Part shown: one piece after another, positions 1 through 55,300 of the stretch
Layout of the letters: each line of letters starts with the position of its first letter
How positions within the stretch are numbered: position 1 is the first letter of the stretch
DNA from: a virus
Taxonomy: Duplodnaviria > Caudoviricetes
Direction: 5' to 3' (one strand)
Length of the DNA stretch: 55,300 nt
Virus record (IMG/VR): IMGVR_UViG_3300014501_000022
Location: 1 to 55,300 of that record
The notes under the pieces: model-generated
Seen by the model: only the letters and a program-made list of their open reading frames with translations
Told to the model about the DNA's origin: nothing
Databases searched by the model: none
Position numbers and translations under genes: made by a program

Positions 1-267
1 CTTATCTCGGCACACGCTGATACTCTATTATCCCTTCGTTTAACAGATAGGGACGAGTTGGAAGTTAGCGACGTTGTTGAAATGACAGCTGCTACGATAG
101 CAATCCGTGATGACAAAGGCTGCCGCTTCACAATCGACGCATGCTTTGGCAAGATGTTAATGGCAGAGAGATTCGTCTCTCCGACCGTTGGTGGCATACC
201 TCTTAATCCTGGAGCGTTAGCATACGCGAAGGGAGAATCGTTTACCGGAACCGGAGGTACACCTTAA
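1..267 (+). CDS. hypothetical protein, 5'-truncated by window edge
   Basis: Frame is open from position 1 (LISAHADTLL...) to TAA at 265-267, which overlaps the next ATG (TAATG). Confidence 0.6.
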   Translation, partial: LISAHADTLLSLRLTDRDELEVSDVVEMTAATIAIRDDKGCRFTIDACFGKMLMAERFVSPTVGGIPLNPGALAYAKGESFTGTGGTP

Positions 268-929
268 TGGCAACGTTATTAGCCGTATGGACAAAAGCAA
301 AAGAGTATACTACGCACTTCGTTATATCTGCAGCTATCCTTCTAGGGCTTGTTGGATTCGCTTCGCACCTAGAGACCGTACGACAACTTAATGAGCAGAT
401 CTACGCAATCAGTCACGCCAATAGTGCGCTGGTAGTATCTACTCCTCCTAAGAAGTCGGTCATCGATCATATCATCAATAAGAAGGTTTTACCGCCTGCA
501 CCGGTTCCTACTGATACAATCGGTTCTGTCGTAGAGATTGTTCAGAAGAGTACCGCATGTCCTCCTGTTGTAATCACCGTTCTAAAGAATGGTAATGTCG
601 TAAGTAATAACCCTAGTATCACGCAGATCATCTCAGAGAACTACCAAGACACTTTTACTGGGACTGATCTCATGTTACGTGGCGCCGGTCTTGTCTACGC
701 CGGTGAGAAAGGTTATAAAGTTAGCGGTGATTACGCTCTCCAAGCAAGCTATTGGAGAGTATGGCGTCTGTACCCCGACGTCACAGTCGCAGGGCACTCT
801 ATCGGTGGAGGTATCTCGTATCACCACGAATGGGGTATATTCAAGAATACATACGGAGGCCTAGGCTATTCCTATCACTGGAATGAAGGCTATTGGGGCC
901 CCTACGCCGCCGTATCAGTCAGATTTTAA
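267..929 (+). CDS. membrane-anchored hypothetical protein with aromatic/Gly-rich beta-strand C-terminus
   Basis: N-terminal hydrophobic helix FVISAAILLGLVGFA; C-terminal alternating strands ending VSVRF; GGAGG upstream. Confidence 0.6.
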   Translation: MATLLAVWTKAKEYTTHFVISAAILLGLVGFASHLETVRQLNEQIYAISHANSALVVSTPPKKSVIDHIINKKVLPPAPVPTDTIGSVVEIVQKSTACPPVVITVLKNGNVVSNNPSITQIISENYQDTFTGTDLMLRGAGLVYAGEKGYKVSGDYALQASYWRVWRLYPDVTVAGHSIGGGISYHHEWGIFKNTYGGLGYSYHWNEGYWGPYAAVSVRF

Positions 930-950
930 ATAAAAATTGAGAGGTAGTAA

Positions 951-2717
951 ATGTTTGTGCCCGAAGGCTTTTCATTAGAGATTTTCACCAAGAGATATGC
1001 ATTCACCGAGGAAGAGACGTGGCTAGAAGCTTGTGCTCGAGTCGCCCGACAAATCAGTGTCGCAGAGGCTCCTGAAAAACAGCGAATTTATCAAGATAAA
1101 TTTTTCGAAATTTTAACGAATAATTTATTTGTTCCTGGCGGAAGAATTTGGTACAACTCCGGTAGAGTTAATCCCCAACTGCTTAATTGCTTCGTTTTGG
1201 ATCCCAATAAGGATTCTCGCGAGGGCTGGGCTCGTTCTGCTTATAACATGATCGTTACCTCGATGACCGGTGGCGGTTGTGGAGACGACTTCTCTGACGT
1301 CCGTCCACGTGGTGCGGCCATTACAGGACAGAAGGGAGAAGCCCCTGGTGCCGTAGAGCTAATGAGACTGATTGATAGCTGCGCTAAGCCTGTTAAAGCT
1401 GGCGGCCAGCGTCGCGTTGCTTTGATGTTTAGTCTCGACTTAGATCATCCAGACGTAGAAGAGTTCTTAAACGCTAAGTTAACGAAGGGAGAGCTCTCTC
1501 ATGCTAATGTATCTGTAAGAAGTAAGCGCACCAAAGAGTTCATCAAAGCGGTTAAGAACGATGATATGTGGGAGCTTAGCTGGAAGGGTAAGTTCAAGAA
1601 GGAAGTAAAGGCTAAAGCTTTATGGGAAACCATTGTTCAGAATGCTTACAACTCCGCGGAACCGGGCTTCCTAAACTGGGAACTTGTCGAAGCCGAGAGC
1701 AATATATGGTACATTGAGCCTCTTGTAACGACAAACCCCTGTGGGGAAATAGCCTTGTCGGCCCATGATTGCTGTTGTCTAGGGCATATGGTGCTTCCAC
1801 GCTTCGTTAACAATGGAGAGGTGGACTGGCCATTGTTAGGTAATACTGTCAGAACTGCTGTCAGATTCCTCGATAATGTATTGACAGTTAACACTTATCC
1901 GCTCCCAGAGATGAAAGAGAAGTCGCACAATCTAAGAAGGATTGGATTGGGCACAACTGGCTTGGCAGATATGCTCGCTTTAATGGGACATCGTTATGGT
2001 TCTACGGCTGGAAATCAATTCGTCGACAAGCTCTTTAAGTTTATTTCTAAAGCAGCTTACGAAGCTTCTGTAATGTTGGCGGTTGAGAAGGGAGCATTTC
2101 CTCTTTGTGTTCCCGAAAAGCATATCGAGTCCGGTTTTATGAAGAGAATGCCTGAGAAGATTAGATCTCTAGTTTTAGAGCATGGTATTAGAAATTGCGC
2201 GATTTTGACACAAGCGCCAACAGGTACTGTGTCAATTCTGTCAGGTAACTGTTCTAGCGGCATCGAGCCTATGTTTGCCCCGGCTTATGAGCGCAGATAT
2301 TGGGATAAGTCCGTTAGAAAGACCGAATTAGTATTTCACCCTCTTTTTGAGAAGTTTATGCAAGAGGGAAAGGACGTTAGTCACTTTGTCGGGTCACATG
2401 ATCTCTCGGTCCGCGATCACATGGAAGTTCAGAAGATTGTCCAGAAGTATACCGACAATGCTGTAAGCAAGACTATCAATATCCCAGAGGATTATCCTAT
2501 GGAAGATGTCGCCAAGCTATGGATGGAGTTCTTACCTCACCTTAAGGGGACGACATTCTATAGAGAGAATACTCGTGGCTTCGTTAAAGAAGATGGTACA
2601 GTTGAAGAGCCGCCGCTTAAAGCGATTCCTTTAAAGGAAGCAAAAGCGCGATTTAAAGAGGCTCACACAATAAATACTATTGAGACAGATTGCTCAAAAG
2701 GAATATGCTCTATTTAA
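951..2717 (+). CDS. nrdJ: class II (adenosylcobalamin-dependent) ribonucleotide reductase
   Basis: FVPGGRI, LNCFV, EPG, TNPCGEI, RRIGLG, APTGT, SSGIEP, AVSKTIN motifs and C-terminal CSKGICSI; no nrdB in window. Confidence 0.9.
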   Translation: MFVPEGFSLEIFTKRYAFTEEETWLEACARVARQISVAEAPEKQRIYQDKFFEILTNNLFVPGGRIWYNSGRVNPQLLNCFVLDPNKDSREGWARSAYNMIVTSMTGGGCGDDFSDVRPRGAAITGQKGEAPGAVELMRLIDSCAKPVKAGGQRRVALMFSLDLDHPDVEEFLNAKLTKGELSHANVSVRSKRTKEFIKAVKNDDMWELSWKGKFKKEVKAKALWETIVQNAYNSAEPGFLNWELVEAESNIWYIEPLVTTNPCGEIALSAHDCCCLGHMVLPRFVNNGEVDWPLLGNTVRTAVRFLDNVLTVNTYPLPEMKEKSHNLRRIGLGTTGLADMLALMGHRYGSTAGNQFVDKLFKFISKAAYEASVMLAVEKGAFPLCVPEKHIESGFMKRMPEKIRSLVLEHGIRNCAILTQAPTGTVSILSGNCSSGIEPMFAPAYERRYWDKSVRKTELVFHPLFEKFMQEGKDVSHFVGSHDLSVRDHMEVQKIVQKYTDNAVSKTINIPEDYPMEDVAKLWMEFLPHLKGTTFYRENTRGFVKEDGTVEEPPLKAIPLKEAKARFKEAHTINTIETDCSKGICSI

Positions 2718-2761
2718 CCGGTCAGAATTAAAAGAAATCAGTGTAAAAGTCTTTGTACCGC

Positions 2762-2790
2762 TTGCTTTCTGTTTAGCAATATGTTATAAT
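2762..2790 (+). promoter_or_regulatory. sigma70-type promoter with extended -10
   Basis: TTGCTT (2762-2767), 17-nt spacer, TG-n-TATAAT (2782-2790) in AT-rich intergenic DNA. Confidence 0.75.
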
Positions 2791-2857
2791 AGTTAAGTAG
2801 TAAAGAAAAACCAAAGGCGACTCTTTGAAAGAGAGTCGGCGCGAAAGGGAGAATAGA

Positions 2858-3562
2858 ATGGAAGACACAGCTATTGCCGTTGCCCCAAAAGCTCACCGCC
2901 AGAGACTTGCGGATTTGAATGATACGGTATTACCGATCTTTCACGCCCGGGAAGCTCTCCAACTTCAGTTATCTACTGAAACAGATCCTGTCCTAGCTGA
3001 TTCTCTTAAAGAGAATATTCTCACGCTGAGGAATCAGATAGTTGACACAGTTATTTCGACCATGCCAGACTTTCTGGATGCGATCGTTTATAGCTGGAAT
3101 AATTCATTCTCGTACGATGAGGCTCACTCATACGTGCTTGAGAATCTGTTAGAATCCGTCCAAAGATATACAACGACGAAGAAGCCCTTCTGTCGTTTTA
3201 CTTCTTTCTTCTGGATGTATAACAAAAACCTCCTACGCAATAAACTAAAGAAGACTCGCGCTGCAAAGCGTGATCAAAGGAAGACTCATTCTCTGGACAC
3301 TTTAATTTCGTCTTGGGGCGAAGAGGATGACGCTACCCGTTACGATACTTTCGGTGTTGATGAGAATGTTTTTGAAGCGTACTCTGATAGAGCTGTCTTG
3401 AAAACTCTATATGATAACGGTACAGAGAAACAGAAACAAATTCTGGATAGACTATACGTGGGACATTCCCAAAGCGATATCGCAAAAGAGCTTGGAGTAA
3501 CAGGAACAAATATCAATACTGTTATTCGCAGACTCCGTAAGGATCTAGAGAAAATGATGTAA
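2858..3562 (+). CDS. RNA polymerase sigma factor-like protein
   Basis: Region-2-like RFTSFFWMYNKNLLRN, HSLD, C-terminal HTH SQSDIAKELGVTGTNINTVIRRLR; ATG 2858 has upstream AGGGAG. Confidence 0.75.
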   Translation: MEDTAIAVAPKAHRQRLADLNDTVLPIFHAREALQLQLSTETDPVLADSLKENILTLRNQIVDTVISTMPDFLDAIVYSWNNSFSYDEAHSYVLENLLESVQRYTTTKKPFCRFTSFFWMYNKNLLRNKLKKTRAAKRDQRKTHSLDTLISSWGEEDDATRYDTFGVDENVFEAYSDRAVLKTLYDNGTEKQKQILDRLYVGHSQSDIAKELGVTGTNINTVIRRLRKDLEKMM

Positions 3563-3585
3563 GATGTTTCATAGGAGATTATAAT

Positions 3586-3876
3586 ATGACAATGTTTTTA
3601 CTAGGTGGTGCTTCCGCTCTTGCTCTCGCAGGTCTTTTGTATTGGGCGTGGACTGAAACAGAGACTACCGTCGAAGCAGATTTTCTCGCAGACGAAGCCG
3701 CTCTTAAGGCATACCTCGCTAGCCTGGAAGCTGAGCTATCCGCGAAGTATGACGCGATTAGCACCCAGCTGAAAACGGAAGCAGATGAGTTAGCAGTCAA
3801 GGGTCTTACCGGAGCTGCCTCAGGACTTACAGAAGTCCTCGCTGCAATTCAAGCGGAATTAGCAAAGCTAAGCTAA
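3586..3876 (+). CDS. membrane-anchored helical protein
   Basis: N-terminal TM segment, Ala/Leu/Glu helical body, AGGAG RBS. Confidence 0.6.
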   Translation: MTMFLLGGASALALAGLLYWAWTETETTVEADFLADEAALKAYLASLEAELSAKYDAISTQLKTEADELAVKGLTGAASGLTEVLAAIQAELAKLS

Positions 3877-3877
3877 A

Positions 3878-4963
3878 ATGGCATTACTTAATGTTCAAGT
3901 CTTAACGCTAGCGACAGCTACGCAACCCGTCCAAGAAACATTTACGATGGGTGCTGTCGCACCCTTCACGTTCACAACCTCATCGCTACCCGTTGTTATC
4001 CCTGGAGTACTTACTACGCAAACAGGGACAGTAGCTGTTGTTAACGGCTCTGCAGTGGTAATAGGTACGGGGACAACCTTCTCTGCACTAACGATAGGCA
4101 GTCAAGTTCAATTCCCTAGCCAGCCAGGCGGAGTATATCATATACAGTCAATAGCGAGCGACACCTCTTTAACGCTAACGACATCCTATACAGGTACAGC
4201 GAACCCCTCAACACAGTTGTTGTTACAGTACGTCTACGTCTCTACTGCTCCTGTAGGCTTCCAGTATACCGCTAACTTCGCAACGGGACTTCTCACCTTC
4301 CCTGCTACATCCGCTAACATAACCTTTGTAGTCGCCTACAACGCGACGTTCTACACTCCTACGGTAGGAGCGGCGAGCGCCCTCATAGAGATGTGGGGCG
4401 GCGGAGGACAAGGTGGATATGCTCTAGGCGGTCTCCCTATCACCTATTCAGTAGGTTCAGGAGGAGGTTCAGGCGGCTACGCTAGCTACTTCTTACCTTC
4501 TCTAGCGGGTCCGTATCAGATAGGTATAGGAACTGGTGGAGGCACCGCTGTACTTGGTTCTTCTCTCAACGGCGGCAACACCTTCTTTAACACCGGCTCT
4601 CTAATTATAACGGCGTATGGCGGTCTACAGGGTAACACAATACAAGTAGGCGCATCAGTCCCTCAGATAACCTTAGGGGGCCTCGGCGGAGTAATTTCAA
4701 CGAACGGTATATACAACGGCGCAGGCAACGCGGGAGAAGAAGGACTGATCCTATCTGGATCCTTTATAAAGGGAGGAGCTGGTGGCGCGACCGCTTTAGG
4801 TGGCGCAGGTGCCTCTCTAGGGATAACTGGAACAGGGAATGGCAATAACGCCATAGCTAATACTGGATCAGGCGGCGGCGGTGGCATCAACACAAATATT
4901 ACAAGTCTTGCATTAGGTGGGTTAGGCTCAGCTGGTGTGATGATCGTTTCAGAGTATCAGTAA
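3878..4963 (+). CDS. glycine-rich tail/virion fibre-like protein
   Basis: [19 protein letters not shown] segment; Gly-rich domain [11 protein letters not shown]...GSGGGSGGY...[13 protein letters not shown]. Confidence 0.7.
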
Positions 4964-4986
4964 ATAAAACAGTAGGAGTAATAGCA

Positions 4987-5205
4987 ATGCGCGGAAAAGT
5001 GAAGTGGTTCAATAATCAGAAGGGGTTTGGATTCATCACCCCCGAAGATGGTAGTAAGGATGTCTTCGTACATCACACCTCCATCAAGATGGAAGGATAC
5101 AAGACTCTCGCTGAGAAGCAGGACGTTGAGTATGACCTTGAGCAGTCAGACAAGGGGCCTCGTGCGGTTAACGTACGCACCCTTGTAGCTGTAGCGGCTC
5201 GTTAA
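4987..5205 (+). CDS. cspA: cold-shock protein
   Basis: GKVKWFN, RNP1 KGFGFI, RNP2 [13 protein letters not shown]. Confidence 0.95.
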
Positions 5206-5210
5206 TAATC

Positions 5211-5240
5211 AGGAGCCTAGGTGTAAAAGCCTAGGCTCCT
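5211..5240 (+). terminator. stem-loop after csp (terminator or processing hairpin)
   Basis: AGGAGCCTAGG / CCTAGGCTCCT 11-bp inverted repeat with 8-nt loop; weak U tract. Confidence 0.55.
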
Positions 5241-5244
5241 ACTT

Positions 5245-5724
5245 ATGAATATTTTAGAATTAGTCGAAAAGTACGGTCTTGAAGTTACAAAGCAGGGCAA
5301 TCTATACGTAACTTACTGCCCTTTCCACAAAGATGAACACAGACCTAACTTTACCATCTACGAAGAAACCGATAGCTACTACTGCTACACGTGCAGTAAA
5401 GGTGGTGACGCGATCGATTTCTTTGCACGCATGGAGAAGATTCCTTACGCCCAAGCGCAGCATCGTCTATATAGCGACCTTTCTTCATTACGAGATAAGA
5501 TCAATAAGGTCAAGACACCTAAGTCGTATAACGATGTCGTCAATCTCCAAGCGAGTAAGCTTCTACGTTCGGCTGCTTATTCTCAACCTAGTAGATTGGG
5601 TGAAATAATGAAGGTGATGATGCACGTAGATGATACGTTAGTTCGCGATATAACGCAAGACGAAGCTATTAATTTGATCTCTGAGGTAAGCTCCCGATTA
5701 AACGCTATAGCTCAAAGTGTATAA
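5245..5724 (+). CDS. primase zinc-binding (CHC2) domain protein
   Basis: CPFHKDEHRPNF...YYCYTCSKGGDAIDF, typical of the DnaG N-terminus, followed by a helical domain. Confidence 0.85.
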   Translation: MNILELVEKYGLEVTKQGNLYVTYCPFHKDEHRPNFTIYEETDSYYCYTCSKGGDAIDFFARMEKIPYAQAQHRLYSDLSSLRDKINKVKTPKSYNDVVNLQASKLLRSAAYSQPSRLGEIMKVMMHVDDTLVRDITQDEAINLISEVSSRLNAIAQSV

Positions 5725-5761
5725 GATATGAGTAGCACAAATAAACGATAAGGATCATTAA

Positions 5762-6445
5762 ATGAAAACAATCTTAATTTACAGTGGTGGGCTAGACTCT
5801 ACAGCGCTTCTATATCAGTTGAAGGCAGAAGGCCGTGAAGTAAAGACGTTGTCCATCAATTATGGGCAGAAGCACATCAAGGAGCTTACCGCAGCGAAGT
5901 ATATCACCTCGAATCTAGATGTAGAGCATCGGATCGTAGATCTTTCCAGTCTCCGACCCCTCCTAGGAGGTAGTTCTCAGACAGACGATGCTGTAGCCGT
6001 TCCTGATGGCCATTACGCTGAAGAGGTTATGAAGAAGACTATCGTTTCGAACAGAAACATGTTAATGCTCGCAGTCGCAGGGGCGTGGGCAATCTCTTCG
6101 AGATACGATACTATCGCGTACGCGGCGCATGCCGGCGACCATGCAATCTACCCAGATTGCAGAGAAGAGTTCGTTAGACCGCTTAACGAAGCGATGCAGA
6201 ACGCCGACTGGCATAAGGTTTCGATCGAAAGACCCTTTATCAATACAACGAAGGCCGGTATCGTTAAGGTCGGCAGTAAGTTGAGCGTACCCTTCGCACA
6301 GACGTGGAGTTGTTATAAGGGCGGGGATAAGCATTGCGGAACATGTGGAACTTGTTACGAGAGACGTGAAGCGTTCATCGAAGCAGGTGTTAAGGATCCG
6401 ACTCCATATCTAGACGCAACGACTACATTCTCCGTGCCAGCGTAA
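5762..6445 (+). CDS. queC: 7-cyano-7-deazaguanine synthase
   Basis: SGGLDS, YGQKH, NRN, YPDCR, TWSCY...CGTCGTC. Confidence 0.95.
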   Translation: MKTILIYSGGLDSTALLYQLKAEGREVKTLSINYGQKHIKELTAAKYITSNLDVEHRIVDLSSLRPLLGGSSQTDDAVAVPDGHYAEEVMKKTIVSNRNMLMLAVAGAWAISSRYDTIAYAAHAGDHAIYPDCREEFVRPLNEAMQNADWHKVSIERPFINTTKAGIVKVGSKLSVPFAQTWSCYKGGDKHCGTCGTCYERREAFIEAGVKDPTPYLDATTTFSVPA

Positions 6446-6446
6446 T

Positions 6447-6635
6447 ATGAAACATATTTATGTAGTAGAGTATGGAGATGGGACTGATTGTATGTTTGTC
6501 AAATCAGATCATATCCGCAAGGTACGTTCTTATGTTAAAGCGCACCTACTTAAAATAGAGGGGATGTCTACCGCAGATCTAGAAGACATACTATCAGATA
6601 CGTTCATTGGAAGAATTAAAGTCGAAGAGGTTTAA
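6447..6635 (+). CDS. hypothetical protein
   Basis: 62-aa ORF filling the operon gap. Confidence 0.6.
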   Translation: MKHIYVVEYGDGTDCMFVKSDHIRKVRSYVKAHLLKIEGMSTADLEDILSDTFIGRIKVEEV

Positions 6636-6637
6636 TC

Positions 6638-6886
6638 ATGAAAGCTACAATCACTAAGAGTTATTCACGTAAGTTAAGCGCAGGAGCACCTCACTATACT
6701 TCCGAAGAATTTTCAACTCGCTTAGAAAAGGAAGTAGAGTATACTACGAAAGAGGAGTTTCTTTCGGAGACAGACAAGATCGCCGCGCAAGTTAAGTCTC
6801 TTACCCTGCGTGACCTTGAGAAGTACTCGGAAGTTATTAAGCTTTCAAAGCCGAATAACCCTGTACAAGTAGAGGACAGAGCCTAA
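6638..6886 (+). CDS. hypothetical protein
   Basis: 82-aa ORF, GAGG RBS, coupled to next gene. Confidence 0.65.
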   Translation: MKATITKSYSRKLSAGAPHYTSEEFSTRLEKEVEYTTKEEFLSETDKIAAQVKSLTLRDLEKYSEVIKLSKPNNPVQVEDRA

Positions 6887-7434
6887 TGATTCCTTACGAA
6901 AAGTATTCGGAGCTGCGGAAAGAGATGTCGACTATCCGGATTGATCTCGATAGTGACCCCGCATCAACGGGTATCGGCCAATTAAATTCGAAGATTGCAG
7001 AAGTGCATGCTTTGAAAGACAGAGTAGCTTCTATTATGGCGGAAGCTATCGCTAACGTATCTGAACGTAGTCGTACGCATCAAGAAGCGAAGATGCTATA
7101 CGAAGCTAAGTTTGACGCTATCCTTAATAGTGATAGGCTCGTTCAGGAGCTGAAGTCCGAGGGGTTACGCCGAGCTGCTTGTAACGCAAAGCTCCCTGAT
7201 GAGTATGCGCGTGTTAACGCGACAGAAATTGATCTCAACGATGCAGAGAGTTTCCAGAAGTTAGTACAGGCTAAGTATAACCTACTCGATAGCGCCAATA
7301 CTAACATCTCTAGACAGATCTCCGTTATTCAGTTACAAGTTGATATCGGTGATATCAACAGAGCAGCAGCAAGTCCTTTCCGTGAGCGTACAGTGGGGAT
7401 TCGCCGATCTACGCCGATTGACGAAACAGCATAA
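6886..7434 (+). CDS. coiled-coil protein (possible recombination mediator)
   Basis: Helical heptad pattern; lies upstream of SSB-like and recA genes; function inferred from context only. Confidence 0.55.
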   Translation: MIPYEKYSELRKEMSTIRIDLDSDPASTGIGQLNSKIAEVHALKDRVASIMAEAIANVSERSRTHQEAKMLYEAKFDAILNSDRLVQELKSEGLRRAACNAKLPDEYARVNATEIDLNDAESFQKLVQAKYNLLDSANTNISRQISVIQLQVDIGDINRAAASPFRERTVGIRRSTPIDETA

Positions 7435-7625
7435 TGCCAAGAATAGGTCTGCGGGCTTTAGGGGTTAACTTAGACTCTATTAAAGATATGACTATCAAGG
7501 AAGTATATGGTTCTGGTATAGTATCTGTTCCGGAATGTAACAAACGATTCTGGAAGCTCATAAAAGAAAAGAATCTAAAAGTAAAGCTACAAGTTACTAG
7601 TAATAAAAAGTCGCAGGCTGTGTAA
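7434..7625 (+). CDS. hypothetical protein
   Basis: 63-aa ORF with TAATG coupling. Confidence 0.55.
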   Translation: MPRIGLRALGVNLDSIKDMTIKEVYGSGIVSVPECNKRFWKLIKEKNLKVKLQVTSNKKSQAV

Positions 7626-7663
7626 AATTAATCATAGAGAAAATCTAGGAGGTAGTAAAGAGT

Positions 7664-8095
7664 ATGGGATTTAAAATTCAGAAGACGAAGGGTGTAGAAG
7701 ATGGAGTGTATGACGCAGTATTGTCAGACATTCAGAGTGCGAAGGGCGCGTTCGGTCCTTGCCTGAAGTTCTTCTTCCGCATCAATGGCGGCGCAAATGA
7801 CGGTACCGAAGTATCAATGATTCGCCCGGCGAAGCTCGTCCCAGGCAATAAGCTAGACAAGACGCTACAGAGTCTAGGTATCGATACATCTGCCGTCGAA
7901 GACGAATTAGATGTAGACGTTCTCTTGAATAAGAACGTTCAAGTTACTGTCGAGTCAAAGACTAGTGAGAAGGGTAAGGTGTTCGCTAACGTTACGGAAG
8001 TCCGCATTAGCAAGGCGAACAAGACGTCGTCAGCCCCAAAGGCTGCGGCTCCTGCACCAATCCGCGAAGTTGCTGTAGACGACGTACCCTTTTAA
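7664..8095 (+). CDS. single-stranded DNA-binding protein-like (OB fold)
   Basis: DGVYDAVLSDI...FANVTEV beta pattern, linker, acidic tail DDVPF; AGGAGG RBS; next to recA. Confidence 0.7.
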   Translation: MGFKIQKTKGVEDGVYDAVLSDIQSAKGAFGPCLKFFFRINGGANDGTEVSMIRPAKLVPGNKLDKTLQSLGIDTSAVEDELDVDVLLNKNVQVTVESKTSEKGKVFANVTEVRISKANKTSSAPKAAAPAPIREVAVDDVPF

Positions 8096-8110
8096 TAGGG
8101 ATTCAAAACA

Positions 8111-8138
8111 GAGACGGCGGGAGCGCTCCCGCCGTCTC
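8111..8138. repeat. perfect 28-bp palindrome
   Basis: GAGACGGCGGGAGC|GCTCCCGCCGTCTC is its own reverse complement. Confidence 0.9.
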
Positions 8139-8148
8139 ATATTGATTT

Positions 8149-9147
8149 ATGGAGACAAACGTGGCTGAGAGACAATCGCTAAAGGCAGCTTTAGCTAGCA
8201 TTGAGAAGGATTTGGGTACATCCGTTCAGATGTTAGGCGAGATGGCACCTTTGCAGGTAGAGGCGATCCGCTCTGGATCGTTTCTATTGGACGCGGCGAT
8301 TGGTGTAGGTGGTTATCCTCGCGGTCGCATCGTTGAGATCTTTGGTGCCCCGTCAGGCGGCAAGACGACCATGAGTCTACTTGCTATCGCTCAGGCACAG
8401 AAGGCCGGCGGCCGTGCCGCTTTCATCGACGTAGAACACGCGTTCAGTGTTGAGTATGCTCAGAGCATGGGCATTGATACCGATACGCTTTATTTCGTTC
8501 AGCCGGATTTCGGCGAGCAGGCGCTAGAGATTCTAGAGAGACTTACCGCGACAAATGAGTACGACATCATCGTTCTAGACTCTACAGCTGCGCTACTTCC
8601 TAAGGCGGAGATGGAAGAAGAAGTAGGTAAGCAGTTCATGGCGCTACAGGCTCGTATGCTTAGTCAGGCGATGAGAAAGTTAACTCCTGTTGTTGGTAAG
8701 ACAAAGACAGTTGTTATCTTCATCAACCAGACAAGACAGAACGTAGGCGTTATGTATGGCAACCCTACGACAACGCCTGGCGGAGAAGCATTGAAGTTCT
8801 ATAGTTCCGTACGTCTTAATGTTCGCAGAACTGGTGGATCAGATATCAAGGACGGTAAAGATATCCTAGGTCATCGAATTAATATTACGTGCGTCAAGAA
8901 TAAGGTAGCTCCTCCGCTGAAGTCAGCAGAGCTTACCTTCGTATATGGTAAGGGAATTGATACTGTCTTAGATATGCTAGAGTACGCAACAGACAAGGGC
9001 ATCCTAACAGTAACAGGCCACACCTATACACTTGGTACAAACAAATGGGTGGGACGTGATAACGCAATTAAAGCTATTCAAGAAGATCCATTGTTAACAC
9101 AACAGGTAGAGGAGCTGTTACTGGCCGCTACTTCCCCTAAGGCTTAA
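8149..9147 (+). CDS. recA: recombinase RecA
   Basis: GGYPRGRIVEIFG, GGKTT, FIDVEHA, QARMLSQAMRKL, FINQ, TPGGEALKFYSSVR, KNKVAPP. Confidence 0.97.
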   Translation: METNVAERQSLKAALASIEKDLGTSVQMLGEMAPLQVEAIRSGSFLLDAAIGVGGYPRGRIVEIFGAPSGGKTTMSLLAIAQAQKAGGRAAFIDVEHAFSVEYAQSMGIDTDTLYFVQPDFGEQALEILERLTATNEYDIIVLDSTAALLPKAEMEEEVGKQFMALQARMLSQAMRKLTPVVGKTKTVVIFINQTRQNVGVMYGNPTTTPGGEALKFYSSVRLNVRRTGGSDIKDGKDILGHRINITCVKNKVAPPLKSAELTFVYGKGIDTVLDMLEYATDKGILTVTGHTYTLGTNKWVGRDNAIKAIQEDPLLTQQVEELLLAATSPKA

Positions 9148-9166
9148 GCTGTACGTTGCTACCTCC

Positions 9167-9202
9167 ACGGCGTCACGACTTAATCCATCGTGACGCCGTT
9201 TT
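9167..9202 (+). terminator. intrinsic terminator after recA
   Basis: ACGGCGTCACGA / TCGTGACGCCGT 12-bp stem followed by TTTG. Confidence 0.7.
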
Positions 9203-9226
9203 GTATTAAGGGATTAGGAGATATGT

Positions 9227-9688
9227 ATGTCATCAGGTGATTGGGCTTCCATGTATCAAAATCAATATCAGGGTATTGAAAATTCAATAACCCTTCAGAC
9301 TTCTTCGAACGGAAGTATTACCCTAGGAGCTGCTTCTAGTAATAACGTTGTCTTTCAAACGACGAATAGTTACTGGCCTCAGAACTACCAGCCAACTTAC
9401 ACAGATGGCCTGGGTGGATTATACCAACAACAGCCGCAGTACTACGGCGGCAATCCAAACATTGTCCCTGTTACGATAGAGCCAGATAAGCTGAAGAGTA
9501 AGTGGTCGCCCGAGACAGGACCACATGATCATCAAATTGAATGTCGCCTTACCGTAGAGAATGTAAGAGTGTATGCTGAATACTTCTGCTATCATTGTAA
9601 TGAAGTCGTGCATCGTAAGGTGATTTCAAAGTTGCCAAAGAGTATTATGAATAAGAAGTGCTTGCCTAGATTAGTTAAGGGAGTTTAA
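9227..9688 (+). CDS. hypothetical protein, Q/N/Y/S-rich N-terminus and CxxC C-terminal domain
   Basis: AGGAG RBS; low-complexity first half; H..C...CYHC. Confidence 0.65.
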   Translation: MSSGDWASMYQNQYQGIENSITLQTSSNGSITLGAASSNNVVFQTTNSYWPQNYQPTYTDGLGGLYQQQPQYYGGNPNIVPVTIEPDKLKSKWSPETGPHDHQIECRLTVENVRVYAEYFCYHCNEVVHRKVISKLPKSIMNKKCLPRLVKGV

Positions 9689-9690
9689 AA

Positions 9691-10581
9691 ATGTCCGAAC
9701 AGATTGCCGAAGTAACGCCCGTAGCCACAAGTAAGTATCCTGTAGAGCAGGAAACAACGACTACACCCGTTACTACTACAGAAAAACAGATGTTAATATC
9801 TGAGATCTACCCATGTTCTCAGGGAGAGGGACCACTAACTGGTACCCCTTCGATTCTTATCAGGACTTCTACGTGCAATCTTCGTTGCCGTTGGACAGAT
9901 CCCAAGACGGGTAGTCGCAACATTTGTGACACTCCTTTTACGAGTTGGAACCCGGATTTAAACAATCCAATGACTACACAGGAGATTTATGACAAAACAA
10001 TCCTACTTGCCACCAAAAAAGACGACGGAACCGATAGAAAAGGACCCATCACTCATGCGATTGTCAGTGGCGGCGAGCCTACTCTATGGGGAACGGATCT
10101 GGCAGATCTATCGCTAGGACTTCTAGTGTCAGGGTTTCATATTACCATTGAGACTAACGGCACCAAGTATGTCGAGATCAACTCTAAGCAGAAGAGGAAG
10201 GGAGGCGCACCGTTAGATCTGACAGGAAACATCTTATTCTCGATCTCCCCGAAGTTAGCATCCTCTACGCCGTTTGGCTCAGCTTACGAGAAGGAACACA
10301 ACAAGTTGCGCATTAATTACGTAGTTTTAGATGCGCTTCTAAAGAGATATCCTTCTTATCTTAAGTTCGTGGTAACTGGACCAGATGACCTTAAAGAGAT
10401 CCTTGAAATCCAGAAGGAGCTTAAGCTTCCCTCACAGCGCGTCTTCTTAATGCCAGAAGGTATTACTAGAGATGAGATCCTTGAACACGGTCCTGCAATT
10501 AACGACCTTTGCATGGAGTACGGATTCCGTTACTCTCCTAGAGAGCACGTGATCCTTTACAATAACAAACGGAAGACCTAA
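9691..10581 (+). CDS. queE: 7-carboxy-7-deazaguanine synthase (radical SAM)
   Basis: SEIY..QGEG..G.P, CNLRC...CDT, SGGEP, IETNG, SPK, LKFVV, LMPEG, PREH. Confidence 0.93.
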   Translation: MSEQIAEVTPVATSKYPVEQETTTTPVTTTEKQMLISEIYPCSQGEGPLTGTPSILIRTSTCNLRCRWTDPKTGSRNICDTPFTSWNPDLNNPMTTQEIYDKTILLATKKDDGTDRKGPITHAIVSGGEPTLWGTDLADLSLGLLVSGFHITIETNGTKYVEINSKQKRKGGAPLDLTGNILFSISPKLASSTPFGSAYEKEHNKLRINYVVLDALLKRYPSYLKFVVTGPDDLKEILEIQKELKLPSQRVFLMPEGITRDEILEHGPAINDLCMEYGFRYSPREHVILYNNKRKT

Positions 10582-10769
10582 TGTCTAGGTGGTGGCCTAA
10601 GCCCGTAGAGCAGTTGCTGTGTTGCTTGGTCACTCCGAATTATACGTGTGGGATCTGCAAGTATAGACTATGTTATGAATGCTACCACACTTATTTAGCT
10701 GAGACAGATATCCGTGAATACATATTAGAAAATGTAACGATGTGCCCTGCCTGTGGAGAACTAGGATGA
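10581..10769 (+). CDS. small Cys-rich zinc-binding protein
   Basis: CGIC, CYEC, CPAC motifs. Confidence 0.6.
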   Translation: MSRWWPKPVEQLLCCLVTPNYTCGICKYRLCYECYHTYLAETDIREYILENVTMCPACGELG

Positions 10770-11230
10770 TAGACTACGAAAAGATAAATAAGGAATATCG
10801 TAAAATTTATAAAGACCTAGATTCTGACACAGGCAGGGCTTCTCCTCTCCTAGTTCAAAATAAGATACCCGTAGCAGAAGGGTTGCCTTTACATATTCGT
10901 TGTTTCTTAATGCACAGAATGCTGTACCAGACTAATCTAGAGACAACGATCACGATGGATCCTAACAAATTCGTGTGTACAGTATCTTATTATGATCGTT
11001 ACGAAATGCCTTTAATCGGTCGTCAAATTACTATCAGCTTTGCTGAGATGGCAGATCTGTGGACGATATCTGGTATTAAGAATGCGGAGACAGTCTCCAG
11101 TGGCGATATCAATACGACTCTCCCCCTGCTACTAGAAGGGTATTTATTAAAGCTAGGGTACGCTATGCAGCCAGTAGTTATCAAGAAGAAGGGTATCTTA
11201 GAAATACTATGGCAATTGATTAGACGCTAA
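10766..11230 (+). CDS. hypothetical protein
   Basis: ATG 10766 overlaps the previous TGA; ORF track start of 10742 is probably too long. Confidence 0.6.
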   Translation: MIDYEKINKEYRKIYKDLDSDTGRASPLLVQNKIPVAEGLPLHIRCFLMHRMLYQTNLETTITMDPNKFVCTVSYYDRYEMPLIGRQITISFAEMADLWTISGIKNAETVSSGDINTTLPLLLEGYLLKLGYAMQPVVIKKKGILEILWQLIRR

Positions 11231-12231
11231 TGATCCATCTTAAAGAACTAGTAGTCAACGACTTCCAAACACACGTTAATACTAAGATAGAGCTGCACCC
11301 TAACTTCAATGTTATAGTGGGTTCTACGCGCTCGGGTAAGAGTAGTATTGTTCGTGCGCTAGACTTCTTGTTATATAATAACTGGTACGAAGACTATCAT
11401 CGCTTTGACGCTGTACGTCCAGCCGAGATCATAGCTAAGCTATCAACTGGCAAGACAGTTATTCGCCAGAAGAGTCTGAAGGTAAATAAGATCTTAATCC
11501 TAGAGGGAAAAGATACGCAACGCTTTGAGGCTTTTGGCACTACTCTACCCTCAGAGGTCACTGCCGCTTTAGGCATTATCCCAATTGATATCGGGGTAAA
11601 AGATCCCCTATTCGCAAACATCGCTAACCAAGACGACCCTCTTTTCTTATTGTACTCTGCTGGTACGGATAGAACGAGAGTACTCAGTCGCTTATCAGGT
11701 CTGCATTGGATAGATTATGCTCTTAGGGACCTCTCCAAAGATCGCCGAACGAAGTCTACAGAGGTACAGTTTCTGCAGGAGACTAACGAACAGTTACTGG
11801 AGAAGCTTCGCGCCTTTAAGAATATAAAAGATTATCGCGACACATTAGCGACAGAACAAGAGAGACTAACGAGGGTAAAGAAGGTTTCGACCTTACTACA
11901 AAAGAGTCGTGTATTATTAAGTAGAACTGCGTCGTGGAAGAAAGATTATCAGATGGTCCAGAATTTGAAGACCATTAATTTTCCTGTTGAAGTAGCTCGT
12001 TTGGAAAAGCTAATTTATCTACAGTCAGACATTTTGCAGCCGCTACGAGATACCATTCGTAAGTTAGCTACAAATAATCTGTCGATTAACAACACGCAAA
12101 CGTATCTACGAACGTTAGCAGAGACCAAAGCAAGCCTCGAAGCACAGATAGTTGAAGAGCTTACTAAGGTACCTACCTGCGAAGCATGCGGGCAAGAGAT
12201 CCGACAACACGTTAAGGGAGCACATGAGTAA
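11230..12231 (+). CDS. sbcC: SbcC/Rad50-like ATPase, N-terminal half
   Basis: NDFQTH, Walker [11 protein letters not shown]-loop ANQDDP, coiled coil, ends just after zinc hook CEACGQ. Confidence 0.85.
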
Positions 12232-12919
12232 AAGAGGAAGACGTTATAATGACGAAGAAGAGACGTTTCCGCCGGTTACGTTTACACTAAAGACGTTAAC
12301 GGTTCGTACTCCACGACAGAAACAGTATCTAGAAACGGTTAGTAAGTCAGAATTAACCTTCGCTATCGGCCCAGCAGGTACAGGTAAGACCTTTCTTGCC
12401 GTATCCTGTGCGCTCAAAGCATTGAAGGATAACGCAGTTAACCGAATAGTCATCACGCGCCCTATTGTAGAGGCTGGTGAGAAGCTAGGATTCCTGCCGG
12501 GAGATCTTCAGGAGAAGGTCAATCCTTACCTACGTCCTATCTTCGATTCCTTTATCGCTCTAGTAGGCCCGGATAAGTTTATGAACCTTTGGGATAACGG
12601 TACAATTGAAATTGCCCCGTTAGCATACATGCGCGGTAGAACGTTAGAACAGTCGTTTATTATTCTTGACGAAGCGCAGAATACAACTCAAGAGCAAATG
12701 AAGATGTTCTTAACTCGTATGGGAGCTGGATCTAAGATGATCATCACTGGCGATGTAACCCAGATCGATTTACCTCAGAAAGCTTTCTCTGGGCTAGTTC
12801 ACGCCGATAAAGTATTGTCTAGCTTAGACTGTATTGGCTTTATACGTTTCAGTGATGAAGACGTTGTACGTCATCCTCTCGTGAAGAAAATTGTCGCAGC
12901 ATACACAGCTGCAGGATAA
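12224..12919 (+). CDS. phoH: PhoH-family ATPase
   Basis: [46 protein letters not shown]; ATG 12224 with GGGAG RBS. Confidence 0.95.
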
Positions 12920-12921
12920 CT

Positions 12922-13359
12922 ATGAGCAAGAAAACCGCATCAGTCATACCCAATCCATTACGCATAGGTAAGACTCTCGGTGTCTTTACTGTTGATAAGG
13001 ATGGTCCTCAGATGCACATGAACTTAAAGGCCATCGAAGAAAAGGCTGAGAGAATATCTAAGGTAATCGGTAAGCAGTTGACATCAGAGGACGTTGCCCT
13101 GTTTACATTCCTACATGAGATGGCTCACTATCGTCAGTGGAAGGAAGGTAGAGTAACGACTAAGGACTTCAGAGACATCAAGTTCAAAGAGACAGCTAGA
13201 GCTAAGCAGCTTGAAGTTGACGCTGACGCTGACGCTGTTGAATTCATTAAGAAGACCGTCTTCAAAGATAAGTGGACTACTCGAACTCTGCGAGCCATGG
13301 TCGGCGCTGAGAAGACGCTCACGTTAGAACAAGCACGCGACTTAGGTATTATAAGTTAA
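12922..13359 (+). CDS. HExxH zincin-like metallopeptidase domain protein
   Basis: FLHEMAHYRQ plus downstream LEVDADA third-ligand motif. Confidence 0.65.
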   Translation: MSKKTASVIPNPLRIGKTLGVFTVDKDGPQMHMNLKAIEEKAERISKVIGKQLTSEDVALFTFLHEMAHYRQWKEGRVTTKDFRDIKFKETARAKQLEVDADADAVEFIKKTVFKDKWTTRTLRAMVGAEKTLTLEQARDLGIIS

Positions 13360-13565
13360 TGGCTAAGAGAAAATATAGCACCCAATCGGATCTTGCTACT
13401 TACCATGTCATTAAAATGAATGGTAAGAAGTTAAGTGGAGTACAGCGAATTAAAGTAGCTACAGGTCTAGATGACGACCTGCGTACTATAGTTACTTTAG
13501 AATTTGTTATCAAGGCAGGGAGCCTCAAAGCAGATGGTGAAGTAATTGAATTCGATATGTTATAA
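13359..13565 (+). CDS. hypothetical protein
   Basis: 68-aa ORF with TAATG coupling. Confidence 0.6.
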   Translation: MAKRKYSTQSDLATYHVIKMNGKKLSGVQRIKVATGLDDDLRTIVTLEFVIKAGSLKADGEVIEFDML

Positions 13566-13574
13566 GGAGATCGT

Positions 13575-13739
13575 ATGGCTAAGAAACTAAAAGGATCACT
13601 CGTACCTGAAGGTGTTGATTATACGACGTGGGTATGTACTGCGTCTGTAAAAGATCTAGTCGCCGAGATGAAGTATCAGAATGAGAAGTTGTCGAAGATA
13701 CTCGAGATAAAACCAAAGAAGAAAAAGAAGAATGCTTAA
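13575..13739 (+). CDS. hypothetical protein (54 aa, not in ORF track)
   Basis: AAGGAG RBS; MAKKLKGSLVPEG...KKKKKNA; overlaps the sbcD start. Confidence 0.65.
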   Translation: MAKKLKGSLVPEGVDYTTWVCTASVKDLVAEMKYQNEKLSKILEIKPKKKKKNA

Positions 13740-14652
13740 AGCACTTGTAGTAGGAGATTGTCACTTCTGCGATTACGTTCCCGTTAAGAGGATTGACAAC
13801 TTCTTAGAAGCTCAATTCATAAAGATTGAGAAGATTAAGAGCATCGCAGGTGAGCGTAACTGCGATGCGATTATTCTCTTGGGCGATGTATTTGATAAGG
13901 CCCGTCCAGAGATATGGCTCGTCAATAAAGTAATGGACCGCTTCCGTGATAGTCCCTGCGTAGTTATGTCGGTCACAGGCAACCACGACTTACAAGGCTG
14001 TCGCGATGGCGTCCCAGGGACTGCGCTTGGTAATATGTTCACAGCAGGAGTGTTCAAGAGAATGGATGGCGACTCCGAACTGCTAGGCATCCCTATTAGA
14101 ACTATCAACCATACTCGAGAGCACAAGGCGTCATTATATGCGACGGACACACCTAGAATTATATTTACACATAACATGGTTACGCCTCAAGTCGCGCCTT
14201 TTGAACACGTCTTCGTCGACGATGTACTCGCGGCGGCTAAGGATTGCTTTATCTTCGCTGGTGATTTTCATCCACCGTTTGAGAAGCATGACAATGTAAC
14301 TAAGTCGCATATTATAAATCCTGGCGTTTTAACTCGCACAAGTATTGCGGAAAAAGATATTGATCCAAGTGTAATATATTTTGAAGCAACACCTGAAGAC
14401 CTTGTAGTATATCATGAGAAGATTTCTTTAGGATGTCCGAAGGGAGAATTGATCTTTGATATCGCTTCTCACGAAGCAACAAAGTCAGATGAATTGAATC
14501 TCAAGCAATTCATTGATAGTATCTCCCAGACGAAGTTTGAAAGTCAGGACATCGAGAAGTTAATTCAAGAAGTAGGAACGGCAAATAAAGTGCCAACCAA
14601 TATAATTAAAGAAGCAACAAATCGAATAAAAGAGGCTAAAACCTTAGCCTAG
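13732..14652 (+). CDS. sbcD: SbcD/Mre11-like nuclease
   Basis: GDCH, LGDVFD, GNHD, THNM, GDFH, INPG phosphoesterase motifs; lies between the SbcC halves. Confidence 0.88.
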   Translation: MLKALVVGDCHFCDYVPVKRIDNFLEAQFIKIEKIKSIAGERNCDAIILLGDVFDKARPEIWLVNKVMDRFRDSPCVVMSVTGNHDLQGCRDGVPGTALGNMFTAGVFKRMDGDSELLGIPIRTINHTREHKASLYATDTPRIIFTHNMVTPQVAPFEHVFVDDVLAAAKDCFIFAGDFHPPFEKHDNVTKSHIINPGVLTRTSIAEKDIDPSVIYFEATPEDLVVYHEKISLGCPKGELIFDIASHEATKSDELNLKQFIDSISQTKFESQDIEKLIQEVGTANKVPTNIIKEATNRIKEAKTLA

Positions 14653-14660
14653 GAGACAAG

Positions 14661-14891
14661 ATGAACTTAGTAGTCGCCAACCTAAAGGCTCGTGTCGTTA
14701 GTACGTTAAGCAATCGCGGACCGCTTAAGTTTTCAAACTTAGCGCGCACCCTCCGCAGTCGTGATGAGAAGAGACTCGATAATGTTTTACAGGACCTTCG
14801 TCGCACGGGTCAGATTCATTTCATCAACCCTACAGCCGGATGGGATATCGGTAAGGGTAAAGTATATACGCCAATGCAGAGGAGTTTCTAG
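14661..14891 (+). CDS. small winged-helix-like protein
   Basis: Helix pattern LKFSNLARTL...RLDNVLQDLRRTGQI then beta hairpin; AGGAG RBS. Confidence 0.55.
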   Translation: MNLVVANLKARVVSTLSNRGPLKFSNLARTLRSRDEKRLDNVLQDLRRTGQIHFINPTAGWDIGKGKVYTPMQRSF

Positions 14892-14892
14892 A

Positions 14893-15348
14893 ATGAAGAT
14901 TTCCAAAGACCTAAAGTTCGAAGCAGGCCATAGGCTTGCAGCGGGCTACCCCGGCAATTGCCAACACGCTCATGGTCACAGTTATGTCGTGACTGTCGAG
15001 ATGGATTCTATAGGTACATTGAACAAGTATGGTTTCGTTAAGGACTTCAATGACTATAAGCTTCTAAAGGAATGGGTTGATAACAACTGGGATCACGCAT
15101 TCTTAGTTGCTAAGGAAGATACGACGATGTTGGACTTCTTGATTGAGAATGATCAACGTCATTACGTCTTCGAGCGTAACCCTACGGCTGAGAACATCGC
15201 TGAGAAGCTATTCGCAGTCGCTACTGACTTACTCAACGATGACTTCTCAAAGGTAAGTAAGGTACTTGTTAAGGAGACAGCTTCGTCGGAAGCAGTCTAC
15301 ACAACTGCAGATCTACCTGCAACGGCGTACATGGCGTCATTACCGTAA
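14893..15348 (+). CDS. queD: 6-carboxy-5,6,7,8-tetrahydropterin synthase
   Basis: FEAGHRL, CQHAHGHSY, DF, WDH, NPTAENIA, VKET; ATG 14893 with GAGGAG RBS. Confidence 0.93.
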   Translation: MKISKDLKFEAGHRLAAGYPGNCQHAHGHSYVVTVEMDSIGTLNKYGFVKDFNDYKLLKEWVDNNWDHAFLVAKEDTTMLDFLIENDQRHYVFERNPTAENIAEKLFAVATDLLNDDFSKVSKVLVKETASSEAVYTTADLPATAYMASLP

Positions 15349-15609
15349 ATGAAGATAAACCAGTTACGAGATCAACTCGCTGATCTCAAGAAGAAGGAAG
15401 CCGTCGCTCAAAGCCGCGAACAGCTGCTTGACGAAGAGAAGCAGAAACTTCTTGCAGATATAGATGACTTGTATCGTATGGTTAGATTGCTAGGCGTAAT
15501 CGCCCCGGAAGCGCTTACGCCTAGCAATCTATCTAACGTAGCTACATTACTTCAGCAGCACATAGATAAAGAGTTGACGCAAAGCAATCTACCTAAGGAG
15601 TTATTGTAA
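15349..15609 (+). CDS. coiled-coil protein
   Basis: Heptad pattern over 86 aa. Confidence 0.6.
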   Translation: MKINQLRDQLADLKKKEAVAQSREQLLDEEKQKLLADIDDLYRMVRLLGVIAPEALTPSNLSNVATLLQQHIDKELTQSNLPKELL

Positions 15610-15800
15610 TGCCCCCAAAGAACCCTCTCAAGACGATTAAGGAATACCGTGATAAAGGCTACGTCATAGAGGTCTCTATGGACTCCGTGCGCACGTCATA
15701 CACGGTCAACATGTTCACCCCTAAGGACGTTAGAAAGTTCACCGTGCCTTTCAGTAAGGTACAGTTACATGATCTACACAATGCAGTAAGAGGGTTATGA
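15609..15800 (+). CDS. hypothetical protein
   Basis: Coupled 63-aa ORF with AAGGAG RBS. Confidence 0.6.
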   Translation: MPPKNPLKTIKEYRDKGYVIEVSMDSVRTSYTVNMFTPKDVRKFTVPFSKVQLHDLHNAVRGL

Positions 15801-16000
15801 AAGAAGACATCCTAGACGAAGTTAAGTCTCGTATAAAGCAGGGCTATAAGGGTGAACTACTCTATAACTATAGAGCAGGCGTGTACGAGATTACTACTTA
15901 CAGACCTAACTCCGAGAACTCCGATCATAAGTTACACAAGATAGCGCGTGGACTATATGATCCTACCGAACTAATCGAAGCAGTATACGGGAAGCAATGA
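15797..16000 (+). CDS. hypothetical protein
   Basis: Coupled 67-aa ORF (ATGA overlaps). Confidence 0.6.
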   Translation: MKEDILDEVKSRIKQGYKGELLYNYRAGVYEITTYRPNSENSDHKLHKIARGLYDPTELIEAVYGKQ

Positions 16001-16638
16001 CACTAGAGCAGTTTGAAAGAAGCGTTGCAATTGCAGAGAATAAGCTTCGCAATCTAGAAGGACAACAGGAAAGTCTCAATAACCAGTACAAAGAGAACCT
16101 GACGTCCATTAGAGATGCAGAGGTTCTTTCTGATGTCTTCTTGAAGGCATCTACCCTCCTACAGCTCGTATCCGAAGAGACTCGTGAGCGAAGTATCGGC
16201 AAGATCGAGTCTATCGTTACCCAGGCGATTCAAGAGGTATACGGTGACAAAGCCCTTAAGTTTAAGATTGTATTTGAAAATAAGCGAAGTGCTGTATCGG
16301 TTGAGTTCAAACTGTGGGATGAAAATCTCAAGCAATTTTTAAACATTGTCCGCTGTGAAGCCGGTGGTATCAAGAATATCATCGCAGCTATTCTACGCCT
16401 AGTAGTTATTGACCTCTACCATCCTAAGATAGAAGGACCCGTCATCCTAGATGAGATTGGCGTTCACATTAGCCAGGAGCATCGGGCTCGCTTTGGTAAG
16501 TTCTTACAGCAGTATAGTAAGTTAACCGGCCGACAGATCATTCTCGTCTCACACTTAGAGAAGGTAAACGAGTTCGCTGACAAGAAGATTCGTCTACGCC
16601 GAGTAGGAACTGACTGCGAGGTATCTTACGATGGCTAA
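15997..16638 (+). CDS. SbcC/Rad50-like ATPase, C-terminal half
   Basis: Coiled coil, signature-like EAGG, Walker B VILDE, H-loop LVSH. Confidence 0.85.
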   Translation: MTLEQFERSVAIAENKLRNLEGQQESLNNQYKENLTSIRDAEVLSDVFLKASTLLQLVSEETRERSIGKIESIVTQAIQEVYGDKALKFKIVFENKRSAVSVEFKLWDENLKQFLNIVRCEAGGIKNIIAAILRLVVIDLYHPKIEGPVILDEIGVHISQEHRARFGKFLQQYSKLTGRQIILVSHLEKVNEFADKKIRLRRVGTDCEVSYDG

Positions 16639-17032
16639 GAAAAAGAAGAAGAAAGTACCTCTTCGTAAGTTATTAAGTCGCGCCCACAAGAAGGCGGACA
16701 AGGCATTCAGCATATACATTAGAACGGTTACTATAGGTAACTATTCTAAGTGCCCGCTATGTCAGCTAGAGCCTGTTCAGTGCTGCTTCCACTTCGTAAG
16801 ACGCGGTCGCAAAATTTTACGTTGGGATCCTCGCAATGTGATTGGCGCATGTAACAAATGCAACTTTAAAGAGTATAGAGATCCTGACTTATCTCGCGCT
16901 TGGTATATACGACAGTTTGGTGTAGATCAATATTTATCTTTAGTAGACGAATCTAAACAGTCGTACCAGCCTACATTAGAAGACCTTCAGAAAATTATTG
17001 ATATGTATACCGATAAGTTAAAGGGATTGTAA
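16631..17032 (+). CDS. NinG/Rap-like recombination endonuclease
   Basis: KADKAFSIYIR, CPLC, CFHF..R...LRWDPRNV..ACNKCN. Confidence 0.8.
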   Translation: MAKKKKKKVPLRKLLSRAHKKADKAFSIYIRTVTIGNYSKCPLCQLEPVQCCFHFVRRGRKILRWDPRNVIGACNKCNFKEYRDPDLSRAWYIRQFGVDQYLSLVDESKQSYQPTLEDLQKIIDMYTDKLKGL

Positions 17033-17047
17033 GTTGTAATATTGAAT

Positions 17048-17440
17048 ATGGAAAATAAACTTGATGCAAACTTCGTAAGGAAAGTAATGCGTTCCGTCGA
17101 GCCCGATATTAAGCCCGGCGAAACTGCTATTGAATATCTTAAGAGAACGGAAGCTAAGCGCGTCCATGATATGATTATGGCCGGCGAAGCTCCTAGAGAC
17201 GGTCAGTACATCGAGCCAATTCCTAGCCCGACTCCCGCAGCTCCTGCTGCCCCGAAAGAAGTTGTCTTCTACGAAGGCTATAAGCTATCTCGCGACTTCC
17301 TTACATGCGTCGCTGTATGTATGATGAAGAATCCAGAAACTGCTGAGATACTTAGCGCATTCGGTTTCGACATTAAAGATTTAAACGGTAAGCCCGTTAT
17401 CTTTACGAAACCTAAGAAGAAATCTAAAAAGAAGAAGTAA
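17048..17440 (+). CDS. hypothetical protein
   Basis: ATG 17048, 5 nt after TAATAT box; basic tail. Confidence 0.6.
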   Translation: MENKLDANFVRKVMRSVEPDIKPGETAIEYLKRTEAKRVHDMIMAGEAPRDGQYIEPIPSPTPAAPAAPKEVVFYEGYKLSRDFLTCVAVCMMKNPETAEILSAFGFDIKDLNGKPVIFTKPKKKSKKKK

Positions 17441-17451
17441 GGTAGGTTCCA

Positions 17452-17598
17452 ATGCCGAATATAATTATAGATAGTCGTATCCCCGTTGTCGTATCACAGC
17501 TCTGCCCTGACTGTTGGAGAGAAGAGAAACAACAGAAGTGCAAGAAGTGTAATAGCACTGGCCTAGTTCACTACGAGATGAATCAAAATGGTAAGTAA
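17452..17598 (+). CDS. small zinc-finger protein (48 aa, not in ORF track)
   Basis: MPNIII...CPDC...CKKCNSTG... Confidence 0.55.
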   Translation: MPNIIIDSRIPVVVSQLCPDCWREEKQQKCKKCNSTGLVHYEMNQNGK

Positions 17599-19999
17599 TG
17601 CTGGATGTATGAAGTGTGGCTTATGTGCTACACGTAAGAACATTGTTAATGGTACAGGCAATGCCTCTGCTAAGATTTTTATCATAGGGGAAGGCCCTGG
17701 CCTTAAAGAAGATGTCTACGGTCAACCGTTTGTCGGTCCCGCGGGAACACTTCTAAAGAGACTAATGCAGACAGCGGGTATCGATTACCGCGATGTATTC
17801 TTCTCTAGCGTCGTACGCTGTCTTCCTAAGGGAACCGGTGCTAAGGTAGTACGCGAGGCGTCTTATGAAGAGATTGAAGCTTGTGCCCCTTATCTTGAGC
17901 AGGAGATTGCAGAAGTTAAACCAGCAATCATTGTCCCTGCTGGTAACGCTGCCCTACGGTATATCATGGGCGCTAAGAACGTTAATATTACTAGCAAGCG
18001 CGGTCTAGAAACATGGTCTGAGAAGTACAAGTGTAAGATCATGCCTATCTTCCACCCTGCCGCTATCTTAAGAAATCCTAAGTACGAAAGCGTTACAGTA
18101 CAAGACCTAGCGCGTATCAACACATCATCTACATCGAGCAGCATGTCTACTATAGGTATAGGCGCGTATGAAGTAGCTGATACCAAAGAGAAGCTTAACG
18201 AACTGTTCAAGCACTTAGAGTCGGAGCCCGAGATCGCTATCGACCTTGAGACGACTGGATTAGATTGGCAGAAGAGTCAGATCATTAGTCTTGGATTCTC
18301 TTGGAAGGAGAGAACAGGCTGGTGCTTACCTCTGCTTAAGTCGAAGCTAACGGAAGATGAAGAGATCAAGAACTTCTGGGACGATGCGACTTTCGTAAAG
18401 ATTAGAGCGCGATTACAGAAAGCGTTAGCATTACCATCAAAGAAAATCTTCCACAACGGTAAGTTCGACTTGAAGCACCTGATCTATAACGGCTATCCTG
18501 TCGCGAACGTATGGTTCGACACGATGCTCGTCCACCACTTACTAGATGAGAATGCAGAAAACCTACACGGTCTTAAGGATTGTGCTTGGGTTTATACTGA
18601 CATGGGTGGTTACGATAAGGAAGTATCAGAGTTCTTCGCAGTGAACAAGGCACTTAAGAAACAGTATATTATGTTGCCGTTTAATATATTAACCAAGTAC
18701 AACGCTGCGGACGCAGATTGTACCTTCCGTTTGTTCAAGAAGTTCGAACCCATGCTTGAAGCACAGAAGCTAACGAGACTGTATCGCCAGGTCGTTAATC
18801 CAGCACAAGCTGTTCTATTACAAACGGAGCTAGTCGGAGTACAAGTTGATACGGACTATATCAAGCAGCTAGGTGTCGACTATACTAAGAAGAAGGCGGA
18901 GCTTCAAGAACAGTTATTCGCTAAGACAGGTACGTTTAATATCAACTCCGCTAAGGAGTTAAGAGCGGTCCTATTCGAGAAGTTCGACCTTAAGACGAAA
19001 CGTACGACAAAGAAGGGAGCGCTATCAACCGATAAGGCTACCTTAACCGAGTTGGCAGAAACGTATTCTACGCACGCTGTCCCTAAGTTATTGTTGCAAT
19101 ATCGCGAGACTACGAAGATGTTGAGTACCTTTATCGAAGGATTAACCTTCTGGTTAGATGAGAAGGGGCGAATCCACTCGACATACAAGCTACATGGTAC
19201 CGTAACAGGTCGCTTATCGTCGGCTGAACCCAACCTTCAGAACATCCCTCGCGACTCGACGATTAGAGGTATCTTCATTGCGAGAGAGGGTCATACACTG
19301 ATCGAAGCCGACTATGGTCAGGCTGAGTTTAGATTCTGGGCGTTGTATTCTCAGGACCCACGAATGATCTCAGACATTGCATCTGGTCAAGACATTCACA
19401 GAATGACCGCTGCGTCTGCATTCGGTGTTCCTCTAGAGTCGGTTACTAAGAAGCAACGTCAGGACGCTAAGGCTATCGTGTTCGGTCTTATGTATGGTCG
19501 TAGCACTTGGTCAGTTGCGCAGCAGTTAGGTATCAGTGAAGATGAGGCTGAGAAGGTCGTACAGATCTTCTTCAGTAAGTATCCTGTCGCGAAGAGATGG
19601 TTAAAGGATACGGTTAACTTCGCCCGTACGAACGGTTACGTTAAGAATCACTTTGGTCGCTTACGCAGACTGCCTGGTATTAATAGTGGCGACGAGATGG
19701 TTAGATCAGAAGCCGAGCGTCAGGCAAAGAACAGCCCGATTCAATCAGGCGCCTCTGATATGTGTATGATCGCAGGAGCACGTATCAAGAGAGAGATGGA
19801 GAAGAGAGGATTCCATGGCGAACTAGTCTTAACAGTTCACGACTCTGTCATTTACGAAGTACCTGATGACGAAGTAGATGAATCTCTGAAGCTTATTAAA
19901 GAAGGAATTGAACGACCCATCGAAGGGATCAATGTACCTATGTTGGCTGAAATTAAAGTAGGACATCGCTGGGGAGCTCTTAAAGAAGTAAAGATATAG
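17588..19999 (+). CDS. polA: family A DNA polymerase with N-terminal family-4 uracil-DNA-glycosylase-like domain and 3'-5' exonuclease
   Basis: CMKCGLC, GEGPG, HPAAILR (UDG4); DLETTG, HNGKFD, YNAAD (exonuclease); TGRLSS..PNLQN, DYGQAE, RQDAKAIVFGLMYG, VHDS (PolA). Confidence 0.95.
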   Translation: MVSNAGCMKCGLCATRKNIVNGTGNASAKIFIIGEGPGLKEDVYGQPFVGPAGTLLKRLMQTAGIDYRDVFFSSVVRCLPKGTGAKVVREASYEEIEACAPYLEQEIAEVKPAIIVPAGNAALRYIMGAKNVNITSKRGLETWSEKYKCKIMPIFHPAAILRNPKYESVTVQDLARINTSSTSSSMSTIGIGAYEVADTKEKLNELFKHLESEPEIAIDLETTGLDWQKSQIISLGFSWKERTGWCLPLLKSKLTEDEEIKNFWDDATFVKIRARLQKALALPSKKIFHNGKFDLKHLIYNGYPVANVWFDTMLVHHLLDENAENLHGLKDCAWVYTDMGGYDKEVSEFFAVNKALKKQYIMLPFNILTKYNAADADCTFRLFKKFEPMLEAQKLTRLYRQVVNPAQAVLLQTELVGVQVDTDYIKQLGVDYTKKKAELQEQLFAKTGTFNINSAKELRAVLFEKFDLKTKRTTKKGALSTDKATLTELAETYSTHAVPKLLLQYRETTKMLSTFIEGLTFWLDEKGRIHSTYKLHGTVTGRLSSAEPNLQNIPRDSTIRGIFIAREGHTLIEADYGQAEFRFWALYSQDPRMISDIASGQDIHRMTAASAFGVPLESVTKKQRQDAKAIVFGLMYGRSTWSVAQQLGISEDEAEKVVQIFFSKYPVAKRWLKDTVNFARTNGYVKNHFGRLRRLPGINSGDEMVRSEAERQAKNSPIQSGASDMCMIAGARIKREMEKRGFHGELVLTVHDSVIYEVPDDEVDESLKLIKEGIERPIEGINVPMLAEIKVGHRWGALKEVKI

Positions 20000-20007
20000 G
20001 AGAACAT

Positions 20008-20262
20008 ATGTCATTAAAAGCAAAAGCAAAGAAAGGAAAAGTTAAGTCGACGTTCGATGGAGTACAGACAGGCAATGTTAAGACACTCAGTTCAGCAGCT
20101 ACGTTGACCGTTTATGAGTTAGGTAATCTCAATCATGGTATCTTTCCGACCGCTGAAGAGTTAGCTACATTCAAGAGCTTAATTGAAGAAATCAATCGCG
20201 GCGAAAAGAATGCAATCTTTATGCCTGAAGGTCTCGTGAGAGTTACGCAGTATCATCTGTAA
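20008..20262 (+). CDS. hypothetical protein
   Basis: AGGAG RBS, 84 aa. Confidence 0.6.
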   Translation: MSLKAKAKKGKVKSTFDGVQTGNVKTLSSAATLTVYELGNLNHGIFPTAEELATFKSLIEEINRGEKNAIFMPEGLVRVTQYHL

Positions 20263-20270
20263 TATAAAGT

Positions 20271-20693
20271 ATGATTAAGATAGGTTTTAAGAAGTTGCAC
20301 CCTGACGCGATAGTTCCAAAGATGCAGAGAGAAGGTGACGCTGCCTTCGACATATATGCCGTAGAAGACGTTACGATCCCCTTAAAACATTACTCTCACG
20401 TTAGTTGCGGAATTGCATTAGAAATTCCTTCAGGATATAAAGTGATGATCAATGGTAGAAGTGGATTAGCTCTTAAGGGCATACAATGTCATGTAGGAAC
20501 TGTCGACGAAAATTATAAAGGGAATATCGGTACCATTCTTTATAACTGGAATGATACTCCTTATAAAGTAACGAAAGGAGATAGAATTGGACAAATTTCG
20601 TTGCAGGCAGTAGTTCCTACGATATTCGAGGAAGTAGTAGAATTAACCTCTAGTGTTAGAGGCGATAAAGGTTTTGGATCATCTGGAAGATAA
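20271..20693 (+). CDS. dut: trimeric dUTPase
   Basis: AAFD, RSGLA, GTVDENYKG, GDRIGQ, RGDKGFGSSG. Confidence 0.93.
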   Translation: MIKIGFKKLHPDAIVPKMQREGDAAFDIYAVEDVTIPLKHYSHVSCGIALEIPSGYKVMINGRSGLALKGIQCHVGTVDENYKGNIGTILYNWNDTPYKVTKGDRIGQISLQAVVPTIFEEVVELTSSVRGDKGFGSSGR

Positions 20694-20694
20694 A

Positions 20695-21624
20695 ATGGAG
20701 ATAGTAATGAACACGGAGCAAGTTATGTCTAAAGACGCGAACCCTAGTGAACTAAAGGGTTATAACAAGTCTTCGCTGCCTGACATTCATGCAGTAGAAG
20801 ATACTAGAGGCTTGGCCATCAATAGAGTTGGCATTGACGGAGTTGTATTCCCTCTTACCATCAAGAGGAAAGAAGGAGGTGCCATTGAAGCACTCGGTAC
20901 ATTTGACATGTATGGATCGTTAGACTCGGAGCTGAAGGGAACTAATATGAGTCGGTTCGCAGAGCTTCTATTAGACTTCGGGGCAGGTAGAGCGTTATCT
21001 GGTAATGACTTCCCAGATCTCTTACAGTCCCTATCAGATAGACTAGAGACTCCCGACGTATACGTTAAGACCTCGTTTAAGTTCTGGATGAACAAAACGA
21101 CTCCAGTATCTAAGCGCGAGAGCCCAATGGCATATGATTGTGCCTTCATCGGACAGATGCAGGATAACAAGACCCGCTTCGTCGTCGAGGTCAATGTCCC
21201 TATCGCTACATATTGTCCTTGTAGCAAAGCTATGTGTGTAACTGATGCGGTTGCCGACGTAGGCAAGGGCGCGCACGCACAGCGCGGCTTAGTGACGCTT
21301 CAAGTACGCACAGATCCTATTAGTCCCGGAGCATGGTTAGAGGATCTCATTCGTATCTCTGAGACCTCCGGTTCCGCAGAGTTATACACTCTTCTAAAGA
21401 GACCAGACGAGAAGTTCGTAACGATCCAGGGGTACGAGAATCCTAAGTTCGTTGAAGATGTAGCTAGAGACGTTATGAGAAAGGTTCACAATCTCCCGGA
21501 AGCAAACTGGGCAAAGGTCCGTGTTCGTAACTTTGAAAGCATTCATCATCATAACGCAACTGCTTACATCAGTCAGAAGAAGATCGTAGGAAACTGGACT
21601 TCGCTTAACAGAGCATTCTACTAA
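20695..21624 (+). CDS. folE2: GTP cyclohydrolase IB
   Basis: INRVGI, KGTNMSRF, CPCSK, AHAQRG, LKRPDEKFVT, NPKFVED, ESIHHHNA. Confidence 0.93.
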   Translation: MEIVMNTEQVMSKDANPSELKGYNKSSLPDIHAVEDTRGLAINRVGIDGVVFPLTIKRKEGGAIEALGTFDMYGSLDSELKGTNMSRFAELLLDFGAGRALSGNDFPDLLQSLSDRLETPDVYVKTSFKFWMNKTTPVSKRESPMAYDCAFIGQMQDNKTRFVVEVNVPIATYCPCSKAMCVTDAVADVGKGAHAQRGLVTLQVRTDPISPGAWLEDLIRISETSGSAELYTLLKRPDEKFVTIQGYENPKFVEDVARDVMRKVHNLPEANWAKVRVRNFESIHHHNATAYISQKKIVGNWTSLNRAFY

Positions 21625-21625
21625 A

Positions 21626-22210
21626 ATGGATAAGCCATACATCGTATTCACCGGAACTCAGTCTGTAGGTAAGACGACATTGATCAAGCCGTTAGTTCCT
21701 TATCTGGAAAAGATGTATGGTGAACCAATCGTGCACATAGCGGAGGTAGCTCGTTCTTTAGAACGTCGTGGCTTTAAGATCAATAAAGAAGCGACATCTG
21801 CGACGCAGCAGATGATAGAGGAAGAGTACCTCCGCCTTGAGCTCGAGAGTTCAGGTGCTATCAAAGTAGCAGACCGTTCTATTATCGATAGATTTTCTTA
21901 TACGCTTTTGAATTCTGATAGTAGTCTAGATAAGTTAGCTCTACTAAATTGGTATGATAGTAATGTTGTCGAGCATTGTAAAAAGTATTCGCACATCTTT
22001 CATATACCTTTAACTGATGAAGTTAAATTAGAATTAGATGGTATAAGATCGCCAGACGAAGAATATCGAAGACGTATCGACGAAGTACAGACGAAGATTA
22101 TTAATCAGTATAAGATTAAAGTTCATACGCTCTCAGGTACCGTAGAAGAGCGATTAGACGCAATCAAGAAAGTTTTGGAGAGTACAAATGGCGTGGTCTC
22201 CCAAATTTAA
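21626..22210 (+). CDS. P-loop NMP-kinase-like protein (NadR/Ttd14 AAA_28-like)
   Basis: FTGTQSVGKTT, EVAR, DRSIID, DGIR, GTVEER. Confidence 0.8.
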   Translation: MDKPYIVFTGTQSVGKTTLIKPLVPYLEKMYGEPIVHIAEVARSLERRGFKINKEATSATQQMIEEEYLRLELESSGAIKVADRSIIDRFSYTLLNSDSSLDKLALLNWYDSNVVEHCKKYSHIFHIPLTDEVKLELDGIRSPDEEYRRRIDEVQTKIINQYKIKVHTLSGTVEERLDAIKKVLESTNGVVSQI

Positions 22211-22688
22211 GAAGTGTATTCGATGTAAGCGGACTGAAGTCAAATACAGAGCCAGAGGGTTGTGTAATAGATGTTACGACGCTTTACGTACTCCTCGAAT
22301 TGATGGTTTCGAATACCGTGCATATAAAGTTCCAAAATTATCTAGCGCAGAGAAGGGATACATAGCTGGCCTTTTAGATGGAGAAGGATGTCTCGGTCTA
22401 TATGTTTATAAGGGCGGCAACAAGAAAGCAAATATGTCTGTCGCAAATACATATAGACCGGTTTTAGCGTGGGCCTGTAAGAAGATGGAATGTGGCAGTA
22501 TTCGTAAGTATAAAAATAAAAGGCAGTGGGCCACAAAACCTTGTTTTCAATGGACAATAAGTTCGCAGCCCCATATTAAAGAAGTACTTAAAACGTTATT
22601 ACCATTTCTTCAAATCAAGAAAGACAAAGCAACGTCTATTATTAATTTTGTTAATAACCACCCAGATAAAAGAATAAAGAGGATATAA
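22188..22688 (+). mobile_element. free-standing LAGLIDADG homing endonuclease with N-terminal Cys motif
   Basis: YIAGLLDGEGC, LLPFLQIKK; N-terminal CIRC...CNRC. Confidence 0.85.
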
Positions 22689-22689
22689 C

Positions 22690-23472
22690 ATGGAATTAGC
22701 CTTCGAAGTCCCGACGAAACACTTAGCAACCCTAGGTCAGCATAACGATTACAACTTCACTTTAGCCCACCTCGTCAAAGACCCTACCTACCTAGCGCAC
22801 TACCAGAAGTCTAATAAGTATACTATCTGTGACAATTCTGCATTTGAATTGAGTGCACCCCTGTCTGCTAAAGAGGTCGTAGACGCGGCTCAGTTGCTAG
22901 ACGCGGATGAGATCGTAGCTCCTGACTCATTCGGTAGCGCTCGGAAGACGATCGAAGCTACCAACGTCTTCCTAGACTATCTAAGAACTTCAGGTAACCT
23001 TGGGAAGTATAAAGTAATGGGCGTTGTCCAAGGCGCTAATGTTCCTGACTGGGTTAATTGCTTAGTTCATATGCGTGACAATAAGGACATCGACGTTATT
23101 GGGTTCAGCTACGTCGGGTGTAAGAGTTTTAACAAAGATCTAGCGAACGCACGCATTCAGGCAGTCCATCTAGCTACGCACACCGCGACAGGTAACCTCA
23201 AGAAGCCTATCCATCTATTAGGTATGGGTAACAACCCCATTGAATTGAAGTTACAGAAGAACATATCTAACGTCCGCTCATGTGATACGTCCCTTCCTAT
23301 CGTACAAGGGTTATCTCAGAATAAACTACACGCGACCGCTGGATTAATCGGTCCCAAGCTAGCTCGTCCCGATAACTACTTCGACGCTGATATTAACAAG
23401 GAACAAATGGAAGCAATCGTTCATAATATCACAACGATGAAGGAGTGGGTCAAGACACCTGCTAATGTCTAA
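22690..23472 (+). CDS. divergent TGT/DpdA-like guanine transglycosylase (TIM barrel)
   Basis: ICDNSAFE (compare TGT DSGGF), APD, GVVQG, IHLLG, SCDTS; in operon with folE2. Confidence 0.75.
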   Translation: MELAFEVPTKHLATLGQHNDYNFTLAHLVKDPTYLAHYQKSNKYTICDNSAFELSAPLSAKEVVDAAQLLDADEIVAPDSFGSARKTIEATNVFLDYLRTSGNLGKYKVMGVVQGANVPDWVNCLVHMRDNKDIDVIGFSYVGCKSFNKDLANARIQAVHLATHTATGNLKKPIHLLGMGNNPIELKLQKNISNVRSCDTSLPIVQGLSQNKLHATAGLIGPKLARPDNYFDADINKEQMEAIVHNITTMKEWVKTPANV

Positions 23473-24121
23473 CAAATATCTAGACTATCTATATACCCGA
23501 GGACTCTCTAATGCAACCATTAAAGCGTTCGGAATCGGTATGTGTGATCAGTCTGGTAAGTGTTCTAACTCCGACTTCGTACCATTAATCGACTACCGTT
23601 TCCACGATACGGTTCTATTTCCGATAAAAGATCTGTATAATAACTTAGTCGCGGTCGCTTCTCGTTCGGTAGATGTAAAGAAATACATCCATTCGAGTTA
23701 CTCTAAGAGCCGACACTTGTTCGGTCTTAATGTAACGTACCAGGAGATACTGCGTACTCGTAAGGCAATCATTGTCGAAGGCAACTTCGACTTGTTAAGA
23801 CTTTATGAGAACGGGGTTAAGAACGCCGTAGCCTTATTAGGTTCTAAGCTGTCCCTCGAGCAATTAAGTCTGTTGACAAGATTCGCAGAAGAAATAGTAA
23901 TCGCAACTGATGGGGACAAGCCTGGACAAGACTGTGCCGAAAAGATCAGCAAGATGTGTGATGAGAACGGTATAAGTCATAGGCGTATAAATCTACCCGA
24001 CGGGTCAGACCCAGATTCCTTCGTAAAGAATAATGGAGCTGATGCCTTCCTAAGATTACAATCCCCCAATCTAACCGATAGGTTAAGGGGAATATCATGG
24101 GAGCAAAAGCAGCCGTCGTAG
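23465..24121 (+). CDS. DnaG-like primase catalytic/TOPRIM domain (no zinc domain)
   Basis: YLYTRGL, FPI, KYIHS, IVEGNFD, ALLGS, DGDKPG, DPD. Confidence 0.88.
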   Translation: MSNKYLDYLYTRGLSNATIKAFGIGMCDQSGKCSNSDFVPLIDYRFHDTVLFPIKDLYNNLVAVASRSVDVKKYIHSSYSKSRHLFGLNVTYQEILRTRKAIIVEGNFDLLRLYENGVKNAVALLGSKLSLEQLSLLTRFAEEIVIATDGDKPGQDCAEKISKMCDENGISHRRINLPDGSDPDSFVKNNGADAFLRLQSPNLTDRLRGISWEQKQPS

Positions 24122-24714
24122 ATTTTGACACACCGCCGATAGATACAACAACGAAAAGATACTACGTATTGAAGACGAACGGTATAGCTAATATCCGTTC
24201 AATCAATATGTCGCTAGGCGCCGCGCCTGAAGTTCCTACCTTTTGGATGCCTGGCTATATGGTTCCGCGTAAATTAAGGAATACAACTGTACTGCGCAAG
24301 CAGTTTCTATTCTACGATTATACGTTTGTGGCACTATACGATCCTCTAGCCTTCGAGGAATTCCTGACTGAAAGAAAGATCCCTGCATACTTTCTGTATG
24401 TAACGGGGACAAAGATCCCAACCGCCTTGTCTGAAGAAGATATTCAACGCATCAAGCAATTAGAATCCTTTAAGCAGCTTGAGGTTGAAAACTTTGAGGC
24501 GCCGGGTCTACGCGTGGGAACTCTTATCGAAGTATGCAATGGTCCTTTCATCGGGTGTAAGGGTACAGTCATCGAGCTATTAAGAGGCCATGCCGTACTC
24601 GAGATGAATGTATTTGGCCGGCCAACTCGCGTGAATGTGGGTCTTGAATTCCTAACAGGAGTCCTAAGGAGCTATGAACCTGAAGTAGAAGCGCCCCCAA
24701 CTGATGAGCAATAA
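24097..24714 (+). CDS. NusG/RfaH-family transcription antitermination factor
   Basis: NGN-like N-terminus (FLFYDYTFV) and KOW domain GTLIEVCNGPFIGCKGTV...NVFGRPTRV. Confidence 0.82.
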   Translation: MGAKAAVVDFDTPPIDTTTKRYYVLKTNGIANIRSINMSLGAAPEVPTFWMPGYMVPRKLRNTTVLRKQFLFYDYTFVALYDPLAFEEFLTERKIPAYFLYVTGTKIPTALSEEDIQRIKQLESFKQLEVENFEAPGLRVGTLIEVCNGPFIGCKGTVIELLRGHAVLEMNVFGRPTRVNVGLEFLTGVLRSYEPEVEAPPTDEQ

Positions 24715-25066
24715 TAACTTCCAATCCCAGGTCGACGTTAACTTAAACAGAGTCGCCTGGAGATTCCAGCGGGAGATACCTCTTGACGTAGAAGAGGTTG
24801 AGCTTCTACTGAGTAAGCAGCCTACCCCTGAGCAAGGGGAGGAAAGAGAATCGTACCATAAGCGTAAGGAGACAATGGTCACGGATCTCTTTGTCGCTGC
24901 GACAAAAGTACTTACAGAAGTGCAGTTCCAGTTCTTCACATCCTATTATGTCATCGGGATGAGTGAAGTTCAGATAGCTGACGCCTTCTCTGTCACCCAG
25001 CCTTACGTAAGCATCGTCCTATCCGCTTGCGTCAAAAAGATTAAAAAACAACTGAATTTACCATAA
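24704..25066 (+). CDS. sigma70 region-4-like HTH protein
   Basis: LTEVQFQ...GMSEVQIADAFSVTQPYVSIVLSACVKKIKK. Confidence 0.75.
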   Translation: MSNNNFQSQVDVNLNRVAWRFQREIPLDVEEVELLLSKQPTPEQGEERESYHKRKETMVTDLFVAATKVLTEVQFQFFTSYYVIGMSEVQIADAFSVTQPYVSIVLSACVKKIKKQLNLP

Positions 25067-25145
25067 TTTGTCGTAATCGTATTATCTTTTGTTTATATAG
25101 TAGATAGCCATAGGAAAATTCTGGGCATACCGGTATACACCATAC

Positions 25146-27344
25146 ATGTCATCAATTATCTATATTCGCAGTAACGGCGACGACGAAGAGCTAACAGCTG
25201 AACAGTTAGAGCTTATCCACCGATTTAGCGACCAAGCTAGAGTCTGGGCATACTTACTTTTAAAGGAAGCCGCTGGTATGTCAGAGACGGAAGGCGGCTC
25301 TACCGAGAAGTGGTTAGAGGTACGTCAGCAGTGGTTAGCCGCTAAGCAAGAACTAAAGGCACTCAACCCCGGTTATGGCGACGCTGTTGAGAAGGCTTGC
25401 CAAGAACAGTACGGTGCAAATTTAGAATCCCAGAAGACTCCTCTCCCTCCTCTTCCTCCCGACACAGATCCTAAGCAAGGCGAACAACTAAAGGCCGCAG
25501 GCGAAAAGGTTAAGAAGCTGTTCGCCGACCTATATCCAAACCGTAAGATGGAAGTAGGCTTTAGAGGTCCCTTCTTAACTAGAGAAGAGCAGAATGAGAT
25601 CCTTAGCTATCCTGATCCAGAGGTTGCGGAGCAGTGGCAGAAGCTAGTAGGCCTAGATCCTGCTAAGCTACCCGGCAGCATGGGTGCTCCCGCCGACGCT
25701 ACTCTCATCGATTTGGCTAGAGCCGTTGCTCACAACAAAGGCGTCGAGAAGGCATTACCCGGCGGACAGAGTCTAGAAGACTTCGCGAACGACGTAGTCC
25801 TAAGAAGTATTCGATCTTACAACCCCTACAAGGCGGAAGATACTCACACAGGTAGCCCCGGCTACGAAGGAGTTAAGGCAGCTATCGCTACCTACCTCTT
25901 TAGAGCGATGCAGAATGCTGTCAACACCGCCTTCACCTCTAACGCTGGTAGACAGCGCAGGAATGAGAACCCTATCTCCCTATCTCAACCTATTGGTAGC
26001 GAAGAGTCCTTAACAATCGAAGAGACTCTTGCTGAAGAGGGTAGAGAAGAAGGATGGGTGAAAGATCTCGTTGAACCGTTCAAGGCGTGGCTACAAGAGC
26101 GTGTTAACGATCGCTTTACTCAAAAGGCCGCCGATCAGTTACTACAAATTTATAAAGAGAAGTTCGTAGACGGCGAATCTCTTTCCGACATCGCACGACA
26201 CATCAATCAGGTATCCAAGAGAGATCGTAAGAAAGAATTAGCCTTCTTAAAGAAGTATAACGTTGATGTCTCTTCCTTCCCCGCAACCATCCAGCCTTAC
26301 GAAAGCGTTGCAGCCGACGCGGCTAAGCGCGGACAACTGATTGCTGACTTCTTTGCAAAGCTTAGAGCACAAGTTAAAGAGCTCGGGAAGTCTCCTGAAG
26401 CTGAGACAGCCAAAGAGAAGCTCAAGGCTATTGAAGAAGACTTCGCCAAGATCTCTACCCCTAACGCTGCCTACGTATCTAATCGCATCAGAGGCGACGG
26501 TCCTTACAAGGGACAGGGTCCTTCTATCATGGAGTTCCTACTCCAGCATCCCGACATTGCAGAAGAGTATAAGAAGATACAGCAGAAGAAGAAGCAGTCG
26601 GCCCTCGAGGACTTCTTAACTTCCATATCTACATTAAGGAAAGAAGGCGGCCTTAATTACAATCTTCTACGCAATAAGATTGAACAGAAGCTATCAAATG
26701 AGAATCCTCAACTGTTTACCGTATACACTTACCTATACGAGTCTAGCTTCTCCAACCCTGACACAGCCCGTCTAATGCGTCTGTCTCCTCCTCGTATCAC
26801 CGGTCTTAAGAAGAAGATAGTATCTACCTTACTCGATCTTCCGGAGATACAGAACTTCTTCCAGGAGAATGAGAATGGATCTATCTCCCCACTCCGCCGC
26901 TTTATCTACAACGAAGGGGATACCGTCCAGGTAATGTCTATCAAAGAGACGGGAGTTATCACTAGTATTCTTAGTGATTGGTATAACATCCGCCTAGATA
27001 ATGGTAACGACGTTCTAACGATTAAGGATGACATACAAAAGTATTGTACTTTAGTAGACTCTGCTAACAACGTATTATCACATTATTATAAGAGAGACGT
27101 TCTTTCCCCGCAATGTTATCTTTCGTTTGTCGGGGGATTAAAGCCTCAATTAGTAATTCTTGAATTACGCCCTGTAGACGAGTTAAAGACCGCCGCACGG
27201 TTGCATATTAACAACAGCCTAGTTGACATAACAGAGATTACGGAAAAGCTGCCAGACAACTTGTTGTCTATCTTGAAGGGGCACATAGGCGCAAGTGCTT
27301 CTCTAGATACTCCGTTTACATCTTTATTTGAAGAGGTTGAATAA
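25146..27344 (+). CDS. large mosaic protein with sigma-like regions, two HTHs and SH3/KOW-like module
   Basis: IATYLFRAMQNAV, ISLSQPIG, GESLSDIARHIN, SNPDTARLMRLSPPRIT, YNEGDTVQV...GVI. Confidence 0.7.
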   Translation: MSSIIYIRSNGDDEELTAEQLELIHRFSDQARVWAYLLLKEAAGMSETEGGSTEKWLEVRQQWLAAKQELKALNPGYGDAVEKACQEQYGANLESQKTPLPPLPPDTDPKQGEQLKAAGEKVKKLFADLYPNRKMEVGFRGPFLTREEQNEILSYPDPEVAEQWQKLVGLDPAKLPGSMGAPADATLIDLARAVAHNKGVEKALPGGQSLEDFANDVVLRSIRSYNPYKAEDTHTGSPGYEGVKAAIATYLFRAMQNAVNTAFTSNAGRQRRNENPISLSQPIGSEESLTIEETLAEEGREEGWVKDLVEPFKAWLQERVNDRFTQKAADQLLQIYKEKFVDGESLSDIARHINQVSKRDRKKELAFLKKYNVDVSSFPATIQPYESVAADAAKRGQLIADFFAKLRAQVKELGKSPEAETAKEKLKAIEEDFAKISTPNAAYVSNRIRGDGPYKGQGPSIMEFLLQHPDIAEEYKKIQQKKKQSALEDFLTSISTLRKEGGLNYNLLRNKIEQKLSNENPQLFTVYTYLYESSFSNPDTARLMRLSPPRITGLKKKIVSTLLDLPEIQNFFQENENGSISPLRRFIYNEGDTVQVMSIKETGVITSILSDWYNIRLDNGNDVLTIKDDIQKYCTLVDSANNVLSHYYKRDVLSPQCYLSFVGGLKPQLVILELRPVDELKTAARLHINNSLVDITEITEKLPDNLLSILKGHIGASASLDTPFTSLFEEVE

Positions 27345-28174
27345 TGCTAACTAAAATCATTGCATGGTTTAAATCGTTATTTACAAAGCCGAAGCTTCAG
27401 CGCAGATATAATTGGGTAAGAGATACTCCCGACAAACGCGACGTCAAGTTCAAGTACAAGGTAATGCGCTTGCCTCCGTCAGTAGATCTTCGTCCGCTAT
27501 GCCCTCCCGTCGTGGATCAAGGTAACCTGGGGTCATGTACTGCCAACGCACTGGCAGGTGCCTTAGGGTTCTTAGAGCTCCAAGAGCAGAAGGCAGGCGA
27601 CACGGGTGACGCAGAAGAGTTCGGTACTCCTGGCTTCACAGCCTTCAGTCGCTTATTCATCTACTGGAACGAGAGAGTTATCGAAGGAGACCCTACAGAG
27701 GATAACGGCGCACAGCTTCGCGACGGCATCACTTCACTAGCAACTACGGGCGCTTGCTCCGAGACATTCTGGCCTTACAACGTTGCGTTCGCGTTCAAGC
27801 AACCCATACCGGCTACGTTCACTCAAGCAGCTAATCACAAGATCAGTTCTTATCAATCGCTCAACGGATCAGATCCTGTAGCGTTAAAGAGTTGCCTAGC
27901 TTCCGGATACCCTTTCGTATTCGGCTTTCAGGTGTTTGAGTCATTCGAAAGTGAGTCAGTTGCTAACAACGGTATAGTCCCAATGCCTTCTCCCGCAGAA
28001 GAGTGCCAGGGCGGACACGCTGTAATGTGCGTAGGGTACAATGACGCGACACAGACCTTTACTGTTCGTAACAGCTGGGGAGCTGATTGGGGTGACGAAG
28101 GGTACTTCCACCTGCCCTACTCTTATATGACGAACGCCGACTTATCAAATGACTTCTGGACCCTTCGCAAATAA
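27344..28174 (+). CDS. papain-like (C1A) cysteine peptidase
   Basis: VDLR, DQGNLGSCTANA, SRLFIY, GGHAV, RNSWGADWGDEGYF. Confidence 0.93.
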   Translation: MLTKIIAWFKSLFTKPKLQRRYNWVRDTPDKRDVKFKYKVMRLPPSVDLRPLCPPVVDQGNLGSCTANALAGALGFLELQEQKAGDTGDAEEFGTPGFTAFSRLFIYWNERVIEGDPTEDNGAQLRDGITSLATTGACSETFWPYNVAFAFKQPIPATFTQAANHKISSYQSLNGSDPVALKSCLASGYPFVFGFQVFESFESESVANNGIVPMPSPAEECQGGHAVMCVGYNDATQTFTVRNSWGADWGDEGYFHLPYSYMTNADLSNDFWTLRK

Positions 28175-28177
28175 ACT

Positions 28178-28882
28178 ATGAAACGAACGTTTGAAACAGA
28201 AGCGGATATCCGCAATTACAAATCTAAGGTACTTCTATTACCTAAGAAGCTTCTGTTGGCTATCAATCAGATGATCGATGATGGCAAGAGAGAGTGGGCA
28301 TTAGAGAACTACATCAAAGCCAACTACAAGGGATCTCTTGGCTGCCCGACTCCTCCGACGTTAGGTACGTATATAGACTGGTACGAGTCACGGAAGAAGC
28401 TATCAGCTCTGTCAGGGACGCTAATAGAGCCTACTCGTACCGAGATGGCTATCGTAGAGAAGAACGAGTTACAGACGTACTCAGCCGAGCGTATCGCTAT
28501 CCTTGATGGTAACACTGACATCTCAAACAAGAAGGAGCTGCTCGAGCGCTTGATTAAGAAGTGTATCCAGCGTATGAAGCACGTCGAGTCTCTACAAGAG
28601 ATGGAAGGTACAACAGCCGGTCTCGAAGCTGTAGTAGGACACTACCTAAAAGAGATCCACGCGATGGTACAGACGCAATTAAAGCTGTCCGGTGAGTTGG
28701 CGGAAGAGGATAACGCACACTTAGCAGAGATGGTCAATAGCAATCTCTATAAATTGACGCAAATGTTCTTCTCGGTCGTTATGCGGGTTGCGCCAGAGAA
28801 AGTAGAAGATATCAAAGAGATGTTCTACGAAGAGCTTAAAAATCAGTCGGAGATGGCAGAAGCTTTAAAAGAAGTCCTTTAA
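28178..28882 (+). CDS. hypothetical helical protein
   Basis: 234-aa ORF in operon. Confidence 0.65.
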   Translation: MKRTFETEADIRNYKSKVLLLPKKLLLAINQMIDDGKREWALENYIKANYKGSLGCPTPPTLGTYIDWYESRKKLSALSGTLIEPTRTEMAIVEKNELQTYSAERIAILDGNTDISNKKELLERLIKKCIQRMKHVESLQEMEGTTAGLEAVVGHYLKEIHAMVQTQLKLSGELAEEDNAHLAEMVNSNLYKLTQMFFSVVMRVAPEKVEDIKEMFYEELKNQSEMAEALKEVL

Positions 28883-28898
28883 AAGTGTAATATTAGAT

Positions 28899-29237
28899 GT
28901 GAGCTACGACATATTCATTAAGAGACGTGTAGACGAGATTGAAGAATCTCTTCTGAAGTATAAAGACCCCGTTGAACGTTTACATATATGGTTCGCGTTC
29001 ATTAAAGACTTTACTATGGAAGCCCATACTCTTCTTGATGCGCAGTATGGAGAGCTGGTGCAGATGTGTAAGGCATATTCGTCAACGCCTGATACGGTCG
29101 CTAGAGATGACTTACGTAGCCAGGTCGTTATGTGTGTTCGTGAGATTGATAACATTAACTCACATCTTAAACGTATCCCAAGATTACAATCTAAATTAGA
29201 GAAGGACATTTTAGACGATGCCGTAGTGGATATCTAA
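28899..29237 (+). CDS. hypothetical protein
   Basis: GTG start 5 nt after TAATAT box; coupled to next gene. Confidence 0.6.
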   Translation: MSYDIFIKRRVDEIEESLLKYKDPVERLHIWFAFIKDFTMEAHTLLDAQYGELVQMCKAYSSTPDTVARDDLRSQVVMCVREIDNINSHLKRIPRLQSKLEKDILDDAVVDI

Positions 29238-29851
29238 TGCCGAAGAAAACTAAAGCTATTAAGAAGGAAGAAGTAGATCAGAAGCAATTAGCAGTCGTAC
29301 CTCCTAAGGCGCTTGCTACAAAGAAGGGCGACTTCGTAATCAAGAATAATTTACTGACCATACGTTATTGGTCACAGTCGTATACGACTTCTCTGTTTGA
29401 TAAGAACGTACAAGCGTATACACTAGTCTGTCAGTACCCGCTGTCCAATTTTAACTTAGACATCCTAAAGGATTTTGGTTCAGCCCAGCTTTATATAGAC
29501 GTCAACGAGAAAGTATACGTTGCACGTGTATCTCAATTCATAGCGAATGTGTCTCCCGAATCGGTTGTTATGCAGCTCACGCTATCGAATCTACGCTTAA
29601 AGGCAGCTTGGGATCTTGAATTTAATACCCCATCTGTCATATACGAACAAATTTTGGCCGAGAAGACATTCTTTAAAGTAGGTGGAAAGAAGCTAGAAGA
29701 TTATGTTAAGCCATTAGGTTTAACGAGAAAGCTAACGGAAACAGACCAGGCACTCCGTCGCCGTACTCTAGAGTATCTTAATTACAAGATGGGCGATACT
29801 GTAGATACCATTAGCGCAGAGGAGATGCGTAGGCTACGGGGAGAAAAGTAA
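29237..29851 (+). CDS. hypothetical protein
   Basis: 204 aa, TAATG coupling on both sides. Confidence 0.65.
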   Translation: MPKKTKAIKKEEVDQKQLAVVPPKALATKKGDFVIKNNLLTIRYWSQSYTTSLFDKNVQAYTLVCQYPLSNFNLDILKDFGSAQLYIDVNEKVYVARVSQFIANVSPESVVMQLTLSNLRLKAAWDLEFNTPSVIYEQILAEKTFFKVGGKKLEDYVKPLGLTRKLTETDQALRRRTLEYLNYKMGDTVDTISAEEMRRLRGEK

Positions 29852-30270
29852 TGCTAGACGCGAATCTTAAAAGACTCTTAACTTTGTTTGCAGATGCAAA
29901 GCCTCATTCGTTCTTTGAGACCTGCATCCTAGGGTCTATTATGTTAAAGACCAATCAGAGAAAGCTAGAGAAAGTATTTAAGAGCCGCTTGCTAGCTAAT
30001 GGCCTAGTCCGCCGTATGTGGCAATCTTGGGACCCTCGCTTAGATTTTTATGAGTTAACCCGCAAGGGAGACGAGTGCTTTAGAGATATTCAGCTGCAAG
30101 CTTTGCGTCGCGCAAGAAGAATTAATGATAAGGACAACGAAGAAGCCCAGAGACACTACAGATATTTTAATAGAGAAATAGAAGGTAAGTACGGTGTGAA
30201 GGGTATGAGTAAGGAAATTTCCGAGAAGTCGGCAAACCTTATGGAGAAATACCCTCACCTGTATGAGTAA
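29851..30270 (+). CDS. winged-helix-like hypothetical protein
   Basis: LLANGLVRR...FYELTRKG wing motif. Confidence 0.55.
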   Translation: MLDANLKRLLTLFADAKPHSFFETCILGSIMLKTNQRKLEKVFKSRLLANGLVRRMWQSWDPRLDFYELTRKGDECFRDIQLQALRRARRINDKDNEEAQRHYRYFNREIEGKYGVKGMSKEISEKSANLMEKYPHLYE

Positions 30271-30580
30271 GTGTACTGAAAGATCCCATTACGATGGGGA
30301 TGGCGATAAATCGTTTTACGTGTGTTCCATATGTGAGTGTCCATTAGGAACGCACTGTTTTTATGTTCATTGCCCTTTATTAGAAGACGAACTAATTTGT
30401 ATTGACTGTTGTCAGAACGATGTACAGAAGGATGAAATCCTCAAGACGTTCAAAGAGTTAGGCGTAGAAACGACAAGAGAAAAGATAGAAGAGACTTGTA
30501 AGGGCTGTGGCAATAGATGTTTATTAACGGATCAAAACATTCCGCCAGACGAAGTAAAGGAAAGCCATGATAATAAATAG
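30263..30580 (+). CDS. Cys-rich zinc-binding protein
   Basis: CSICEC, HCP, CIDCC, CKGC. Confidence 0.6.
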   Translation: MSKCTERSHYDGDGDKSFYVCSICECPLGTHCFYVHCPLLEDELICIDCCQNDVQKDEILKTFKELGVETTREKIEETCKGCGNRCLLTDQNIPPDEVKESHDNK

Positions 30581-30806
30581 CATATTTGGAATCGTTGATG
30601 CTCGCATAGCTGCGATTGAATCTGACCAGAAGCAAGCATCGGTCATAGTACTTAACGCAAAGCTCTTTAAACAGATGCAGCAAGAGATGATGTTCCAAGA
30701 TATGTCTCAATCATATGGAAAGGTACGCTCTCCTTTCGATCTACAGGTCTATAGAGGGATAAAGGTTATACCCTCACAAGTTGTTGAGACAGTAGAGGTT
30801 TACTAA
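30567..30806 (+). CDS. hypothetical protein
   Basis: 79-aa coupled ORF. Confidence 0.6.
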   Translation: MIINSIFGIVDARIAAIESDQKQASVIVLNAKLFKQMQQEMMFQDMSQSYGKVRSPFDLQVYRGIKVIPSQVVETVEVY

Positions 30807-31039
30807 TGCCTACAGTAAAGTGCACGCGTTGCTACGTTCCTATCACTACTACATCGGAAATAAGTCCGAGCATGACTGCTTTCCTTTGTAACAACTGTGA
30901 TCTTAAATGGAAAGAAATAGCGAAGAAGATGAAGGGCCATTCCTACGACGACGATGTGCGCAAAGCGTTTATTCGCTTTGTCAACGATTTAACCAATCTA
31001 AGAAATACTACTTTAAGAGGACTTAACAATGTCAAATAA
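30806..31039 (+). CDS. zinc-ribbon protein
   Basis: CTRC...CNNC. Confidence 0.6.
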   Translation: MPTVKCTRCYVPITTTSEISPSMTAFLCNNCDLKWKEIAKKMKGHSYDDDVRKAFIRFVNDLTNLRNTTLRGLNNVK

Positions 31040-33149
31040 TGAAGATATCAATATCGGCGACATCCTACCCCCAAAGAAGGATGCTGCTGAGAAGTTCACA
31101 ACGGCGGAGACAAGAGTCCCAGGATTTCTTAAGCAGGCAGCTTACAGCCCTGATGAGACTCGCGAAGAGACCATCAAGAGAGACTGGGAGCGTTTGATCG
31201 TCGGGCTATCCGACTACGTTCTCGCGGAGCAGCTCACTGAGTATGAGCTACGGGGCATGGGGAAACCTGTAGCAGAGAACTACTCTATGTACTTCAATAC
31301 GACTCTTAAGGAAGTTAGAAAGAATCGTAAGAAGGGAGAACAGCGTCTGTTTAAATTTATTCCAGCACACAGTCAGCTTGATTGTGAAGCGTTCTTCGAA
31401 ACTGTTCATGAACAGAATGAGAAGGAGAAGGAAGCTCGTTTAAAAGCGATTGAACAGTATCCTCCTGCAGGCGTTGCGAAGATGGACTATAACGACGACG
31501 CACGCAAGGGGTTACAGAAGACCGCAGCCGCGTACTGTCAGACGTGTGGTAAGGATGCTAAGCCGGGAGATCCTGCTCACGACAAGCATACGGTAATTGA
31601 TCTACCCGCTGACCCCGATCCAAAAGAGGAAGCAGCTAAGCGTCAAAAGAGAATGGACGCACTAAAGAAAGAGGCCAGTGAGCCTTTCTGTTATTCCTGC
31701 AACAAGCGGCTAGCTTCAGAAGAGACTACTCTCCATGCTCGCAGGGGCCATAATATTATGGTAGAAGCGGTAGGTCCTCATACGAAGATGGACCCGAAGG
31801 AAGAAGAGGATCTTAAGAAGTCGCTAGAGAAGGTACTACCCGCTGCCGCACCTGCAGCGCCCGCCGCCGAGAAGGCACCCGCAGCAGAGCCAGCAAAGGA
31901 AGCGGTCTGGACCTCTCCTGACGCACAGCAAGGATCACAGACTAACCAAGAAGCAGCGGCATGCACCCATTGTAAGAATGATATCCCTGCGAAGAAAGGA
32001 TTAGTCCTACAGGACAAGCCTTACTGTATGCCTTGTCACGATGCGGGACACAGCACTCCCGCGAACGCAGCCTCTCCAGCAAAGCCTGCGCAGATGCCTC
32101 CAATGTCGACATCAACAGGTCCTATGACGAATCCTTTATTGCATAAGGAGGCTTCCGCCAAGTGGGAGAACGGAGCCCTGCTGAAAGCAAAACACAATGG
32201 GGTCGATGCTTGTATCGTCCATGTAAACAATGAAGACAAGACGTACGTCATCAAAGTAGAAGGCACAATGTACCCTAGCTACTACTCTTTTGATGACGCA
32301 CACGCTACGTTCAATGCTGTTAAGAAAACTGCCGCGGCCGTACCCGGAGCGGGAGCTGCCGGAGACGCTTCAGGTGTTTCAGGAAGCCCTGGCGGAGCAG
32401 TAACAGTCACGATCACTAACACTCACACAGACCACAACCCCGCAGAGACTAGCACGCGTACGGATCACAATCCCGCGAAGACAGGAGACTCTGGCGCTGG
32501 TGCCGATGCTGAAGTAGCTGCTCCAGTACCTGCAGCACCTGCAGCGGTAGCACCCGTAGTTGCCCCTGCACCTGCAGTAGCAGTAGTCCCTGCCGCTGAT
32601 GCTGACGCACCTGAGAAGGAGTCGGCCTTAGAAGATAAAGACGAGGATAAGGATAAGGATAAGGATAAGGATAAGCCCGCGGATAAGCCAGCAGCTAAAG
32701 CGGTAGCGCCCGCAGTCGTACCTGTACCCGCTAAAGCTGAAACGCCAACAGCACCTGCAGCGGTAGCACCCGTAGTTGCCCCTGCACCTGCCGCAGCTAA
32801 GCCCGCAGAGGTACCTGCCCCAGGCGCCGCAGTAGGAGCTGTACCTGCGCCTGACGCCAAGGGAGCTGGCGCAGCTGGCGACGCATCCGGTGTCTCTGGT
32901 TCACCGGGCGGAGCAGTCACCGTTACTATTACCAATACTCATACCGACCACAACCCTGCAGAAACGAGTACTCGTACAGATCATAATCCTGCAGAGACAG
33001 GTGATTCAGGAGCAGGAGCAGACGCAAAGGTTGCTCCAGCACCAGCTGCGCCGATGTCAGGCGGAGCGCATACACCTACCCCAATGCCTCCTGTCGCATT
33101 AGTTCCTGACGCCAAGGAAGCTAAGGAAAAGGGGAAAGGCTTAGCATAA
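31029..33149 (+). CDS. large modular protein with zinc fingers, Pro/Ala-rich linkers and a duplicated 55-aa block
   Basis: CQTC, CYSC and CTHC...CMPC modules; repeated KxA motifs; repeats at 32346 and 32862. Confidence 0.75.
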   Translation: MSNNEDINIGDILPPKKDAAEKFTTAETRVPGFLKQAAYSPDETREETIKRDWERLIVGLSDYVLAEQLTEYELRGMGKPVAENYSMYFNTTLKEVRKNRKKGEQRLFKFIPAHSQLDCEAFFETVHEQNEKEKEARLKAIEQYPPAGVAKMDYNDDARKGLQKTAAAYCQTCGKDAKPGDPAHDKHTVIDLPADPDPKEEAAKRQKRMDALKKEASEPFCYSCNKRLASEETTLHARRGHNIMVEAVGPHTKMDPKEEEDLKKSLEKVLPAAAPAAPAAEKAPAAEPAKEAVWTSPDAQQGSQTNQEAAACTHCKNDIPAKKGLVLQDKPYCMPCHDAGHSTPANAASPAKPAQMPPMSTSTGPMTNPLLHKEASAKWENGALLKAKHNGVDACIVHVNNEDKTYVIKVEGTMYPSYYSFDDAHATFNAVKKTAAAVPGAGAAGDASGVSGSPGGAVTVTITNTHTDHNPAETSTRTDHNPAKTGDSGAGADAEVAAPVPAAPAAVAPVVAPAPAVAVVPAADADAPEKESALEDKDEDKDKDKDKDKPADKPAAKAVAPAVVPVPAKAETPTAPAAVAPVVAPAPAAAKPAEVPAPGAAVGAVPAPDAKGAGAAGDASGVSGSPGGAVTVTITNTHTDHNPAETSTRTDHNPAETGDSGAGADAKVAPAPAAPMSGGAHTPTPMPPVALVPDAKEAKEKGKGLA
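32533..32791 (+). repeat. exact 43-bp direct repeat (32533-32575 and 32749-32791)
   Basis: CAGCACCTGCAGCGGTAGCACCCGTAGTTGCCCCTGCACCTGC occurs twice. Confidence 0.9.
32646..32675 (+). repeat. (GATAAG)5 coding microsatellite (DK repeat)
   Basis: Five tandem GATAAG units. Confidence 0.9.
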
Positions 33150-33150
33150 G

Positions 33151-33342
33151 ATGATACTTCTAATCAAGGCCCTATGGAAGGGTCTACTACTGTTGCTACG
33201 GCTTAGGGAGTTAGAACCTACGCCTGCACCAGTCGTTGTAGTAGAGCCTACCGTCATTACATCGCCGCCTACGCCGACGCCTAGCGTAGTAGTGCCTCTG
33301 GCGGCTAAGCGCAAGAAGCGAAAGAAGAAGAAGAAGCGTTAA
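33151..33342 (+). CDS. small protein with hydrophobic N-terminus, Pro-rich middle and polybasic tail
   Basis: MILLIKALWKGLLLLL...KRKKRKKKKKR. Confidence 0.55.
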   Translation: MILLIKALWKGLLLLLRLRELEPTPAPVVVVEPTVITSPPTPTPSVVVPLAAKRKKRKKKKKR

Positions 33343-33343
33343 C

Positions 33344-33760
33344 ATGATCACCAACATGCCTGAATATCAAAAGCAGTACTACGTCGAGAACAAAGAAAGA
33401 ATTAGTAAGTATAATTCTGTTCGCAATCGTACCTCAGAAGTAAAAACAAAAAGAAATGAGGCGGTTAAAGTACGCGCGCGAACAACTCCTCGTGGTCGCT
33501 TCAGTGTCATTAAAGGCAACGCTCGTTCGCGCGGCCGATCGTTCGATCTTACGTTCGAACAGTTTATGACCTTTTGGCAGAAGCCATGTATTGTCGGATG
33601 TAAGATCGAAACGATTGGACTAGATCGCATCGACAGCTCAAAGGGATATACGATAGATAATGTACGCCCAATGTGTTGGAAGCACAACAACATGAAGAAT
33701 AAGTTTTCAGACCAAGAGCTAATTGAGTTTGGGAAAGCATTGGATAGGCCATGTACGTAA
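33344..33760 (+). CDS. HNH-like (His-Me finger) endonuclease
   Basis: FDLTFEQF, PC, GLDRIDSSKGYTIDNVRPMC..HNNMK. Confidence 0.8.
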   Translation: MITNMPEYQKQYYVENKERISKYNSVRNRTSEVKTKRNEAVKVRARTTPRGRFSVIKGNARSRGRSFDLTFEQFMTFWQKPCIVGCKIETIGLDRIDSSKGYTIDNVRPMCWKHNNMKNKFSDQELIEFGKALDRPCT

Positions 33761-34419
33761 CGTATGGATCGAAAGATCTAAACCCTGACCCAGGTCCGCT
33801 ACCACCTCAGCAGCGATTCTTTTCCGATCGCGTGTGGTACGTACGGCAATTGGCTAAAGATGCCGGACAAGAGTTTGCTCTTATTACCGCGGAGTATGGA
33901 TTAGTCTTTGAACAGAACTTTATCCCTCCGGACAATTCAATCGTCGATATGGATAAAGTAGAAAGCCTAGGCAAGGAAACTGCCAAAGTCCTTAAGACGC
34001 ATGGTGCGAAAGATGTCGTCTTCTTTATCATCCCTGAAGAGTGGGGAGAAGGAGGAGCGGCAGATCGTTTCAACTTAGTCTTACAGTATGCATGCAATGC
34101 TGCAAACATTTCATATACAATGAAGCCTATCAAAGTACCTCTTGGACAACGTAATAAGGGAGAAGTGACTCCCGTACGTCCTGAGAATATACCGCCATTC
34201 GCACCCCAACTTGGAGGACCGTATTCAATGAATAAGAAAGCAGAGCCTACTACGTATCAATTGTCGGCTCAGGATGAAAATGGAATCTGGAAGCCAGTAC
34301 GCCAGTCCTCCTTCCTTCCTGACTTACAAATTAAAGCTCAATCGTTACTTAAAGAGTTCCCTGATAGAAAAGTATCTATCACAGCCGCTGTAGATTCTAA
34401 AACGGAATACCTTAGCTAA
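33751..34419 (+). CDS. DUF6884/YaaA-like domain protein
   Basis: YVTYGSK...FFSDRV...FALITAEYGLV resembles the ILSAxYGL motif; family call tentative. Confidence 0.5.
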   Translation: MYVTYGSKDLNPDPGPLPPQQRFFSDRVWYVRQLAKDAGQEFALITAEYGLVFEQNFIPPDNSIVDMDKVESLGKETAKVLKTHGAKDVVFFIIPEEWGEGGAADRFNLVLQYACNAANISYTMKPIKVPLGQRNKGEVTPVRPENIPPFAPQLGGPYSMNKKAEPTTYQLSAQDENGIWKPVRQSSFLPDLQIKAQSLLKEFPDRKVSITAAVDSKTEYLS

Positions 34420-37181
34420 TGGACGCAGCGGAAGCGAAAGCAGCCGCAGAGAAAGCAAGACCATTACTTAAGTCGCGTAATGATGCTCTAGCTTTAGTTC
34501 AGATCGGAGAGAATGTTACAGACATCTCCGACGCTAGACAGTTATGGGACAAATTCGGTAAGGCGGACTTTAATAAGTTTACTGAAGCAATCGCTGCGCT
34601 TAAGAAAGCTTTATTTAAAGAAAGAGATGAATATGGCATAGTCACCCCGTCGTGGGATCTAGAAAAGATTGATGCGGCGAAGAAAGCTTTTGATGAAGTA
34701 GCCGCGACTTTCCCAAGCGCATTACAAGCGGTCCTGCGTGTAAAGGTTCATCGCAATGATCCCGAAGCGAAGGTAGACAAGGCTGTCAGGGTGTACGAGA
34801 ACCATCTATTAGAGAAGAAAGAAACGCCCAAGCCTAAGGAAGTCAAAGAGCCAGCTCCCAAAGAAGACACAGGGGTTGTCCCTTACACTCCTCCGGAGCA
34901 GCCGAAGGGAAAGCCTATTACTGATAAGACAAAGTGGCCTACTAGTAAGAGTAGTCCTGGAGTAAAGAGACTACCTGCTCAGAAGAATCAAGAGGAATGG
35001 CTTAAGATGGCCCCGGCTATCTCTGAGATGCTACACTCACCTAACGGCGAAGGTAAGTCTTTAAGTGAAGATGATGTAGACAATATTTTAATTTATTTGG
35101 ATAATAACGACGCTTCCGAAGAAGAATTTTTAGCAGCAGCCCATAAGATCCTCCCTGAGTATTATGATGTTGAGAAGCTCGATAAAGAAATCAAAGAGCT
35201 TAAAGAGGATATGTCCGACAACGACAATAGCGCAAATGAGCTCGCGGAGCTTGAGCAGCAGCACAATCGCATTACTAAAATGGACGGTAACCTAAAGTTT
35301 ATTTATCAGCACTGGACACCCATGGAAACTAAATCAAATTTAATCAAGAACATTAATAGTAATCAGTTGACGCTCGGCGAAAGAAAGATTACTTTAATGA
35401 CGCCAGAGATAACCGCTTCTATCAAGTTCGCTTCTACCACAGAAGCTTGTGAGAAGTTTCTTGAGCTTAATACTGAAGCAGACGTAGAAGCTACGTTCAG
35501 TGTAGCAGCTCTACTCGCTTTGGAGAAAGAAGCTGCTGGTGGAATGGAATCTCTTATAAAGCCAGACACGAAGGGACCTAGCGCCGAGGAAGAGAAGCCG
35601 CTAGTCACTGCAATGGTTGAGTGGCTCAATGCTTCTAACATACAAGGTAGCGAAGCTGACGTTGAAAAGAAGGCAGCCGACTATCTAGCCTCGAAGGCTC
35701 CTGACTACGATGAAGCGAACGTTCAACGCGTTGCGCGTAAGGTTTACGCGGAGTGGACAGCCTCTAAGAAGGTTCCCGGAGCAGTTGGTCAGGAAGGTAA
35801 AGCAGGAATGGGGGTAGCTAACATTGATGGTACCGGCGTATTCGTCGAGCCTCAACGCGGCGATACCAACGTTCAGAATGAATCTCCTACAGGTGATCAA
35901 CGCGGTAACGTTAGAAAAGAAGCTATGCTCTCTTTCAGATCTTCTCTTGAAGGAGAAGTTAAAACCAGTGATGATCTTAATCTGTTCGCAACACTTGATG
36001 TAGTTAGTTTTGTAGAACACATTCCCGGGCATAAGAATTCAAAGGGCGAAGCTGCTCCGTGGGTAATCAAGAGCCACGAGACTCAGTCGATCCTATCTTC
36101 ACATGCAACAGAAGGAGAAGCAAAGAAGCATCTCCAACAGATGCATATGTTTAAATCAATGAAAGGAGCTTCTATGAATCCGGGTGACCTGGCCATACTA
36201 AATACACAAGTCGGCGAACTTCTAGAAGGCACCGAAGTAGAAGTTGTCGTCATCGCAGATGACTCCGCATCCTTTGTCTCTGGTACTACTTCTGGAATCA
36301 CCAAGCTAGCTAACCTAGATAAGGTCACTCTTGAGAAGTATCCTTGGGATAATGACGGACTCGCATTTAAATTTTGTTTAGGCGATAGAGTTAAGGTAGG
36401 TTCGATTGAACATAATGGAGAGTCTTGGAAAGGCGAAGAGGGAACTGTCCGGGAGAAAGTTGTTCTTGCTACTAACGGTGAAGTTGAGCGTTTCTATCTT
36501 GTTGAGCTTGATTGTGGTGGCAATGAAACATTACCTGAGGAATCATTAAGCAAGGCAGGGAAGAAGAAGGAAGCCGCATTGAATGCCGAAGAGCTGACCA
36601 AAGTCGCGGTTATCAAGCCTAACTTCGACGCTGTTCAAGAGTTCCTTAAGAGTTATGACAACCCGCCGTCCGTAGTTACGACTGACGATATCGAACATTG
36701 GATGGGCGACGAGAAGAACAATTATCAGTATTCAAAGAAAGATCTTAAAGAGTTTGTAAAGTATCTTGAGTCCGCTCACGTTGAAGTACGCGTCCCTGCT
36801 AAGAAGAAGGTACCAGAAGTACTTCCTGGTGAAGCAGGTGAGATGGGTAACACTGAAGCGGAAGAGGCAGCGGAGTTCGCGCCACCTAAAGAGATGCTGA
36901 AGGAAGCCGTCAAGTATAAGTCGATCAGCCCAGACGGTAAGTCTACTACTGAGAAGGATATAGAACAGGACATGGGCGCTGAGTTTGATACCGACGACCC
37001 AACGCAGCCTGGACAGAAAGTTAAGTGGACCCGTGAGAGTAGCCTCGACGTATGCTCCAAGTGCGCCGGACAAGGTAGTCTTCCGTGTCCTTGTATGGAC
37101 GGAGAGCTATGGTTATCTACTTCGTGCAACAAGTGTAAGGACGAAGGGTCTGTTCCTTGTAGTTGCAAACAACCCGCATAA
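34419..37181 (+). CDS. large modular protein (SH3-like modules, C-terminal CxxCxGxG zinc finger)
   Basis: FCLGDRVKV...GTV...YLVELD; WVIKSHE...EAKKHLQQMHMFK; CSKCAGQG...CNKCKDEG; several KEA motifs. Confidence 0.75.
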   Translation: MDAAEAKAAAEKARPLLKSRNDALALVQIGENVTDISDARQLWDKFGKADFNKFTEAIAALKKALFKERDEYGIVTPSWDLEKIDAAKKAFDEVAATFPSALQAVLRVKVHRNDPEAKVDKAVRVYENHLLEKKETPKPKEVKEPAPKEDTGVVPYTPPEQPKGKPITDKTKWPTSKSSPGVKRLPAQKNQEEWLKMAPAISEMLHSPNGEGKSLSEDDVDNILIYLDNNDASEEEFLAAAHKILPEYYDVEKLDKEIKELKEDMSDNDNSANELAELEQQHNRITKMDGNLKFIYQHWTPMETKSNLIKNINSNQLTLGERKITLMTPEITASIKFASTTEACEKFLELNTEADVEATFSVAALLALEKEAAGGMESLIKPDTKGPSAEEEKPLVTAMVEWLNASNIQGSEADVEKKAADYLASKAPDYDEANVQRVARKVYAEWTASKKVPGAVGQEGKAGMGVANIDGTGVFVEPQRGDTNVQNESPTGDQRGNVRKEAMLSFRSSLEGEVKTSDDLNLFATLDVVSFVEHIPGHKNSKGEAAPWVIKSHETQSILSSHATEGEAKKHLQQMHMFKSMKGASMNPGDLAILNTQVGELLEGTEVEVVVIADDSASFVSGTTSGITKLANLDKVTLEKYPWDNDGLAFKFCLGDRVKVGSIEHNGESWKGEEGTVREKVVLATNGEVERFYLVELDCGGNETLPEESLSKAGKKKEAALNAEELTKVAVIKPNFDAVQEFLKSYDNPPSVVTTDDIEHWMGDEKNNYQYSKKDLKEFVKYLESAHVEVRVPAKKKVPEVLPGEAGEMGNTEAEEAAEFAPPKEMLKEAVKYKSISPDGKSTTEKDIEQDMGAEFDTDDPTQPGQKVKWTRESSLDVCSKCAGQGSLPCPCMDGELWLSTSCNKCKDEGSVPCSCKQPA

Positions 37182-38855
37182 ATGAATTCACCTGAAGAAT
37201 ACATTAAAGAACAGATCAAGGGATATGATAAGACGATCCCTGGAGATGTCTTTTATGATATATGCACCGCGATAGCTCACCAGTATGATATGTCCCTGGA
37301 AGAGGCGACAGCGCTTTTCTATAAGAACGCAGGATCTCTTCAGGTAGGCGAAGTCCTTAACCGCGGCGTTGGAAAGAATAGAGTTTGGGAAGGGCAGAAT
37401 ACTGCCGTCAACTTTAGTAAGGGTAAGCCCGGCTTCTTAGCGGAACCAATGTCTTCTTTAAGAATCTCTGCCAAGGACTATGAACACGGCTCAAAGCATC
37501 CTCTCAATCCTGGAGAACTAATAGTTCCAGGGCTTAGAACTAACGCATACGGCGATTTATTCCAACTAGGAGAAGCTATCTTTGAAGATGAGCGGCTCGC
37601 TAAATATCCTAACAAGCCTTCAAGATTAACTTCTACGTTCATGTCTAGTGCTCCGACTGCAAAACAAGACTGGGATAACCCTCATTCTTATTCAGTTGAT
37701 CCTTCAAAAGCTAAAGTTCATGATGCTGACGCCGAGTGGATCGATGCTACCGAGCACGTTTTATTCGATGAACTTAGTACTGTTCGAGAAGAATATGGAA
37801 TGGCTGAAACACATCCAAATCGCAATGCTGTAAATTTTACTGATGATGCCGAACGCCAAAATTTTCTTAAAGCTTTTTGGGGCAGCGATATCGAAAAAGT
37901 AGTTAGAGGATACGCTGACCAGTATTGGGACGGAGTGTCTTCCGGCGGTTCTGAAGACTCTGACGATGAATTTGGTCCAGTAAGTCGCCCGGAATCTCTC
38001 GGTGAAGGTAAAGTATACGTCAAAGAAGAACCGGGTATGAAGAAGGTCGCCCATAAAGTAGGCGACGAAGTTCGCGTTAAGAAGAACGAACAAGCGCCTT
38101 GGGGTGCTGAGTATACAGGCGTTATCGAGAAGATAAACGAAGATAACACGCTTGACATTCGCGATATCGATACAGGAACGCTAAACACCTCACAACCTGC
38201 GAGACTCGTTGCTGTCCCAATGGGTGAAGGTCGACCGGACCTTCGCATTCAACAACGTCGCGTAGGCGACCCAAAAGGCATGGGAGAGAGTGCCGGTGAC
38301 GTAGGCGGCCACGAAGTAAAGCAAGACTACCCTAACGCTAACTGGGAACCCTCAGGACATGCAGGGCAAGAAGTTAAGAACCCTCAGAGCATGTTCTATA
38401 AAGAAGGGGATAAACTTCTTACATTTTTATTAACAAGCATCGCAAAAGAAAGTGGAGCAACATCTGCAACAGACGTAAAGAATTACCTTGACGGAAAAAT
38501 TTCTTCGCCGTCCCGAAGTCTGAAAGAGATCCTTCGCAAGTATAATATCGTAGCAGCTGCAGGAGACCCAATGTTGAATGTCGAAAAAGCCTTAGGCGAA
38601 GTTAAAGGCAAATCAGAGATTCAGATTAATACTGAAACAGCATGGACATGGGGTTCACGTGCTGCTGCTAGTTACAAGCTATCTAACGAGACGAACGATC
38701 CTAAAGAGAAAGAGAAGTGGGTTCGTCTTGGAGATGCTTATCGACACGAGTCATTAGAGCACGCATCACTAGTAGAAGACGAAGGTAAACTGGTGGGCGA
38801 AGTTTCTAGAGCTCTGGCACCTTTCCGAAAGCCCGCAGGTACCCCTGAAAAGTAA
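37182..38855 (+). CDS. modular protein with ADP-ribosyltransferase-like domain and SH3-like module
   Basis: HGSKHPLNPGELIVPG, EAIFEDERLAKYPNKPSRLTSTF, YWDG, RPESLGEG; HKVGDEVRV...TGVI. Confidence 0.65.
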   Translation: MNSPEEYIKEQIKGYDKTIPGDVFYDICTAIAHQYDMSLEEATALFYKNAGSLQVGEVLNRGVGKNRVWEGQNTAVNFSKGKPGFLAEPMSSLRISAKDYEHGSKHPLNPGELIVPGLRTNAYGDLFQLGEAIFEDERLAKYPNKPSRLTSTFMSSAPTAKQDWDNPHSYSVDPSKAKVHDADAEWIDATEHVLFDELSTVREEYGMAETHPNRNAVNFTDDAERQNFLKAFWGSDIEKVVRGYADQYWDGVSSGGSEDSDDEFGPVSRPESLGEGKVYVKEEPGMKKVAHKVGDEVRVKKNEQAPWGAEYTGVIEKINEDNTLDIRDIDTGTLNTSQPARLVAVPMGEGRPDLRIQQRRVGDPKGMGESAGDVGGHEVKQDYPNANWEPSGHAGQEVKNPQSMFYKEGDKLLTFLLTSIAKESGATSATDVKNYLDGKISSPSRSLKEILRKYNIVAAAGDPMLNVEKALGEVKGKSEIQINTETAWTWGSRAAASYKLSNETNDPKEKEKWVRLGDAYRHESLEHASLVEDEGKLVGEVSRALAPFRKPAGTPEK

Positions 38856-38893
38856 TCTGTTCGGAAAAGTGTATTATAGTAAAGAGAGGAAAA

Positions 38894-39733
38894 TTGATGA
38901 GCACCAAAGCATCCCTAGCTCCGACAATGAAAAGACACGTTGCTCTTTTCGACGTACACGTTCCGCACAATATCAACTTATCGCCAGTTCTTGGCTACAT
39001 TAAAGATTACAAGCCTACGCATTTCATCATCGGAGGCGACTTCTTAAATCTTGAATGGGCATCCCATTGGAACGAAAAGGAGTTTAAGTATATCGGTCTC
39101 GAGAAGCTTCGAGGAATGTTAGGTAAAGAACTTGAAGCTGGTCGTGAGGTACTTAAGGATTTAGCGAAGGTACTTCCAGCCAACTGCGAGAAGATTTACA
39201 TTCCAGGTAATCACGAAGAGTGGTTGTACTGGGCGTGCATGACGTATCCCGCATTAGCTGGTACCGTAACGTTAGGTGTCGAGTCGATGACGTTCAAGTC
39301 AGACCTAGCTGAGATTCGAAAGCAAGTCGTCGCAGATCTATTGAGTAAGCATCTGCAGACTGACGCTCTTGGCTTTAAGGTTCTTCCGTTCGGTAAGGAA
39401 GTTAACTTAGGTCGCCTAACTTACATTCACGGTCATCAGGTTGGTTCTACAGCAGCTATGCGTAAGAAGTTCCCTGCGCGTAGCGTTATTTGTGGTCACC
39501 ACCACACGGAGTTCACAGAGTTACAACATAACAGTGGTGATGCGCGAATGACGAACCAGTACACAATGGTTCCATGTCTATGTGGAATGAATCCTGGTTA
39601 CTTGACTGACGGTAGCACGAGATGGGCAAACGGTTTCTGGAGTTGCGATATCCTTCCGACAGGACAGTTCGACGGTAGGGTCATCAAAGTTGTCGACGGA
39701 TGTGTGATGGCTAATGGTCGAATCTATACCTAA
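38894..39733 (+). CDS. calcineurin-like metallophosphoesterase
   Basis: DVH, GGDF, GNHE, HGH, GHHH. Confidence 0.85.
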   Translation: MMSTKASLAPTMKRHVALFDVHVPHNINLSPVLGYIKDYKPTHFIIGGDFLNLEWASHWNEKEFKYIGLEKLRGMLGKELEAGREVLKDLAKVLPANCEKIYIPGNHEEWLYWACMTYPALAGTVTLGVESMTFKSDLAEIRKQVVADLLSKHLQTDALGFKVLPFGKEVNLGRLTYIHGHQVGSTAAMRKKFPARSVICGHHHTEFTELQHNSGDARMTNQYTMVPCLCGMNPGYLTDGSTRWANGFWSCDILPTGQFDGRVIKVVDGCVMANGRIYT

Positions 39734-40197
39734 TGACTGAATCTGCAATGCTAGTCGTAAACCAGAAGAGAAAATGTGTAACAGTTAAGTACAGTGGTAT
39801 ATGTATTCAATGTGGCGATCTTTACTACACTGAACGACTTAGAAGTAATCATTGTTCCCTTAAGTGTTCTCATACAGGGTCAAGTTCAAATAGATGGAAA
39901 GGCGGTAGATATAAAAGAAGTGGTTACGTTTTTGTCGGAGGTAACCATAATCACCCGCGAAATAACAACGGATATGTTTTTGAACATATTCTTACGATGG
40001 AGAAGCACTTAGGACGTTATCTTAAGTCCGGCGAAAATGTTCATCATAAGAATGGAATACGCAGTGACAATAGAATTAAAAATTTGGAACTGTGGGTTAA
40101 ACCGCAGCTTGCCGGACAGCGAGTAAAAGACTTGGTTGCTTTTGTTGTCGAGAATTACAGCAAAGACTTGCGTCTATTACTTAAGAAGTATCATTAA
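39733..40197 (+). mobile_element. HNH homing endonuclease
   Basis: WKGGR, YVFEHILTMEKHLGR, VHHKNGIRSDNRIKNLEL. Confidence 0.88.
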
Positions 40198-40211
40198 AGG
40201 AGATAACGACT

Positions 40212-40388
40212 ATGGCTGGATATCATTGCTCAAACTGTCGCGAGAACATTGCCAACTTGAAGAAGATTTCAATTGGTGAGAATCGCAATGTTGTGTTTTG
40301 TGGTAGCTGCAATTGTTACGTAACGATTGAAGAGCCGCGTGTTGCTGCTAAGCCTACGGCTTCTGCCGCAACGACTGACCCTAAGTAA
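40212..40388 (+). CDS. small zinc-ribbon protein (58 aa, not in ORF track)
   Basis: AAGGAG RBS; HCSNC...FCGSC. Confidence 0.65.
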   Translation: MAGYHCSNCRENIANLKKISIGENRNVVFCGSCNCYVTIEEPRVAAKPTASAATTDPK

Positions 40389-40432
40389 AATCTAATAAAG
40401 GCACTAGCGCCACCTAGCCTATATGGAATGTC

Positions 40433-40657
40433 ATGTTGACAAACATGAAGGTCCGGTGCATCAACTGCAAGCAGACTAGCTACTTCCACGTTCATTCATG
40501 GAAGGGGCGGGTCAATGCTGCTATATACACCGAATGTCCGAAATGTCACAAATATGATGATGTGTTCCACTTCCCGCTTGAGATCTACGATAAGTATCTA
40601 AAAGACATCTTAGCAGGAAGAGAATTTCCGGGCACGGGACCAACTAAGGATATGTAA
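40433..40657 (+). CDS. zinc-ribbon protein
   Basis: CINC...CPKC. Confidence 0.6.
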   Translation: MLTNMKVRCINCKQTSYFHVHSWKGRVNAAIYTECPKCHKYDDVFHFPLEIYDKYLKDILAGREFPGTGPTKDM

Positions 40658-40673
40658 GCGCAAAGCCGTTGTA

Positions 40674-41438
40674 GTGGGGTGTACAGTGCGAAGATTTTTT
40701 GAAGTGCCCGCACACGTCGCAATATATGTACTAGCGTTCCTGTTAGCAGCAGTACAAGCGTACGATATGTACGCTAGACCACTGCCTCTAGCAAGTGTTA
40801 TCGAAGTCGCTAACAGTAGTGTTGTTGCGATGGATTGCATTTCTGTTGTACAAACGCCGGGTCACGTTGAAGCACTGCCCACTGGAATAAAGTATATACC
40901 TGGAAAAGAAATAAAGCACAATATCCTTACCGCTGGGTTTATTTCTTCGCCTAGATACATTACTACAGTAGCGCACGGGATTGAAGCTTGTAAAGGTAAT
41001 GGGAGTCCCTATAAAGTTAAGATGCAAGTCATGTTTCGTAATAATCCCAAAACATACTTCGCCAAAGTAGTCCGCTATAATCGATTACACGACGTAGCTA
41101 TCCTACAGTTAGTAGGTAGGGTACCTTACGTAGAGCCTCTAGAGATCCTAACAGAAGCCCCGCCGGCAGGTACTCACGTTATCGCTTTGGGTCATCCTCA
41201 GTTTCTTTTCTGGAGTGCCGCTGAGGGTATCGTGAGCGCAGATAGATGGTCGACTGATCCTCTCATGCACGTCATCCAAGTCAGCTGTCCTATCAATCAC
41301 GGTAACAGCGGCGGTCCTGTTATAAATGACAAAGGACAAGTTGTAGGCATTACTTCTTTTTATATAGATAACCCTTCATTAGGTTTTATCGTTGCAGGAG
41401 ATTTCGTTAAAGCAGTAGCATACGGACTACACCCTTAA
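40674..41438 (+). CDS. trypsin-like serine protease with N-terminal signal/TM
   Basis: TVAH, DVAIL, INHGNSGGPV triad motifs; start uncertain. Confidence 0.88.
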   Translation: MGCTVRRFFEVPAHVAIYVLAFLLAAVQAYDMYARPLPLASVIEVANSSVVAMDCISVVQTPGHVEALPTGIKYIPGKEIKHNILTAGFISSPRYITTVAHGIEACKGNGSPYKVKMQVMFRNNPKTYFAKVVRYNRLHDVAILQLVGRVPYVEPLEILTEAPPAGTHVIALGHPQFLFWSAAEGIVSADRWSTDPLMHVIQVSCPINHGNSGGPVINDKGQVVGITSFYIDNPSLGFIVAGDFVKAVAYGLHP

Positions 41439-44400
41439 TGGAATACGATCTAAAGAACCCTTCAATATCATTCTGCATCAGTGACTATCCTACTGATGTA
41501 CAGAATTCTCTACAGTCCTGCCTCGATATCAACGGCTTCGTCGCTAACGAACCTAAATTTAGACAGATCGCTGCGGATAATGTTGCGGAGTTGATTAACG
41601 ATAACGCACGTCCTCTAAAGCTAATTCGCAAGCTTCAGACCGTTATTAAGGGCGGGAAGATGCTTAACGTTGAAAGAGATCGTGAAATGAATCAGTTCGG
41701 TCTCAACTTTGCGCTTAACAAATACGAATTCTCCCTTGATCCCGTCCCGGGTCAGCCTGATCTAGAGAAAACCGGAACAAAGATTCTTGCAATCATTGGT
41801 ATCTCCAGAGAGGATACTTCCTACATTACTGCCTACGAAGACGGCGATACTTTCATTTATGCGGGGAAGATGCCCGTCGACGCATGCTCCTACCGTCCCG
41901 TAGAGTTACTGAAGTCGTCAAAGCTGATTGAAAAAGTAGGAGATATAACCTACGTAACTCCTAGAAGAATTAAAGTTAGCCACGGCTCCCTACAATATTC
42001 TTTCCAGGACGCTTTTTCTTTTGCCGACAAAGTAACCAAGGTTGGAAGCAGACTATCCGCTATCACGTCTAATCCAAAGTTTGTTGAACTTACGGAAGAG
42101 TCCGCATCCATAGATCAATTAACAGCTGCTCCTATTGAAGAAGAAGCAAAGATGCCTTCTTTAAAAGAGATTCAACATATTGTTAAAGATGAAGCCTGGC
42201 AGAAGCTTAGAGAGGATCTAAGTTGGACTAAAGGTAACATCGGTAGTAGTCTGCGTCGCTTACGCCGCTACATGGGTGAAGCTCCTTCTAGAAAGAGACA
42301 AGTTAGAGTACTCAACTTGCTCAATGGCGTCGCTCGTGGCGGTATTATGACCGACGACATCTTACGGATGCAGAAGAGACTCCGTAAGAGACTAGGAGTA
42401 GGAGTTCCTAAGGAAGCAGCAAAGAAGATGCGCCAGTGCGCTTGGTGTAACAAGAACCTTGATACGGGGAAGAAGGAAGAGCACAACCCGATGGCGACAC
42501 ACGGTATCTGCCGACCTATCTGCCCTGAAGCAAAGAAACAAGGCTTCACCGACGAAATGATGAAGGATCCTAAGAAGAAATCCGCATTAGGTCCAGGAGA
42601 ATTGACAGCAGGCTTCATGCCTTCTCTCCCGTCACAGCCGTTCTTCGGTCAACACGGCGACGGCGATCATGGCGATTACCCATATCCCATGAACACGTTG
42701 TACCCCAAGATCAGTCCAGAAGATGCTGATGGAGGCGGTCAAGACGCTACAGAAGCGTATACCCACGTGTGGGATAAGATAGATCCTAAGCGTTTGATCA
42801 AGCTCCTAAAGAATTATAAGCCTTTGTCGAAGGAAGACGTAGGGGATTCACAAGAGATTCATAAAGAAGCAATTCTAAATATGGATCCGGATATCGCTTT
42901 CCGATTTTACGTTCCACGATTTACAATAACGATTGACAAGCCTGAGACGATTGCTGGGGAGTATGAAGCAACTCGTATCGGCAATAAGCCTGAAGGAGCG
43001 GGACGCTTACAGGGCGTAACCGAAGCTACAGAGGCAACCCCTGAAGGTAAGACGCCCGCAGAGAAGGTTCAAGAGGGTAAGACACCTTCAACATCAATCC
43101 CGCAAGAGGGCGAAAGCTCTCCTATCTTTCTACAGCACCCTCAGGACGTGCGTAAGGAGAAAGGTCGCGCCGACCGTAAGCCTCTAACCCCGCAGTCCGA
43201 TGTTATCTACCAAGTTAAGTATGTAAGGGGAGATGCGGGAGCTAAGAATACCGTTGTTGGTTACTTTAATGTTAACGACTTTCTTTCCCGCTTCGTTAAG
43301 AAGGGAGAGGAGAACAAAGGTCTTTCTGAATGGTTGAAGAAGAAACTTGAGCGGCGCGCCAGCGCAATAGGTGTTCTGTTTAAGCTAACGCGCCCGGATG
43401 TTCCCCTAGAGCAACGTCTGTCGTGGGGAACGCGCTTACAGCAAAGCTACGTCGCTAGTGACTGGGACCAAGCTTACAAAGACTTGGCGAGCGCGGGTAC
43501 TCCTGCTGATGAGAAAGAAAAGGAGCAGCGCGTACAGCTACTCAAGAAGATAGTAGGGTTCAACGAAGAAACTCTTCTCGAGGAGGGACGCTACAAAGAA
43601 CTTCTCGCCCTCGTGAAGAAGTACGATATCGTTCCTAAAGGATGGAATGATGACGAAAAGCTTGCGCAAGAGGCAGCGATTCTTGGTGGAATAGGATTAG
43701 CTAAGCCCTCTAATAGTGATTACGCTGCACAGGTTAACTTAATCTTAGATGGTAACGAACGCTACCCAAACGGTGGTAGCGTTGAAACTAAGCGTACGGT
43801 TCTGCGTGACGCGGATATAGACCGCGTATTAGAGTTCACCCTGTCGAAGAAGTTCAAGGAGCAGCCTTATGCAGTCCAGGCTGCGGCAGTAAGACGCCTA
43901 GAGGTCGCTGGAAAGCCTTCTTCCGAAACAAGGGAAGGGAGTGAAGAGGCCCTATGGGCTGTATGGGGAAACAAAGAACTACCTTCCTCCCTGCGCCGAG
44001 ATGTTCTAAACAAGCTAGTCTTAGCTTATGGTTATGGTAAAGGCGGATTAAACGTAAGCCCTGAAGGACGTTTTAAGGCGACGAAGGATCTATTATCTGA
44101 AGCGGGAGACGATAAAGATGTAGACATCCGCGCTCAGGCCTACCGCTTAATGGTAGACCCTAGCGTTGATTGCTTACCCTGGACCGCAAAGGGAGAGCTC
44201 GTCTATAGTCCTGCATTAGCAAAAGAGAAGAGAGAACAGCCCACCACCGACATCCCTGACTGGATGATTACTCAGCTTGTCAATGAAAAAGATGTCAATG
44301 CGAAGAAGCTTGGCTACGATATTCTTGAGAAGCTCCCTAAGGATTTAGTTGTCGAAGAGGCTCCTCCGGTATTAAATAGGGATCTTAAGATAGAAAGGAA

Positions 44401-47400
44401 CGGAAAGTATTCGTTCTCTTCCGATATTCTTCCGGGCTTCCGCCGCTTGATCATAGCGGCTCTAACTGATTCTAACCCGAGAGCTCGCGCATCTGTCCGA
44501 AGTCACTTCGGTCTTCCCTCAGAGACTACACTACTTGCTCCCGAGAATAAGGATACGGAAGTAGTCCAGCCCTCTGCTAAGGATTATATCTTTCATGCTC
44601 GAGTCGCTCTTAACCAGAATAAGGTTGAGGATGCTGAGAAGCAACTTGCTTCAGCAACGCATGCGCGCGATGCAGAGAACTATAAGGAAGAGATTGACGC
44701 TCTCAAGAAGAGAATTGTTGATGTCCGCGAACATTCTAAAGATAGAGAAGAGAGAGAAGATCGAATAGCTCAGTTGCAAGAAGCTCTAATGACCAAGCAC
44801 CCCGTCCTTAGAGAAATTGTTAAGCTGGCTGCTTTCTTAGATTGGGCTGCGAAGCTTAAGTTCCAAACGGCATTTAGAGATTTGTCCGTTAAGAATAAAG
44901 AAGCAATCGTTTCTTTCTTAGCGAAAGATGAAAAATGGTTTAATCAGTGGCACGCAACTGTATTAGGTACTGGCCCTGCCGTTAAAGACATCGAAGAGGA
45001 TCCTCGCAGGAAAGAGGATCGTCGAAAGAAAGACGATAGAAGAAAGGAGCCGGAACCAGAACCAGAACCAGAACCAGAGAAGCCCCGTGAACGTCGTCGG
45101 GATGATCCGTTTACTCCTGATGAGGAAGCTTTCGGTAAGCAGGGATCACCCCTTGGTAAGATTGAATTAACGTCTCGCCAACCTCCGACAACATGGCCCC
45201 TTGAGAATCCTCAAGTAGGGTATGGCTCTGCTGTGCCCATTGGCTCTCAAGATAGCCGAGGTACTGATGAACTAATGTTGAAGGACGTTAGGATGTACTT
45301 CGGGCGTCCAGAAGGTAAGTGGCGTTCTATCTTAAATAAGATTTGGAAGAATATCTTTGATGATCAGAACGTTCAAGAGGAAGAAGAACTAGGTACCCAC
45401 AAGGAGATGCTTCACAAGGAAGCAGCTGAACAACTCCCCAGAGTCCCACCTAATAGCCGCGAAGAAGCTCTAAAGTATCTACAAGGTAACGAGCAGGAAG
45501 CGTACCAGGCTATAACTTTCTTTGGACGCGAGGGCGACAAGGATGGTTTGATTGCGGCCGTCAATGCCTTTAAAAATCCGGGCGAATTTAACAACAAGCA
45601 GGGGCTTCAGAAGATTCTTCAGGTAGCTGTGGAACATAATCTTCCGGAGGTCGTTGAGGCAGTATTCAATATCCCTTCGACAGGTAAGACATCAAAGTGG
45701 GATATCCATAGCGACGCCATAGCAGCCTTCTATCGATTGAAAGATGTAGATGCATTAGGTAAGATTTTATTTACTCCGTGGTACCCTCACGCGGTTAAGT
45801 ATCTTGTAGACCTAGGACTTGCGTCAAGCCTTAAGAAAGTATACCGTTCTAGTAATGACAACCCTGGTTTACAACGCGCGATCATCTTGAACTTAGGCGA
45901 GGCCGACCCTGAGTTCATGGCAGAAGCTTTAAAAAATCCGAATGCTGAAGTAAGACAACAGGCGCTTAAGTGGCTTGGAGATCATCATAAGAAGTATGAC
46001 GTACTCAAGGAACACGTAAAGAACGAGAAGGACCCTAAGGCGAAAGCAGAGCTTGAGAAGTTCTTAGCGCTAGCTAATGAAGGACCTGTTGCAGAAGTTC
46101 TCGAGCATATGGATCCTGAAGAGCAGATGAGCAAGATAACAGCTCTTACTAAGACTGCTGCCGATGCATTCACCAAGTGGGATAACTACCCTGAGATCCG
46201 TAAACAAGTTCTCGGACAACATGGTCGCCGCTACGGTATCAGCTCCTTTAACGAATGGAAACAAGTCCAACCCGAAGTAGATACAGAGATCAGAGATGCG
46301 ATGGGGGAATACCCCTCCATGGAAAAAGGAAAGGAAGCCCTACGTGATTTAGAAAAGGTCGCTGAGAAACTTCCGGACGCTACAAAGAGAATCACTTATC
46401 TCAAGGCATGGATTGAAGAAGCGAGAGAGAAATATAAAATAAACAAACAACTCCTCGAGCGTGAGCGACAACTTAGTAATATGACAGAGGAGTCTCGGAC
46501 CGAACTCGAGAACGACCTATCAGAACTAAAAACAAAGATCGATAACGCTCAGAAGAACCTTGATAAAGCAATGGTTGATATCAAGGGTGATCTTGATTTT
46601 AGAATAAGTCAGCTGCAACTTCTAGAGAGATCCACTACGTTCCGTGAGTCTCTTATGGAAACTATTAAGCAGGATGACTCCTTTAAGAAGGAATTTGGCA
46701 GCGGGAATCACACGTGGCAGGACTACCAAGCGTATCTAAAGACATTCGAGAAGGAGCTACCTCACAAGGACGCTAAGCTCCCCGCTGAGGGTCTACGGGC
46801 TATCGAGCGTTCTAAAGAAAAGCTAGCTTGGGGATACACAGAGCCACTTCGTAAGCAGTATGCTCAAGAGGAGAACCTAGCGGTTAAACGTCTCCAAGAG
46901 CTACAGCCTTTCTATGAACGTCTAGGAGATCCGGAGAAGGATCCCCGCTTAGCTGAGTTCGACAAAAAGATTAAAGAGTATAAGAAGCTCGCAAAGCAAT
47001 GGTATAAGATGTCGGGTACTATCGCACCTTACGTTGTGATTAGCGATGATGAAACAAAGAGATATCATATCTCCCCGGCAATCTGGCTAGCACCTAATAA
47101 GTCTCCGGCGTTACCTGAGTATGGTACAAGTAAGAGACTTGTACCAGAACAGCTTGCCGAGCTTCGCTCTCCCTGGACAGATCTTATCGAAGAGACGCAA
47201 GCAGAGAAGATTAAGCTACACAATGATTTACTTCGAGAAGTAGCTAAGAAGCTTCCTGAAAAGGGAAAGGACCTTCTGGTGGAACATCTTCAACACGTGA
47301 AGAAGGCGGAAGCTATCCTTAGTCACTTACAGTCCGCTGGAGTAGGTTTTGATGGTGGCGAACTTAAATATATCGATATGGGTAAGAAGTTAGAAGAGAG

Positions 47401-47788
47401 TAAGAAAAGATACGACGAAGATCGTATGAAACTTCTAAAGCGCCTTGAGATTCTTAATAAGGTTAAAGAGAGTAACAGGCCCGACGATCAGAAAGAGTAT
47501 ATCCGAATCAAGAAAGAACTAGCCGACTTCATGGGTATGTATGGTATTCCTCCTGTGTCTGATACGCCTAACGGTCAACTCAAGAAGCAGTACCTGTATG
47601 ATAGATGGAAGAGCCCAAGACTAAGAGGTCCTCAAGATGTTCCGTTGACAGTGTCTCCTGAAGAGTCCGGTGCTTATAAGGGTGGCGGAGAGTCTACGGA
47701 AGAAGAGCGGAAGAGAGTTATGGACGAGATTAACAGACGTCGTGAGGAATACGGTCCAGCCAAAGATGAAAGCGGGGAACTACTATAA
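41438..47788 (+). CDS. 2116-aa mosaic protein with HEAT-like repeats, zinc finger and coiled coil
   Basis: CAWC...HGICRPIC; DKDVDIRAQAY, LTDSNPRARASV, LKNPNAEVRQQAL; (EP)n linker. Confidence 0.75.
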   Translation: MEYDLKNPSISFCISDYPTDVQNSLQSCLDINGFVANEPKFRQIAADNVAELINDNARPLKLIRKLQTVIKGGKMLNVERDREMNQFGLNFALNKYEFSLDPVPGQPDLEKTGTKILAIIGISREDTSYITAYEDGDTFIYAGKMPVDACSYRPVELLKSSKLIEKVGDITYVTPRRIKVSHGSLQYSFQDAFSFADKVTKVGSRLSAITSNPKFVELTEESASIDQLTAAPIEEEAKMPSLKEIQHIVKDEAWQKLREDLSWTKGNIGSSLRRLRRYMGEAPSRKRQVRVLNLLNGVARGGIMTDDILRMQKRLRKRLGVGVPKEAAKKMRQCAWCNKNLDTGKKEEHNPMATHGICRPICPEAKKQGFTDEMMKDPKKKSALGPGELTAGFMPSLPSQPFFGQHGDGDHGDYPYPMNTLYPKISPEDADGGGQDATEAYTHVWDKIDPKRLIKLLKNYKPLSKEDVGDSQEIHKEAILNMDPDIAFRFYVPRFTITIDKPETIAGEYEATRIGNKPEGAGRLQGVTEATEATPEGKTPAEKVQEGKTPSTSIPQEGESSPIFLQHPQDVRKEKGRADRKPLTPQSDVIYQVKYVRGDAGAKNTVVGYFNVNDFLSRFVKKGEENKGLSEWLKKKLERRASAIGVLFKLTRPDVPLEQRLSWGTRLQQSYVASDWDQAYKDLASAGTPADEKEKEQRVQLLKKIVGFNEETLLEEGRYKELLALVKKYDIVPKGWNDDEKLAQEAAILGGIGLAKPSNSDYAAQVNLILDGNERYPNGGSVETKRTVLRDADIDRVLEFTLSKKFKEQPYAVQAAAVRRLEVAGKPSSETREGSEEALWAVWGNKELPSSLRRDVLNKLVLAYGYGKGGLNVSPEGRFKATKDLLSEAGDDKDVDIRAQAYRLMVDPSVDCLPWTAKGELVYSPALAKEKREQPTTDIPDWMITQLVNEKDVNAKKLGYDILEKLPKDLVVEEAPPVLNRDLKIERNGKYSFSSDILPGFRRLIIAALTDSNPRARASVRSHFGLPSETTLLAPENKDTEVVQPSAKDYIFHARVALNQNKVEDAEKQLASATHARDAENYKEEIDALKKRIVDVREHSKDREEREDRIAQLQEALMTKHPVLREIVKLAAFLDWAAKLKFQTAFRDLSVKNKEAIVSFLAKDEKWFNQWHATVLGTGPAVKDIEEDPRRKEDRRKKDDRRKEPEPEPEPEPEKPRERRRDDPFTPDEEAFGKQGSPLGKIELTSRQPPTTWPLENPQVGYGSAVPIGSQDSRGTDELMLKDVRMYFGRPEGKWRSILNKIWKNIFDDQNVQEEEELGTHKEMLHKEAAEQLPRVPPNSREEALKYLQGNEQEAYQAITFFGREGDKDGLIAAVNAFKNPGEFNNKQGLQKILQVAVEHNLPEVVEAVFNIPSTGKTSKWDIHSDAIAAFYRLKDVDALGKILFTPWYPHAVKYLVDLGLASSLKKVYRSSNDNPGLQRAIILNLGEADPEFMAEALKNPNAEVRQQALKWLGDHHKKYDVLKEHVKNEKDPKAKAELEKFLALANEGPVAEVLEHMDPEEQMSKITALTKTAADAFTKWDNYPEIRKQVLGQHGRRYGISSFNEWKQVQPEVDTEIRDAMGEYPSMEKGKEALRDLEKVAEKLPDATKRITYLKAWIEEAREKYKINKQLLERERQLSNMTEESRTELENDLSELKTKIDNAQKNLDKAMVDIKGDLDFRISQLQLLERSTTFRESLMETIKQDDSFKKEFGSGNHTWQDYQAYLKTFEKELPHKDAKLPAEGLRAIERSKEKLAWGYTEPLRKQYAQEENLAVKRLQELQPFYERLGDPEKDPRLAEFDKKIKEYKKLAKQWYKMSGTIAPYVVISDDETKRYHISPAIWLAPNKSPALPEYGTSKRLVPEQLAELRSPWTDLIEETQAEKIKLHNDLLREVAKKLPEKGKDLLVEHLQHVKKAEAILSHLQSAGVGFDGGELKYIDMGKKLEESKKRYDEDRMKLLKRLEILNKVKESNRPDDQKEYIRIKKELADFMGMYGIPPVSDTPNGQLKKQYLYDRWKSPRLRGPQDVPLTVSPEESGAYKGGGESTEEERKRVMDEINRRREEYGPAKDESGELL

Positions 47789-50274
47789 TGGATGACAACG
47801 AGATCGAGAAGAAGGCCGAACCTATCGATGCACAGGATGGAGAGGACTTTACTAAAGAACTCGCTAGTCGCGACGACTACGGTGAAGAGTCTCTCCGTGG
47901 TGACCCCAGCGCTGCGTACCATGACTACTTAGGTGACAGTGCTAACTTCAGTGGCTTTCCTCAGCCTGTCAACCAACAAGAGATATGGAATAGATTTAAA
48001 GACTACGTTAACAAGAAGAAGGAAAACCTACATGAGGATAAGAATAAGGTAGGTAAGGAGCACATGGAAGAGATAGGAGAAGGCTACTGGGATAAGAAGA
48101 CTCCCTACATAGCTACGGATACTCCCGCACAATTTATGGCAATGCCTGCAATGAAGATTGGTAAGTTAGACGTAGAAGCGGATGAACAGCAGCCTACTCC
48201 TCCCTCCGAGCCCACTCCTGACCTTGGGGGATCTGTAATGGGAGAACCTCCTGCTGCAGAAGAGAACCGTAAGAAAGAACCGCCAGTTGAACTCCCAGCC
48301 AAAAATTTTGAGCCCCCTCAAGAAAAAATCATGGACGCCGACAAGTTCTGGTCGTCGGCAGGGAATCAGGCTACTGTTCACATCGCAAATCTTCCCAAGC
48401 CAAAAAATATCGGTGATGAAACACTCTTTACAGGTAACGTCTCCTTCTCCGCATTCAGCAGTCTAGGCGGGGCGACTCTCGCTGGAAAGGTTAAAGCTGT
48501 CCGCGGCGGTAATGGAAAAGAGTGCGTGAGCCTTATCCTGGAGACTGATGAGTTGATGACTCTCGTTATGAACATCGCTCAGAAGTACGTAGACTCCAAG
48601 TCGCGAGATGAAGATGTTGTTATGAGAGATGTTCAGGAAGGACTACCCCTCATCTTCCGAAAAATTTTTGAAACAATTAAAGCAAAGAGAAACGACTTAG
48701 TATGGTCTACAGGTCCTGCAAAAGAAAACGCCGACGAGTACTCTCCTCTAGTAACGTACTTGCCTGAGGGAGGTATCGCGAAAGCGTTCGGTAAGTCTCT
48801 GCGCGAAGCACCTGCTCCTAAGCCAGGAGAGTCGGCGAAGACTGTTCCTTATCCTACGGAAGAGCTACACGCTCGTAAGCCTTTAGAGGGTAAAGACGCC
48901 CAGGGATTAATGAATGCTATCCGGGCACAAGAGAAGGTTTTACTGGGAGGTAATTCAAGTGAGCATCTTGAAAAGCCCCACTACCTCAAAGACAATAACA
49001 TTATAAGACAGTTCGTTATTAAAATACCTGAGGACAAGTTTCACAAAAGGGAAGAGGGTATGTTCGCCTTCTTGAAAATGTCGGAAGTAGAAAAGATTAG
49101 TCCTGAGGCTGCCGCACTTATTAAAGCCTCAGATGGGGAAGGAACTGACGGAGAGAGCTTCCATTTCTTTTATGTTCCAAAGAAAGGGGACATGGAAGAT
49201 GATACAGTAGCCATCGAGAATAAGCTTCTCACGAACAAGTATATCCTTTCTAAGGTACAGAACATCTATAAGCGATTTGGCGGAGGAACACCTCAGCAAT
49301 TGTTTAAAGCGATCGCAGGAGATCTCGATCTATCTCCTTCCGCTGTCGCTGTATGGTTCATAGAACTGTTCGATAAGCTTACCCCTACTGTGAGGGAGAA
49401 GGCGAAGAAGGCTACCGGTATAGGTATGGAGAAGCTAGCCTATCCAACAGACGCCTGGGCCGGACCGACATTAGAGCAGGTGGGTGCCCTTGTTGGACCC
49501 GACAAAGCTATGCTAGCCTCTGAGTGGGCAAGCTCCCTAGCCGACAAGTTAAACTATACTTCCTACCCGCCGACATTCCCTACGTTGGTTGGAGGACCTT
49601 CAGATCTAAAGAAGCTTGGCGCTCTTGGCCTTACGGATGAGCAAGTAGAGCGAAGGAATCGCATTATAGAGAAGTATAGAGAGCCAGCAACAGAGATGTT
49701 GCATAGTTTAGTAACCAACATTTACGACAGTGATGTCGCCGGTGGAGGCGCTAACGCTGGCCCCCTAAATCCGGAAGCTGAAGAAATTGGTCAGCTGGCA
49801 GAGGACGTCCTCTTAGAAATGTTCGAGGAGTTACCAACGACCATCGCCGACGAAGACTTCTATAAAGAACTAAAGAGTCGTTTGTTTACGACTCAGAAGA
49901 TGATTGAACGTCATCACAATAAGAAGATGCCTAGCAACAAGTCTAAGTTCACGGACGTAATGAACACACCAACTGTCCCTCTTGATACAGGTGAGATCGA
50001 AGATCCGATCAACTATCTCTCAGCGACGTTGCATAAGAAAGCTTTACAGATCGACGACGCTGTTCAGATCAGTCCGGAGTTCCCACGTAGAGAGTTTGCT
50101 GGACGCATGGGAAAAGTTTGTGACATTAAAGGGGACATTTATATGTGCCCAGAGCATGGACCAGAGCCGCTCATCCATTACCTTATTGATATAGGGGACG
50201 GCGAGACGCATCGAGAGGGAACGCTCACCTGGGTCGTAGATGGTGAGTTTATGCCCGCAGGATCCACTAACTAA
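47788..50274 (+). CDS. 828-aa modular protein with C-terminal SH3/KOW-like module
   Basis: LHKKA followed by LQIDDAVQI...GRMGKV...YLIDI. Confidence 0.7.
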   Translation: MDDNEIEKKAEPIDAQDGEDFTKELASRDDYGEESLRGDPSAAYHDYLGDSANFSGFPQPVNQQEIWNRFKDYVNKKKENLHEDKNKVGKEHMEEIGEGYWDKKTPYIATDTPAQFMAMPAMKIGKLDVEADEQQPTPPSEPTPDLGGSVMGEPPAAEENRKKEPPVELPAKNFEPPQEKIMDADKFWSSAGNQATVHIANLPKPKNIGDETLFTGNVSFSAFSSLGGATLAGKVKAVRGGNGKECVSLILETDELMTLVMNIAQKYVDSKSRDEDVVMRDVQEGLPLIFRKIFETIKAKRNDLVWSTGPAKENADEYSPLVTYLPEGGIAKAFGKSLREAPAPKPGESAKTVPYPTEELHARKPLEGKDAQGLMNAIRAQEKVLLGGNSSEHLEKPHYLKDNNIIRQFVIKIPEDKFHKREEGMFAFLKMSEVEKISPEAAALIKASDGEGTDGESFHFFYVPKKGDMEDDTVAIENKLLTNKYILSKVQNIYKRFGGGTPQQLFKAIAGDLDLSPSAVAVWFIELFDKLTPTVREKAKKATGIGMEKLAYPTDAWAGPTLEQVGALVGPDKAMLASEWASSLADKLNYTSYPPTFPTLVGGPSDLKKLGALGLTDEQVERRNRIIEKYREPATEMLHSLVTNIYDSDVAGGGANAGPLNPEAEEIGQLAEDVLLEMFEELPTTIADEDFYKELKSRLFTTQKMIERHHNKKMPSNKSKFTDVMNTPTVPLDTGEIEDPINYLSATLHKKALQIDDAVQISPEFPRREFAGRMGKVCDIKGDIYMCPEHGPEPLIHYLIDIGDGETHREGTLTWVVDGEFMPAGSTN

Positions 50275-50291
50275 AATACGTCGGAGGGTCG

Positions 50292-50552
50292 ATGAACGCA
50301 CCCTACGAGATTATGATCCTTACCGTCGAAGAGGTTCTCCTGGATATATATGAGGGGGAACTAAGCTCCAAGAGCACTGAGGAGGCCACGAGGGCCTTCG
50401 CTATGTGGTTGACTGAGCACAACGCCCATTACTACACAGGCAAGAAGACGAACGGTACTGATGCCGTTCAGGACGCAATCCTCGCGACCATTAGAAATAA
50501 AAAGACATTGTGCGTCTTATCCAGTTGTCCCGAATTCGAAAACGACAATTAA
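50292..50552 (+). CDS. hypothetical protein
   Basis: GGAGG RBS, 86 aa, last gene before the terminator. Confidence 0.6.
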   Translation: MNAPYEIMILTVEEVLLDIYEGELSSKSTEEATRAFAMWLTEHNAHYYTGKKTNGTDAVQDAILATIRNKKTLCVLSSCPEFENDN

Positions 50553-50575
50553 ACCGACCCGGCCGTTAAGGCAGA

Positions 50576-50617
50576 AAAATAGCCGCTACCGTTAGCTTCA
50601 ACGGTAGCGGCTATTTT
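50576..50617. terminator. bidirectional intrinsic terminator
   Basis: AAAATAGCCGCTACCGTT-AGCTTC-AACGGTAGCGGCTATTTT between convergent gene blocks. Confidence 0.9.
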
Positions 50618-50846
50618 AGTCTATAGCGACCCATGCCCCAGACGCTCGACTATCCGTGTAGATTTCTCTCGCTTCAGGATATAGCCACCCATTGTTTGCT
50701 TGCCATCCCATTATCCTGACACTGAAGAATCTTTCCGCGATTTGAAATGTCTTATAGATTTTCTGTTCATCTGGGTACAGAGATACCCACCCCTGAAGAG
50801 AATCTTGTTGGTTAATACTAGTCCAATTAATTTCCTGCATATACAC
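50616..50846 (-). CDS. hypothetical protein
   Basis: 76 aa, GAGG RBS, upstream GTGTAATAT box. Confidence 0.55.
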   Translation of the reverse strand: MYMQEINWTSINQQDSLQGWVSLYPDEQKIYKTFQIAERFFSVRIMGWQANNGWLYPEAREIYTDSRASGAWVAID

Positions 50847-50887
50847 CTCTCTTACGACGTTAAGAGATATTACACTACCGCTAACGA

Positions 50888-51256
50888 TTAATGACCGTGG
50901 ACGTAGTATCTTCCTTTACCTTCAAGGTAGTCGGGATTGCAGTCTCGACAACGCTCGTCCTTTAATATATTGGCGAGTGCCTTGAATCTCTTATGTTCCT
51001 TTTGGTTAAGGACAATTTCGAGAGTATGAGTATGATTCCAGTATGCTTCCCAGAAGAGTTTAGTAGCTCTCCAGAGTCGCCAGTGCCACGGGATGTTCAT
51101 GAATGTGTTATCATGCATCTCCAAGATGGCCATGCGCTCATCCATCATGGTAACCATTAATCCATGATCCTGCGTTCCGCAGTCACAAGAGAACCAATCA
51201 TCCTCTTCCTTAAAGGGAAGGGGCTTCTCTTTGGGTACATCCGGTACTATAGCCAT
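50888..51256 (-). CDS. hypothetical protein
   Basis: CDCG..DH motif; TAATG coupled. Confidence 0.65.
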   Translation of the reverse strand: MAIVPDVPKEKPLPFKEEDDWFSCDCGTQDHGLMVTMMDERMAILEMHDNTFMNIPWHWRLWRATKLFWEAYWNHTHTLEIVLNQKEHKRFKALANILKDERCRDCNPDYLEGKGRYYVHGH

Positions 51257-51597
51257 TACTCATCATCCTCTACTTGCATAGCGCTAACGATTGGAGGAAC
51301 ACTCCCACCCGCTAATACGGATATTCCGGTAGGTTCTTCCTCTACTTTCTCCCAGTACTCAAGCTTCTCATCCCAAACGTAGTTCTTAGATAGCTGTACC
51401 TCAACGACGGCACCCTGATCATAGAACTTCGTAATAGGAACGGGCTTAAGTAATCGCTTCGCGTCTGCTGGTCCCTTTGCGTCGTTCTCGAAGAACGAAG
51501 CTAGGATACGGATAGTCTCTTTGTCGGCGTCAGCAAGAAAGTCCGCAACCTTCTTTAAGCGACCTCTCGCCCGGACGACATCTCCTTTTGTAAGCAA
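51256..51597 (-). CDS. hypothetical protein
   Basis: AGGAG RBS, TTG start. Confidence 0.6.
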   Translation of the reverse strand: MLTKGDVVRARGRLKKVADFLADADKETIRILASFFENDAKGPADAKRLLKPVPITKFYDQGAVVEVQLSKNYVWDEKLEYWEKVEEEPTGISVLAGGSVPPIVSAMQVEDDE

Positions 51598-51608
51598 TCG
51601 ATTCTCTC

Positions 51609-52223
51609 CTAGGGATCTAACTCAGACTCCCAATACTTACTATCGATCAAGCGCTGCCAGCTTACGGGGATTGGTGCATGACCCGTAACGAGAGTACCGG
51701 CACCCTTCCATTCTGGCCGTTGAGGCTTAACACGTAACGTCATGCCAGCCTCTTCAGGCGTCTTGTCATCCTTCTTGGTGTTGCAAGGAATACAAGATAA
51801 TACAATGTTTGTCCAATTAGATACACCACCCCGAGACTTAGGAATTACGTGATCAAGATTCCATTCGTCTGGCTTAGTAAGCTTAGAGGGCTTAGAAAAC
51901 TTCTTGCCACAGTAAGCGCACTGGTAGTTGTAATGCTCTAGGATATTTCGACGAGAGAATTTAACCTCTTGTCTAGGTAGACGATCATACCGGGTTAACT
52001 GAATAACTTCCGGGATCGCAATTCGGAGGGAAGACGTATGGACGAAACCTCTCCCACTCTTCTCCATCATGGCAGACAACTCACACCAATCATTGAAGTC
52101 GTAGGTAACAAGGTTCTCGTCAACTGCTCTTGCGTGACCTGTGTATAGGAGAGTTAATGCCTTCTGCCAATCGGATATGTGGATTGCGTAGAAGTTTCGG
52201 TTTAAGACTAGCGTGTCAGCCAT
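51609..52223 (-). CDS. HNH endonuclease (McrA/COG1403-like)
   Basis: LVLN, FSRRNI, CAYCG, LDHVIPKSRGG...NIVLSCIPCNTKK. Confidence 0.9.
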   Translation of the reverse strand: MADTLVLNRNFYAIHISDWQKALTLLYTGHARAVDENLVTYDFNDWCELSAMMEKSGRGFVHTSSLRIAIPEVIQLTRYDRLPRQEVKFSRRNILEHYNYQCAYCGKKFSKPSKLTKPDEWNLDHVIPKSRGGVSNWTNIVLSCIPCNTKKDDKTPEEAGMTLRVKPQRPEWKGAGTLVTGHAPIPVSWQRLIDSKYWESELDP

Positions 52224-52304
52224 ATCGTATCTCTCCTAGTATTTAAGTTCTATAAGTTACTTCGCCTGTACATTGTCATTTCATTTATCCTTTTCACGAC
52301 AAAT

Positions 52305-52378
52305 TGGAGCTACCACTCGGTATCGATCCGAGGTCGATCCCTTACCAAGGGATTACTCTGCCTTTGAGCTATGGTAGC
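52305..52378 (-). tRNA. tRNA-Thr(GGT)
   Basis: Acceptor GCTACCA/TGGTAGC, anticodon loop TTGGTAA, T loop ATCGATA, CCA. Confidence 0.85.
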
Positions 52379-52384
52379 AAAAAT

Positions 52385-52459
52385 TGGAGCTGCCATGGAG
52401 AGATGCACTCCACTCTGAGACTTACGAAGTCCCTGCATCGCTAACTATGCTTTGGCAGC
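52385..52459 (-). tRNA. tRNA-Thr(CGT)
   Basis: GCTGCCA/TGGCAGC, loop TTCGTAA, atypical T loop TGCATCT, CCA. Confidence 0.8.
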
Positions 52460-52461
52460 AT

Positions 52462-52535
52462 TGGTATCACCGGGTGGTATCGATCCACCGTCTAAGCCTT
52501 ATGAGAGCCCCATTCTACCTTTGAACTACGGTGAC
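52462..52535 (-). tRNA. tRNA-CAT (elongator Met or Ile2)
   Basis: GTCACCG/CGGTGAT, loop CTCATAA, CCA. Confidence 0.8.
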
Positions 52536-52542
52536 TACAAAT

Positions 52543-52618
52543 TGGTAGCGGGAGCTGGAATTGAACCAGCCTGGAAGAGCTTATGAGACTCCTGAGTTCA
52601 CCAGAACTCTACCCCGCA
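52543..52618 (-). tRNA. tRNA-CAT, initiator (fMet)-like
   Basis: TGCGGGG/TCCCGCT with 1:72 mismatch, loop CTCATAA, TTCAATT, CCA. Confidence 0.8.
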
Positions 52619-52622
52619 AATT

Positions 52623-52698
52623 TGGTACCCTAGGAAGGGGTTGCACCTTCACTGAACAGGTTTTGAAGCTGTTGCCTCTGCTATTGGGCTACTAGGGC
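52623..52698 (-). tRNA. tRNA-Leu(CAA), short variable loop
   Basis: GCCCTAG/CTAGGGT, loop TTCAAAA, T loop TGCAACC, CCA. Confidence 0.8.
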
Positions 52699-52837
52699 GA
52701 CTGTCTAAATACACACTTAGGCGCTTCGCGAAACATTCAACACAGTTATCTGTACTCAGGTTAAAGGTCTCAGCTAGGTCGTATAAGAGAGAACCCATCG
52801 TCATTGGATTCACTATACAACAAAGTGCCTTTGTCAT
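52649..52837 (-). CDS. small Cys-containing hypothetical protein (3' end overlaps tRNA-Leu)
   Basis: ATGA coupling with upstream ORF; overlap with tRNA lowers confidence. Confidence 0.4.
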   Translation of the reverse strand: MTKALCCIVNPMTMGSLLYDLAETFNLSTDNCVECFAKRLSVYLDSRPSSPIAEATASKPVQ

Positions 52838-53031
52838 TTCTTCTTTATGTGTCTTGGGTTATCTTTCTTACCGCAAGGATACCCGCACTTCTTACAATGG
52901 CGACTCGATACAGCAAAGGCACCGATCATGGAGTCATCGATAAAGTCCCAGTCGAGAGTTTCCATTACCTTCTTTGGAACCTTCTTATACTTCCCTCGTA
53001 CGCCTTTACTGAAGTCGTACTCTTTCTTCAT
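52834..53031 (-). CDS. BrnA-like antitoxin N-terminal motif protein
   Basis: MKKEYDFSKGVRGKY resembles N-termini of BrnA/CopG-type antitoxins; C-terminal CKKC. Confidence 0.6.
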   Translation of the reverse strand: MKKEYDFSKGVRGKYKKVPKKVMETLDWDFIDDSMIGAFAVSSRHCKKCGYPCGKKDNPRHIKKK

Positions 53032-53032
53032 A

Positions 53033-53108
53033 TGGTGCCTATGGTAGGATTTGAACCTACACTGGACGGCTTCTTAGACCGCTTCCTCTGCCGTTGGGAT
53101 ACATAGGC
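53033..53108 (-). tRNA. tRNA-Leu(AAG), short variable loop
   Basis: GCCTATG/CATAGGC, stem GCGGT/GCCGT, loop CTAAGAA, TTCAAAT, CCA. Confidence 0.85.
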
Positions 53109-53114
53109 TTAAAT

Positions 53115-53188
53115 TGGTGCTCTAGGAAGGAATCGAACCTTCACGGTCACAATGTCAATGTGATGCCCTACCACTAGGCGACTGGAGC
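53115..53188 (-). tRNA. tRNA-Val(GAC)
   Basis: GCTCCAG/CTAGAGC, loop TTGACAT, TTCGATT, CCA. Confidence 0.85.
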
Positions 53189-53379
53189 TAATATATCTCT
53201 TGTTTCGGACCACATCGCGTAAGAAGAAAGCCCATGATCTTTCGATCACTTCTCAAACAATAGTCGTCCCAATCGTCTTGGAACTTCCACTTCTTGGTAC
53301 ATCTATCACAATAGGTCCAATCATCTTTCTTCTTCCAATCGTGATAAAGAATCTTACACAAGTCCTTCTCAAACTTCAT
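53188..53379 (-). CDS. small DUF1660-like Cys/His protein
   Basis: LCKILYHDW...CDRC. Confidence 0.6.
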   Translation of the reverse strand: MKFEKDLCKILYHDWKKKDDWTYCDRCTKKWKFQDDWDDYCLRSDRKIMGFLLTRCGPKQEIY

Positions 53380-53380
53380 A

Positions 53381-53455
53381 TGGTGCCCTTAGCAGGAGTC
53401 GAACCCGCATCTCAGAGGTAGAAGCTCCGCGCTCTGGCCATTGAGCTATAAGGGC
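53381..53455 (-). tRNA. tRNA-Arg(TCT)
   Basis: GCCCTTA/TAAGGGC, loop CTTCTAC, TTCGACT, CCA. Confidence 0.9.
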
Positions 53456-53460
53456 TAAAT

Positions 53461-53535
53461 TGGAGCCGCCACCCGGACTCGCGCCGGACTATCACGCTTA
53501 CAAGGCGTGCGCATCGCTACCTATGCTTTGGCGGC
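53461..53535 (-). tRNA. tRNA-Thr(TGT)
   Basis: GCCGCCA/TGGCGGC, loop CTTGTAA, atypical T loop CGCGAGT, CCA. Confidence 0.82.
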
Positions 53536-53540
53536 ATATA

Positions 53541-53613
53541 TGCCTTCGGTCGGAATTGAACCGACATGGACGGGAGTTTAGAGTTCCCCGCTTTGCCATT
53601 AAGCTACGAAGGC
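53541..53613 (-). tRNA. amber suppressor tRNA (anticodon CTA), no encoded CCA
   Basis: GCCTTCG/CGAAGGC, D arm GCTT-AATGGCA-AAGC, GGGAA-CTCTAAA-CTCCC, GTCGG-TTCAATT-CCGAC. Confidence 0.82.
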
Positions 53614-53619
53614 TAATTG

Positions 53620-54168
53620 TTACTTTCTTAAGGCACTAAAAATTCTCTTGGCTATCGTCCAAGGGCTGTATTGCCATTCACCATTGATCATACCTTCAAC
53701 CATTCCTGGCAAAGCTTCAGTACATAGACGACAGTGTTCGTACGACAGTCCGTGCATTCCACACTGAGCTATCGGTCCCATGTTGACTTTCCAACCGTCT
53801 GAGGCGCCGGGCCTTACTGCGGAGTAACTGTAACCTCTTGTTGAGGGACACTTCGCGTACTCAGTGAAATGTCTTTCTGGACTACAAATTGTTTTCTCGA
53901 ATACCTCATACACCCAAGGATCGCCGCTTGCATTCTTCTGCCATGATCTCTTTAGATCGTAGCCGCACCAGCAATGCGTATGTATCCCGTATATGTTGTA
54001 TAGTCTCTTTACTTCTTGTCGCTCGCGACCGTGCTTCTGACATCCTATCAAACGTGGTCCGCCCGACGCCGTATATCCTCCGTCGTTCAACGTACAAAGA
54101 ATATGTTTCCTTGCAGCGATACACGGAAGGCTAATTAGTTCTTCCTACGACTCTTCTTTCTATAACAT
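53620..54168 (-). CDS. Cys/His-rich hypothetical protein; likely N-terminus contains two in-frame TAG codons
   Basis: Track ORF 53620-54090 extends in frame to TAG 54147-54145, TAG 54162-54160 and an ATG at 54168 with GGAG RBS; true start unresolved. Confidence 0.55.
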
Positions 54169-54342
54169 TTTATCTCCATTACCGTAAGTTGGCTTCTTCG
54201 GGTCTATTGCCCAGTGGTGCCCTTTGCTTTCAGTATAAGGACATTCACGCGGCTGTGCCCTTGCAGGCCAGCACTTGTAACAACACTTCGTCTTACAAAG
54301 CTTACACCAGCAATATTCGTTGATAACGCAACAAATGTTCAT
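54160..54342 (-). CDS. small Cys-rich protein (TAG stop, in frame with downstream ORF)
   Basis: CC...CWCKLC...CCYKC; ATG 5 nt after TATAAT. Confidence 0.6.
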   Translation of the reverse strand: MNICCVINEYCWCKLCKTKCCYKCWPARAQPRECPYTESKGHHWAIDPKKPTYGNGDKML

Positions 54343-54361
54343 TACTGATTATACACTAAAT

Positions 54362-54437
54362 TGGTAGCCTAGGAGAGGGTTGCACTCTCACTGTACGGGT
54401 TTTAAAGCCGCTGCCTCTGCTATTGGGCTACTAGGCC
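54362..54437 (-). tRNA. tRNA-Leu(TAA), short variable loop
   Basis: GGCCTAG/CTAGGCT, loop TTTAAAA, T loop TGCAACC, CCA; paralogue of Leu(CAA). Confidence 0.8.
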
Positions 54438-54595
54438 GTCAAATCGATTGGTCGCTCTATGCAGTATGAAGAACCTGTGTAAGCGTTCTGTTCAATCCAG
54501 TCCTTATCTGCTTTGTAACAATCGACACAGTACTCATACTTCATACCATCAACTGTCACAAATACTACCGGATGAACCTGACAACAGAGTCTCAT
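54431..54595 (-). CDS. small Cys-containing protein (54 aa, not in ORF track)
   Basis: MRLCCQVH...YCVDC...; TAG stop overlaps the tRNA-Leu 5' end. Confidence 0.5.
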   Translation of the reverse strand: MRLCCQVHPVVFVTVDGMKYEYCVDCYKADKDWIEQNAYTGSSYCIERPIDLTA

Positions 54596-54597
54596 AT

Positions 54598-54672
54598 TGG
54601 AGCACCAGGGGAGAATCGAACTCCCTCATGAAAGTTTTGCAGACTCTCAGCTTCCCACTTGCCTACTGGTGC
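54598..54672 (-). tRNA. tRNA-Cys(GCA)
   Basis: GCACCAG/CTGGTGC, loop CTGCAAA, U73, CCA. Confidence 0.88.
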
Positions 54673-54673
54673 A

Positions 54674-54868
54674 TTATTGGCTTGGCAAGTCAGGGTAACA
54701 AGCTATACAATACTTCTTTACGTCGGTACAATAGTTCGTATAAGCTCCGACATGCAGCGTTGTGTCGTCGCAACCCGGATAAGTACACTGGTGGTAATAT
54801 CCTAATAAACCTCTATACGCATTACCCCACTTGTGTCCATTTACGAGGCACGGTAAAGATCTATTCAT
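54674..54868 (-). CDS. small DUF1660-like Cys/His protein
   Basis: SLPCLVNGHKW...CTYPGC...CIAC. Confidence 0.55.
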   Translation of the reverse strand: MNRSLPCLVNGHKWGNAYRGLLGYYHQCTYPGCDDTTLHVGAYTNYCTDVKKYCIACYPDLPSQ

Positions 54869-55031
54869 ATGTTAGGATTGTCGTACCATAATCGACACCC
54901 GACAACGTCTGGAATGCTCCGCACTTACGACGACAGTTTCTATACTTCGTAGGGAACCCTTTCTTTACTTTCGAAAGGATAAACTCACCCCAATCATGCC
55001 CTAATATCTTACACAGGTTCTTTAGAAACAT
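54861..55031 (-). CDS. small DUF1660-like Cys/His protein (56 aa, not in ORF track)
   Basis: MFLKNLCKILGHDW...CRRKC. Confidence 0.6.
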   Translation of the reverse strand: MFLKNLCKILGHDWGEFILSKVKKGFPTKYRNCRRKCGAFQTLSGVDYGTTILTYE

Positions 55032-55035
55032 AAAC

Positions 55036-55109
55036 TGGCGGGGGCTCTAGGAATCGAACCCAGGTTAACGGTTTTGGAGACCGCAATTCTGCCACTGAAC
55101 TAAACCCCC
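55036..55109 (-). tRNA. tRNA-Trp(CCA)
   Basis: GGGGGTT/AGCCCCC, loop CTCCAAA, G73, CCA. Confidence 0.9.
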
Positions 55110-55116
55110 ATAAATC

Positions 55117-55204
55117 TGGCGGAAGCTACAGGATTCGAACCTGTGGAGCTGTTACACCCTTCGGTTTTCAAGACCGACGCCTTAAACCACTCGGCCAAAC
55201 TTCC
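55117..55204 (-). tRNA. tRNA-Ser(TGA)
   Basis: GGAAGTT/AGCTTCC, loop CTTGAAA, long variable arm, G73, CCA. Confidence 0.92.
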
Positions 55205-55300
55205 AAATCAATTGTAGTAGTGCTGACCTTGTTTTTAACCCCACATCCGCGTGCTGGTCCCATTTTAGCTAGCCTTATTGGGACTTCTCGAGTTACGAAG

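Follow-up and report, generated by a model that had tools for sequence, protein, structure and literature searches.

Do the very large proteins encoded at this locus carry, at the joints between their modules, a short motif at which a phage protease would cut them apart? The window, meaning the whole 55,300-nucleotide (55-kb) stretch of DNA analysed here, is a piece of a novel uncultured giant phage, and its 25–50 kb region is a tightly packed, one-strand block of genes for large multi-module proteins, with 1-base overlaps at five gene junctions. Homologues come from related uncultured phages, among them G001, a complete 210-kb genome. Scanned against Pfam and PHROG, the six large ORFs in the block gave no family beyond a weak HEAT_2 match and phrog_5663, whose function is unknown, and Pfam placed no peptidase domain inside any of the six, including four that were searched again at E values up to 5. 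The giant ORF has no relatives in the phage collection, the 828-aa ORF as sole query against IMG/VR returned nothing, and in the ESM Atlas neither that ORF nor the N-terminal 325 aa of the giant one had a usable match.

The motif consists of a hydrophobic residue, any residue, Lys, a Glu or its substitute, and Ala. All 18 instances listed in the original prediction are present where it placed them, with coordinates that mark the Lys codon. Across the six ORFs (5859 aa) the strict form [LMVI]xK[ETQKVL]A occurs 21 times against 4.1 ± 2.0 expected, a number reached by 0 of 2000 whole-protein shuffles, so the anticipated enrichment over shuffled controls holds, with the proviso that z-scores overstate its significance because the motif was defined only after being noticed. 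By the same shuffles KEA is found 15 times (4.9 expected) and KEA[AVSMI] 12 times (1.3 expected) in the six ORFs; plain KxA is not enriched there (58 against 51.5). The comparison set of 40 other ORFs (9326 aa) contains 5 strict motifs where 4.9 are expected, so that they are neither enriched nor depleted, and 0 copies of KEA[AVSMI] against 0.9 expected. The residue that follows the motif is usually Ala, Ser or Val.

These proteins are rich in Lys, Glu and Ala, and the motif classes were picked after being seen, so a functionless artefact of composition and after-the-fact definition has to be weighed. The excess of KEA alone (15 against 4.9) fails correction over all 8000 tripeptides, and some matches are not conserved; some of the strict matches are probably structural or due to chance. 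Against the artefact, the five other orderings of the same residues reach only 5–7 in-frame copies each (KAE 5, EKA 6, EAK 6, AKE 7, AEK 7, with frames hand-assigned from coordinates), and the homologue conservation and indel boundaries described below are independent of the window counts. Together these make such an artefact very unlikely. A DNA-level signal, either a recombination hotspot or a regulatory word that is merely read as K-E-A, is more improbable still. The word AARGARGC is indeed over-represented (25 against 10.7), with all matches on the + strand. However, codons differ among the motif sites (AAG/AAA, GAA/GAG), and because all four Lys/Glu combinations are used there is no fixed DNA word; 15 of the 17 matches inside the six ORFs are in frame, and the residues are kept in homologues at only 35–55% protein identity. 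The signal thus lies at the level of protein rather than DNA.

Homologue alignments, in which indel boundaries were read by eye, locate the sites within each protein. The 732-aa ORF (25146..27344, + strand), which matches no Pfam or PHROG family, has one strict motif, L-L-K-E-A (aa 38–42, nt 25257–25271), that ends a conserved stretch of about 40 aa at the N-terminus; the G001 ortholog has L-L-K-E-A at the equivalent place, and its downstream sequence is variable. A sigma-factor-like region once suspected in this ORF was unsupported by any search. The 706-aa ORF (31029..33149, + strand) is built of small Cys-rich modules and Pro/Ala-rich repeats, with sites at nt 31125, 31512, 31662, 31890, 32139 and 32319 (positions give the first base of the codon two upstream of the Lys codon). 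Three of these are retained in the ortholog from the relative L001 as F-I-K-E-A, L-K-K-E-A and V-Y-K-E-A, and the Cys module that follows nt 31662 is present in the window only, being missing from the L001 ortholog.

The 920-aa ORF (34419..37181, + strand) has motif sites at Lys 370, 500, 717, 728 and 828; two further matches, at Lys 417 and 629, look structural or due to chance. In an alignment of seven sequences, K828-E829-A830 is invariant (7/7) inside a variable linker, a V-R-K-E-A site is kept in 6/7, and the Lys 728 site reads hydrophobic-x-K-E-A-V in 5/7; K417 is not conserved. One module of this protein has several hundred matching proteins, many of them stand-alone at 50–90 aa. The 557-aa ORF (37182..38855, + strand) contains an insert, about 195 aa long and specific to the window, whose closing M-K-K-V-A (nt 38037–38051) abuts a conserved small beta-barrel-like module downstream. 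The giant ORF (2116 aa, 41438..47788, + strand), the source of the weak HEAT_2 match, has conserved sites at Lys 325 (nt 42404–42418) and Lys 476 (nt 42857–42871) and partly conserved ones at Lys 1327 and Lys 1572. K325, K476 and A478 are invariant in 7/7 homologues at 35–55% identity, and its strict matches at K1129 and K1154 are not conserved. The 828-aa ORF (47788..50274, + strand) has M-E-K-L-A (nt 49426–49440) and, immediately before a C-terminal small beta-barrel-like module, L-H-K-K-A (nt 50029–50043). L001 retains both positions as L-E-K-V-A and I-E-K-R-A and encodes this protein as two genes, the only gene split found, at a point away from the motif. Across the conserved sites, it is Lys and Ala that are kept, and the Glu slot may be taken by Thr, Val, Lys, Gln, Leu or Ile.

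The changes between homologues fall at these sites. It had been claimed that a compact module begins right after the motif, and this is true for all five examples given. Modules are gained and lost independently among the homologues, and those inserted in a single lineage are mostly bounded by the motif, with Lys and Ala kept at several sites while the flanks vary. Among the 920-aa ORF homologues, P0018, P0019, P0020 and P0022 have motif-bounded inserted modules, with the motif on both sides of the inserts in P0019 and P0020, and P0022 has hydrophobic-N-K-E-A-A between its two Cys modules and again after them. An 8-residue insertion in 5/7 homologues of this ORF is itself the motif (I-L-K-E-A-A-S or a near variant), absent at that place in the window. 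The homologue of the 557-aa ORF in L006 has a different insert of 400 aa elsewhere in the protein; it starts at F-Y-K-E-A, where the start coincides with a K-E-G to K-E-A change, and L-A-K-E-A-A separates its two parts. In the giant ORF a hypervariable stretch follows K325, and the inserted modules differ between homologues, carrying the precomputed Pfam labels Pol X thumb, KOW, DNA ligase C-terminal domain and HAD-type phosphatase; in P0007 and P0008 the motif precedes the ligase-like, HAD-like and KOW-like inserts. The comparison of sequences supports the motif as a real, conserved signal at the junctions between modules.

Structure models add weak support. AlphaFold puts six of the seven sites of the 920-aa ORF in stretches with pLDDT below 50 (p = 0.05, approximately) and, in the giant ORF, sets K325 and K476 at the borders of modelled modules. 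The models of these two ORFs are poor, with mean pLDDT of 53.6 and 50.0 and 48% and 53% of residues below 50, so a site that falls in a low-confidence stretch says little. K417 of the 920-aa ORF lies inside a confident helix.

Two protease genes lie within the block, as the original prediction had stated. The papain-like cysteine protease (27344..28174, + strand) matches Peptidase_C1 (PF00112, 4e-14) at 53.6 bits against a cut-off of 20.7, and also the peptidase family phrog_16701 (1e-20); the first base of its gene is shared with the stop of the 732-aa ORF. A syntenic G001 ortholog is 71% identical, and both proteins have the catalytic Cys in G-S-C-T-A-N and the His in G-G-H-A-V. The trypsin-like enzyme (40674..41438, + strand) matches Trypsin_2 (5e-20) at 73.2 bits against a cut-off of 27.6, and a structure search gives HtrA and DegS as its best solved relatives. 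Its stop shares one base with the start of the giant ORF, its gene immediately precedes the giant gene in all five loci with upstream DNA, and the triad H101, D140 and S212 is invariant in 5 sequences. It has no PDZ match and ends about 20 residues past the protease domain. DegS has an N-terminal membrane anchor, and because a conserved N-terminal hydrophobic stretch of the HtrA-like protease resembles it, this enzyme might act outside the cytoplasm, a point against the cleavage reading.

What the junction signal does is a matter of graded likelihood. Judged from the genes, a cleavage site would be the most economical reading, and we put at about even the chance that hydrophobic-x-Lys-(Glu or Thr/Gln/Lys/Val)-Ala serves at module junctions as a code for protease sites. 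The motif would then mark the joints of modules that are gained, lost and swapped among related phages, and a phage-encoded protease would recognise it and cut the large proteins into separate modules. Cutting after Lys would place the hydrophobic residue at P3 and Lys at P1; cutting after Ala would place Ala at P1 and Ala or Ser at P1′. The main rival is that the motif is never cut. It would then be a short linear peptide, placed at joints and tails, through which the proteins bind one shared partner, for instance to be assembled, packaged or localised, or else the linker with which this phage lineage prefers to end a helix, and the proteins would work as intact multi-domain chains. We consider this rather unlikely, although several observations fit it. 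Two ordinary enzymes, the ribonucleotide reductase and a Metallophos-family phosphoesterase, likewise have K-E-A pairs, 7 residues apart, in their C-terminal tails, where cutting is hard to rationalise and would seem harmful, which counts against the cleavage reading. Tandem sites in the 920-aa ORF lie only 11 residues apart, its L-E-K-E-A-A is modelled as a helix end, and the other ORFs show no shortage of the motif. According to the accessible part of PMC5512222, uncut delivery applies to N4-type virion polymerases and to several plasmid polyvalent proteins. A pure linker would, however, have no need for an invariant Lys and Ala plus a hydrophobic residue two before Lys across 35–55% identity, and every newly inserted module brings its own copy of the motif, as expected if each joint is processed; the two protease genes embedded in the block also argue against it.

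If the motif is cut, the enzyme may be encoded in the window or elsewhere, and our split between candidates is a rough one. Tentatively ahead stands a Myrna-type head-maturation protease encoded outside the fragment; the HtrA-like protease is a doubtful candidate, the papain-like protease slightly more so, and a host enzyme is highly improbable. There are no head genes in the 55-kb window, and the head module of G001 lies about 100 kb away from the block that matches the window's block. This module encodes a 968-aa protein with an N-terminal phrog_18299 head maturation protease domain (5e-15). The Pfam S78 model found no match, and the S77 search carries no weight since its controls stayed silent as well. 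Myrna gp97 and its relatives are about 33% identical to this domain, and the gene order is shared between G001 and Myrna (gp96–gp99): a large portal-sized protein, the protease with a long C-terminal part, a small protein and the major head protein. The likeness thus concerns the head module of G001, absent from the window. The fusion measures 1211 aa in Myrna against 968 aa in G001, and a search of solved structures with the G001 protein came back empty. Its four strict motif matches in 968 aa of K/E/A-rich sequence are, by eye, near expectation, and the junction between its protease and scaffold-like parts reads V-A-K-E-P, without Ala; Myrna gp97 shows, again by eye, only loose K-K-A or K-T-A matches. 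In the literature we found no cleavage specificity for Myrna-type (cluster C mycobacteriophage) head proteases. A candidate cleavable copy, L-Q-K-I-A at the N-terminus of the G001 major capsid protein, was set aside, since it belongs to a conserved block and more distant capsid proteins lack it. The proposal that the motif is a cleavage or packaging signal, by which effectors would be released from polyproteins loaded into virions, stands in part: a conserved junction signal and two protease genes in the block speak for it, and the G001 capsid protein shows no such site.

The junction motif is related in kind to two known phage systems, head-protease processing in phiKZ and SPN3US and the polyvalent proteins. 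The prohead proteases of T4 (gp21) and phiKZ cleave at short motifs that end in Glu. In SPN3US, the head protease gp245 cuts 14 sites in nine head proteins after A-X-E, favouring Val at P4 and Ser at P1′, and every identified cut except the protease's own yields an N-terminal propeptide, as given in the available portion of the report (PMC10052503). As far as that portion goes, the resemblance is that a short motif recurs in several large proteins of one phage; in addition, G001 encodes a head-maturation protease domain. In contrast to SPN3US, phiKZ and T4, the window's motif conserves Lys and Ala and does not end in Glu. Its sites lie at internal joints of swappable modules, unlike those described in the accessible SPN3US text. 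Polyvalent proteins (Iyer et al. 2017, PMC5512222) combine 2–15 unrelated domains in one large phage protein, with release of the domains predicted by a peptidase that is mostly zincin-like and part of the same polypeptide, in the sections of that paper at hand. Several unrelated domains per polypeptide are likewise found here, where the enzyme-type inserts of the giant ORF differ from homologue to homologue. The proteases of the window are, by contrast, encoded by separate neighbouring genes. The hallmark domains of that paper (PMC5512222) were not found here, and the sections at hand describe no conserved junction motif.

More distant parallels are by analogy only and come from viruses that, like their hosts and protease families, are unrelated to the window's. 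A viral protease processes structural or core polyproteins at short motifs both in African swine fever virus, where a cysteine protease cuts pp220 and pp62, and in herpesviruses, whose assemblin site, hydrophobic-x-Ala followed by Ser, resembles the window motif read with Ala at P1. A literature search, with supplements outside its reach, gave no description of this motif or of a Lys/Ala-type phage head protease site.

A bolder version of the cleavage reading, which we regard as improbable, is that a family of giant tailed phages has a true polyprotein strategy with a private code: a 25-kb operon of swappable cargo modules with joints tagged by hydrophobic-x-K-E-A-(A/S), freed by dedicated HtrA-like and papain-like proteases. 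Since dedicated phage proteases would free the modules, processing would then be separate from capsid maturation. In the relatives, the cargo modules would include DNA-repair-type enzymes. Should the motif prove a true cutting signal, it would represent a new protease specificity in phages, and the specific pair of protease and tag could serve as a tool. It would also provide a simple rule by which the giant ORFs of this lineage, which resist annotation, could be divided into working units, and would mean that tailed phages can evolve their cargo through the insertion of modules that bring a cleavage tag with them.

The motif first recognized as a hydrophobic residue, any residue, Lys, Glu (or T/Q/K/V/L) and Ala recurs in the six large ORFs of the 25-50 kb block (732, 706, 920, 557, 2116 and 828 aa). 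All 18 instances of the original prediction are present, each with its coordinate at the Lys codon. Against whole-protein shuffles, [LMVI]xK[ETQKVL]A occurs 21 times in the six ORFs (5859 aa) where 4.1 ± 2.0 are expected, a count reached in 0 of 2000 shuffles, and 5 times in the 40 other ORFs (9326 aa) where 4.9 are expected; the corresponding figures are 15 against 4.9 and 5 against 3.3 for KEA, and 12 against 1.3 and 0 against 0.9 for KEA[AVSMI], all of which overstate significance because the motif was defined after it had been sighted. The expected enrichment holds for these three patterns and fails for plain KxA, which is found 58 times against 51.5 in the six ORFs and 35 times against 47.9 in the others. 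Local richness in Lys, Glu and Ala does not explain the excess, since the six ORFs contain KEA 15 times in frame compared with 5 KAE, 6 EKA, 6 EAK, 7 AKE and 7 AEK (frames assigned by hand from coordinates). Lys and Glu codons vary freely at the motif, which places the signal at the protein level.

The observation is confirmed and extends beyond the window, with additional loci taken from metagenome contigs. The giant 2116-aa ORF has ten metagenome homologues of 1979-2700 aa and no relative among 50,697 deposited phages; the 920-aa ORF has seven metagenome homologues. One relative, G001, is a complete viral genome of 210,348 bp with terminal repeats and is syntenic with the window throughout the block. 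In an alignment of seven giant ORF sequences (35-55% identity), K325, K476 and A478 are invariant, and the stretch past K325 is hypervariable, with inserted modules that differ among phages. In the seven-sequence alignment of the 920-aa ORF, K828-E829-A830 is invariant within an otherwise variable linker, the V-R-K-E-A site is retained in six sequences, and the Lys 728 site reads hydrophobic-x-K-E-A-V in five. Those sites that allowed comparison are retained in the G001 orthologs of the 706-, 828- and 732-aa ORFs. Some strict matches lack conservation (K417 of the 920-aa ORF, K1129 and K1154 of the giant ORF) and probably reflect chance or structure. In G001 the counterpart of the 828-aa ORF (locus L001, 16554-20076) is divided into a 211-aa and a 652-aa gene, and the break point does not lie at a motif.

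The strongest evidence lies in the boundaries of insertions and deletions. Among homologues of the 920-aa ORF, P0019 and P0020 carry lineage-specific inserts flanked by the motif on both sides, P0022 has hydrophobic-N-K-E-A-A between its two Cys-rich modules and again after them, and in P0018 M-K-K-E-A precedes the second Cys module. Five of the seven homologues contain an eight-residue insertion that is approximately the motif itself, at a joint that lacks it in the window. Several right-hand insert borders in this alignment are imperfect, with K-x-(G/S) or no hydrophobic residue, and one insert in P0021 has poor copies at both borders. At locus L006, the 557-aa ORF has an ortholog with a 400-residue insert that starts where K-E-G becomes K-E-A, and L-A-K-E-A-A separates the two parts of this insert. 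The motif also lies ahead of ligase-like, HAD-like and KOW-like inserts in the metagenome homologues P0007 and P0008. A small domain of the 920-aa ORF (35985-36188, about aa 528-585), for which no Pfam family was found, matches several hundred proteins in a library of 1.8 billion, many of them stand-alone and 50-90 aa long, consistent with modules able to work alone. The C-terminus of this ORF (37050-37181) has invariant Cys pairs in the seven sequences, with a C-x-x-C-x-G-x-G pattern reminiscent of the DnaJ zinc-finger domain.

AlphaFold models of both proteins are of poor quality, with shallow alignments beneath them. Mean pLDDT is 53.6 for the 920-aa ORF (441 of 920 residues below 50) and 50.0 for residues 1-700 of the giant ORF (370 of 700 below 50). 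Lys 370, 500, 629, 717, 728 and 828 of the former fall in stretches with pLDDT below 50; in the latter, K325 sits in a dip separating a helical domain from a small module and K476 immediately precedes a modelled module. Lys 417 of the 920-aa ORF lies within a confident helix. The models agree only weakly with a linker location because about half of each is of low confidence.

Cleavage at the motif is the best explanation, with about even odds of being right. Counting against it, neither a cleavage product nor a gene split at the motif was seen, and the 40 other ORFs show no avoidance of the loose motif. A docking or linker role is the better fit for the C-terminal tails of ribonucleotide reductase and a Metallophos-family phosphoesterase (2625-2665 and 14599-14640), each with two K-E-A copies seven residues apart and a hydrophobic residue before each; only one further in-frame K-E-A, making five in all, occurs elsewhere than in the six ORFs.

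Both proteases originally proposed for the block are there: a papain-family peptidase (27344-28174) and an HtrA/DegS-like serine protease lacking a PDZ domain (40674-41438, plus strand), each sharing a one-base overlap with a motif-bearing ORF. In all five loci whose sequence extends far enough upstream, the serine protease gene lies immediately 5′ of the giant gene; its catalytic triad is invariant, and a hydrophobic stretch at its N-terminus is conserved. This stretch resembles the DegS membrane anchor, and on that likeness the protease may work outside the cytoplasm. About 100 kb from the block, G001 has a head module of terminase, portal, a 968-aa protein and major head protein, in a gene order identical to that of Myrna-type mycobacteriophages. 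The 968-aa protein opens with a head-maturation protease domain about 33% identical to the Myrna-type proteases; nothing in the G001 capsid protein spoke for a motif-type site. An intein-like insertion with endonuclease similarity (phrog_4645, aa 257-399) lies within the 976-aa G001 portal protein (locus L004, 9611-12541).

The window is an entire contig of 55.3 kb and looks like a portion of a phage genome, with genes for ribonucleotide reductase, RecA, primase, SSB, a sigma-like factor and HNH endonucleases; it yielded no gene for capsid, portal or terminase. QueC-like, QueE-like and GTP cyclohydrolase FolE2 genes (5762-6445, 9691-10581 and 20653-21624) suggest 7-deazaguanine modification of the phage DNA. 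A single fused 803-aa protein (17588-19999) joins uracil-DNA glycosylase, 3′-5′ exonuclease and family A DNA polymerase, at only about 31-33% identity to the nearest deposited phages. Two HNH or endonuclease VII-like genes (33344-33760 and 39733-40197) break up the block; the syntenic G001 locus, for which ORFs of at least 120 aa were listed, has none at these places, and the two genes look like mobile insertions. Downstream of its giant gene, the G001 locus has a different, Cys-rich ORF of 310 aa. The 706-aa ORF includes a 188-nt direct repeat (32346-32533 and 32862-33049, 73% identity) and arrays of 49-nt Pro/Ala-rich units, in the GC-richest part of the window.

Among systems known from experiment, the nearest is the processing of giant-phage proteins by a head protease: SPN3US gp245 cuts after A-X-E at 14 sites in nine head proteins (PMC10052503). 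The nearest concept is that of polyvalent proteins, whose domains have been predicted to be released by built-in peptidases (PMC5512222). The present case differs in its motif, built on Lys and Ala, in its sites, which lie where swappable modules join inside the proteins, and in its proteases, which are encoded by separate adjacent genes. No description of the motif turned up in the literature searched. The hypothesis of cleavage at a junction motif is open to testing with recombinant proteins.

Follow-up and report, generated by a model that had tools for sequence, protein, structure and literature searches.

Small protein genes starting flush with tRNA ends in the tRNA array of an uncultured large phage

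The window, which is the whole 55.3-kb stretch of DNA analysed here, is a fragment of an uncultured large phage (~210 kb) and carries a tRNA array. Every feature of the array is on the minus strand, so that transcription would go from 55204 to 52305. ARAGORN called 13 tRNAs in the array, and Rfam confirmed 12, all except Thr(cgt) at 52385–52459. A 14th tRNA, absent from both sets of calls, is a non-canonical Thr(UGU)-like cloverleaf at 53461–53535 (end CCA-ATTTA), recognised by folding and by alignment to tRNA-Thr(tgt) of G001 and its copy in L050, the two relatives compared with the window. Upstream of the array lies a partial raiA-like structured RNA (55214–55300), cut by the contig end; it matches Rfam RF03072 at model positions 108–209 with 24.5 bits, and a full-length copy in a relative scores 61.2 bits (E 7e-13), both under the gathering score (101.3). 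The first tRNA of the contig is tRNA-Ser(tga) (55117–55204; ARAGORN, Rfam 62.7 bits), and the array probably continues past the contig end, to judge from the relatives, which have at least 20 more tRNAs upstream. The tRNAs that follow, called by both programs, are Trp(cca) (55036–55109), Cys(gca) (54598–54672), Leu(taa) (54362–54437), an amber-suppressor type tRNA with the anticodon CUA (53541–53613; ARAGORN label 'Pyl', Rfam 57.1 bits) that lacks an encoded CCA, Arg(tct) (53381–53455), Val(gac) (53115–53188), and Leu(aag) (53033–53108). Five neighbouring tRNAs, Leu(caa), Met, Met, Thr(cgt), and Thr(ggt), occupy 52305–52698 with spacers of 2–7 nt. Four of their five 3' trailers are A/T-rich with a T-run (AATT, ATTTGTA, ATTTTT, and ATTT, the last behind Thr(ggt)), and the 2-nt Met-to-Thr(cgt) spacer is AT. 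The last gene of the array encodes an HNH endonuclease (51609–52223; Pfam PF01844, E 1.7e-12; PHROG HNH families also matched) and has a canonical Shine-Dalgarno (SD) sequence, AGGAG, upstream.

Small ORFs are interspersed among these tRNAs. ORF56 (56 aa, 54861–55031) begins at ATG 55031, 4 nt past the CCA of tRNA-Trp (CCA-GTTT-ATG). It encodes a small zinc-finger-like protein with the motif LCKILGHDW, placed in Family 2 by the family alignment, and shares 74% amino acid and 68% nucleotide identity with G001 8052–8216, dS being saturated. ORF64 (54674–54868), which is Family 2-like (LPCLVNGHKW), shares 8 nt with ORF56 and terminates in a TAA whose last base, 54674, lies 1 nt ahead of tRNA-Cys (54672). 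ORF54 (54 aa, 54431–54595; Family 1, MRLCCQV...) begins at ATG 54595, 2 nt past the CCA of tRNA-Cys (CCA-AT-ATG), and its TAG (54433–54431) constitutes nt 5–7 of tRNA-Leu(taa). ORF60 (54160–54342; Family 1) starts 19 nt past the CCA of tRNA-Leu(taa) and is the sole non-flush case among the five tRNA-to-gene junctions of the window; TATAAT ends 5 nt ahead of its ATG, and it has no canonical SD. The gene of an ORF156 family protein (53620–54135) has a TAA ending 6 nt before the following tRNA, and the conserved N-terminus starts upstream of the first canonical start, possibly at ATT 54135. ORF63 (63 aa, 53188–53379; Family 2) begins at ATG 53379, 1 nt past the CCA of tRNA-Arg(tct) (CCA-T-ATG); the G of its TAG (53190–53188) is also G1 of tRNA-Val, and the TAG of its G001 counterpart (11287–11487) shares the G of tRNA-Val likewise. 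ORF65 (65 aa, 52834–53031) begins at ATG 53031, 1 nt past the CCA (53035–53033) of tRNA-Leu(aag) (CCA-T-ATG), and overlaps through ATGA with ORF62 (52649–52837; Family 1 N-terminus MTKALCCIVNP). The final 50 nt of ORF62 coincide with the 5' half of tRNA-Leu(caa), and its body (52699–52837) is missing in one relative. The four CCA-to-ATG junctions and the three stop-to-tRNA contacts (53188, 54431, and 54674) lie in the sequence exactly where the sequence-only reading had placed them.

The small ORFs are genuine genes, and their starts are correctly placed. They fall into Cys-rich families, both paralogous and cross-genome, with invariant Cys positions, and 14 paralogues of Family 1 carry the N-terminal motif M-K-L-C-C. 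The dN/dS values of three small-ORF pairs were 0.33–0.39 (0.33 for ORF63 and its G001 counterpart), dS being saturated in 7 of 11 pairs. In the relatives, two flush ORFs are matched by Pfam profiles (DUF7296, E 1e-36; Pyr_excise, E 3e-16) beginning with residue 1, which marks the flush ATGs as true N-termini. In regards to ORF65, the first 15 codons are replaced by 2 codons, in frame, in a fourth, diverged relative (DNA contig), in which the ATG again lies 2 nt past the CCA despite the remodelled N-terminus. If the small ORFs were untranslated chance open frames in spacers, the database searches would be as expected: Pfam and PHROGs at E ≤0.001 gave zero family matches for the eight small ORFs of the window, and tblastn against 50,697 phage records gave no match for the two that were queried. 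That explanation is contradicted by the cross-genome and paralogous families, the dN/dS values, the DUF7296 and Pyr_excise matches in the relatives, the in-frame indel, and the binomial frequency of flush starts given below, and we regard it as very improbable.

An ATG was found 1–5 nt past the tRNA end at 24 of the 38 tRNA-to-non-tRNA junctions in the window, G001, and L050 (4/5, 12/21, and 8/12, respectively), which are partly orthologous (about 19–21 distinct tRNA/gene combinations) and hence not all independent. The CCA-to-ATG spacing seen in the window is conserved in related phage arrays. The flush spacers measure 1 nt (n = 5), 2 nt (n = 2), 3 nt (n = 5), 4 nt (n = 10), or 5 nt (n = 2), T precedes the ATG in 24/24, and 23 of the 24 ATGs open at least 48 codons; the other 14 of the 38 junctions are non-flush. 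Of 4 isolated tRNAs in other parts of G001, 2–3 have the flush layout. At random positions in these sequences, an ATG within 1–5 nt opens at least 48 codons in 0.7–3.2%, against the observed 23/38 (binomial p ~4e-25). Unrelated viral tRNA loci (80 loci, unselected junctions) were flush at 4/300 (Fisher p 9e-22), and CCA-N1-4-ATG opened at least 50 codons there in just 8 of 88 cases. A literature search found no published description of the flush tRNA-to-gene layout.

The tRNA order is conserved among the three phages, and the genes between orthologous tRNAs differ. The gene behind tRNA-Trp is a different one in each of the three phages and is flush every time, and members of one gene family are flush behind Ile(gat) in G001 and behind Arg(tcg) in L050. 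The orthologue of ORF54 in L050 (6824–7027) is flush too, at +1, and those of ORF60 in L050 and G001 are flush as CCA-ATTT-ATG. The flush layout is kept even at tRNAs whose following gene was replaced. Such turnover would also be expected if the layout were a by-product of gene entry and exit in the array plus deletion bias, with exchange by recombination or homing endonucleases at conserved tRNA borders. No dedicated initiation mechanism would then exist, and translation would be weak by any route, with the A/U-rich context helping. This explanation agrees with the HNH endonuclease genes inside the array, a feature shared with T5 and T4 (PMC2330249, partial text), with sloppy 3' ends whose stops are borrowed from tRNA sequence, and with the many ordinary genes of this phage that lack an SD too; furthermore, ATTT+A is the general inter-element spacer, so that adding 'TG' is enough to give ATTT-ATG. 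However, the array is not extremely compact (gaps of 60–1400 nt), and the CCA-to-ATG distances form no continuum but are bimodal (≤5 nt or 19–26 nt); among three spaced cases, two in G001 have a canonical SD (AGGAG behind Tyr, GAGGAG behind Arg(cct)) and the third is ORF60. Moreover, the second codon is AAA, AAG, or AGA in 13 of 21 flush ORFs (a figure inflated by paralogy), the flush layout was regained after the remodelling of the ORF65 N-terminus, and it is absent from other viral arrays in which genes lie between the tRNAs. We consider a mere by-product rather unlikely.

The array is similar to that of T5 (NC_005859), in which small hypothetical ORFs, HNH genes, and stable RNAs lie among same-strand tRNAs, and in which ORF stops either precede the next tRNA by 0–10 nt or reach 6–24 nt into it (9 junctions). 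Since stops abutting tRNAs can be seen in the T5 annotation as well, the flush starts alone are the unusual part of the layout. The 13 tRNA-to-CDS spacers of T5 are 13–74 nt long (11 at 13–25, none <13) and leave room for an SD, in contrast to the 1–5 nt found here. The T4 cluster (NC_000866) contains the homing endonuclease gene segB and the non-tRNA stable RNAs C and D, processed from the same precursor (PMC2330249, partial text). The segB stop is 5 nt ahead of tRNA-Arg, similar to the stops described here, but segB is the single ORF of that cluster and starts 41 nt past tRNA-Ile.

CCA is encoded by 77 of 87 tRNAs, and the tRNA ends are followed by the trailer N-U-U-U (T at +2 in 61/76 and at +3 in 70/75), whether a tRNA or an ORF comes next. 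The trailer fits the RNase E motif 'RN|WUU' (PMC5222698, partial text), RNase E being described as cutting 1–3 nt downstream of CCA (PMC2190699, partial text). The host may not have RNase E, however, and may translate leaderless mRNAs poorly. Neither RNase E/G nor RNase P RNA is encoded in the window or G001, and an RNR scan for the host gave matches of ≤40% identity from mixed phyla. Promoter-like (8 vs 6.0 ± 2.5) and terminator-like (4 vs 3.5 ± 2.3) sites in the array were at chance level. Anti-SD pairing of ≤−6 kcal/mol was reached in 1 of the 21 flush ORFs tested (mean −2.8 vs −2.7 at random positions); this single strong SD-like match is a GGAGG inside the tRNA (−12.1 kcal/mol). Ordinary window genes reached −6 kcal/mol in 13 of 44 cases, a difference that is not significant (p = 0.14), and SD absence at the flush ORFs is not distinctive for this phage.

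Our preferred reading, which is tentative and has a real chance of being correct, is that tRNA 3' processing releases mRNAs with leaders of 0–4 nt that are translated without an SD site. The array would be transcribed as one long tRNA-mRNA precursor in which each CCA-encoding tRNA is followed by the short U-rich trailer. A host endonuclease of tRNA 3' maturation, either RNase E or one with a similar preference, would cut in the trailer, as would be required for the tRNA to become functional. Because the AUG of a following protein gene lies directly behind the trailer, the mRNA would be released with a 5'-monophosphate and a 0–4 nt leader and could be translated in a leaderless, SD-independent mode. 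The near-leaderless mRNAs proposed in the sequence-only reading are consistent with the anatomy, namely the true N-termini, the SD count, the trailer, and the kept layout. Leaderless translation requires a 5' phosphate and an AUG near the 5' end, which favours the preferred reading; the predicted 3-nt leader (UUU-AUG) should reduce such translation, which speaks against it (PMC9031893, partial text). An AUG at or near the 5' end without an SD is also typical of bacterial and phage leaderless mRNAs (PMC9031893; Deinococcus deserti, PMC4007540; partial texts); their 5' ends come from transcription initiation, whereas RNA processing would produce them here, and the earlier-proposed MazF-generated leaderless mRNAs were not reproduced (PMC9031893, partial text). 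In 3'ETS-leuZ of E. coli/Salmonella, a functional RNA is likewise freed from a tRNA 3' trailer by RNase E, but the product is a small-RNA sponge instead of an mRNA and the cut is 15 nt downstream (PMC5222698, partial text).

The stop codon overlaps the next tRNA, or sits up to 50 nt inside it, at 13 of 31 ORF-to-tRNA junctions; the stops inside tRNAs lie at nt 5–7 or 8–10, or 50 nt within. RNase P excision would remove such stops, full excision giving non-stop mRNAs, so translation must end before that cut or the protein would be lost. The ORFs extend as far as the next tRNA or end within it, and true punctuation is lacking at the 3' side. Animal mitochondrial transcripts are reportedly punctuated by tRNAs, as described by Ojala, Montoya and Attardi in 1981. 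The resemblance to mitochondria suggested by the sequence-only reading extends to the 5' side: coding RNAs abut tRNAs on one strand and leave no space for a 5' UTR, the mRNA 5' end is expected to be set by the nucleases of tRNA maturation, and near-leaderless translation is expected. It does not hold on the 3' side, where the phage stops are complete in the DNA and are not finished by polyadenylation. Unlike mitochondria, moreover, this is a bacterial virus relying on host enzymes, flush junctions are mixed with SD-led genes, and an RNase E-type cut would be expected instead of RNase Z, since the phage tRNAs encode CCA and have a U-rich trailer.

Stops inside the next tRNA already need unprocessed RNA to be translated at the 3' side, and translation might likewise initiate on a tRNA-mRNA chimera that RNase P has trimmed at the 5' end but that is otherwise uncut. 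The attached folded tRNA would then serve as a 5' stabiliser and/or a ribosome standby or positioning element, and the mRNA part would finally be destroyed as exonucleases mature the tRNA 3' end. The AUG lies 5–9 nt from the last acceptor-stem pair (N73 + CCA + 1–5 nt spacer), a distance usual between SD and AUG, the acceptor stem is retained and the AUG unpaired in the predicted folds of 3 of 4 window junctions, and the one GGAGG inside a tRNA would suit such initiation. On the other hand, 20 of 21 cases have no SD, a clash with the 30S platform would be expected for a folded tRNA at 5 nt from the AUG, the N-U-U-U trailer that is also present between adjacent tRNAs argues for a cut there, and the T5 spacers with SD room show how SD-led genes behind tRNAs look. 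Among the RNA-library contigs listed, which are assembled, so that their ends are not RNA ends, and may derive from DNA, three ORF-to-tRNA junctions are bridged, as the uncut chimera would predict, and none of the four CCA-to-ATG junctions is. Such contigs from two libraries of two studies stop at 54609, 11 nt short of the tRNA-Cys 3' end, and restart at 54582, 13 nt past the ATG of ORF54; a DNA contig spans the gap, and the breaks weakly hint at a cut there. Initiation on the uncut chimera seems unlikely to us. With the leader made by the tRNA cut, as in the preferred reading, the expression of the small Cys-rich proteins would be tied to tRNA maturation.

We determined the distance between tRNA 3' ends and downstream start codons in the window, in its complete relative G001 (whose array is locus L046) and in a third relative, L050, using merged ARAGORN and Rfam tRNAs and gaps of at least 60 nt. 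An ATG lay 1–5 nt past the tRNA end, a position called flush here, at 24 of the 38 tRNA-to-non-tRNA junctions, which are partly orthologous and represent about 19–21 distinct tRNA/gene combinations. Of these ATGs, 23 opened 48–123 codons and one opened 26. The four minus-strand junctions listed by the sequence-only reading (CCA-T-ATG at 53031 and 53379, CCA-AT-ATG at 54595, and CCA-GTTT-ATG at 55031) were confirmed, and the spacing that it proposed to compare in related phages was flush at 12/21 junctions in G001 and 8/12 in L050. Two or three of the 4 isolated tRNAs elsewhere in G001 were also followed by flush starts. Random positions in the same sequences had such an ATG in 0.7–3.2% of cases (binomial p ~4e-25). 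A control scan of viral contigs for a tRNA T-arm followed by CCA-N1-4-ATG returned 80 loci, where the ATG of the pattern opened at least 50 codons in just 8/88 cases. Junctions taken from the same loci without pattern selection were flush in 4/300 cases, compared with 23/38 in the three phages (Fisher p 9e-22); the flush layout is rare in this unselected sample of viral loci. The distances behind tRNAs were bimodal, at ≤5 nt or at 19–26 nt. All 24 flush start codons were ATG in a scan that looked for ATG only, and no credible flush GTG or TTG ORFs were seen at the inspected tRNA junctions. These results indicate that the flush-start observation is real, robust and conserved. Our literature searches, with the 1980s T5 sequence papers and supplements outside their reach, turned up no account of phage ORFs starting flush behind tRNAs.

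Four of the five window junctions were flush. The exception was ORF60 (54160–54342, minus strand), which starts 19 nt behind tRNA-Leu(taa) and is the sole case in which the window ATG was not flush at an orthologous junction. This junction (54343–54361, minus strand) contains a 15-nt insert in which a perfect TATAAT is separated from the ATG by 5 nt. The hexamer would suit a transcription start on the ATG or immediately beside it; this is one isolated instance, it has no -35 element, and it is absent from the promoter-scan list.

The window represents approximately 26% of a phage genome (CheckV) with a G+C content of approximately 45%. Its plus strand encodes a DNA polymerase, a UvsX-like recombinase, a ribonucleotide reductase, a QueE-like enzyme and large structural genes, and the array lies on the minus strand at the right end, running off the end of the contig. 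Cultured phages are not close: the DNA polymerase showed ≤33% identity to those of Bacillus SPO1-like phages. G001 was found through its DNA polymerase (86% identity) and is a complete genome of 210,348 bp with terminal repeats and 39 tRNA matches, most of which lie within the 12.7-kb array. L050, a 31.6-kb metagenome contig, was found through a conserved 113-aa protein behind the array (83% identity). A further match, L052, is identical in sequence to G001 and was left out of the counts, and L048 was rejected as an array relative, being a distant match without tRNAs. ORF156 and an 828-aa protein had no close relatives in viral contigs, tblastn detected no match of ORF63 or ORF156 among 50,697 phage records, and blastn of the array against phages detected single tRNAs only, at a coverage of ≤4%. 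A scan of 185,579 genomes with the ribonucleotide reductase gave matches of ≤40% identity in mixed phyla and hence no clue to the host.

The window array consists of 14 tRNAs, 8 small ORFs and an HNH endonuclease gene (51609–52223) that closes it on the inner side, all on the same strand. ARAGORN detected 13 of the tRNAs, 12 of which were also detected by Rfam; the Thr(cgt) tRNA (52385–52459) was called by ARAGORN only. The fourteenth (53461–53535), an odd cloverleaf resembling Thr(UGU), was recognized by folding and alignment; it has no canonical T-loop and was missed by both programs. The two odd Thr tRNAs (both on the minus strand) share the unusual D-arm region AGCAUAG-UAGCGAUGC. An odd Thr tRNA is also listed in L050 at about 7553–7630, with an ORF-free stretch of approximately 115 nt behind it (7631–7747). 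A tRNA with the anticodon CUA (amber-suppressor type; 'Pyl' in ARAGORN) and no encoded CCA is located at 53541–53613 (minus strand); L050 also has this tRNA (7479–7549), and G001 does not. Of the 31 array ORFs followed by a tRNA, 13 end in TAG, and several of these stops are located inside tRNAs. Wholesale recoding of TAG is unlikely because translation under code 11 leaves the long plus-strand genes intact.

The tRNA array also contains a structured RNA resembling the raiA motif (window 55214–55300, minus strand; L046 7489–7809). The G001 copy scored 61.2 bits (E 7e-13), short of the gathering score of 101.3, and the window copy is a 3' half cut by the contig end; possibly this is a diverged raiA RNA carried by phages. 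A CyVA-1-like RNA match in G001 (L046 10581–10657) scored 37.7 bits against a gathering score of 41.4.

The order of tRNAs is common to the relatives: Ser(tga), Trp, Cys, Leu(taa), Thr(tgt), Arg(tct) and Val(gac), and later Leu(aag), Leu(caa), Met and Thr(ggt), followed by HNH. On this conserved backbone the intervening genes have been gained, lost or replaced among the window, L046 and L050. The Trp-Cys interval contains three different gene sets in the three phages, the Arg(tct)-Val interval contains 0, 1 or 2 genes, and the Leu(aag)-Leu(caa) interval contains 0 or 2. Judged from this comparison, the locus behaves like a cassette array in which the tRNAs are the borders. The L046 array also holds genes for Hsp20, a pyrimidine-dimer DNA glycosylase and DUF7574 (4242–4703, 9567–9938 and 12542–12865), which shows that this array hosts ordinary accessory genes besides small Cys-rich families. 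The flush layout could arise incidentally as cassettes are exchanged at tRNA borders and involve no special mechanism, an explanation that the variable intervals would accommodate and that we consider unlikely, though worth weighing.

The 8 small ORFs of the window matched no Pfam or PHROG family at E ≤0.001; weak PHROG matches were obtained to phrog_2670 (E 0.02) and phrog_4585 (E 0.009). The small ORFs of the three phages were grouped into two paralogous families. Family 1 (14 members, including ORF54 at 54431–54595, ORF60, and ORF62 at 52649–52837) is defined by the motif M-[KR]-L-C-C-x-[VI]-N-P followed by C-x2-C ... C-x2-C, and Family 2 (10 members, including ORF56, ORF63 at 53188–53379, and ORF64) by L-C-K-I-L-G-H-D-W followed by C-x2-C. 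The start codon is fixed because the N-terminal motif lies two residues behind the ATG. In the relatives, position 1 of the profile coincided with residue 1 both for DUF7296 (E 1e-36), a flush ORF behind tRNA-Lys, and for the pyrimidine-dimer glycosylase (E 3e-16), a flush ORF behind tRNA-Thr. Where dS was unsaturated, dN/dS ranged from 0.33 to 0.39 in three pairs of small ORFs, and the HNH gene gave 0.13; dS was saturated in 7 of the 11 pairs. The amino-acid identity of ORF56 was 74% versus a nucleotide identity of 68%. In a fourth, diverged relative, known from a DNA contig, the first 15 codons of ORF65 (52834–53031) are replaced in frame by 2 codons, and the ATG is again 2 nt past the CCA. 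The results on the ORFs contradict the view that they are not translated, which we regard as scarcely credible.

Families 1 and 2 are nearly confined to the clade of the window, G001 and L050: a Family 1 profile gave 4 matches among 5.8 billion proteins. A search with a degenerate DNA pattern modelled on the flush genes of Family 1 detected G001 only. ESM Atlas scores of ≤0.89 pointed to small viral zinc-finger proteins and DUF1660, which are leads on the function of the families and no proof. The ORF156 family is conserved from directly behind the upstream stop (..LISLPC..; window 54130–54144, minus strand; L046 8939–8953), before the first ATG, GTG or TTG of the window. An ATT at 54135, common to both phages, may be a non-canonical ORF156 start.

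We calculated anti-Shine-Dalgarno (SD) pairing energies within 20 nt upstream of 21 flush ORFs. A match of ≤-6 kcal/mol was obtained for one ORF, GGAGG inside a tRNA-Thr of G001, and for none of the other 20; the mean energy was -2.8 kcal/mol, compared with -2.7 kcal/mol at random positions. An SD inside the tRNA was thus rejected as a general rule. With their AUG starts and, in 20/21 cases, no upstream SD, the flush ORFs resemble leaderless mRNAs. Among the ordinary window genes (long ORFs), 13/44 reached -6 kcal/mol and many are ATGA-coupled. The missing SD alone proves little because the contrast between flush and ordinary genes was not significant (p = 0.14); the distribution of distances says more. 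Of the three genes spaced further from a tRNA, two have a canonical SD, both in G001 (AGGAG and GAGGAG), and ORF60 has none. Promoter-like and terminator-like sites within the array occurred at chance level. A promoter in the 3' part of the tRNA was rejected, as no -10-like hexamer was present at the right distance and the promoter scan gave chance level.

CCA is encoded in 77 of the 87 tRNAs. The bases after it follow the pattern N-T-T-T whatever comes next, with T at +2 in 61/76 and at +3 in 70/75; the trailer takes the form A-TTT, GA-TTT, C-TTT or TTT, and the base directly before the ATG was T at all 24 flush junctions. An RNase E product carries a 5' phosphate suited to leaderless translation. 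Passages of PMC5222698 give the RNase E consensus as RN|WUU with a ruler uridine at +2, and PMC2190699 describes RNase E cutting 1–3 nt past the encoded CCA. A section of PMC9031893 states that leaderless translation needs a 5' phosphate and an AUG near the end. The array trailers fit both the RNase E consensus and the cut position. We propose that tRNA 3' maturation would cut in the U-rich trailer, that this cut would free near-leaderless 5'-monophosphate mRNAs, and that these would be translated without an SD. By the RNase E rule, the leader would be 3 nt long at CCA-A|UUU-AUG and absent at CCA-U|AUG. We hold this reading tentatively, at slightly under even confidence; the mechanism looks plausible and is unproven. 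A phage-encoded RNase E/G was not found, and G001 encodes neither RNase E/G nor an RNase P RNA. At G001:C1:55778-56155 (locus L173), a 460-aa ORF matches the PolyA_pol family (CCA-adding enzyme or poly(A) polymerase; E 1.7e-20).

The distance from the end of the acceptor-stem helix to the AUG is 5–9 nt, exactly the place of an SD/anti-SD duplex. Initiation could take place on the uncut tRNA-mRNA chimera, with the acceptor helix upstream of the AUG, which we judge improbable. Folds of the tRNA plus 40 nt were uninformative (z-scores -1.15 to +0.25). In a more novel reading, the tRNAs would have a triple role, decoding codons, delimiting exchangeable gene cassettes and signalling where translation begins; the processing model proposed above is its milder version. 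In its boldest form, initiation on the chimeras would be cut-free, SD-free and structure-guided: the acceptor-stem helix would dock on the 30S platform, replace the SD duplex and position the start codon. We consider this form very improbable.

On the 3' side, the three stop contacts noticed earlier were found as described: a TAG sharing G1 of tRNA-Val, a TAG forming nucleotides 5–7 of tRNA-Leu(taa), and a TAA 1 nt before tRNA-Cys. Among the 31 ORFs with a tRNA next, the stop was 0–12 nt before the tRNA in 13, overlapped or lay inside it in 13, and was farther away in 5. The 13 overlapping stops include three of the form TA|G1, four that use the conserved U8-A9-G10 of the tRNA itself, and two located 50 nt inside. 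ORF62 and L050 ORF67 have similar C-terminal 16 residues (RPS-P-AE-A--KPV-; window 52649–52698, minus strand; L050 6978–7027) because both translate the 5' half of a tRNA-Leu gene. Where a stop overlaps or lies inside a tRNA, excision by RNase P would remove it; therefore, termination would have to precede that cut. The overlapping stops contradict strict punctuation.

Parts of the window were detected in 20 sequencing runs from peat, permafrost and soil metagenomes, 2 of which are RNA libraries (peat metatranscriptomes, Logan contigs) holding 7–8% of its words. RNA-library contigs identical to the window cover 54609–54844 (tRNA-Cys and ORF64), 54415–54582 (ORF54 and the start of tRNA-Leu) and 52409–52559 (three tRNAs). 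The contigs listed, which include two of a variant and from which 42 pieces are missing, span three ORF-to-tRNA junctions. They span none of the four CCA-to-ATG junctions, which a DNA contig crosses. These contigs are assemblies with possible DNA content and show no ends, strand or level, and stretches without RNA-library cover were not counted as evidence. The bridging pattern is a weak hint among the contigs listed.

The sequence-only reading had likened the array to mitochondrial tRNA punctuation. This likeness held for the starts, with the ATG 1–5 nt behind the tRNA at 24/38 junctions, and failed for the stops, 13/31 of which overlap or lie inside the next tRNA. In mitochondria both mRNA ends are made by excision and polyadenylation completes incomplete stops, whereas the array stops are complete in the DNA. 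By this analogy the array would work, if at all, like mitochondrial punctuation at the 5' side only. On a possible polycistronic precursor holding both tRNAs and mRNAs, we observed that all array features lie on one strand, that promoter-like and terminator-like sites are at chance level, and that the RNA-library contigs, with their possible DNA content, bridge three ORF-to-tRNA junctions. Like the T5 tRNA region, the array is a same-strand tRNA cluster with small ORFs and an HNH gene. T5 stops lie 5, 9, 4, 0 or 10 nt before the tRNA or overlap it by 6–24 nt, so that the stop-at-tRNA part of the finding is not new. However, the tRNA-to-CDS spacers of the annotated T5 genome are 13–74 nt at 13/13 junctions, compared with 1–5 nt at 24/38 in the arrays, and the single such spacer of T4 is 41 nt. 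In its make-up the array resembles the T5 tRNA region, apart from the SD-length spacer that defines the latter.

If the near-leaderless reading is true, no mRNAs punctuated by tRNAs would have been found outside organelles before these; tRNA punctuation would be no organelle speciality, with a natural example in a bacterial virus. It would also be a clear case of leaderless mRNAs arising from processing and not from transcription initiation, an idea disputed because the MazF model could not be reproduced (PMC9031893). Gene-calling programs guided by ribosome-binding sites would tend to overlook flush genes in phage tRNA arrays or to assign them wrong starts. Such arrays hold small Cys-rich protein families, whose expression would accompany that of the tRNAs, and the CCA-(N)UUU-AUG junction would be a compact design for SD-free polycistronic expression.

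Follow-up and report, generated by a model that had tools for sequence, protein, structure and literature searches.

A Cys/His-rich phage gene with early in-frame TAG codons and an adjacent CUA tRNA: a putative amber-gated cassette

The window, as we call the whole stretch of DNA analysed here, comprises all 55,300 bp of an IMG/VR virus record, an estimated 26% of a phage genome. It contains a small gene that is interrupted close to its start by two in-frame TAG codons and is followed directly, on the same strand, by a tRNA with anticodon CUA. A first-pass annotation made from the letters of the window had paired this suppressor with a read-through gene, and comparison bears the pairing out: a TAG at the homologous codon and an adjacent CUA tRNA recur in two further lineages. 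To judge from this anatomy and its inheritance, gene and decoder probably form a co-inherited cassette for gene-specific amber gating, in which the gated protein would most likely be made only when the suppressor tRNA works.

Results

A small gene interrupted by two TAG codons

The plus strand of the window carries replication genes, including those for RNR, DNA polymerase I and primase and an SbcD-like gene. The minus strand, from ~52.3 kb to the end, carries a tRNA array with small Cys-rich ORFs in between, and the cassette lies within this array (Table 1). Read 5' to 3', the head of the putative gated gene is GGAG-ATAAA-ATG TTA TAG AAA GAA GAG TCG TAG GAA GAA CTA ATT AGC CTT CCG TGT. These two TAGs are the only stops of the frame between 54342 and 53623, and its length is 182 aa when counted from the ATG or 240 aa when counted from 54342. 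The first-pass annotation had placed the gene, both TAGs and the ATG correctly, and likewise the 6-nt gap before the tRNA and the frame that joins GGAG to ATG. Cores of the GGAG, GAGG or AGGA type precede 15 of the 45 genes of at least 100 aa, compared with 176 of 1589 ATGs overall (11%). A scan for promoters and terminators gave only chance-level results.

Table 1. Positions of the cassette, its neighbours and the corresponding tRNAs of two related loci
Feature	Sequence	Position	Strand	Description
Putative amber-gated gene	window	53620..54168	minus	182 codons, ATG 54168 to TAA 53622-53620
Ribosome-binding site and start	window	54166..54177	minus	GGAG 54177-54174, 5-nt spacer, ATG 54168-54166
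First in-frame TAG	window	54160..54162	minus	codon 3 from ATG 54168; also stop of the upstream 60-aa ORF
Second in-frame TAG	window	54145..54147	minus	codon 8, five codons before conserved SLPC
Upstream 60-aa Cys-rich ORF (MNICCVIN...)	window	54160..54342	minus	in the gene's frame; ends at first TAG
Amber suppressor tRNA	window	53541..53613	minus	ARAGORN anticodon cta; Rfam RF00005, 57.1 bits
tRNA-Thr(UGU)	window	53464-53535	minus	Rfam with lax filters, 41.0 bits; no ARAGORN call
CUA tRNA	L004	4469-4540		overlaps the gene's last 15 nt; Rfam 41.9 bits, loop CUCUAAA; missed by ARAGORN
tRNA(cta)	L020	419-489		overlaps the gene's stop by 10 nt; ARAGORN

A 4094-nt Logan contig, which comes from an independent assembly of a run that is possibly the source sample, is identical to the window over 53300-54676; this argues against an assembler artefact, without being an independent sample. 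Relatives in two peat/permafrost runs (X2 and X3) are 92-94% identical over 54071-54505. Among the 40 of 117 differences to these relatives that were listed, none falls in 54100-54198, and eight of the ten listed within the gene are at third codon positions.

The predicted product is a single-copy Cys/His-rich protein, probably zinc-binding, of a family ~120-230 aa in length. Sixteen Cys/His/Gly columns are invariant across 12 homologues. The protein has no match in Pfam or PHROG. Its AlphaFold model is poor (mean pLDDT 57); Foldseek against the PDB returned nothing at E <= 0.001, and a search of the ESM Atlas gave no usable match.

The tRNA is an ordinary elongator type with anticodon CUA

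ARAGORN and Rfam agree on the suppressor tRNA that the first-pass annotation had noticed, and its RF00005 score of 57.1 bits compares with a gathering score of 29. It has a 7-nt anticodon loop, CUCUAAA (CTCTAAA in the DNA), discriminator A and a cloverleaf with the conserved U8, A14, G18G19, U33 and a UUCRA-type T-loop; the single mismatch is an A-C at the base of the anticodon stem. The cloverleaf folds at -27.7 kcal/mol (z -3.86), and equal folding was reached by one of 200 shuffles. The 5' end lies 6 nt past the gene's TAA. ARAGORN finds 13 tRNAs in the window, and tRNA-Thr(UGU) comes from Rfam only. As the first-pass annotation had said, the suppressor is the only one of these 14 tRNAs that lacks an encoded CCA, its discriminator being followed by TAT; the other 13 encode CCA.

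ARAGORN labels this tRNA 'Pyl' by default. tRNA-Pyl has a 6-bp anticodon stem, a 3-nt variable loop and a very short D-loop, and goes with a PylS gene. The suppressor has a 5-bp anticodon stem, a 7-nt D-loop and a 4-6-nt variable region, and neither the window nor the complete relative described below has a PylS match, so we reject this identity. In blastn against GenBank phages the suppressor gave only matches of 23-33 nt, including one to the 5' part of a Cellulophaga phage tRNA-Lys. Contigs from RNA libraries (X16) included none over the gated gene or the suppressor tRNA.

The cassette recurs in diverged relatives

A profile search of 1.84 billion representative sequences returned nine proteins at E <= 0.001, eight of them members of the family and one a weak match to a repeat protein. 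The 12-sequence alignment, used as a pattern, found one IMG/VR locus (L004), and the cassette was compared at the DNA level in three lineages: the window, L004 together with L019, and L020.

L004 lies in G001, a complete genome of 210,348 bp with terminal repeats, whose DNA polymerase (polA) is 87% identical to that of the window; the family gene itself is only ~45% identical. The tRNA arrays of the two are syntenic, with Ser(tga), Trp, GHxW-motif ORFs, Cys, Leu(taa), CC-motif ORFs, the family gene, Thr(tgt), Arg(tct) and Val(gac). The L004 gene begins GAGG-9nt-ATG TCG TAG AAC AAT TTA ATT TCG TTG CCA TGT (M S stop N N L I S L P C), with its TCG TAG aligned to the second TAG of the window. L019, on a second metagenome contig, has the same sequence, including ATG TCG TAG. 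L020 is a 2,608-bp contig encoding a protein of the P0009 lineage that is 41% identical to the L004 gene. It begins TA TAG AAC TTA ACG TCA CTT CCG TGT (stop N L T S L P C). Its TAG stands four codons ahead of SLPC, and since the contig ends only two bases upstream of that TAG, any ATG would lie outside it. Across these lineages the anatomy of the cassette is found: a Shine-Dalgarno sequence (SD) and ATG wherever the head is visible, an early TAG, conserved coding without a start after it, a nearby tRNA(CUA) and the standard code elsewhere. Protein identity among the TAG-bearing lineages is only 41-46%.

The three CUA tRNAs are only ~68-70% identical to one another, and all share the same seven loop bases. 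Their stems are paired in 58 of 63 cells, and in 12 of 21 pairs both sides have changed in a compensatory way; the discriminators are A, U and A. The L004 tRNA is the weakest, with three mismatched stem pairs and discriminator U instead of A. The tRNA at 53541-53613 is therefore a real tRNA that is under selection as a CUA tRNA. In two of the three lineages (L004 and L020) the tRNA 5' end lies within the last codons of the gene. The C-terminal tails of proteins P0010, P0008 and P0006 likewise resemble the translation of a tRNA 5' strand.

By pairwise similarity, the nearest non-suppressor tRNA differs for each suppressor: Leu(aag), Leu(taa) and Ile(gat). For two suppressors it is one of the phage's own short-armed tRNAs with a Leu anticodon, and for the third it is Ile(gat). 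A Gln-type body was considered and rejected, as the three Gln tRNAs of G001 are distant, the best agreeing at 45 of 67 positions, and lie ~4 kb away. Charging with Gln may be compatible with a tRNA body that is not Gln-like.

Other searches added no further lineage. A search for close relatives in IMG/VR with the gene, alignment A1 and the 828-aa neighbour found nothing, nor did alignment A1 in JGI metagenome contigs. The exact 17-nt anticodon-arm pattern had two chance matches without a tRNA, and a degenerate pattern of the three suppressors, like the neighbouring GHxW ORF used as bait, found only the 210-kb relative. The gene had no counterpart in GenBank phages by DNA comparison or by tblastn, and none in prokaryote genomes.

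Conserved coding precedes every canonical start after the TAGs

Called with translation table 11, the gene is a 156-aa ORF from TTG 54090, with four close homologues at 61-67% identity. H14, L16, C17 and T18 (K-H-I-L-C-T) are conserved upstream of this TTG, C17 being nearly invariant in the 12 sequences, and SLPC or SLVC stands further upstream in four homologues. A leucine at -2, SLPC and K-H-I-x-C are common to homologues. The extension before the TTG, suspected in the first-pass annotation of being coding, is thus coding, and the table-11 ORF is truncated; translation must begin upstream of 54130. The same residues speak against TTG 54090 as the start of homologues, which the first-pass annotation had raised as a possibility.

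No ATG, GTG or TTG occurs between the second TAG and 54130. The first canonical starts past the TAG are at non-homologous places, namely a TTG in CTLN in the window, a TTG inside SLPC in L004 and a GTG in HVPC in L020, and each cuts conserved residues. At the near-cognate codon, the window and L004 have ATT and L020 has ACG, so no near-cognate start is conserved between TAG and SLPC; the ATT start that had also been raised is not conserved. AGGAAG stands 5-7 nt before ATT 54135 in the window, and the ATT of L004 has no SD. By its distance from AGGAAG, ATT 54135 of the window could start translation, which is a counterpoint to gating. An SD and an ATG precede the TAG in all three visible heads, one in the window and two in the relative.

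Which residue homologues carry at the TAG has a partial answer. The second TAG aligns with Q in proteins P0006 and P0003, and with TAG itself in the L004 DNA. Except for this Q, P0006 is identical to the L004 protein; it evidently comes from a pipeline that translated TAG as Q, so the Q of P0003 may also be a TAG; alternatively, it may be a true CAG. P0010 and P0012 have an ordinary M before SLPC or SLVC, with neither a Q nor a visible stop, so not every member of the family would be gated.

The two TAGs of the window come from two heads

The 60-aa ORF upstream of the gene shares the start M-x-L/I-C-C-x-V/I-N with its paralogues in the window and L004, and seven of the ten differences listed within it, relative to the near relatives, are at third codon positions. 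A search of the protein database found no homologue of it. A 20-nt stretch of the window head, GAGATAAAATGTTATAGAAA, matches the head of ORF-B in G001 at 18 of 20 positions, a score reached by none of 500 shuffles, and the part that follows matches the family gene's own head with a score reached by one of 500. ORF-B is a second small TAG-headed gene in G001, with the head GGAGAGATAAA-ATG TCA TAG. The residues directly after this head, E-L-C-C-L-V-N, are the start motif that is invariant in the CC-ORF paralogues, and the first canonical start of ORF-B would truncate the motif. ORF-B is absent from the window, and in L004 its terminal TAA stands one base ahead of the ATG. When both tRNA arrays were scanned for units of ATG, early stop and ORF, only these three heads were convincing.

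Judging by these matches, the two TAGs of the window stem from a fusion of two one-TAG heads, that of ORF-B and that of the family gene. In-frame loss of ORF-B in the window, or its gain in the relative, would have joined the heads and left one ATG with two TAGs, and such a fusion would also be why the 60-aa ORF shares the frame and ends at the first TAG. With two TAGs in series, the yield would go approximately as the square of the suppression efficiency, another counterpoint to gating.

The first-pass annotation had given 182 aa for the gene and 240 aa for a read-through fusion with the 60-aa ORF. Both lengths are right, and the fusion itself is not supported by homologues. Among 77 candidates of 132-422 aa there were four matches, none of them covering the N-terminal part, and the small upstream ORFs of G001/L004 end with TAA. 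From these comparisons the 60-aa ORF is a separate gene and not a conserved fusion partner, and a 240-aa product would be a by-product at most. Programmed read-through can also yield a C-terminal extension, as in the A1 protein of phage Q-beta. An extension of this type was rejected here, given the lack of a fused homologue and the TAA that ends the small upstream ORFs in L004.

The rest of the window and the complete relative use the standard code

Of 64 ORFs on the plus strand of the window, 57 end in TAA, 4 in TAG and 3 in TGA. The four that end in TAG include polA and the SbcD-like gene, and read-through would add only 3-16 codons to them, in agreement with the first-pass view that the rest of the window is not recoded. 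In G001, 200 of 314 coding-strand ORFs end in TAA, 57 in TAG and 57 in TGA. The in-frame stop upstream of a gene is TAG in 78 of 313 cases, compared with TGA in 80, and stops with at least 60 open codons on both sides number 31 TAG, 33 TGA and 56 TAA.

None of seven tested coding-strand TAG junctions in G001, read with X, is spanned by a PHROG family; five of them had PHROG matches, on one side only or to two different families. No gene for a release factor, a GlnRS/GluRS-type synthetase or PylS was found in the window or G001. A scan of this kind for TAG-split genes and for release-factor and synthetase genes had been suggested in the first-pass annotation, and G001 has no TAG excess. A crude comparison of stop-free lengths under alternative codes did not discriminate. 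Elsewhere in the window and in the complete relative there is no TAG recoding, and we reject membership in the code-15 class of phages, since neither contains a set of TAG-interrupted genes. The description of the cassette as local is apt, the complete relative being without TAG recoding elsewhere.

Discussion

The arrangement suggests how the gene would be expressed. Ribosomes would start at the SD-led ATG 54168 and run into two UAG codons, the third and the eighth of the frame. When the suppressor is absent, a dipeptide would be released and nothing more made. When the tRNA(CUA) is transcribed and processed, it would receive its CCA from a host enzyme and be charged by a host synthetase; once charged, it would compete with host RF1, and the 182-residue protein would result. 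Translation of the gene would then be in proportion to suppressor efficiency. The TAGs lie in an N-terminal tail that is not conserved, so which residue is inserted should hardly matter, and a stop as early as codon 3 makes failed read-through cheap. The genes, their TAGs and the tRNAs can be read off the DNA; ATG initiation, read-through, charging and a regulatory purpose are what we infer from them.

The main competitor is a gene that starts after the TAGs, at the non-canonical ATT 54135, with the TAGs acting as the stop of the upstream ORF and a back-up, and the tRNA serving another purpose. The AGGAAG before this ATT in the window and the ATT at the same codon in L004 fit this account, and tandem stops would be sensible in a phage that carries a suppressor. 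We nonetheless think it unlikely, because the L004 ATT has no SD and L020 has ACG at this codon, residues upstream of the ATT are conserved (the leucine at -2), all three heads have an SD and ATG, and the TAG has stayed in place among proteins that are 41-46% identical. Moreover, the TAG of L004 is not the stop of any upstream ORF, as ORF-B ends in TAA. Minigenes offer a different use for the same heads. Units of SD, ATG, one codon and TAG, of which there are three, resemble the two-codon minigenes of phage lambda bar, and could be minigenes or coupling devices, acting by peptidyl-tRNA drop-off or by termination and reinitiation, with the frame entered without tRNA read-through. This seems very improbable: the units are not followed by a canonical or conserved near-cognate restart codon, they end in every case in TAG, the codon that the adjacent tRNA reads, and the frame past the TAG is always that of the conserved protein.

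Two further explanations concern the gene's history and the code of the lineage. A gene decaying by nonsense mutations beside a coincidental tRNA might be expected where small array ORFs evolve fast, and this gene has no known family. Against such decay stand the third-position bias (eight of the ten listed differences in the gene and seven of ten in the upstream ORF), the 16 invariant Cys/His/Gly columns and the same TAG in three lineages, and we give it hardly any credence. The lineage might instead recode TAG more widely (code 15), in late genes within the 74% of the genome outside the window. That the window is ~26% of a genome, that P0006 was evidently called with TAG=Q and that TAA dominates (57 of 64 stops), as in relatives of recoded phages in passages of Borges et al. 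(10.1101/2021.08.26.457843), would agree with this. The complete genome G001, however, has neither an excess of TAG-split frames (31 TAG, 33 TGA, 56 TAA) nor a TAG excess upstream of its genes, no PHROG family spans any of the seven tested junctions, and no release-factor gene was found; wider recoding is accordingly improbable, more so than the ATT start and less so than minigenes or decay. Gene-specific amber gating thus remains the reading that we prefer.

Amber suppressors are familiar as laboratory tools, such as E. coli supE, supP and supF and the psu tRNAs of T4. Like these, the tRNA of the cassette has an ordinary elongator body with anticodon CUA and would compete with RF1; unlike them, it belongs to a natural conserved pair with a natural target and is not a mutant allele rescuing a mutation. 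Suppressors are also at home in recoded phages. TAG-recoded crAss-like phages with Sup-CTA tRNAs were reportedly described by Yutin et al. In passages of Borges et al. (10.1101/2021.08.26.457843), TAG-recoded (code 15) phages encode Sup-CTA tRNAs, and TAA-rich standard-code phages that acquire a suppressor are proposed as precursors of recoding. The phages studied here share with the code-15 phages (crAss-like and Lak) a phage tRNA(CUA), a presumably standard-code host and a strong preference for TAA. They differ in that in-frame TAG occurs in one window gene and in two G001 genes only, in each case within the first 3-8 codons and in a gene immediately upstream of the tRNA; that there are no recoded structural or lysis genes and no RF2 gene; that the tRNA is not Gln-like by similarity; and that the habitat, by run labels, is peat/permafrost and not the gut.

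A parallel is found in Acinetobacter phage Maestro (GenBank MT949699.1), where ~400 nt downstream of a tRNA(cta) stands AGGTAGG-ATG AAA CAT TAG, sharing its frame with an annotated CDS of 80 aa. As in the cassette, there is an SD with ATG, a TAG in the first few codons, coding straight after it, a nearby tRNA(cta) and an otherwise standard code. The protein family is unrelated, the phage lineage and habitat are different, and here the tRNA is immediately 3' of the gene or overlaps it, and the stop is doubled in the window. Passages of a 2026 jumbo-phage survey (PMC13037316) have suppressors screened in recoded genomes. In the passages of this survey and of Borges et al., and in a search of full-text literature judged mostly from titles and the openings of abstracts, no description of a single-gene amber cassette was found.

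It is conceivable, though we hold this tentatively and lean somewhat against it, that the suppressor tRNAs of standard-code jumbo phages are dedicated switches, neither remnants of genome recoding nor forerunners of it, each forming with its gene a mobile module of gene and decoder, so that a tiny zinc-type protein could be produced only by way of a tRNA from the same transcript. Where the tRNA 5' end lies in the gene's last codons, excising the tRNA would destroy the stop codon of the mRNA. If this is true, each transcript would yield the decoder or a message that can be translated, one or the other, which would amount to an inbuilt timer or ratio device. The gated protein may itself act on the tRNA or on termination.

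There is also a practical warning: table-11 callers cut such genes short, and some of the decoders escape the usual tRNA finders. At ~0.7 kb, the cassette is a clonable system for natural gene-specific amber gating. The incipient code reassignment mooted in the first-pass annotation is not supported here, though it may hold as an evolutionary reading; the cassette is a possible first step towards recoding. The cassette bears on why standard-code phages carry suppressor tRNAs: in a complete genome with the standard code, the genes that would need the tRNA are one or two tiny ones right before it, and the pairing of gene and tRNA survives strong divergence of both.

Results

TAG terminates 5 of 12 minus-strand ORFs (window 50600-55300) versus 4 of 64 plus-strand ORFs (1-50700; Fisher p 0.004), a comparison in which the minus-strand ORFs, located within or next to the tRNA array, were chosen by eye, and ORFs nested in other frames or overlying tRNAs were excluded. 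One TAG-ending minus-strand ORF finishes with TAG TAG, overlapping tRNA-Leu(taa) at 54431-54437. TAG is the stop codon of the HNH endonuclease gene. The small ORFs between the tRNAs (window 52649-55031, minus strand; 2880-3990 of L004, the suppressor locus of the complete relative G001) can be sorted into two motif groups conserved between both phages: one starts with M-x-L/I-C-C-x-V-N, and the other carries L-C-x-I/V-x-G-H-x-W and includes MFLKNLCKILGHDWG, in which the window phage and G001 agree over 15 residues.

Features of the window and its relatives
Feature	Location	Strand	Evidence or note
HNH endonuclease gene	window 51609-52223	-	Pfam HNH, 1.7e-12; edge of tRNA array
Leu-anticodon tRNAs (caa, aag, taa)	window 52623-52698, 53033-53108, 54362-54437	-	
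tRNA-Thr(UGU), 14th tRNA	window 53464-53535	-	Rfam, lax filters, 41.0 bits
Suppressor/gated-gene overlap	L004 4469-4483		15 nt
Suppressor/gated-gene overlap	L020 419-428		10 nt
QueC-like 7-cyano-7-deazaguanine synthase	G001 159751-160458 (L025)		PHROG 1550, 1.4e-73

Bacterial tRNA-Leu has a long variable arm, whereas the variable region is short in the three leucine-anticodon tRNAs of the window, each of which measures only 76 nt. In G001, Leu tRNAs of the short-armed and of the long-armed type occur together. One of the three (aag) has A at the wobble position. The tRNA-Thr(UGU) was called neither by ARAGORN nor by Rfam with default filters, and its T-loop, GCGAGUC, is unusual. A similarly odd Thr(tgt)-like sequence lies directly behind the suppressor in L020, a 2,608-bp contig of a third lineage, whereas the Thr(tgt) at the corresponding place in G001 is canonical.

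The 3' half of the window suppressor matches positions 1501-1533 of Acinetobacter phage Maestro (MT949699.1; 33 nt, 85%), between annotated CDSs and ~330 nt downstream of that phage's tRNA(cta). The surrounding sequence terminates in CCACCA, resembling a tRNA 3' end, but ARAGORN called no tRNA in this region. The QueC-like gene of G001 lies directly behind a primase zinc-finger ORF whose stop is TAG.

Discussion

In two of three lineages (L004 and L020), the final codons and the stop of the gated gene, the Cys/His-rich gene with in-frame TAG near its start, lie within the 5' acceptor strand of the suppressor tRNA. The C-terminal tails of four database proteins of this family (P0006, P0008, P0009 and P0010) resemble the product of translating a tRNA's 5' strand. 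In L004 and L020, 5' processing of the suppressor would strip the stop codon from the overlapping gated-gene mRNA.
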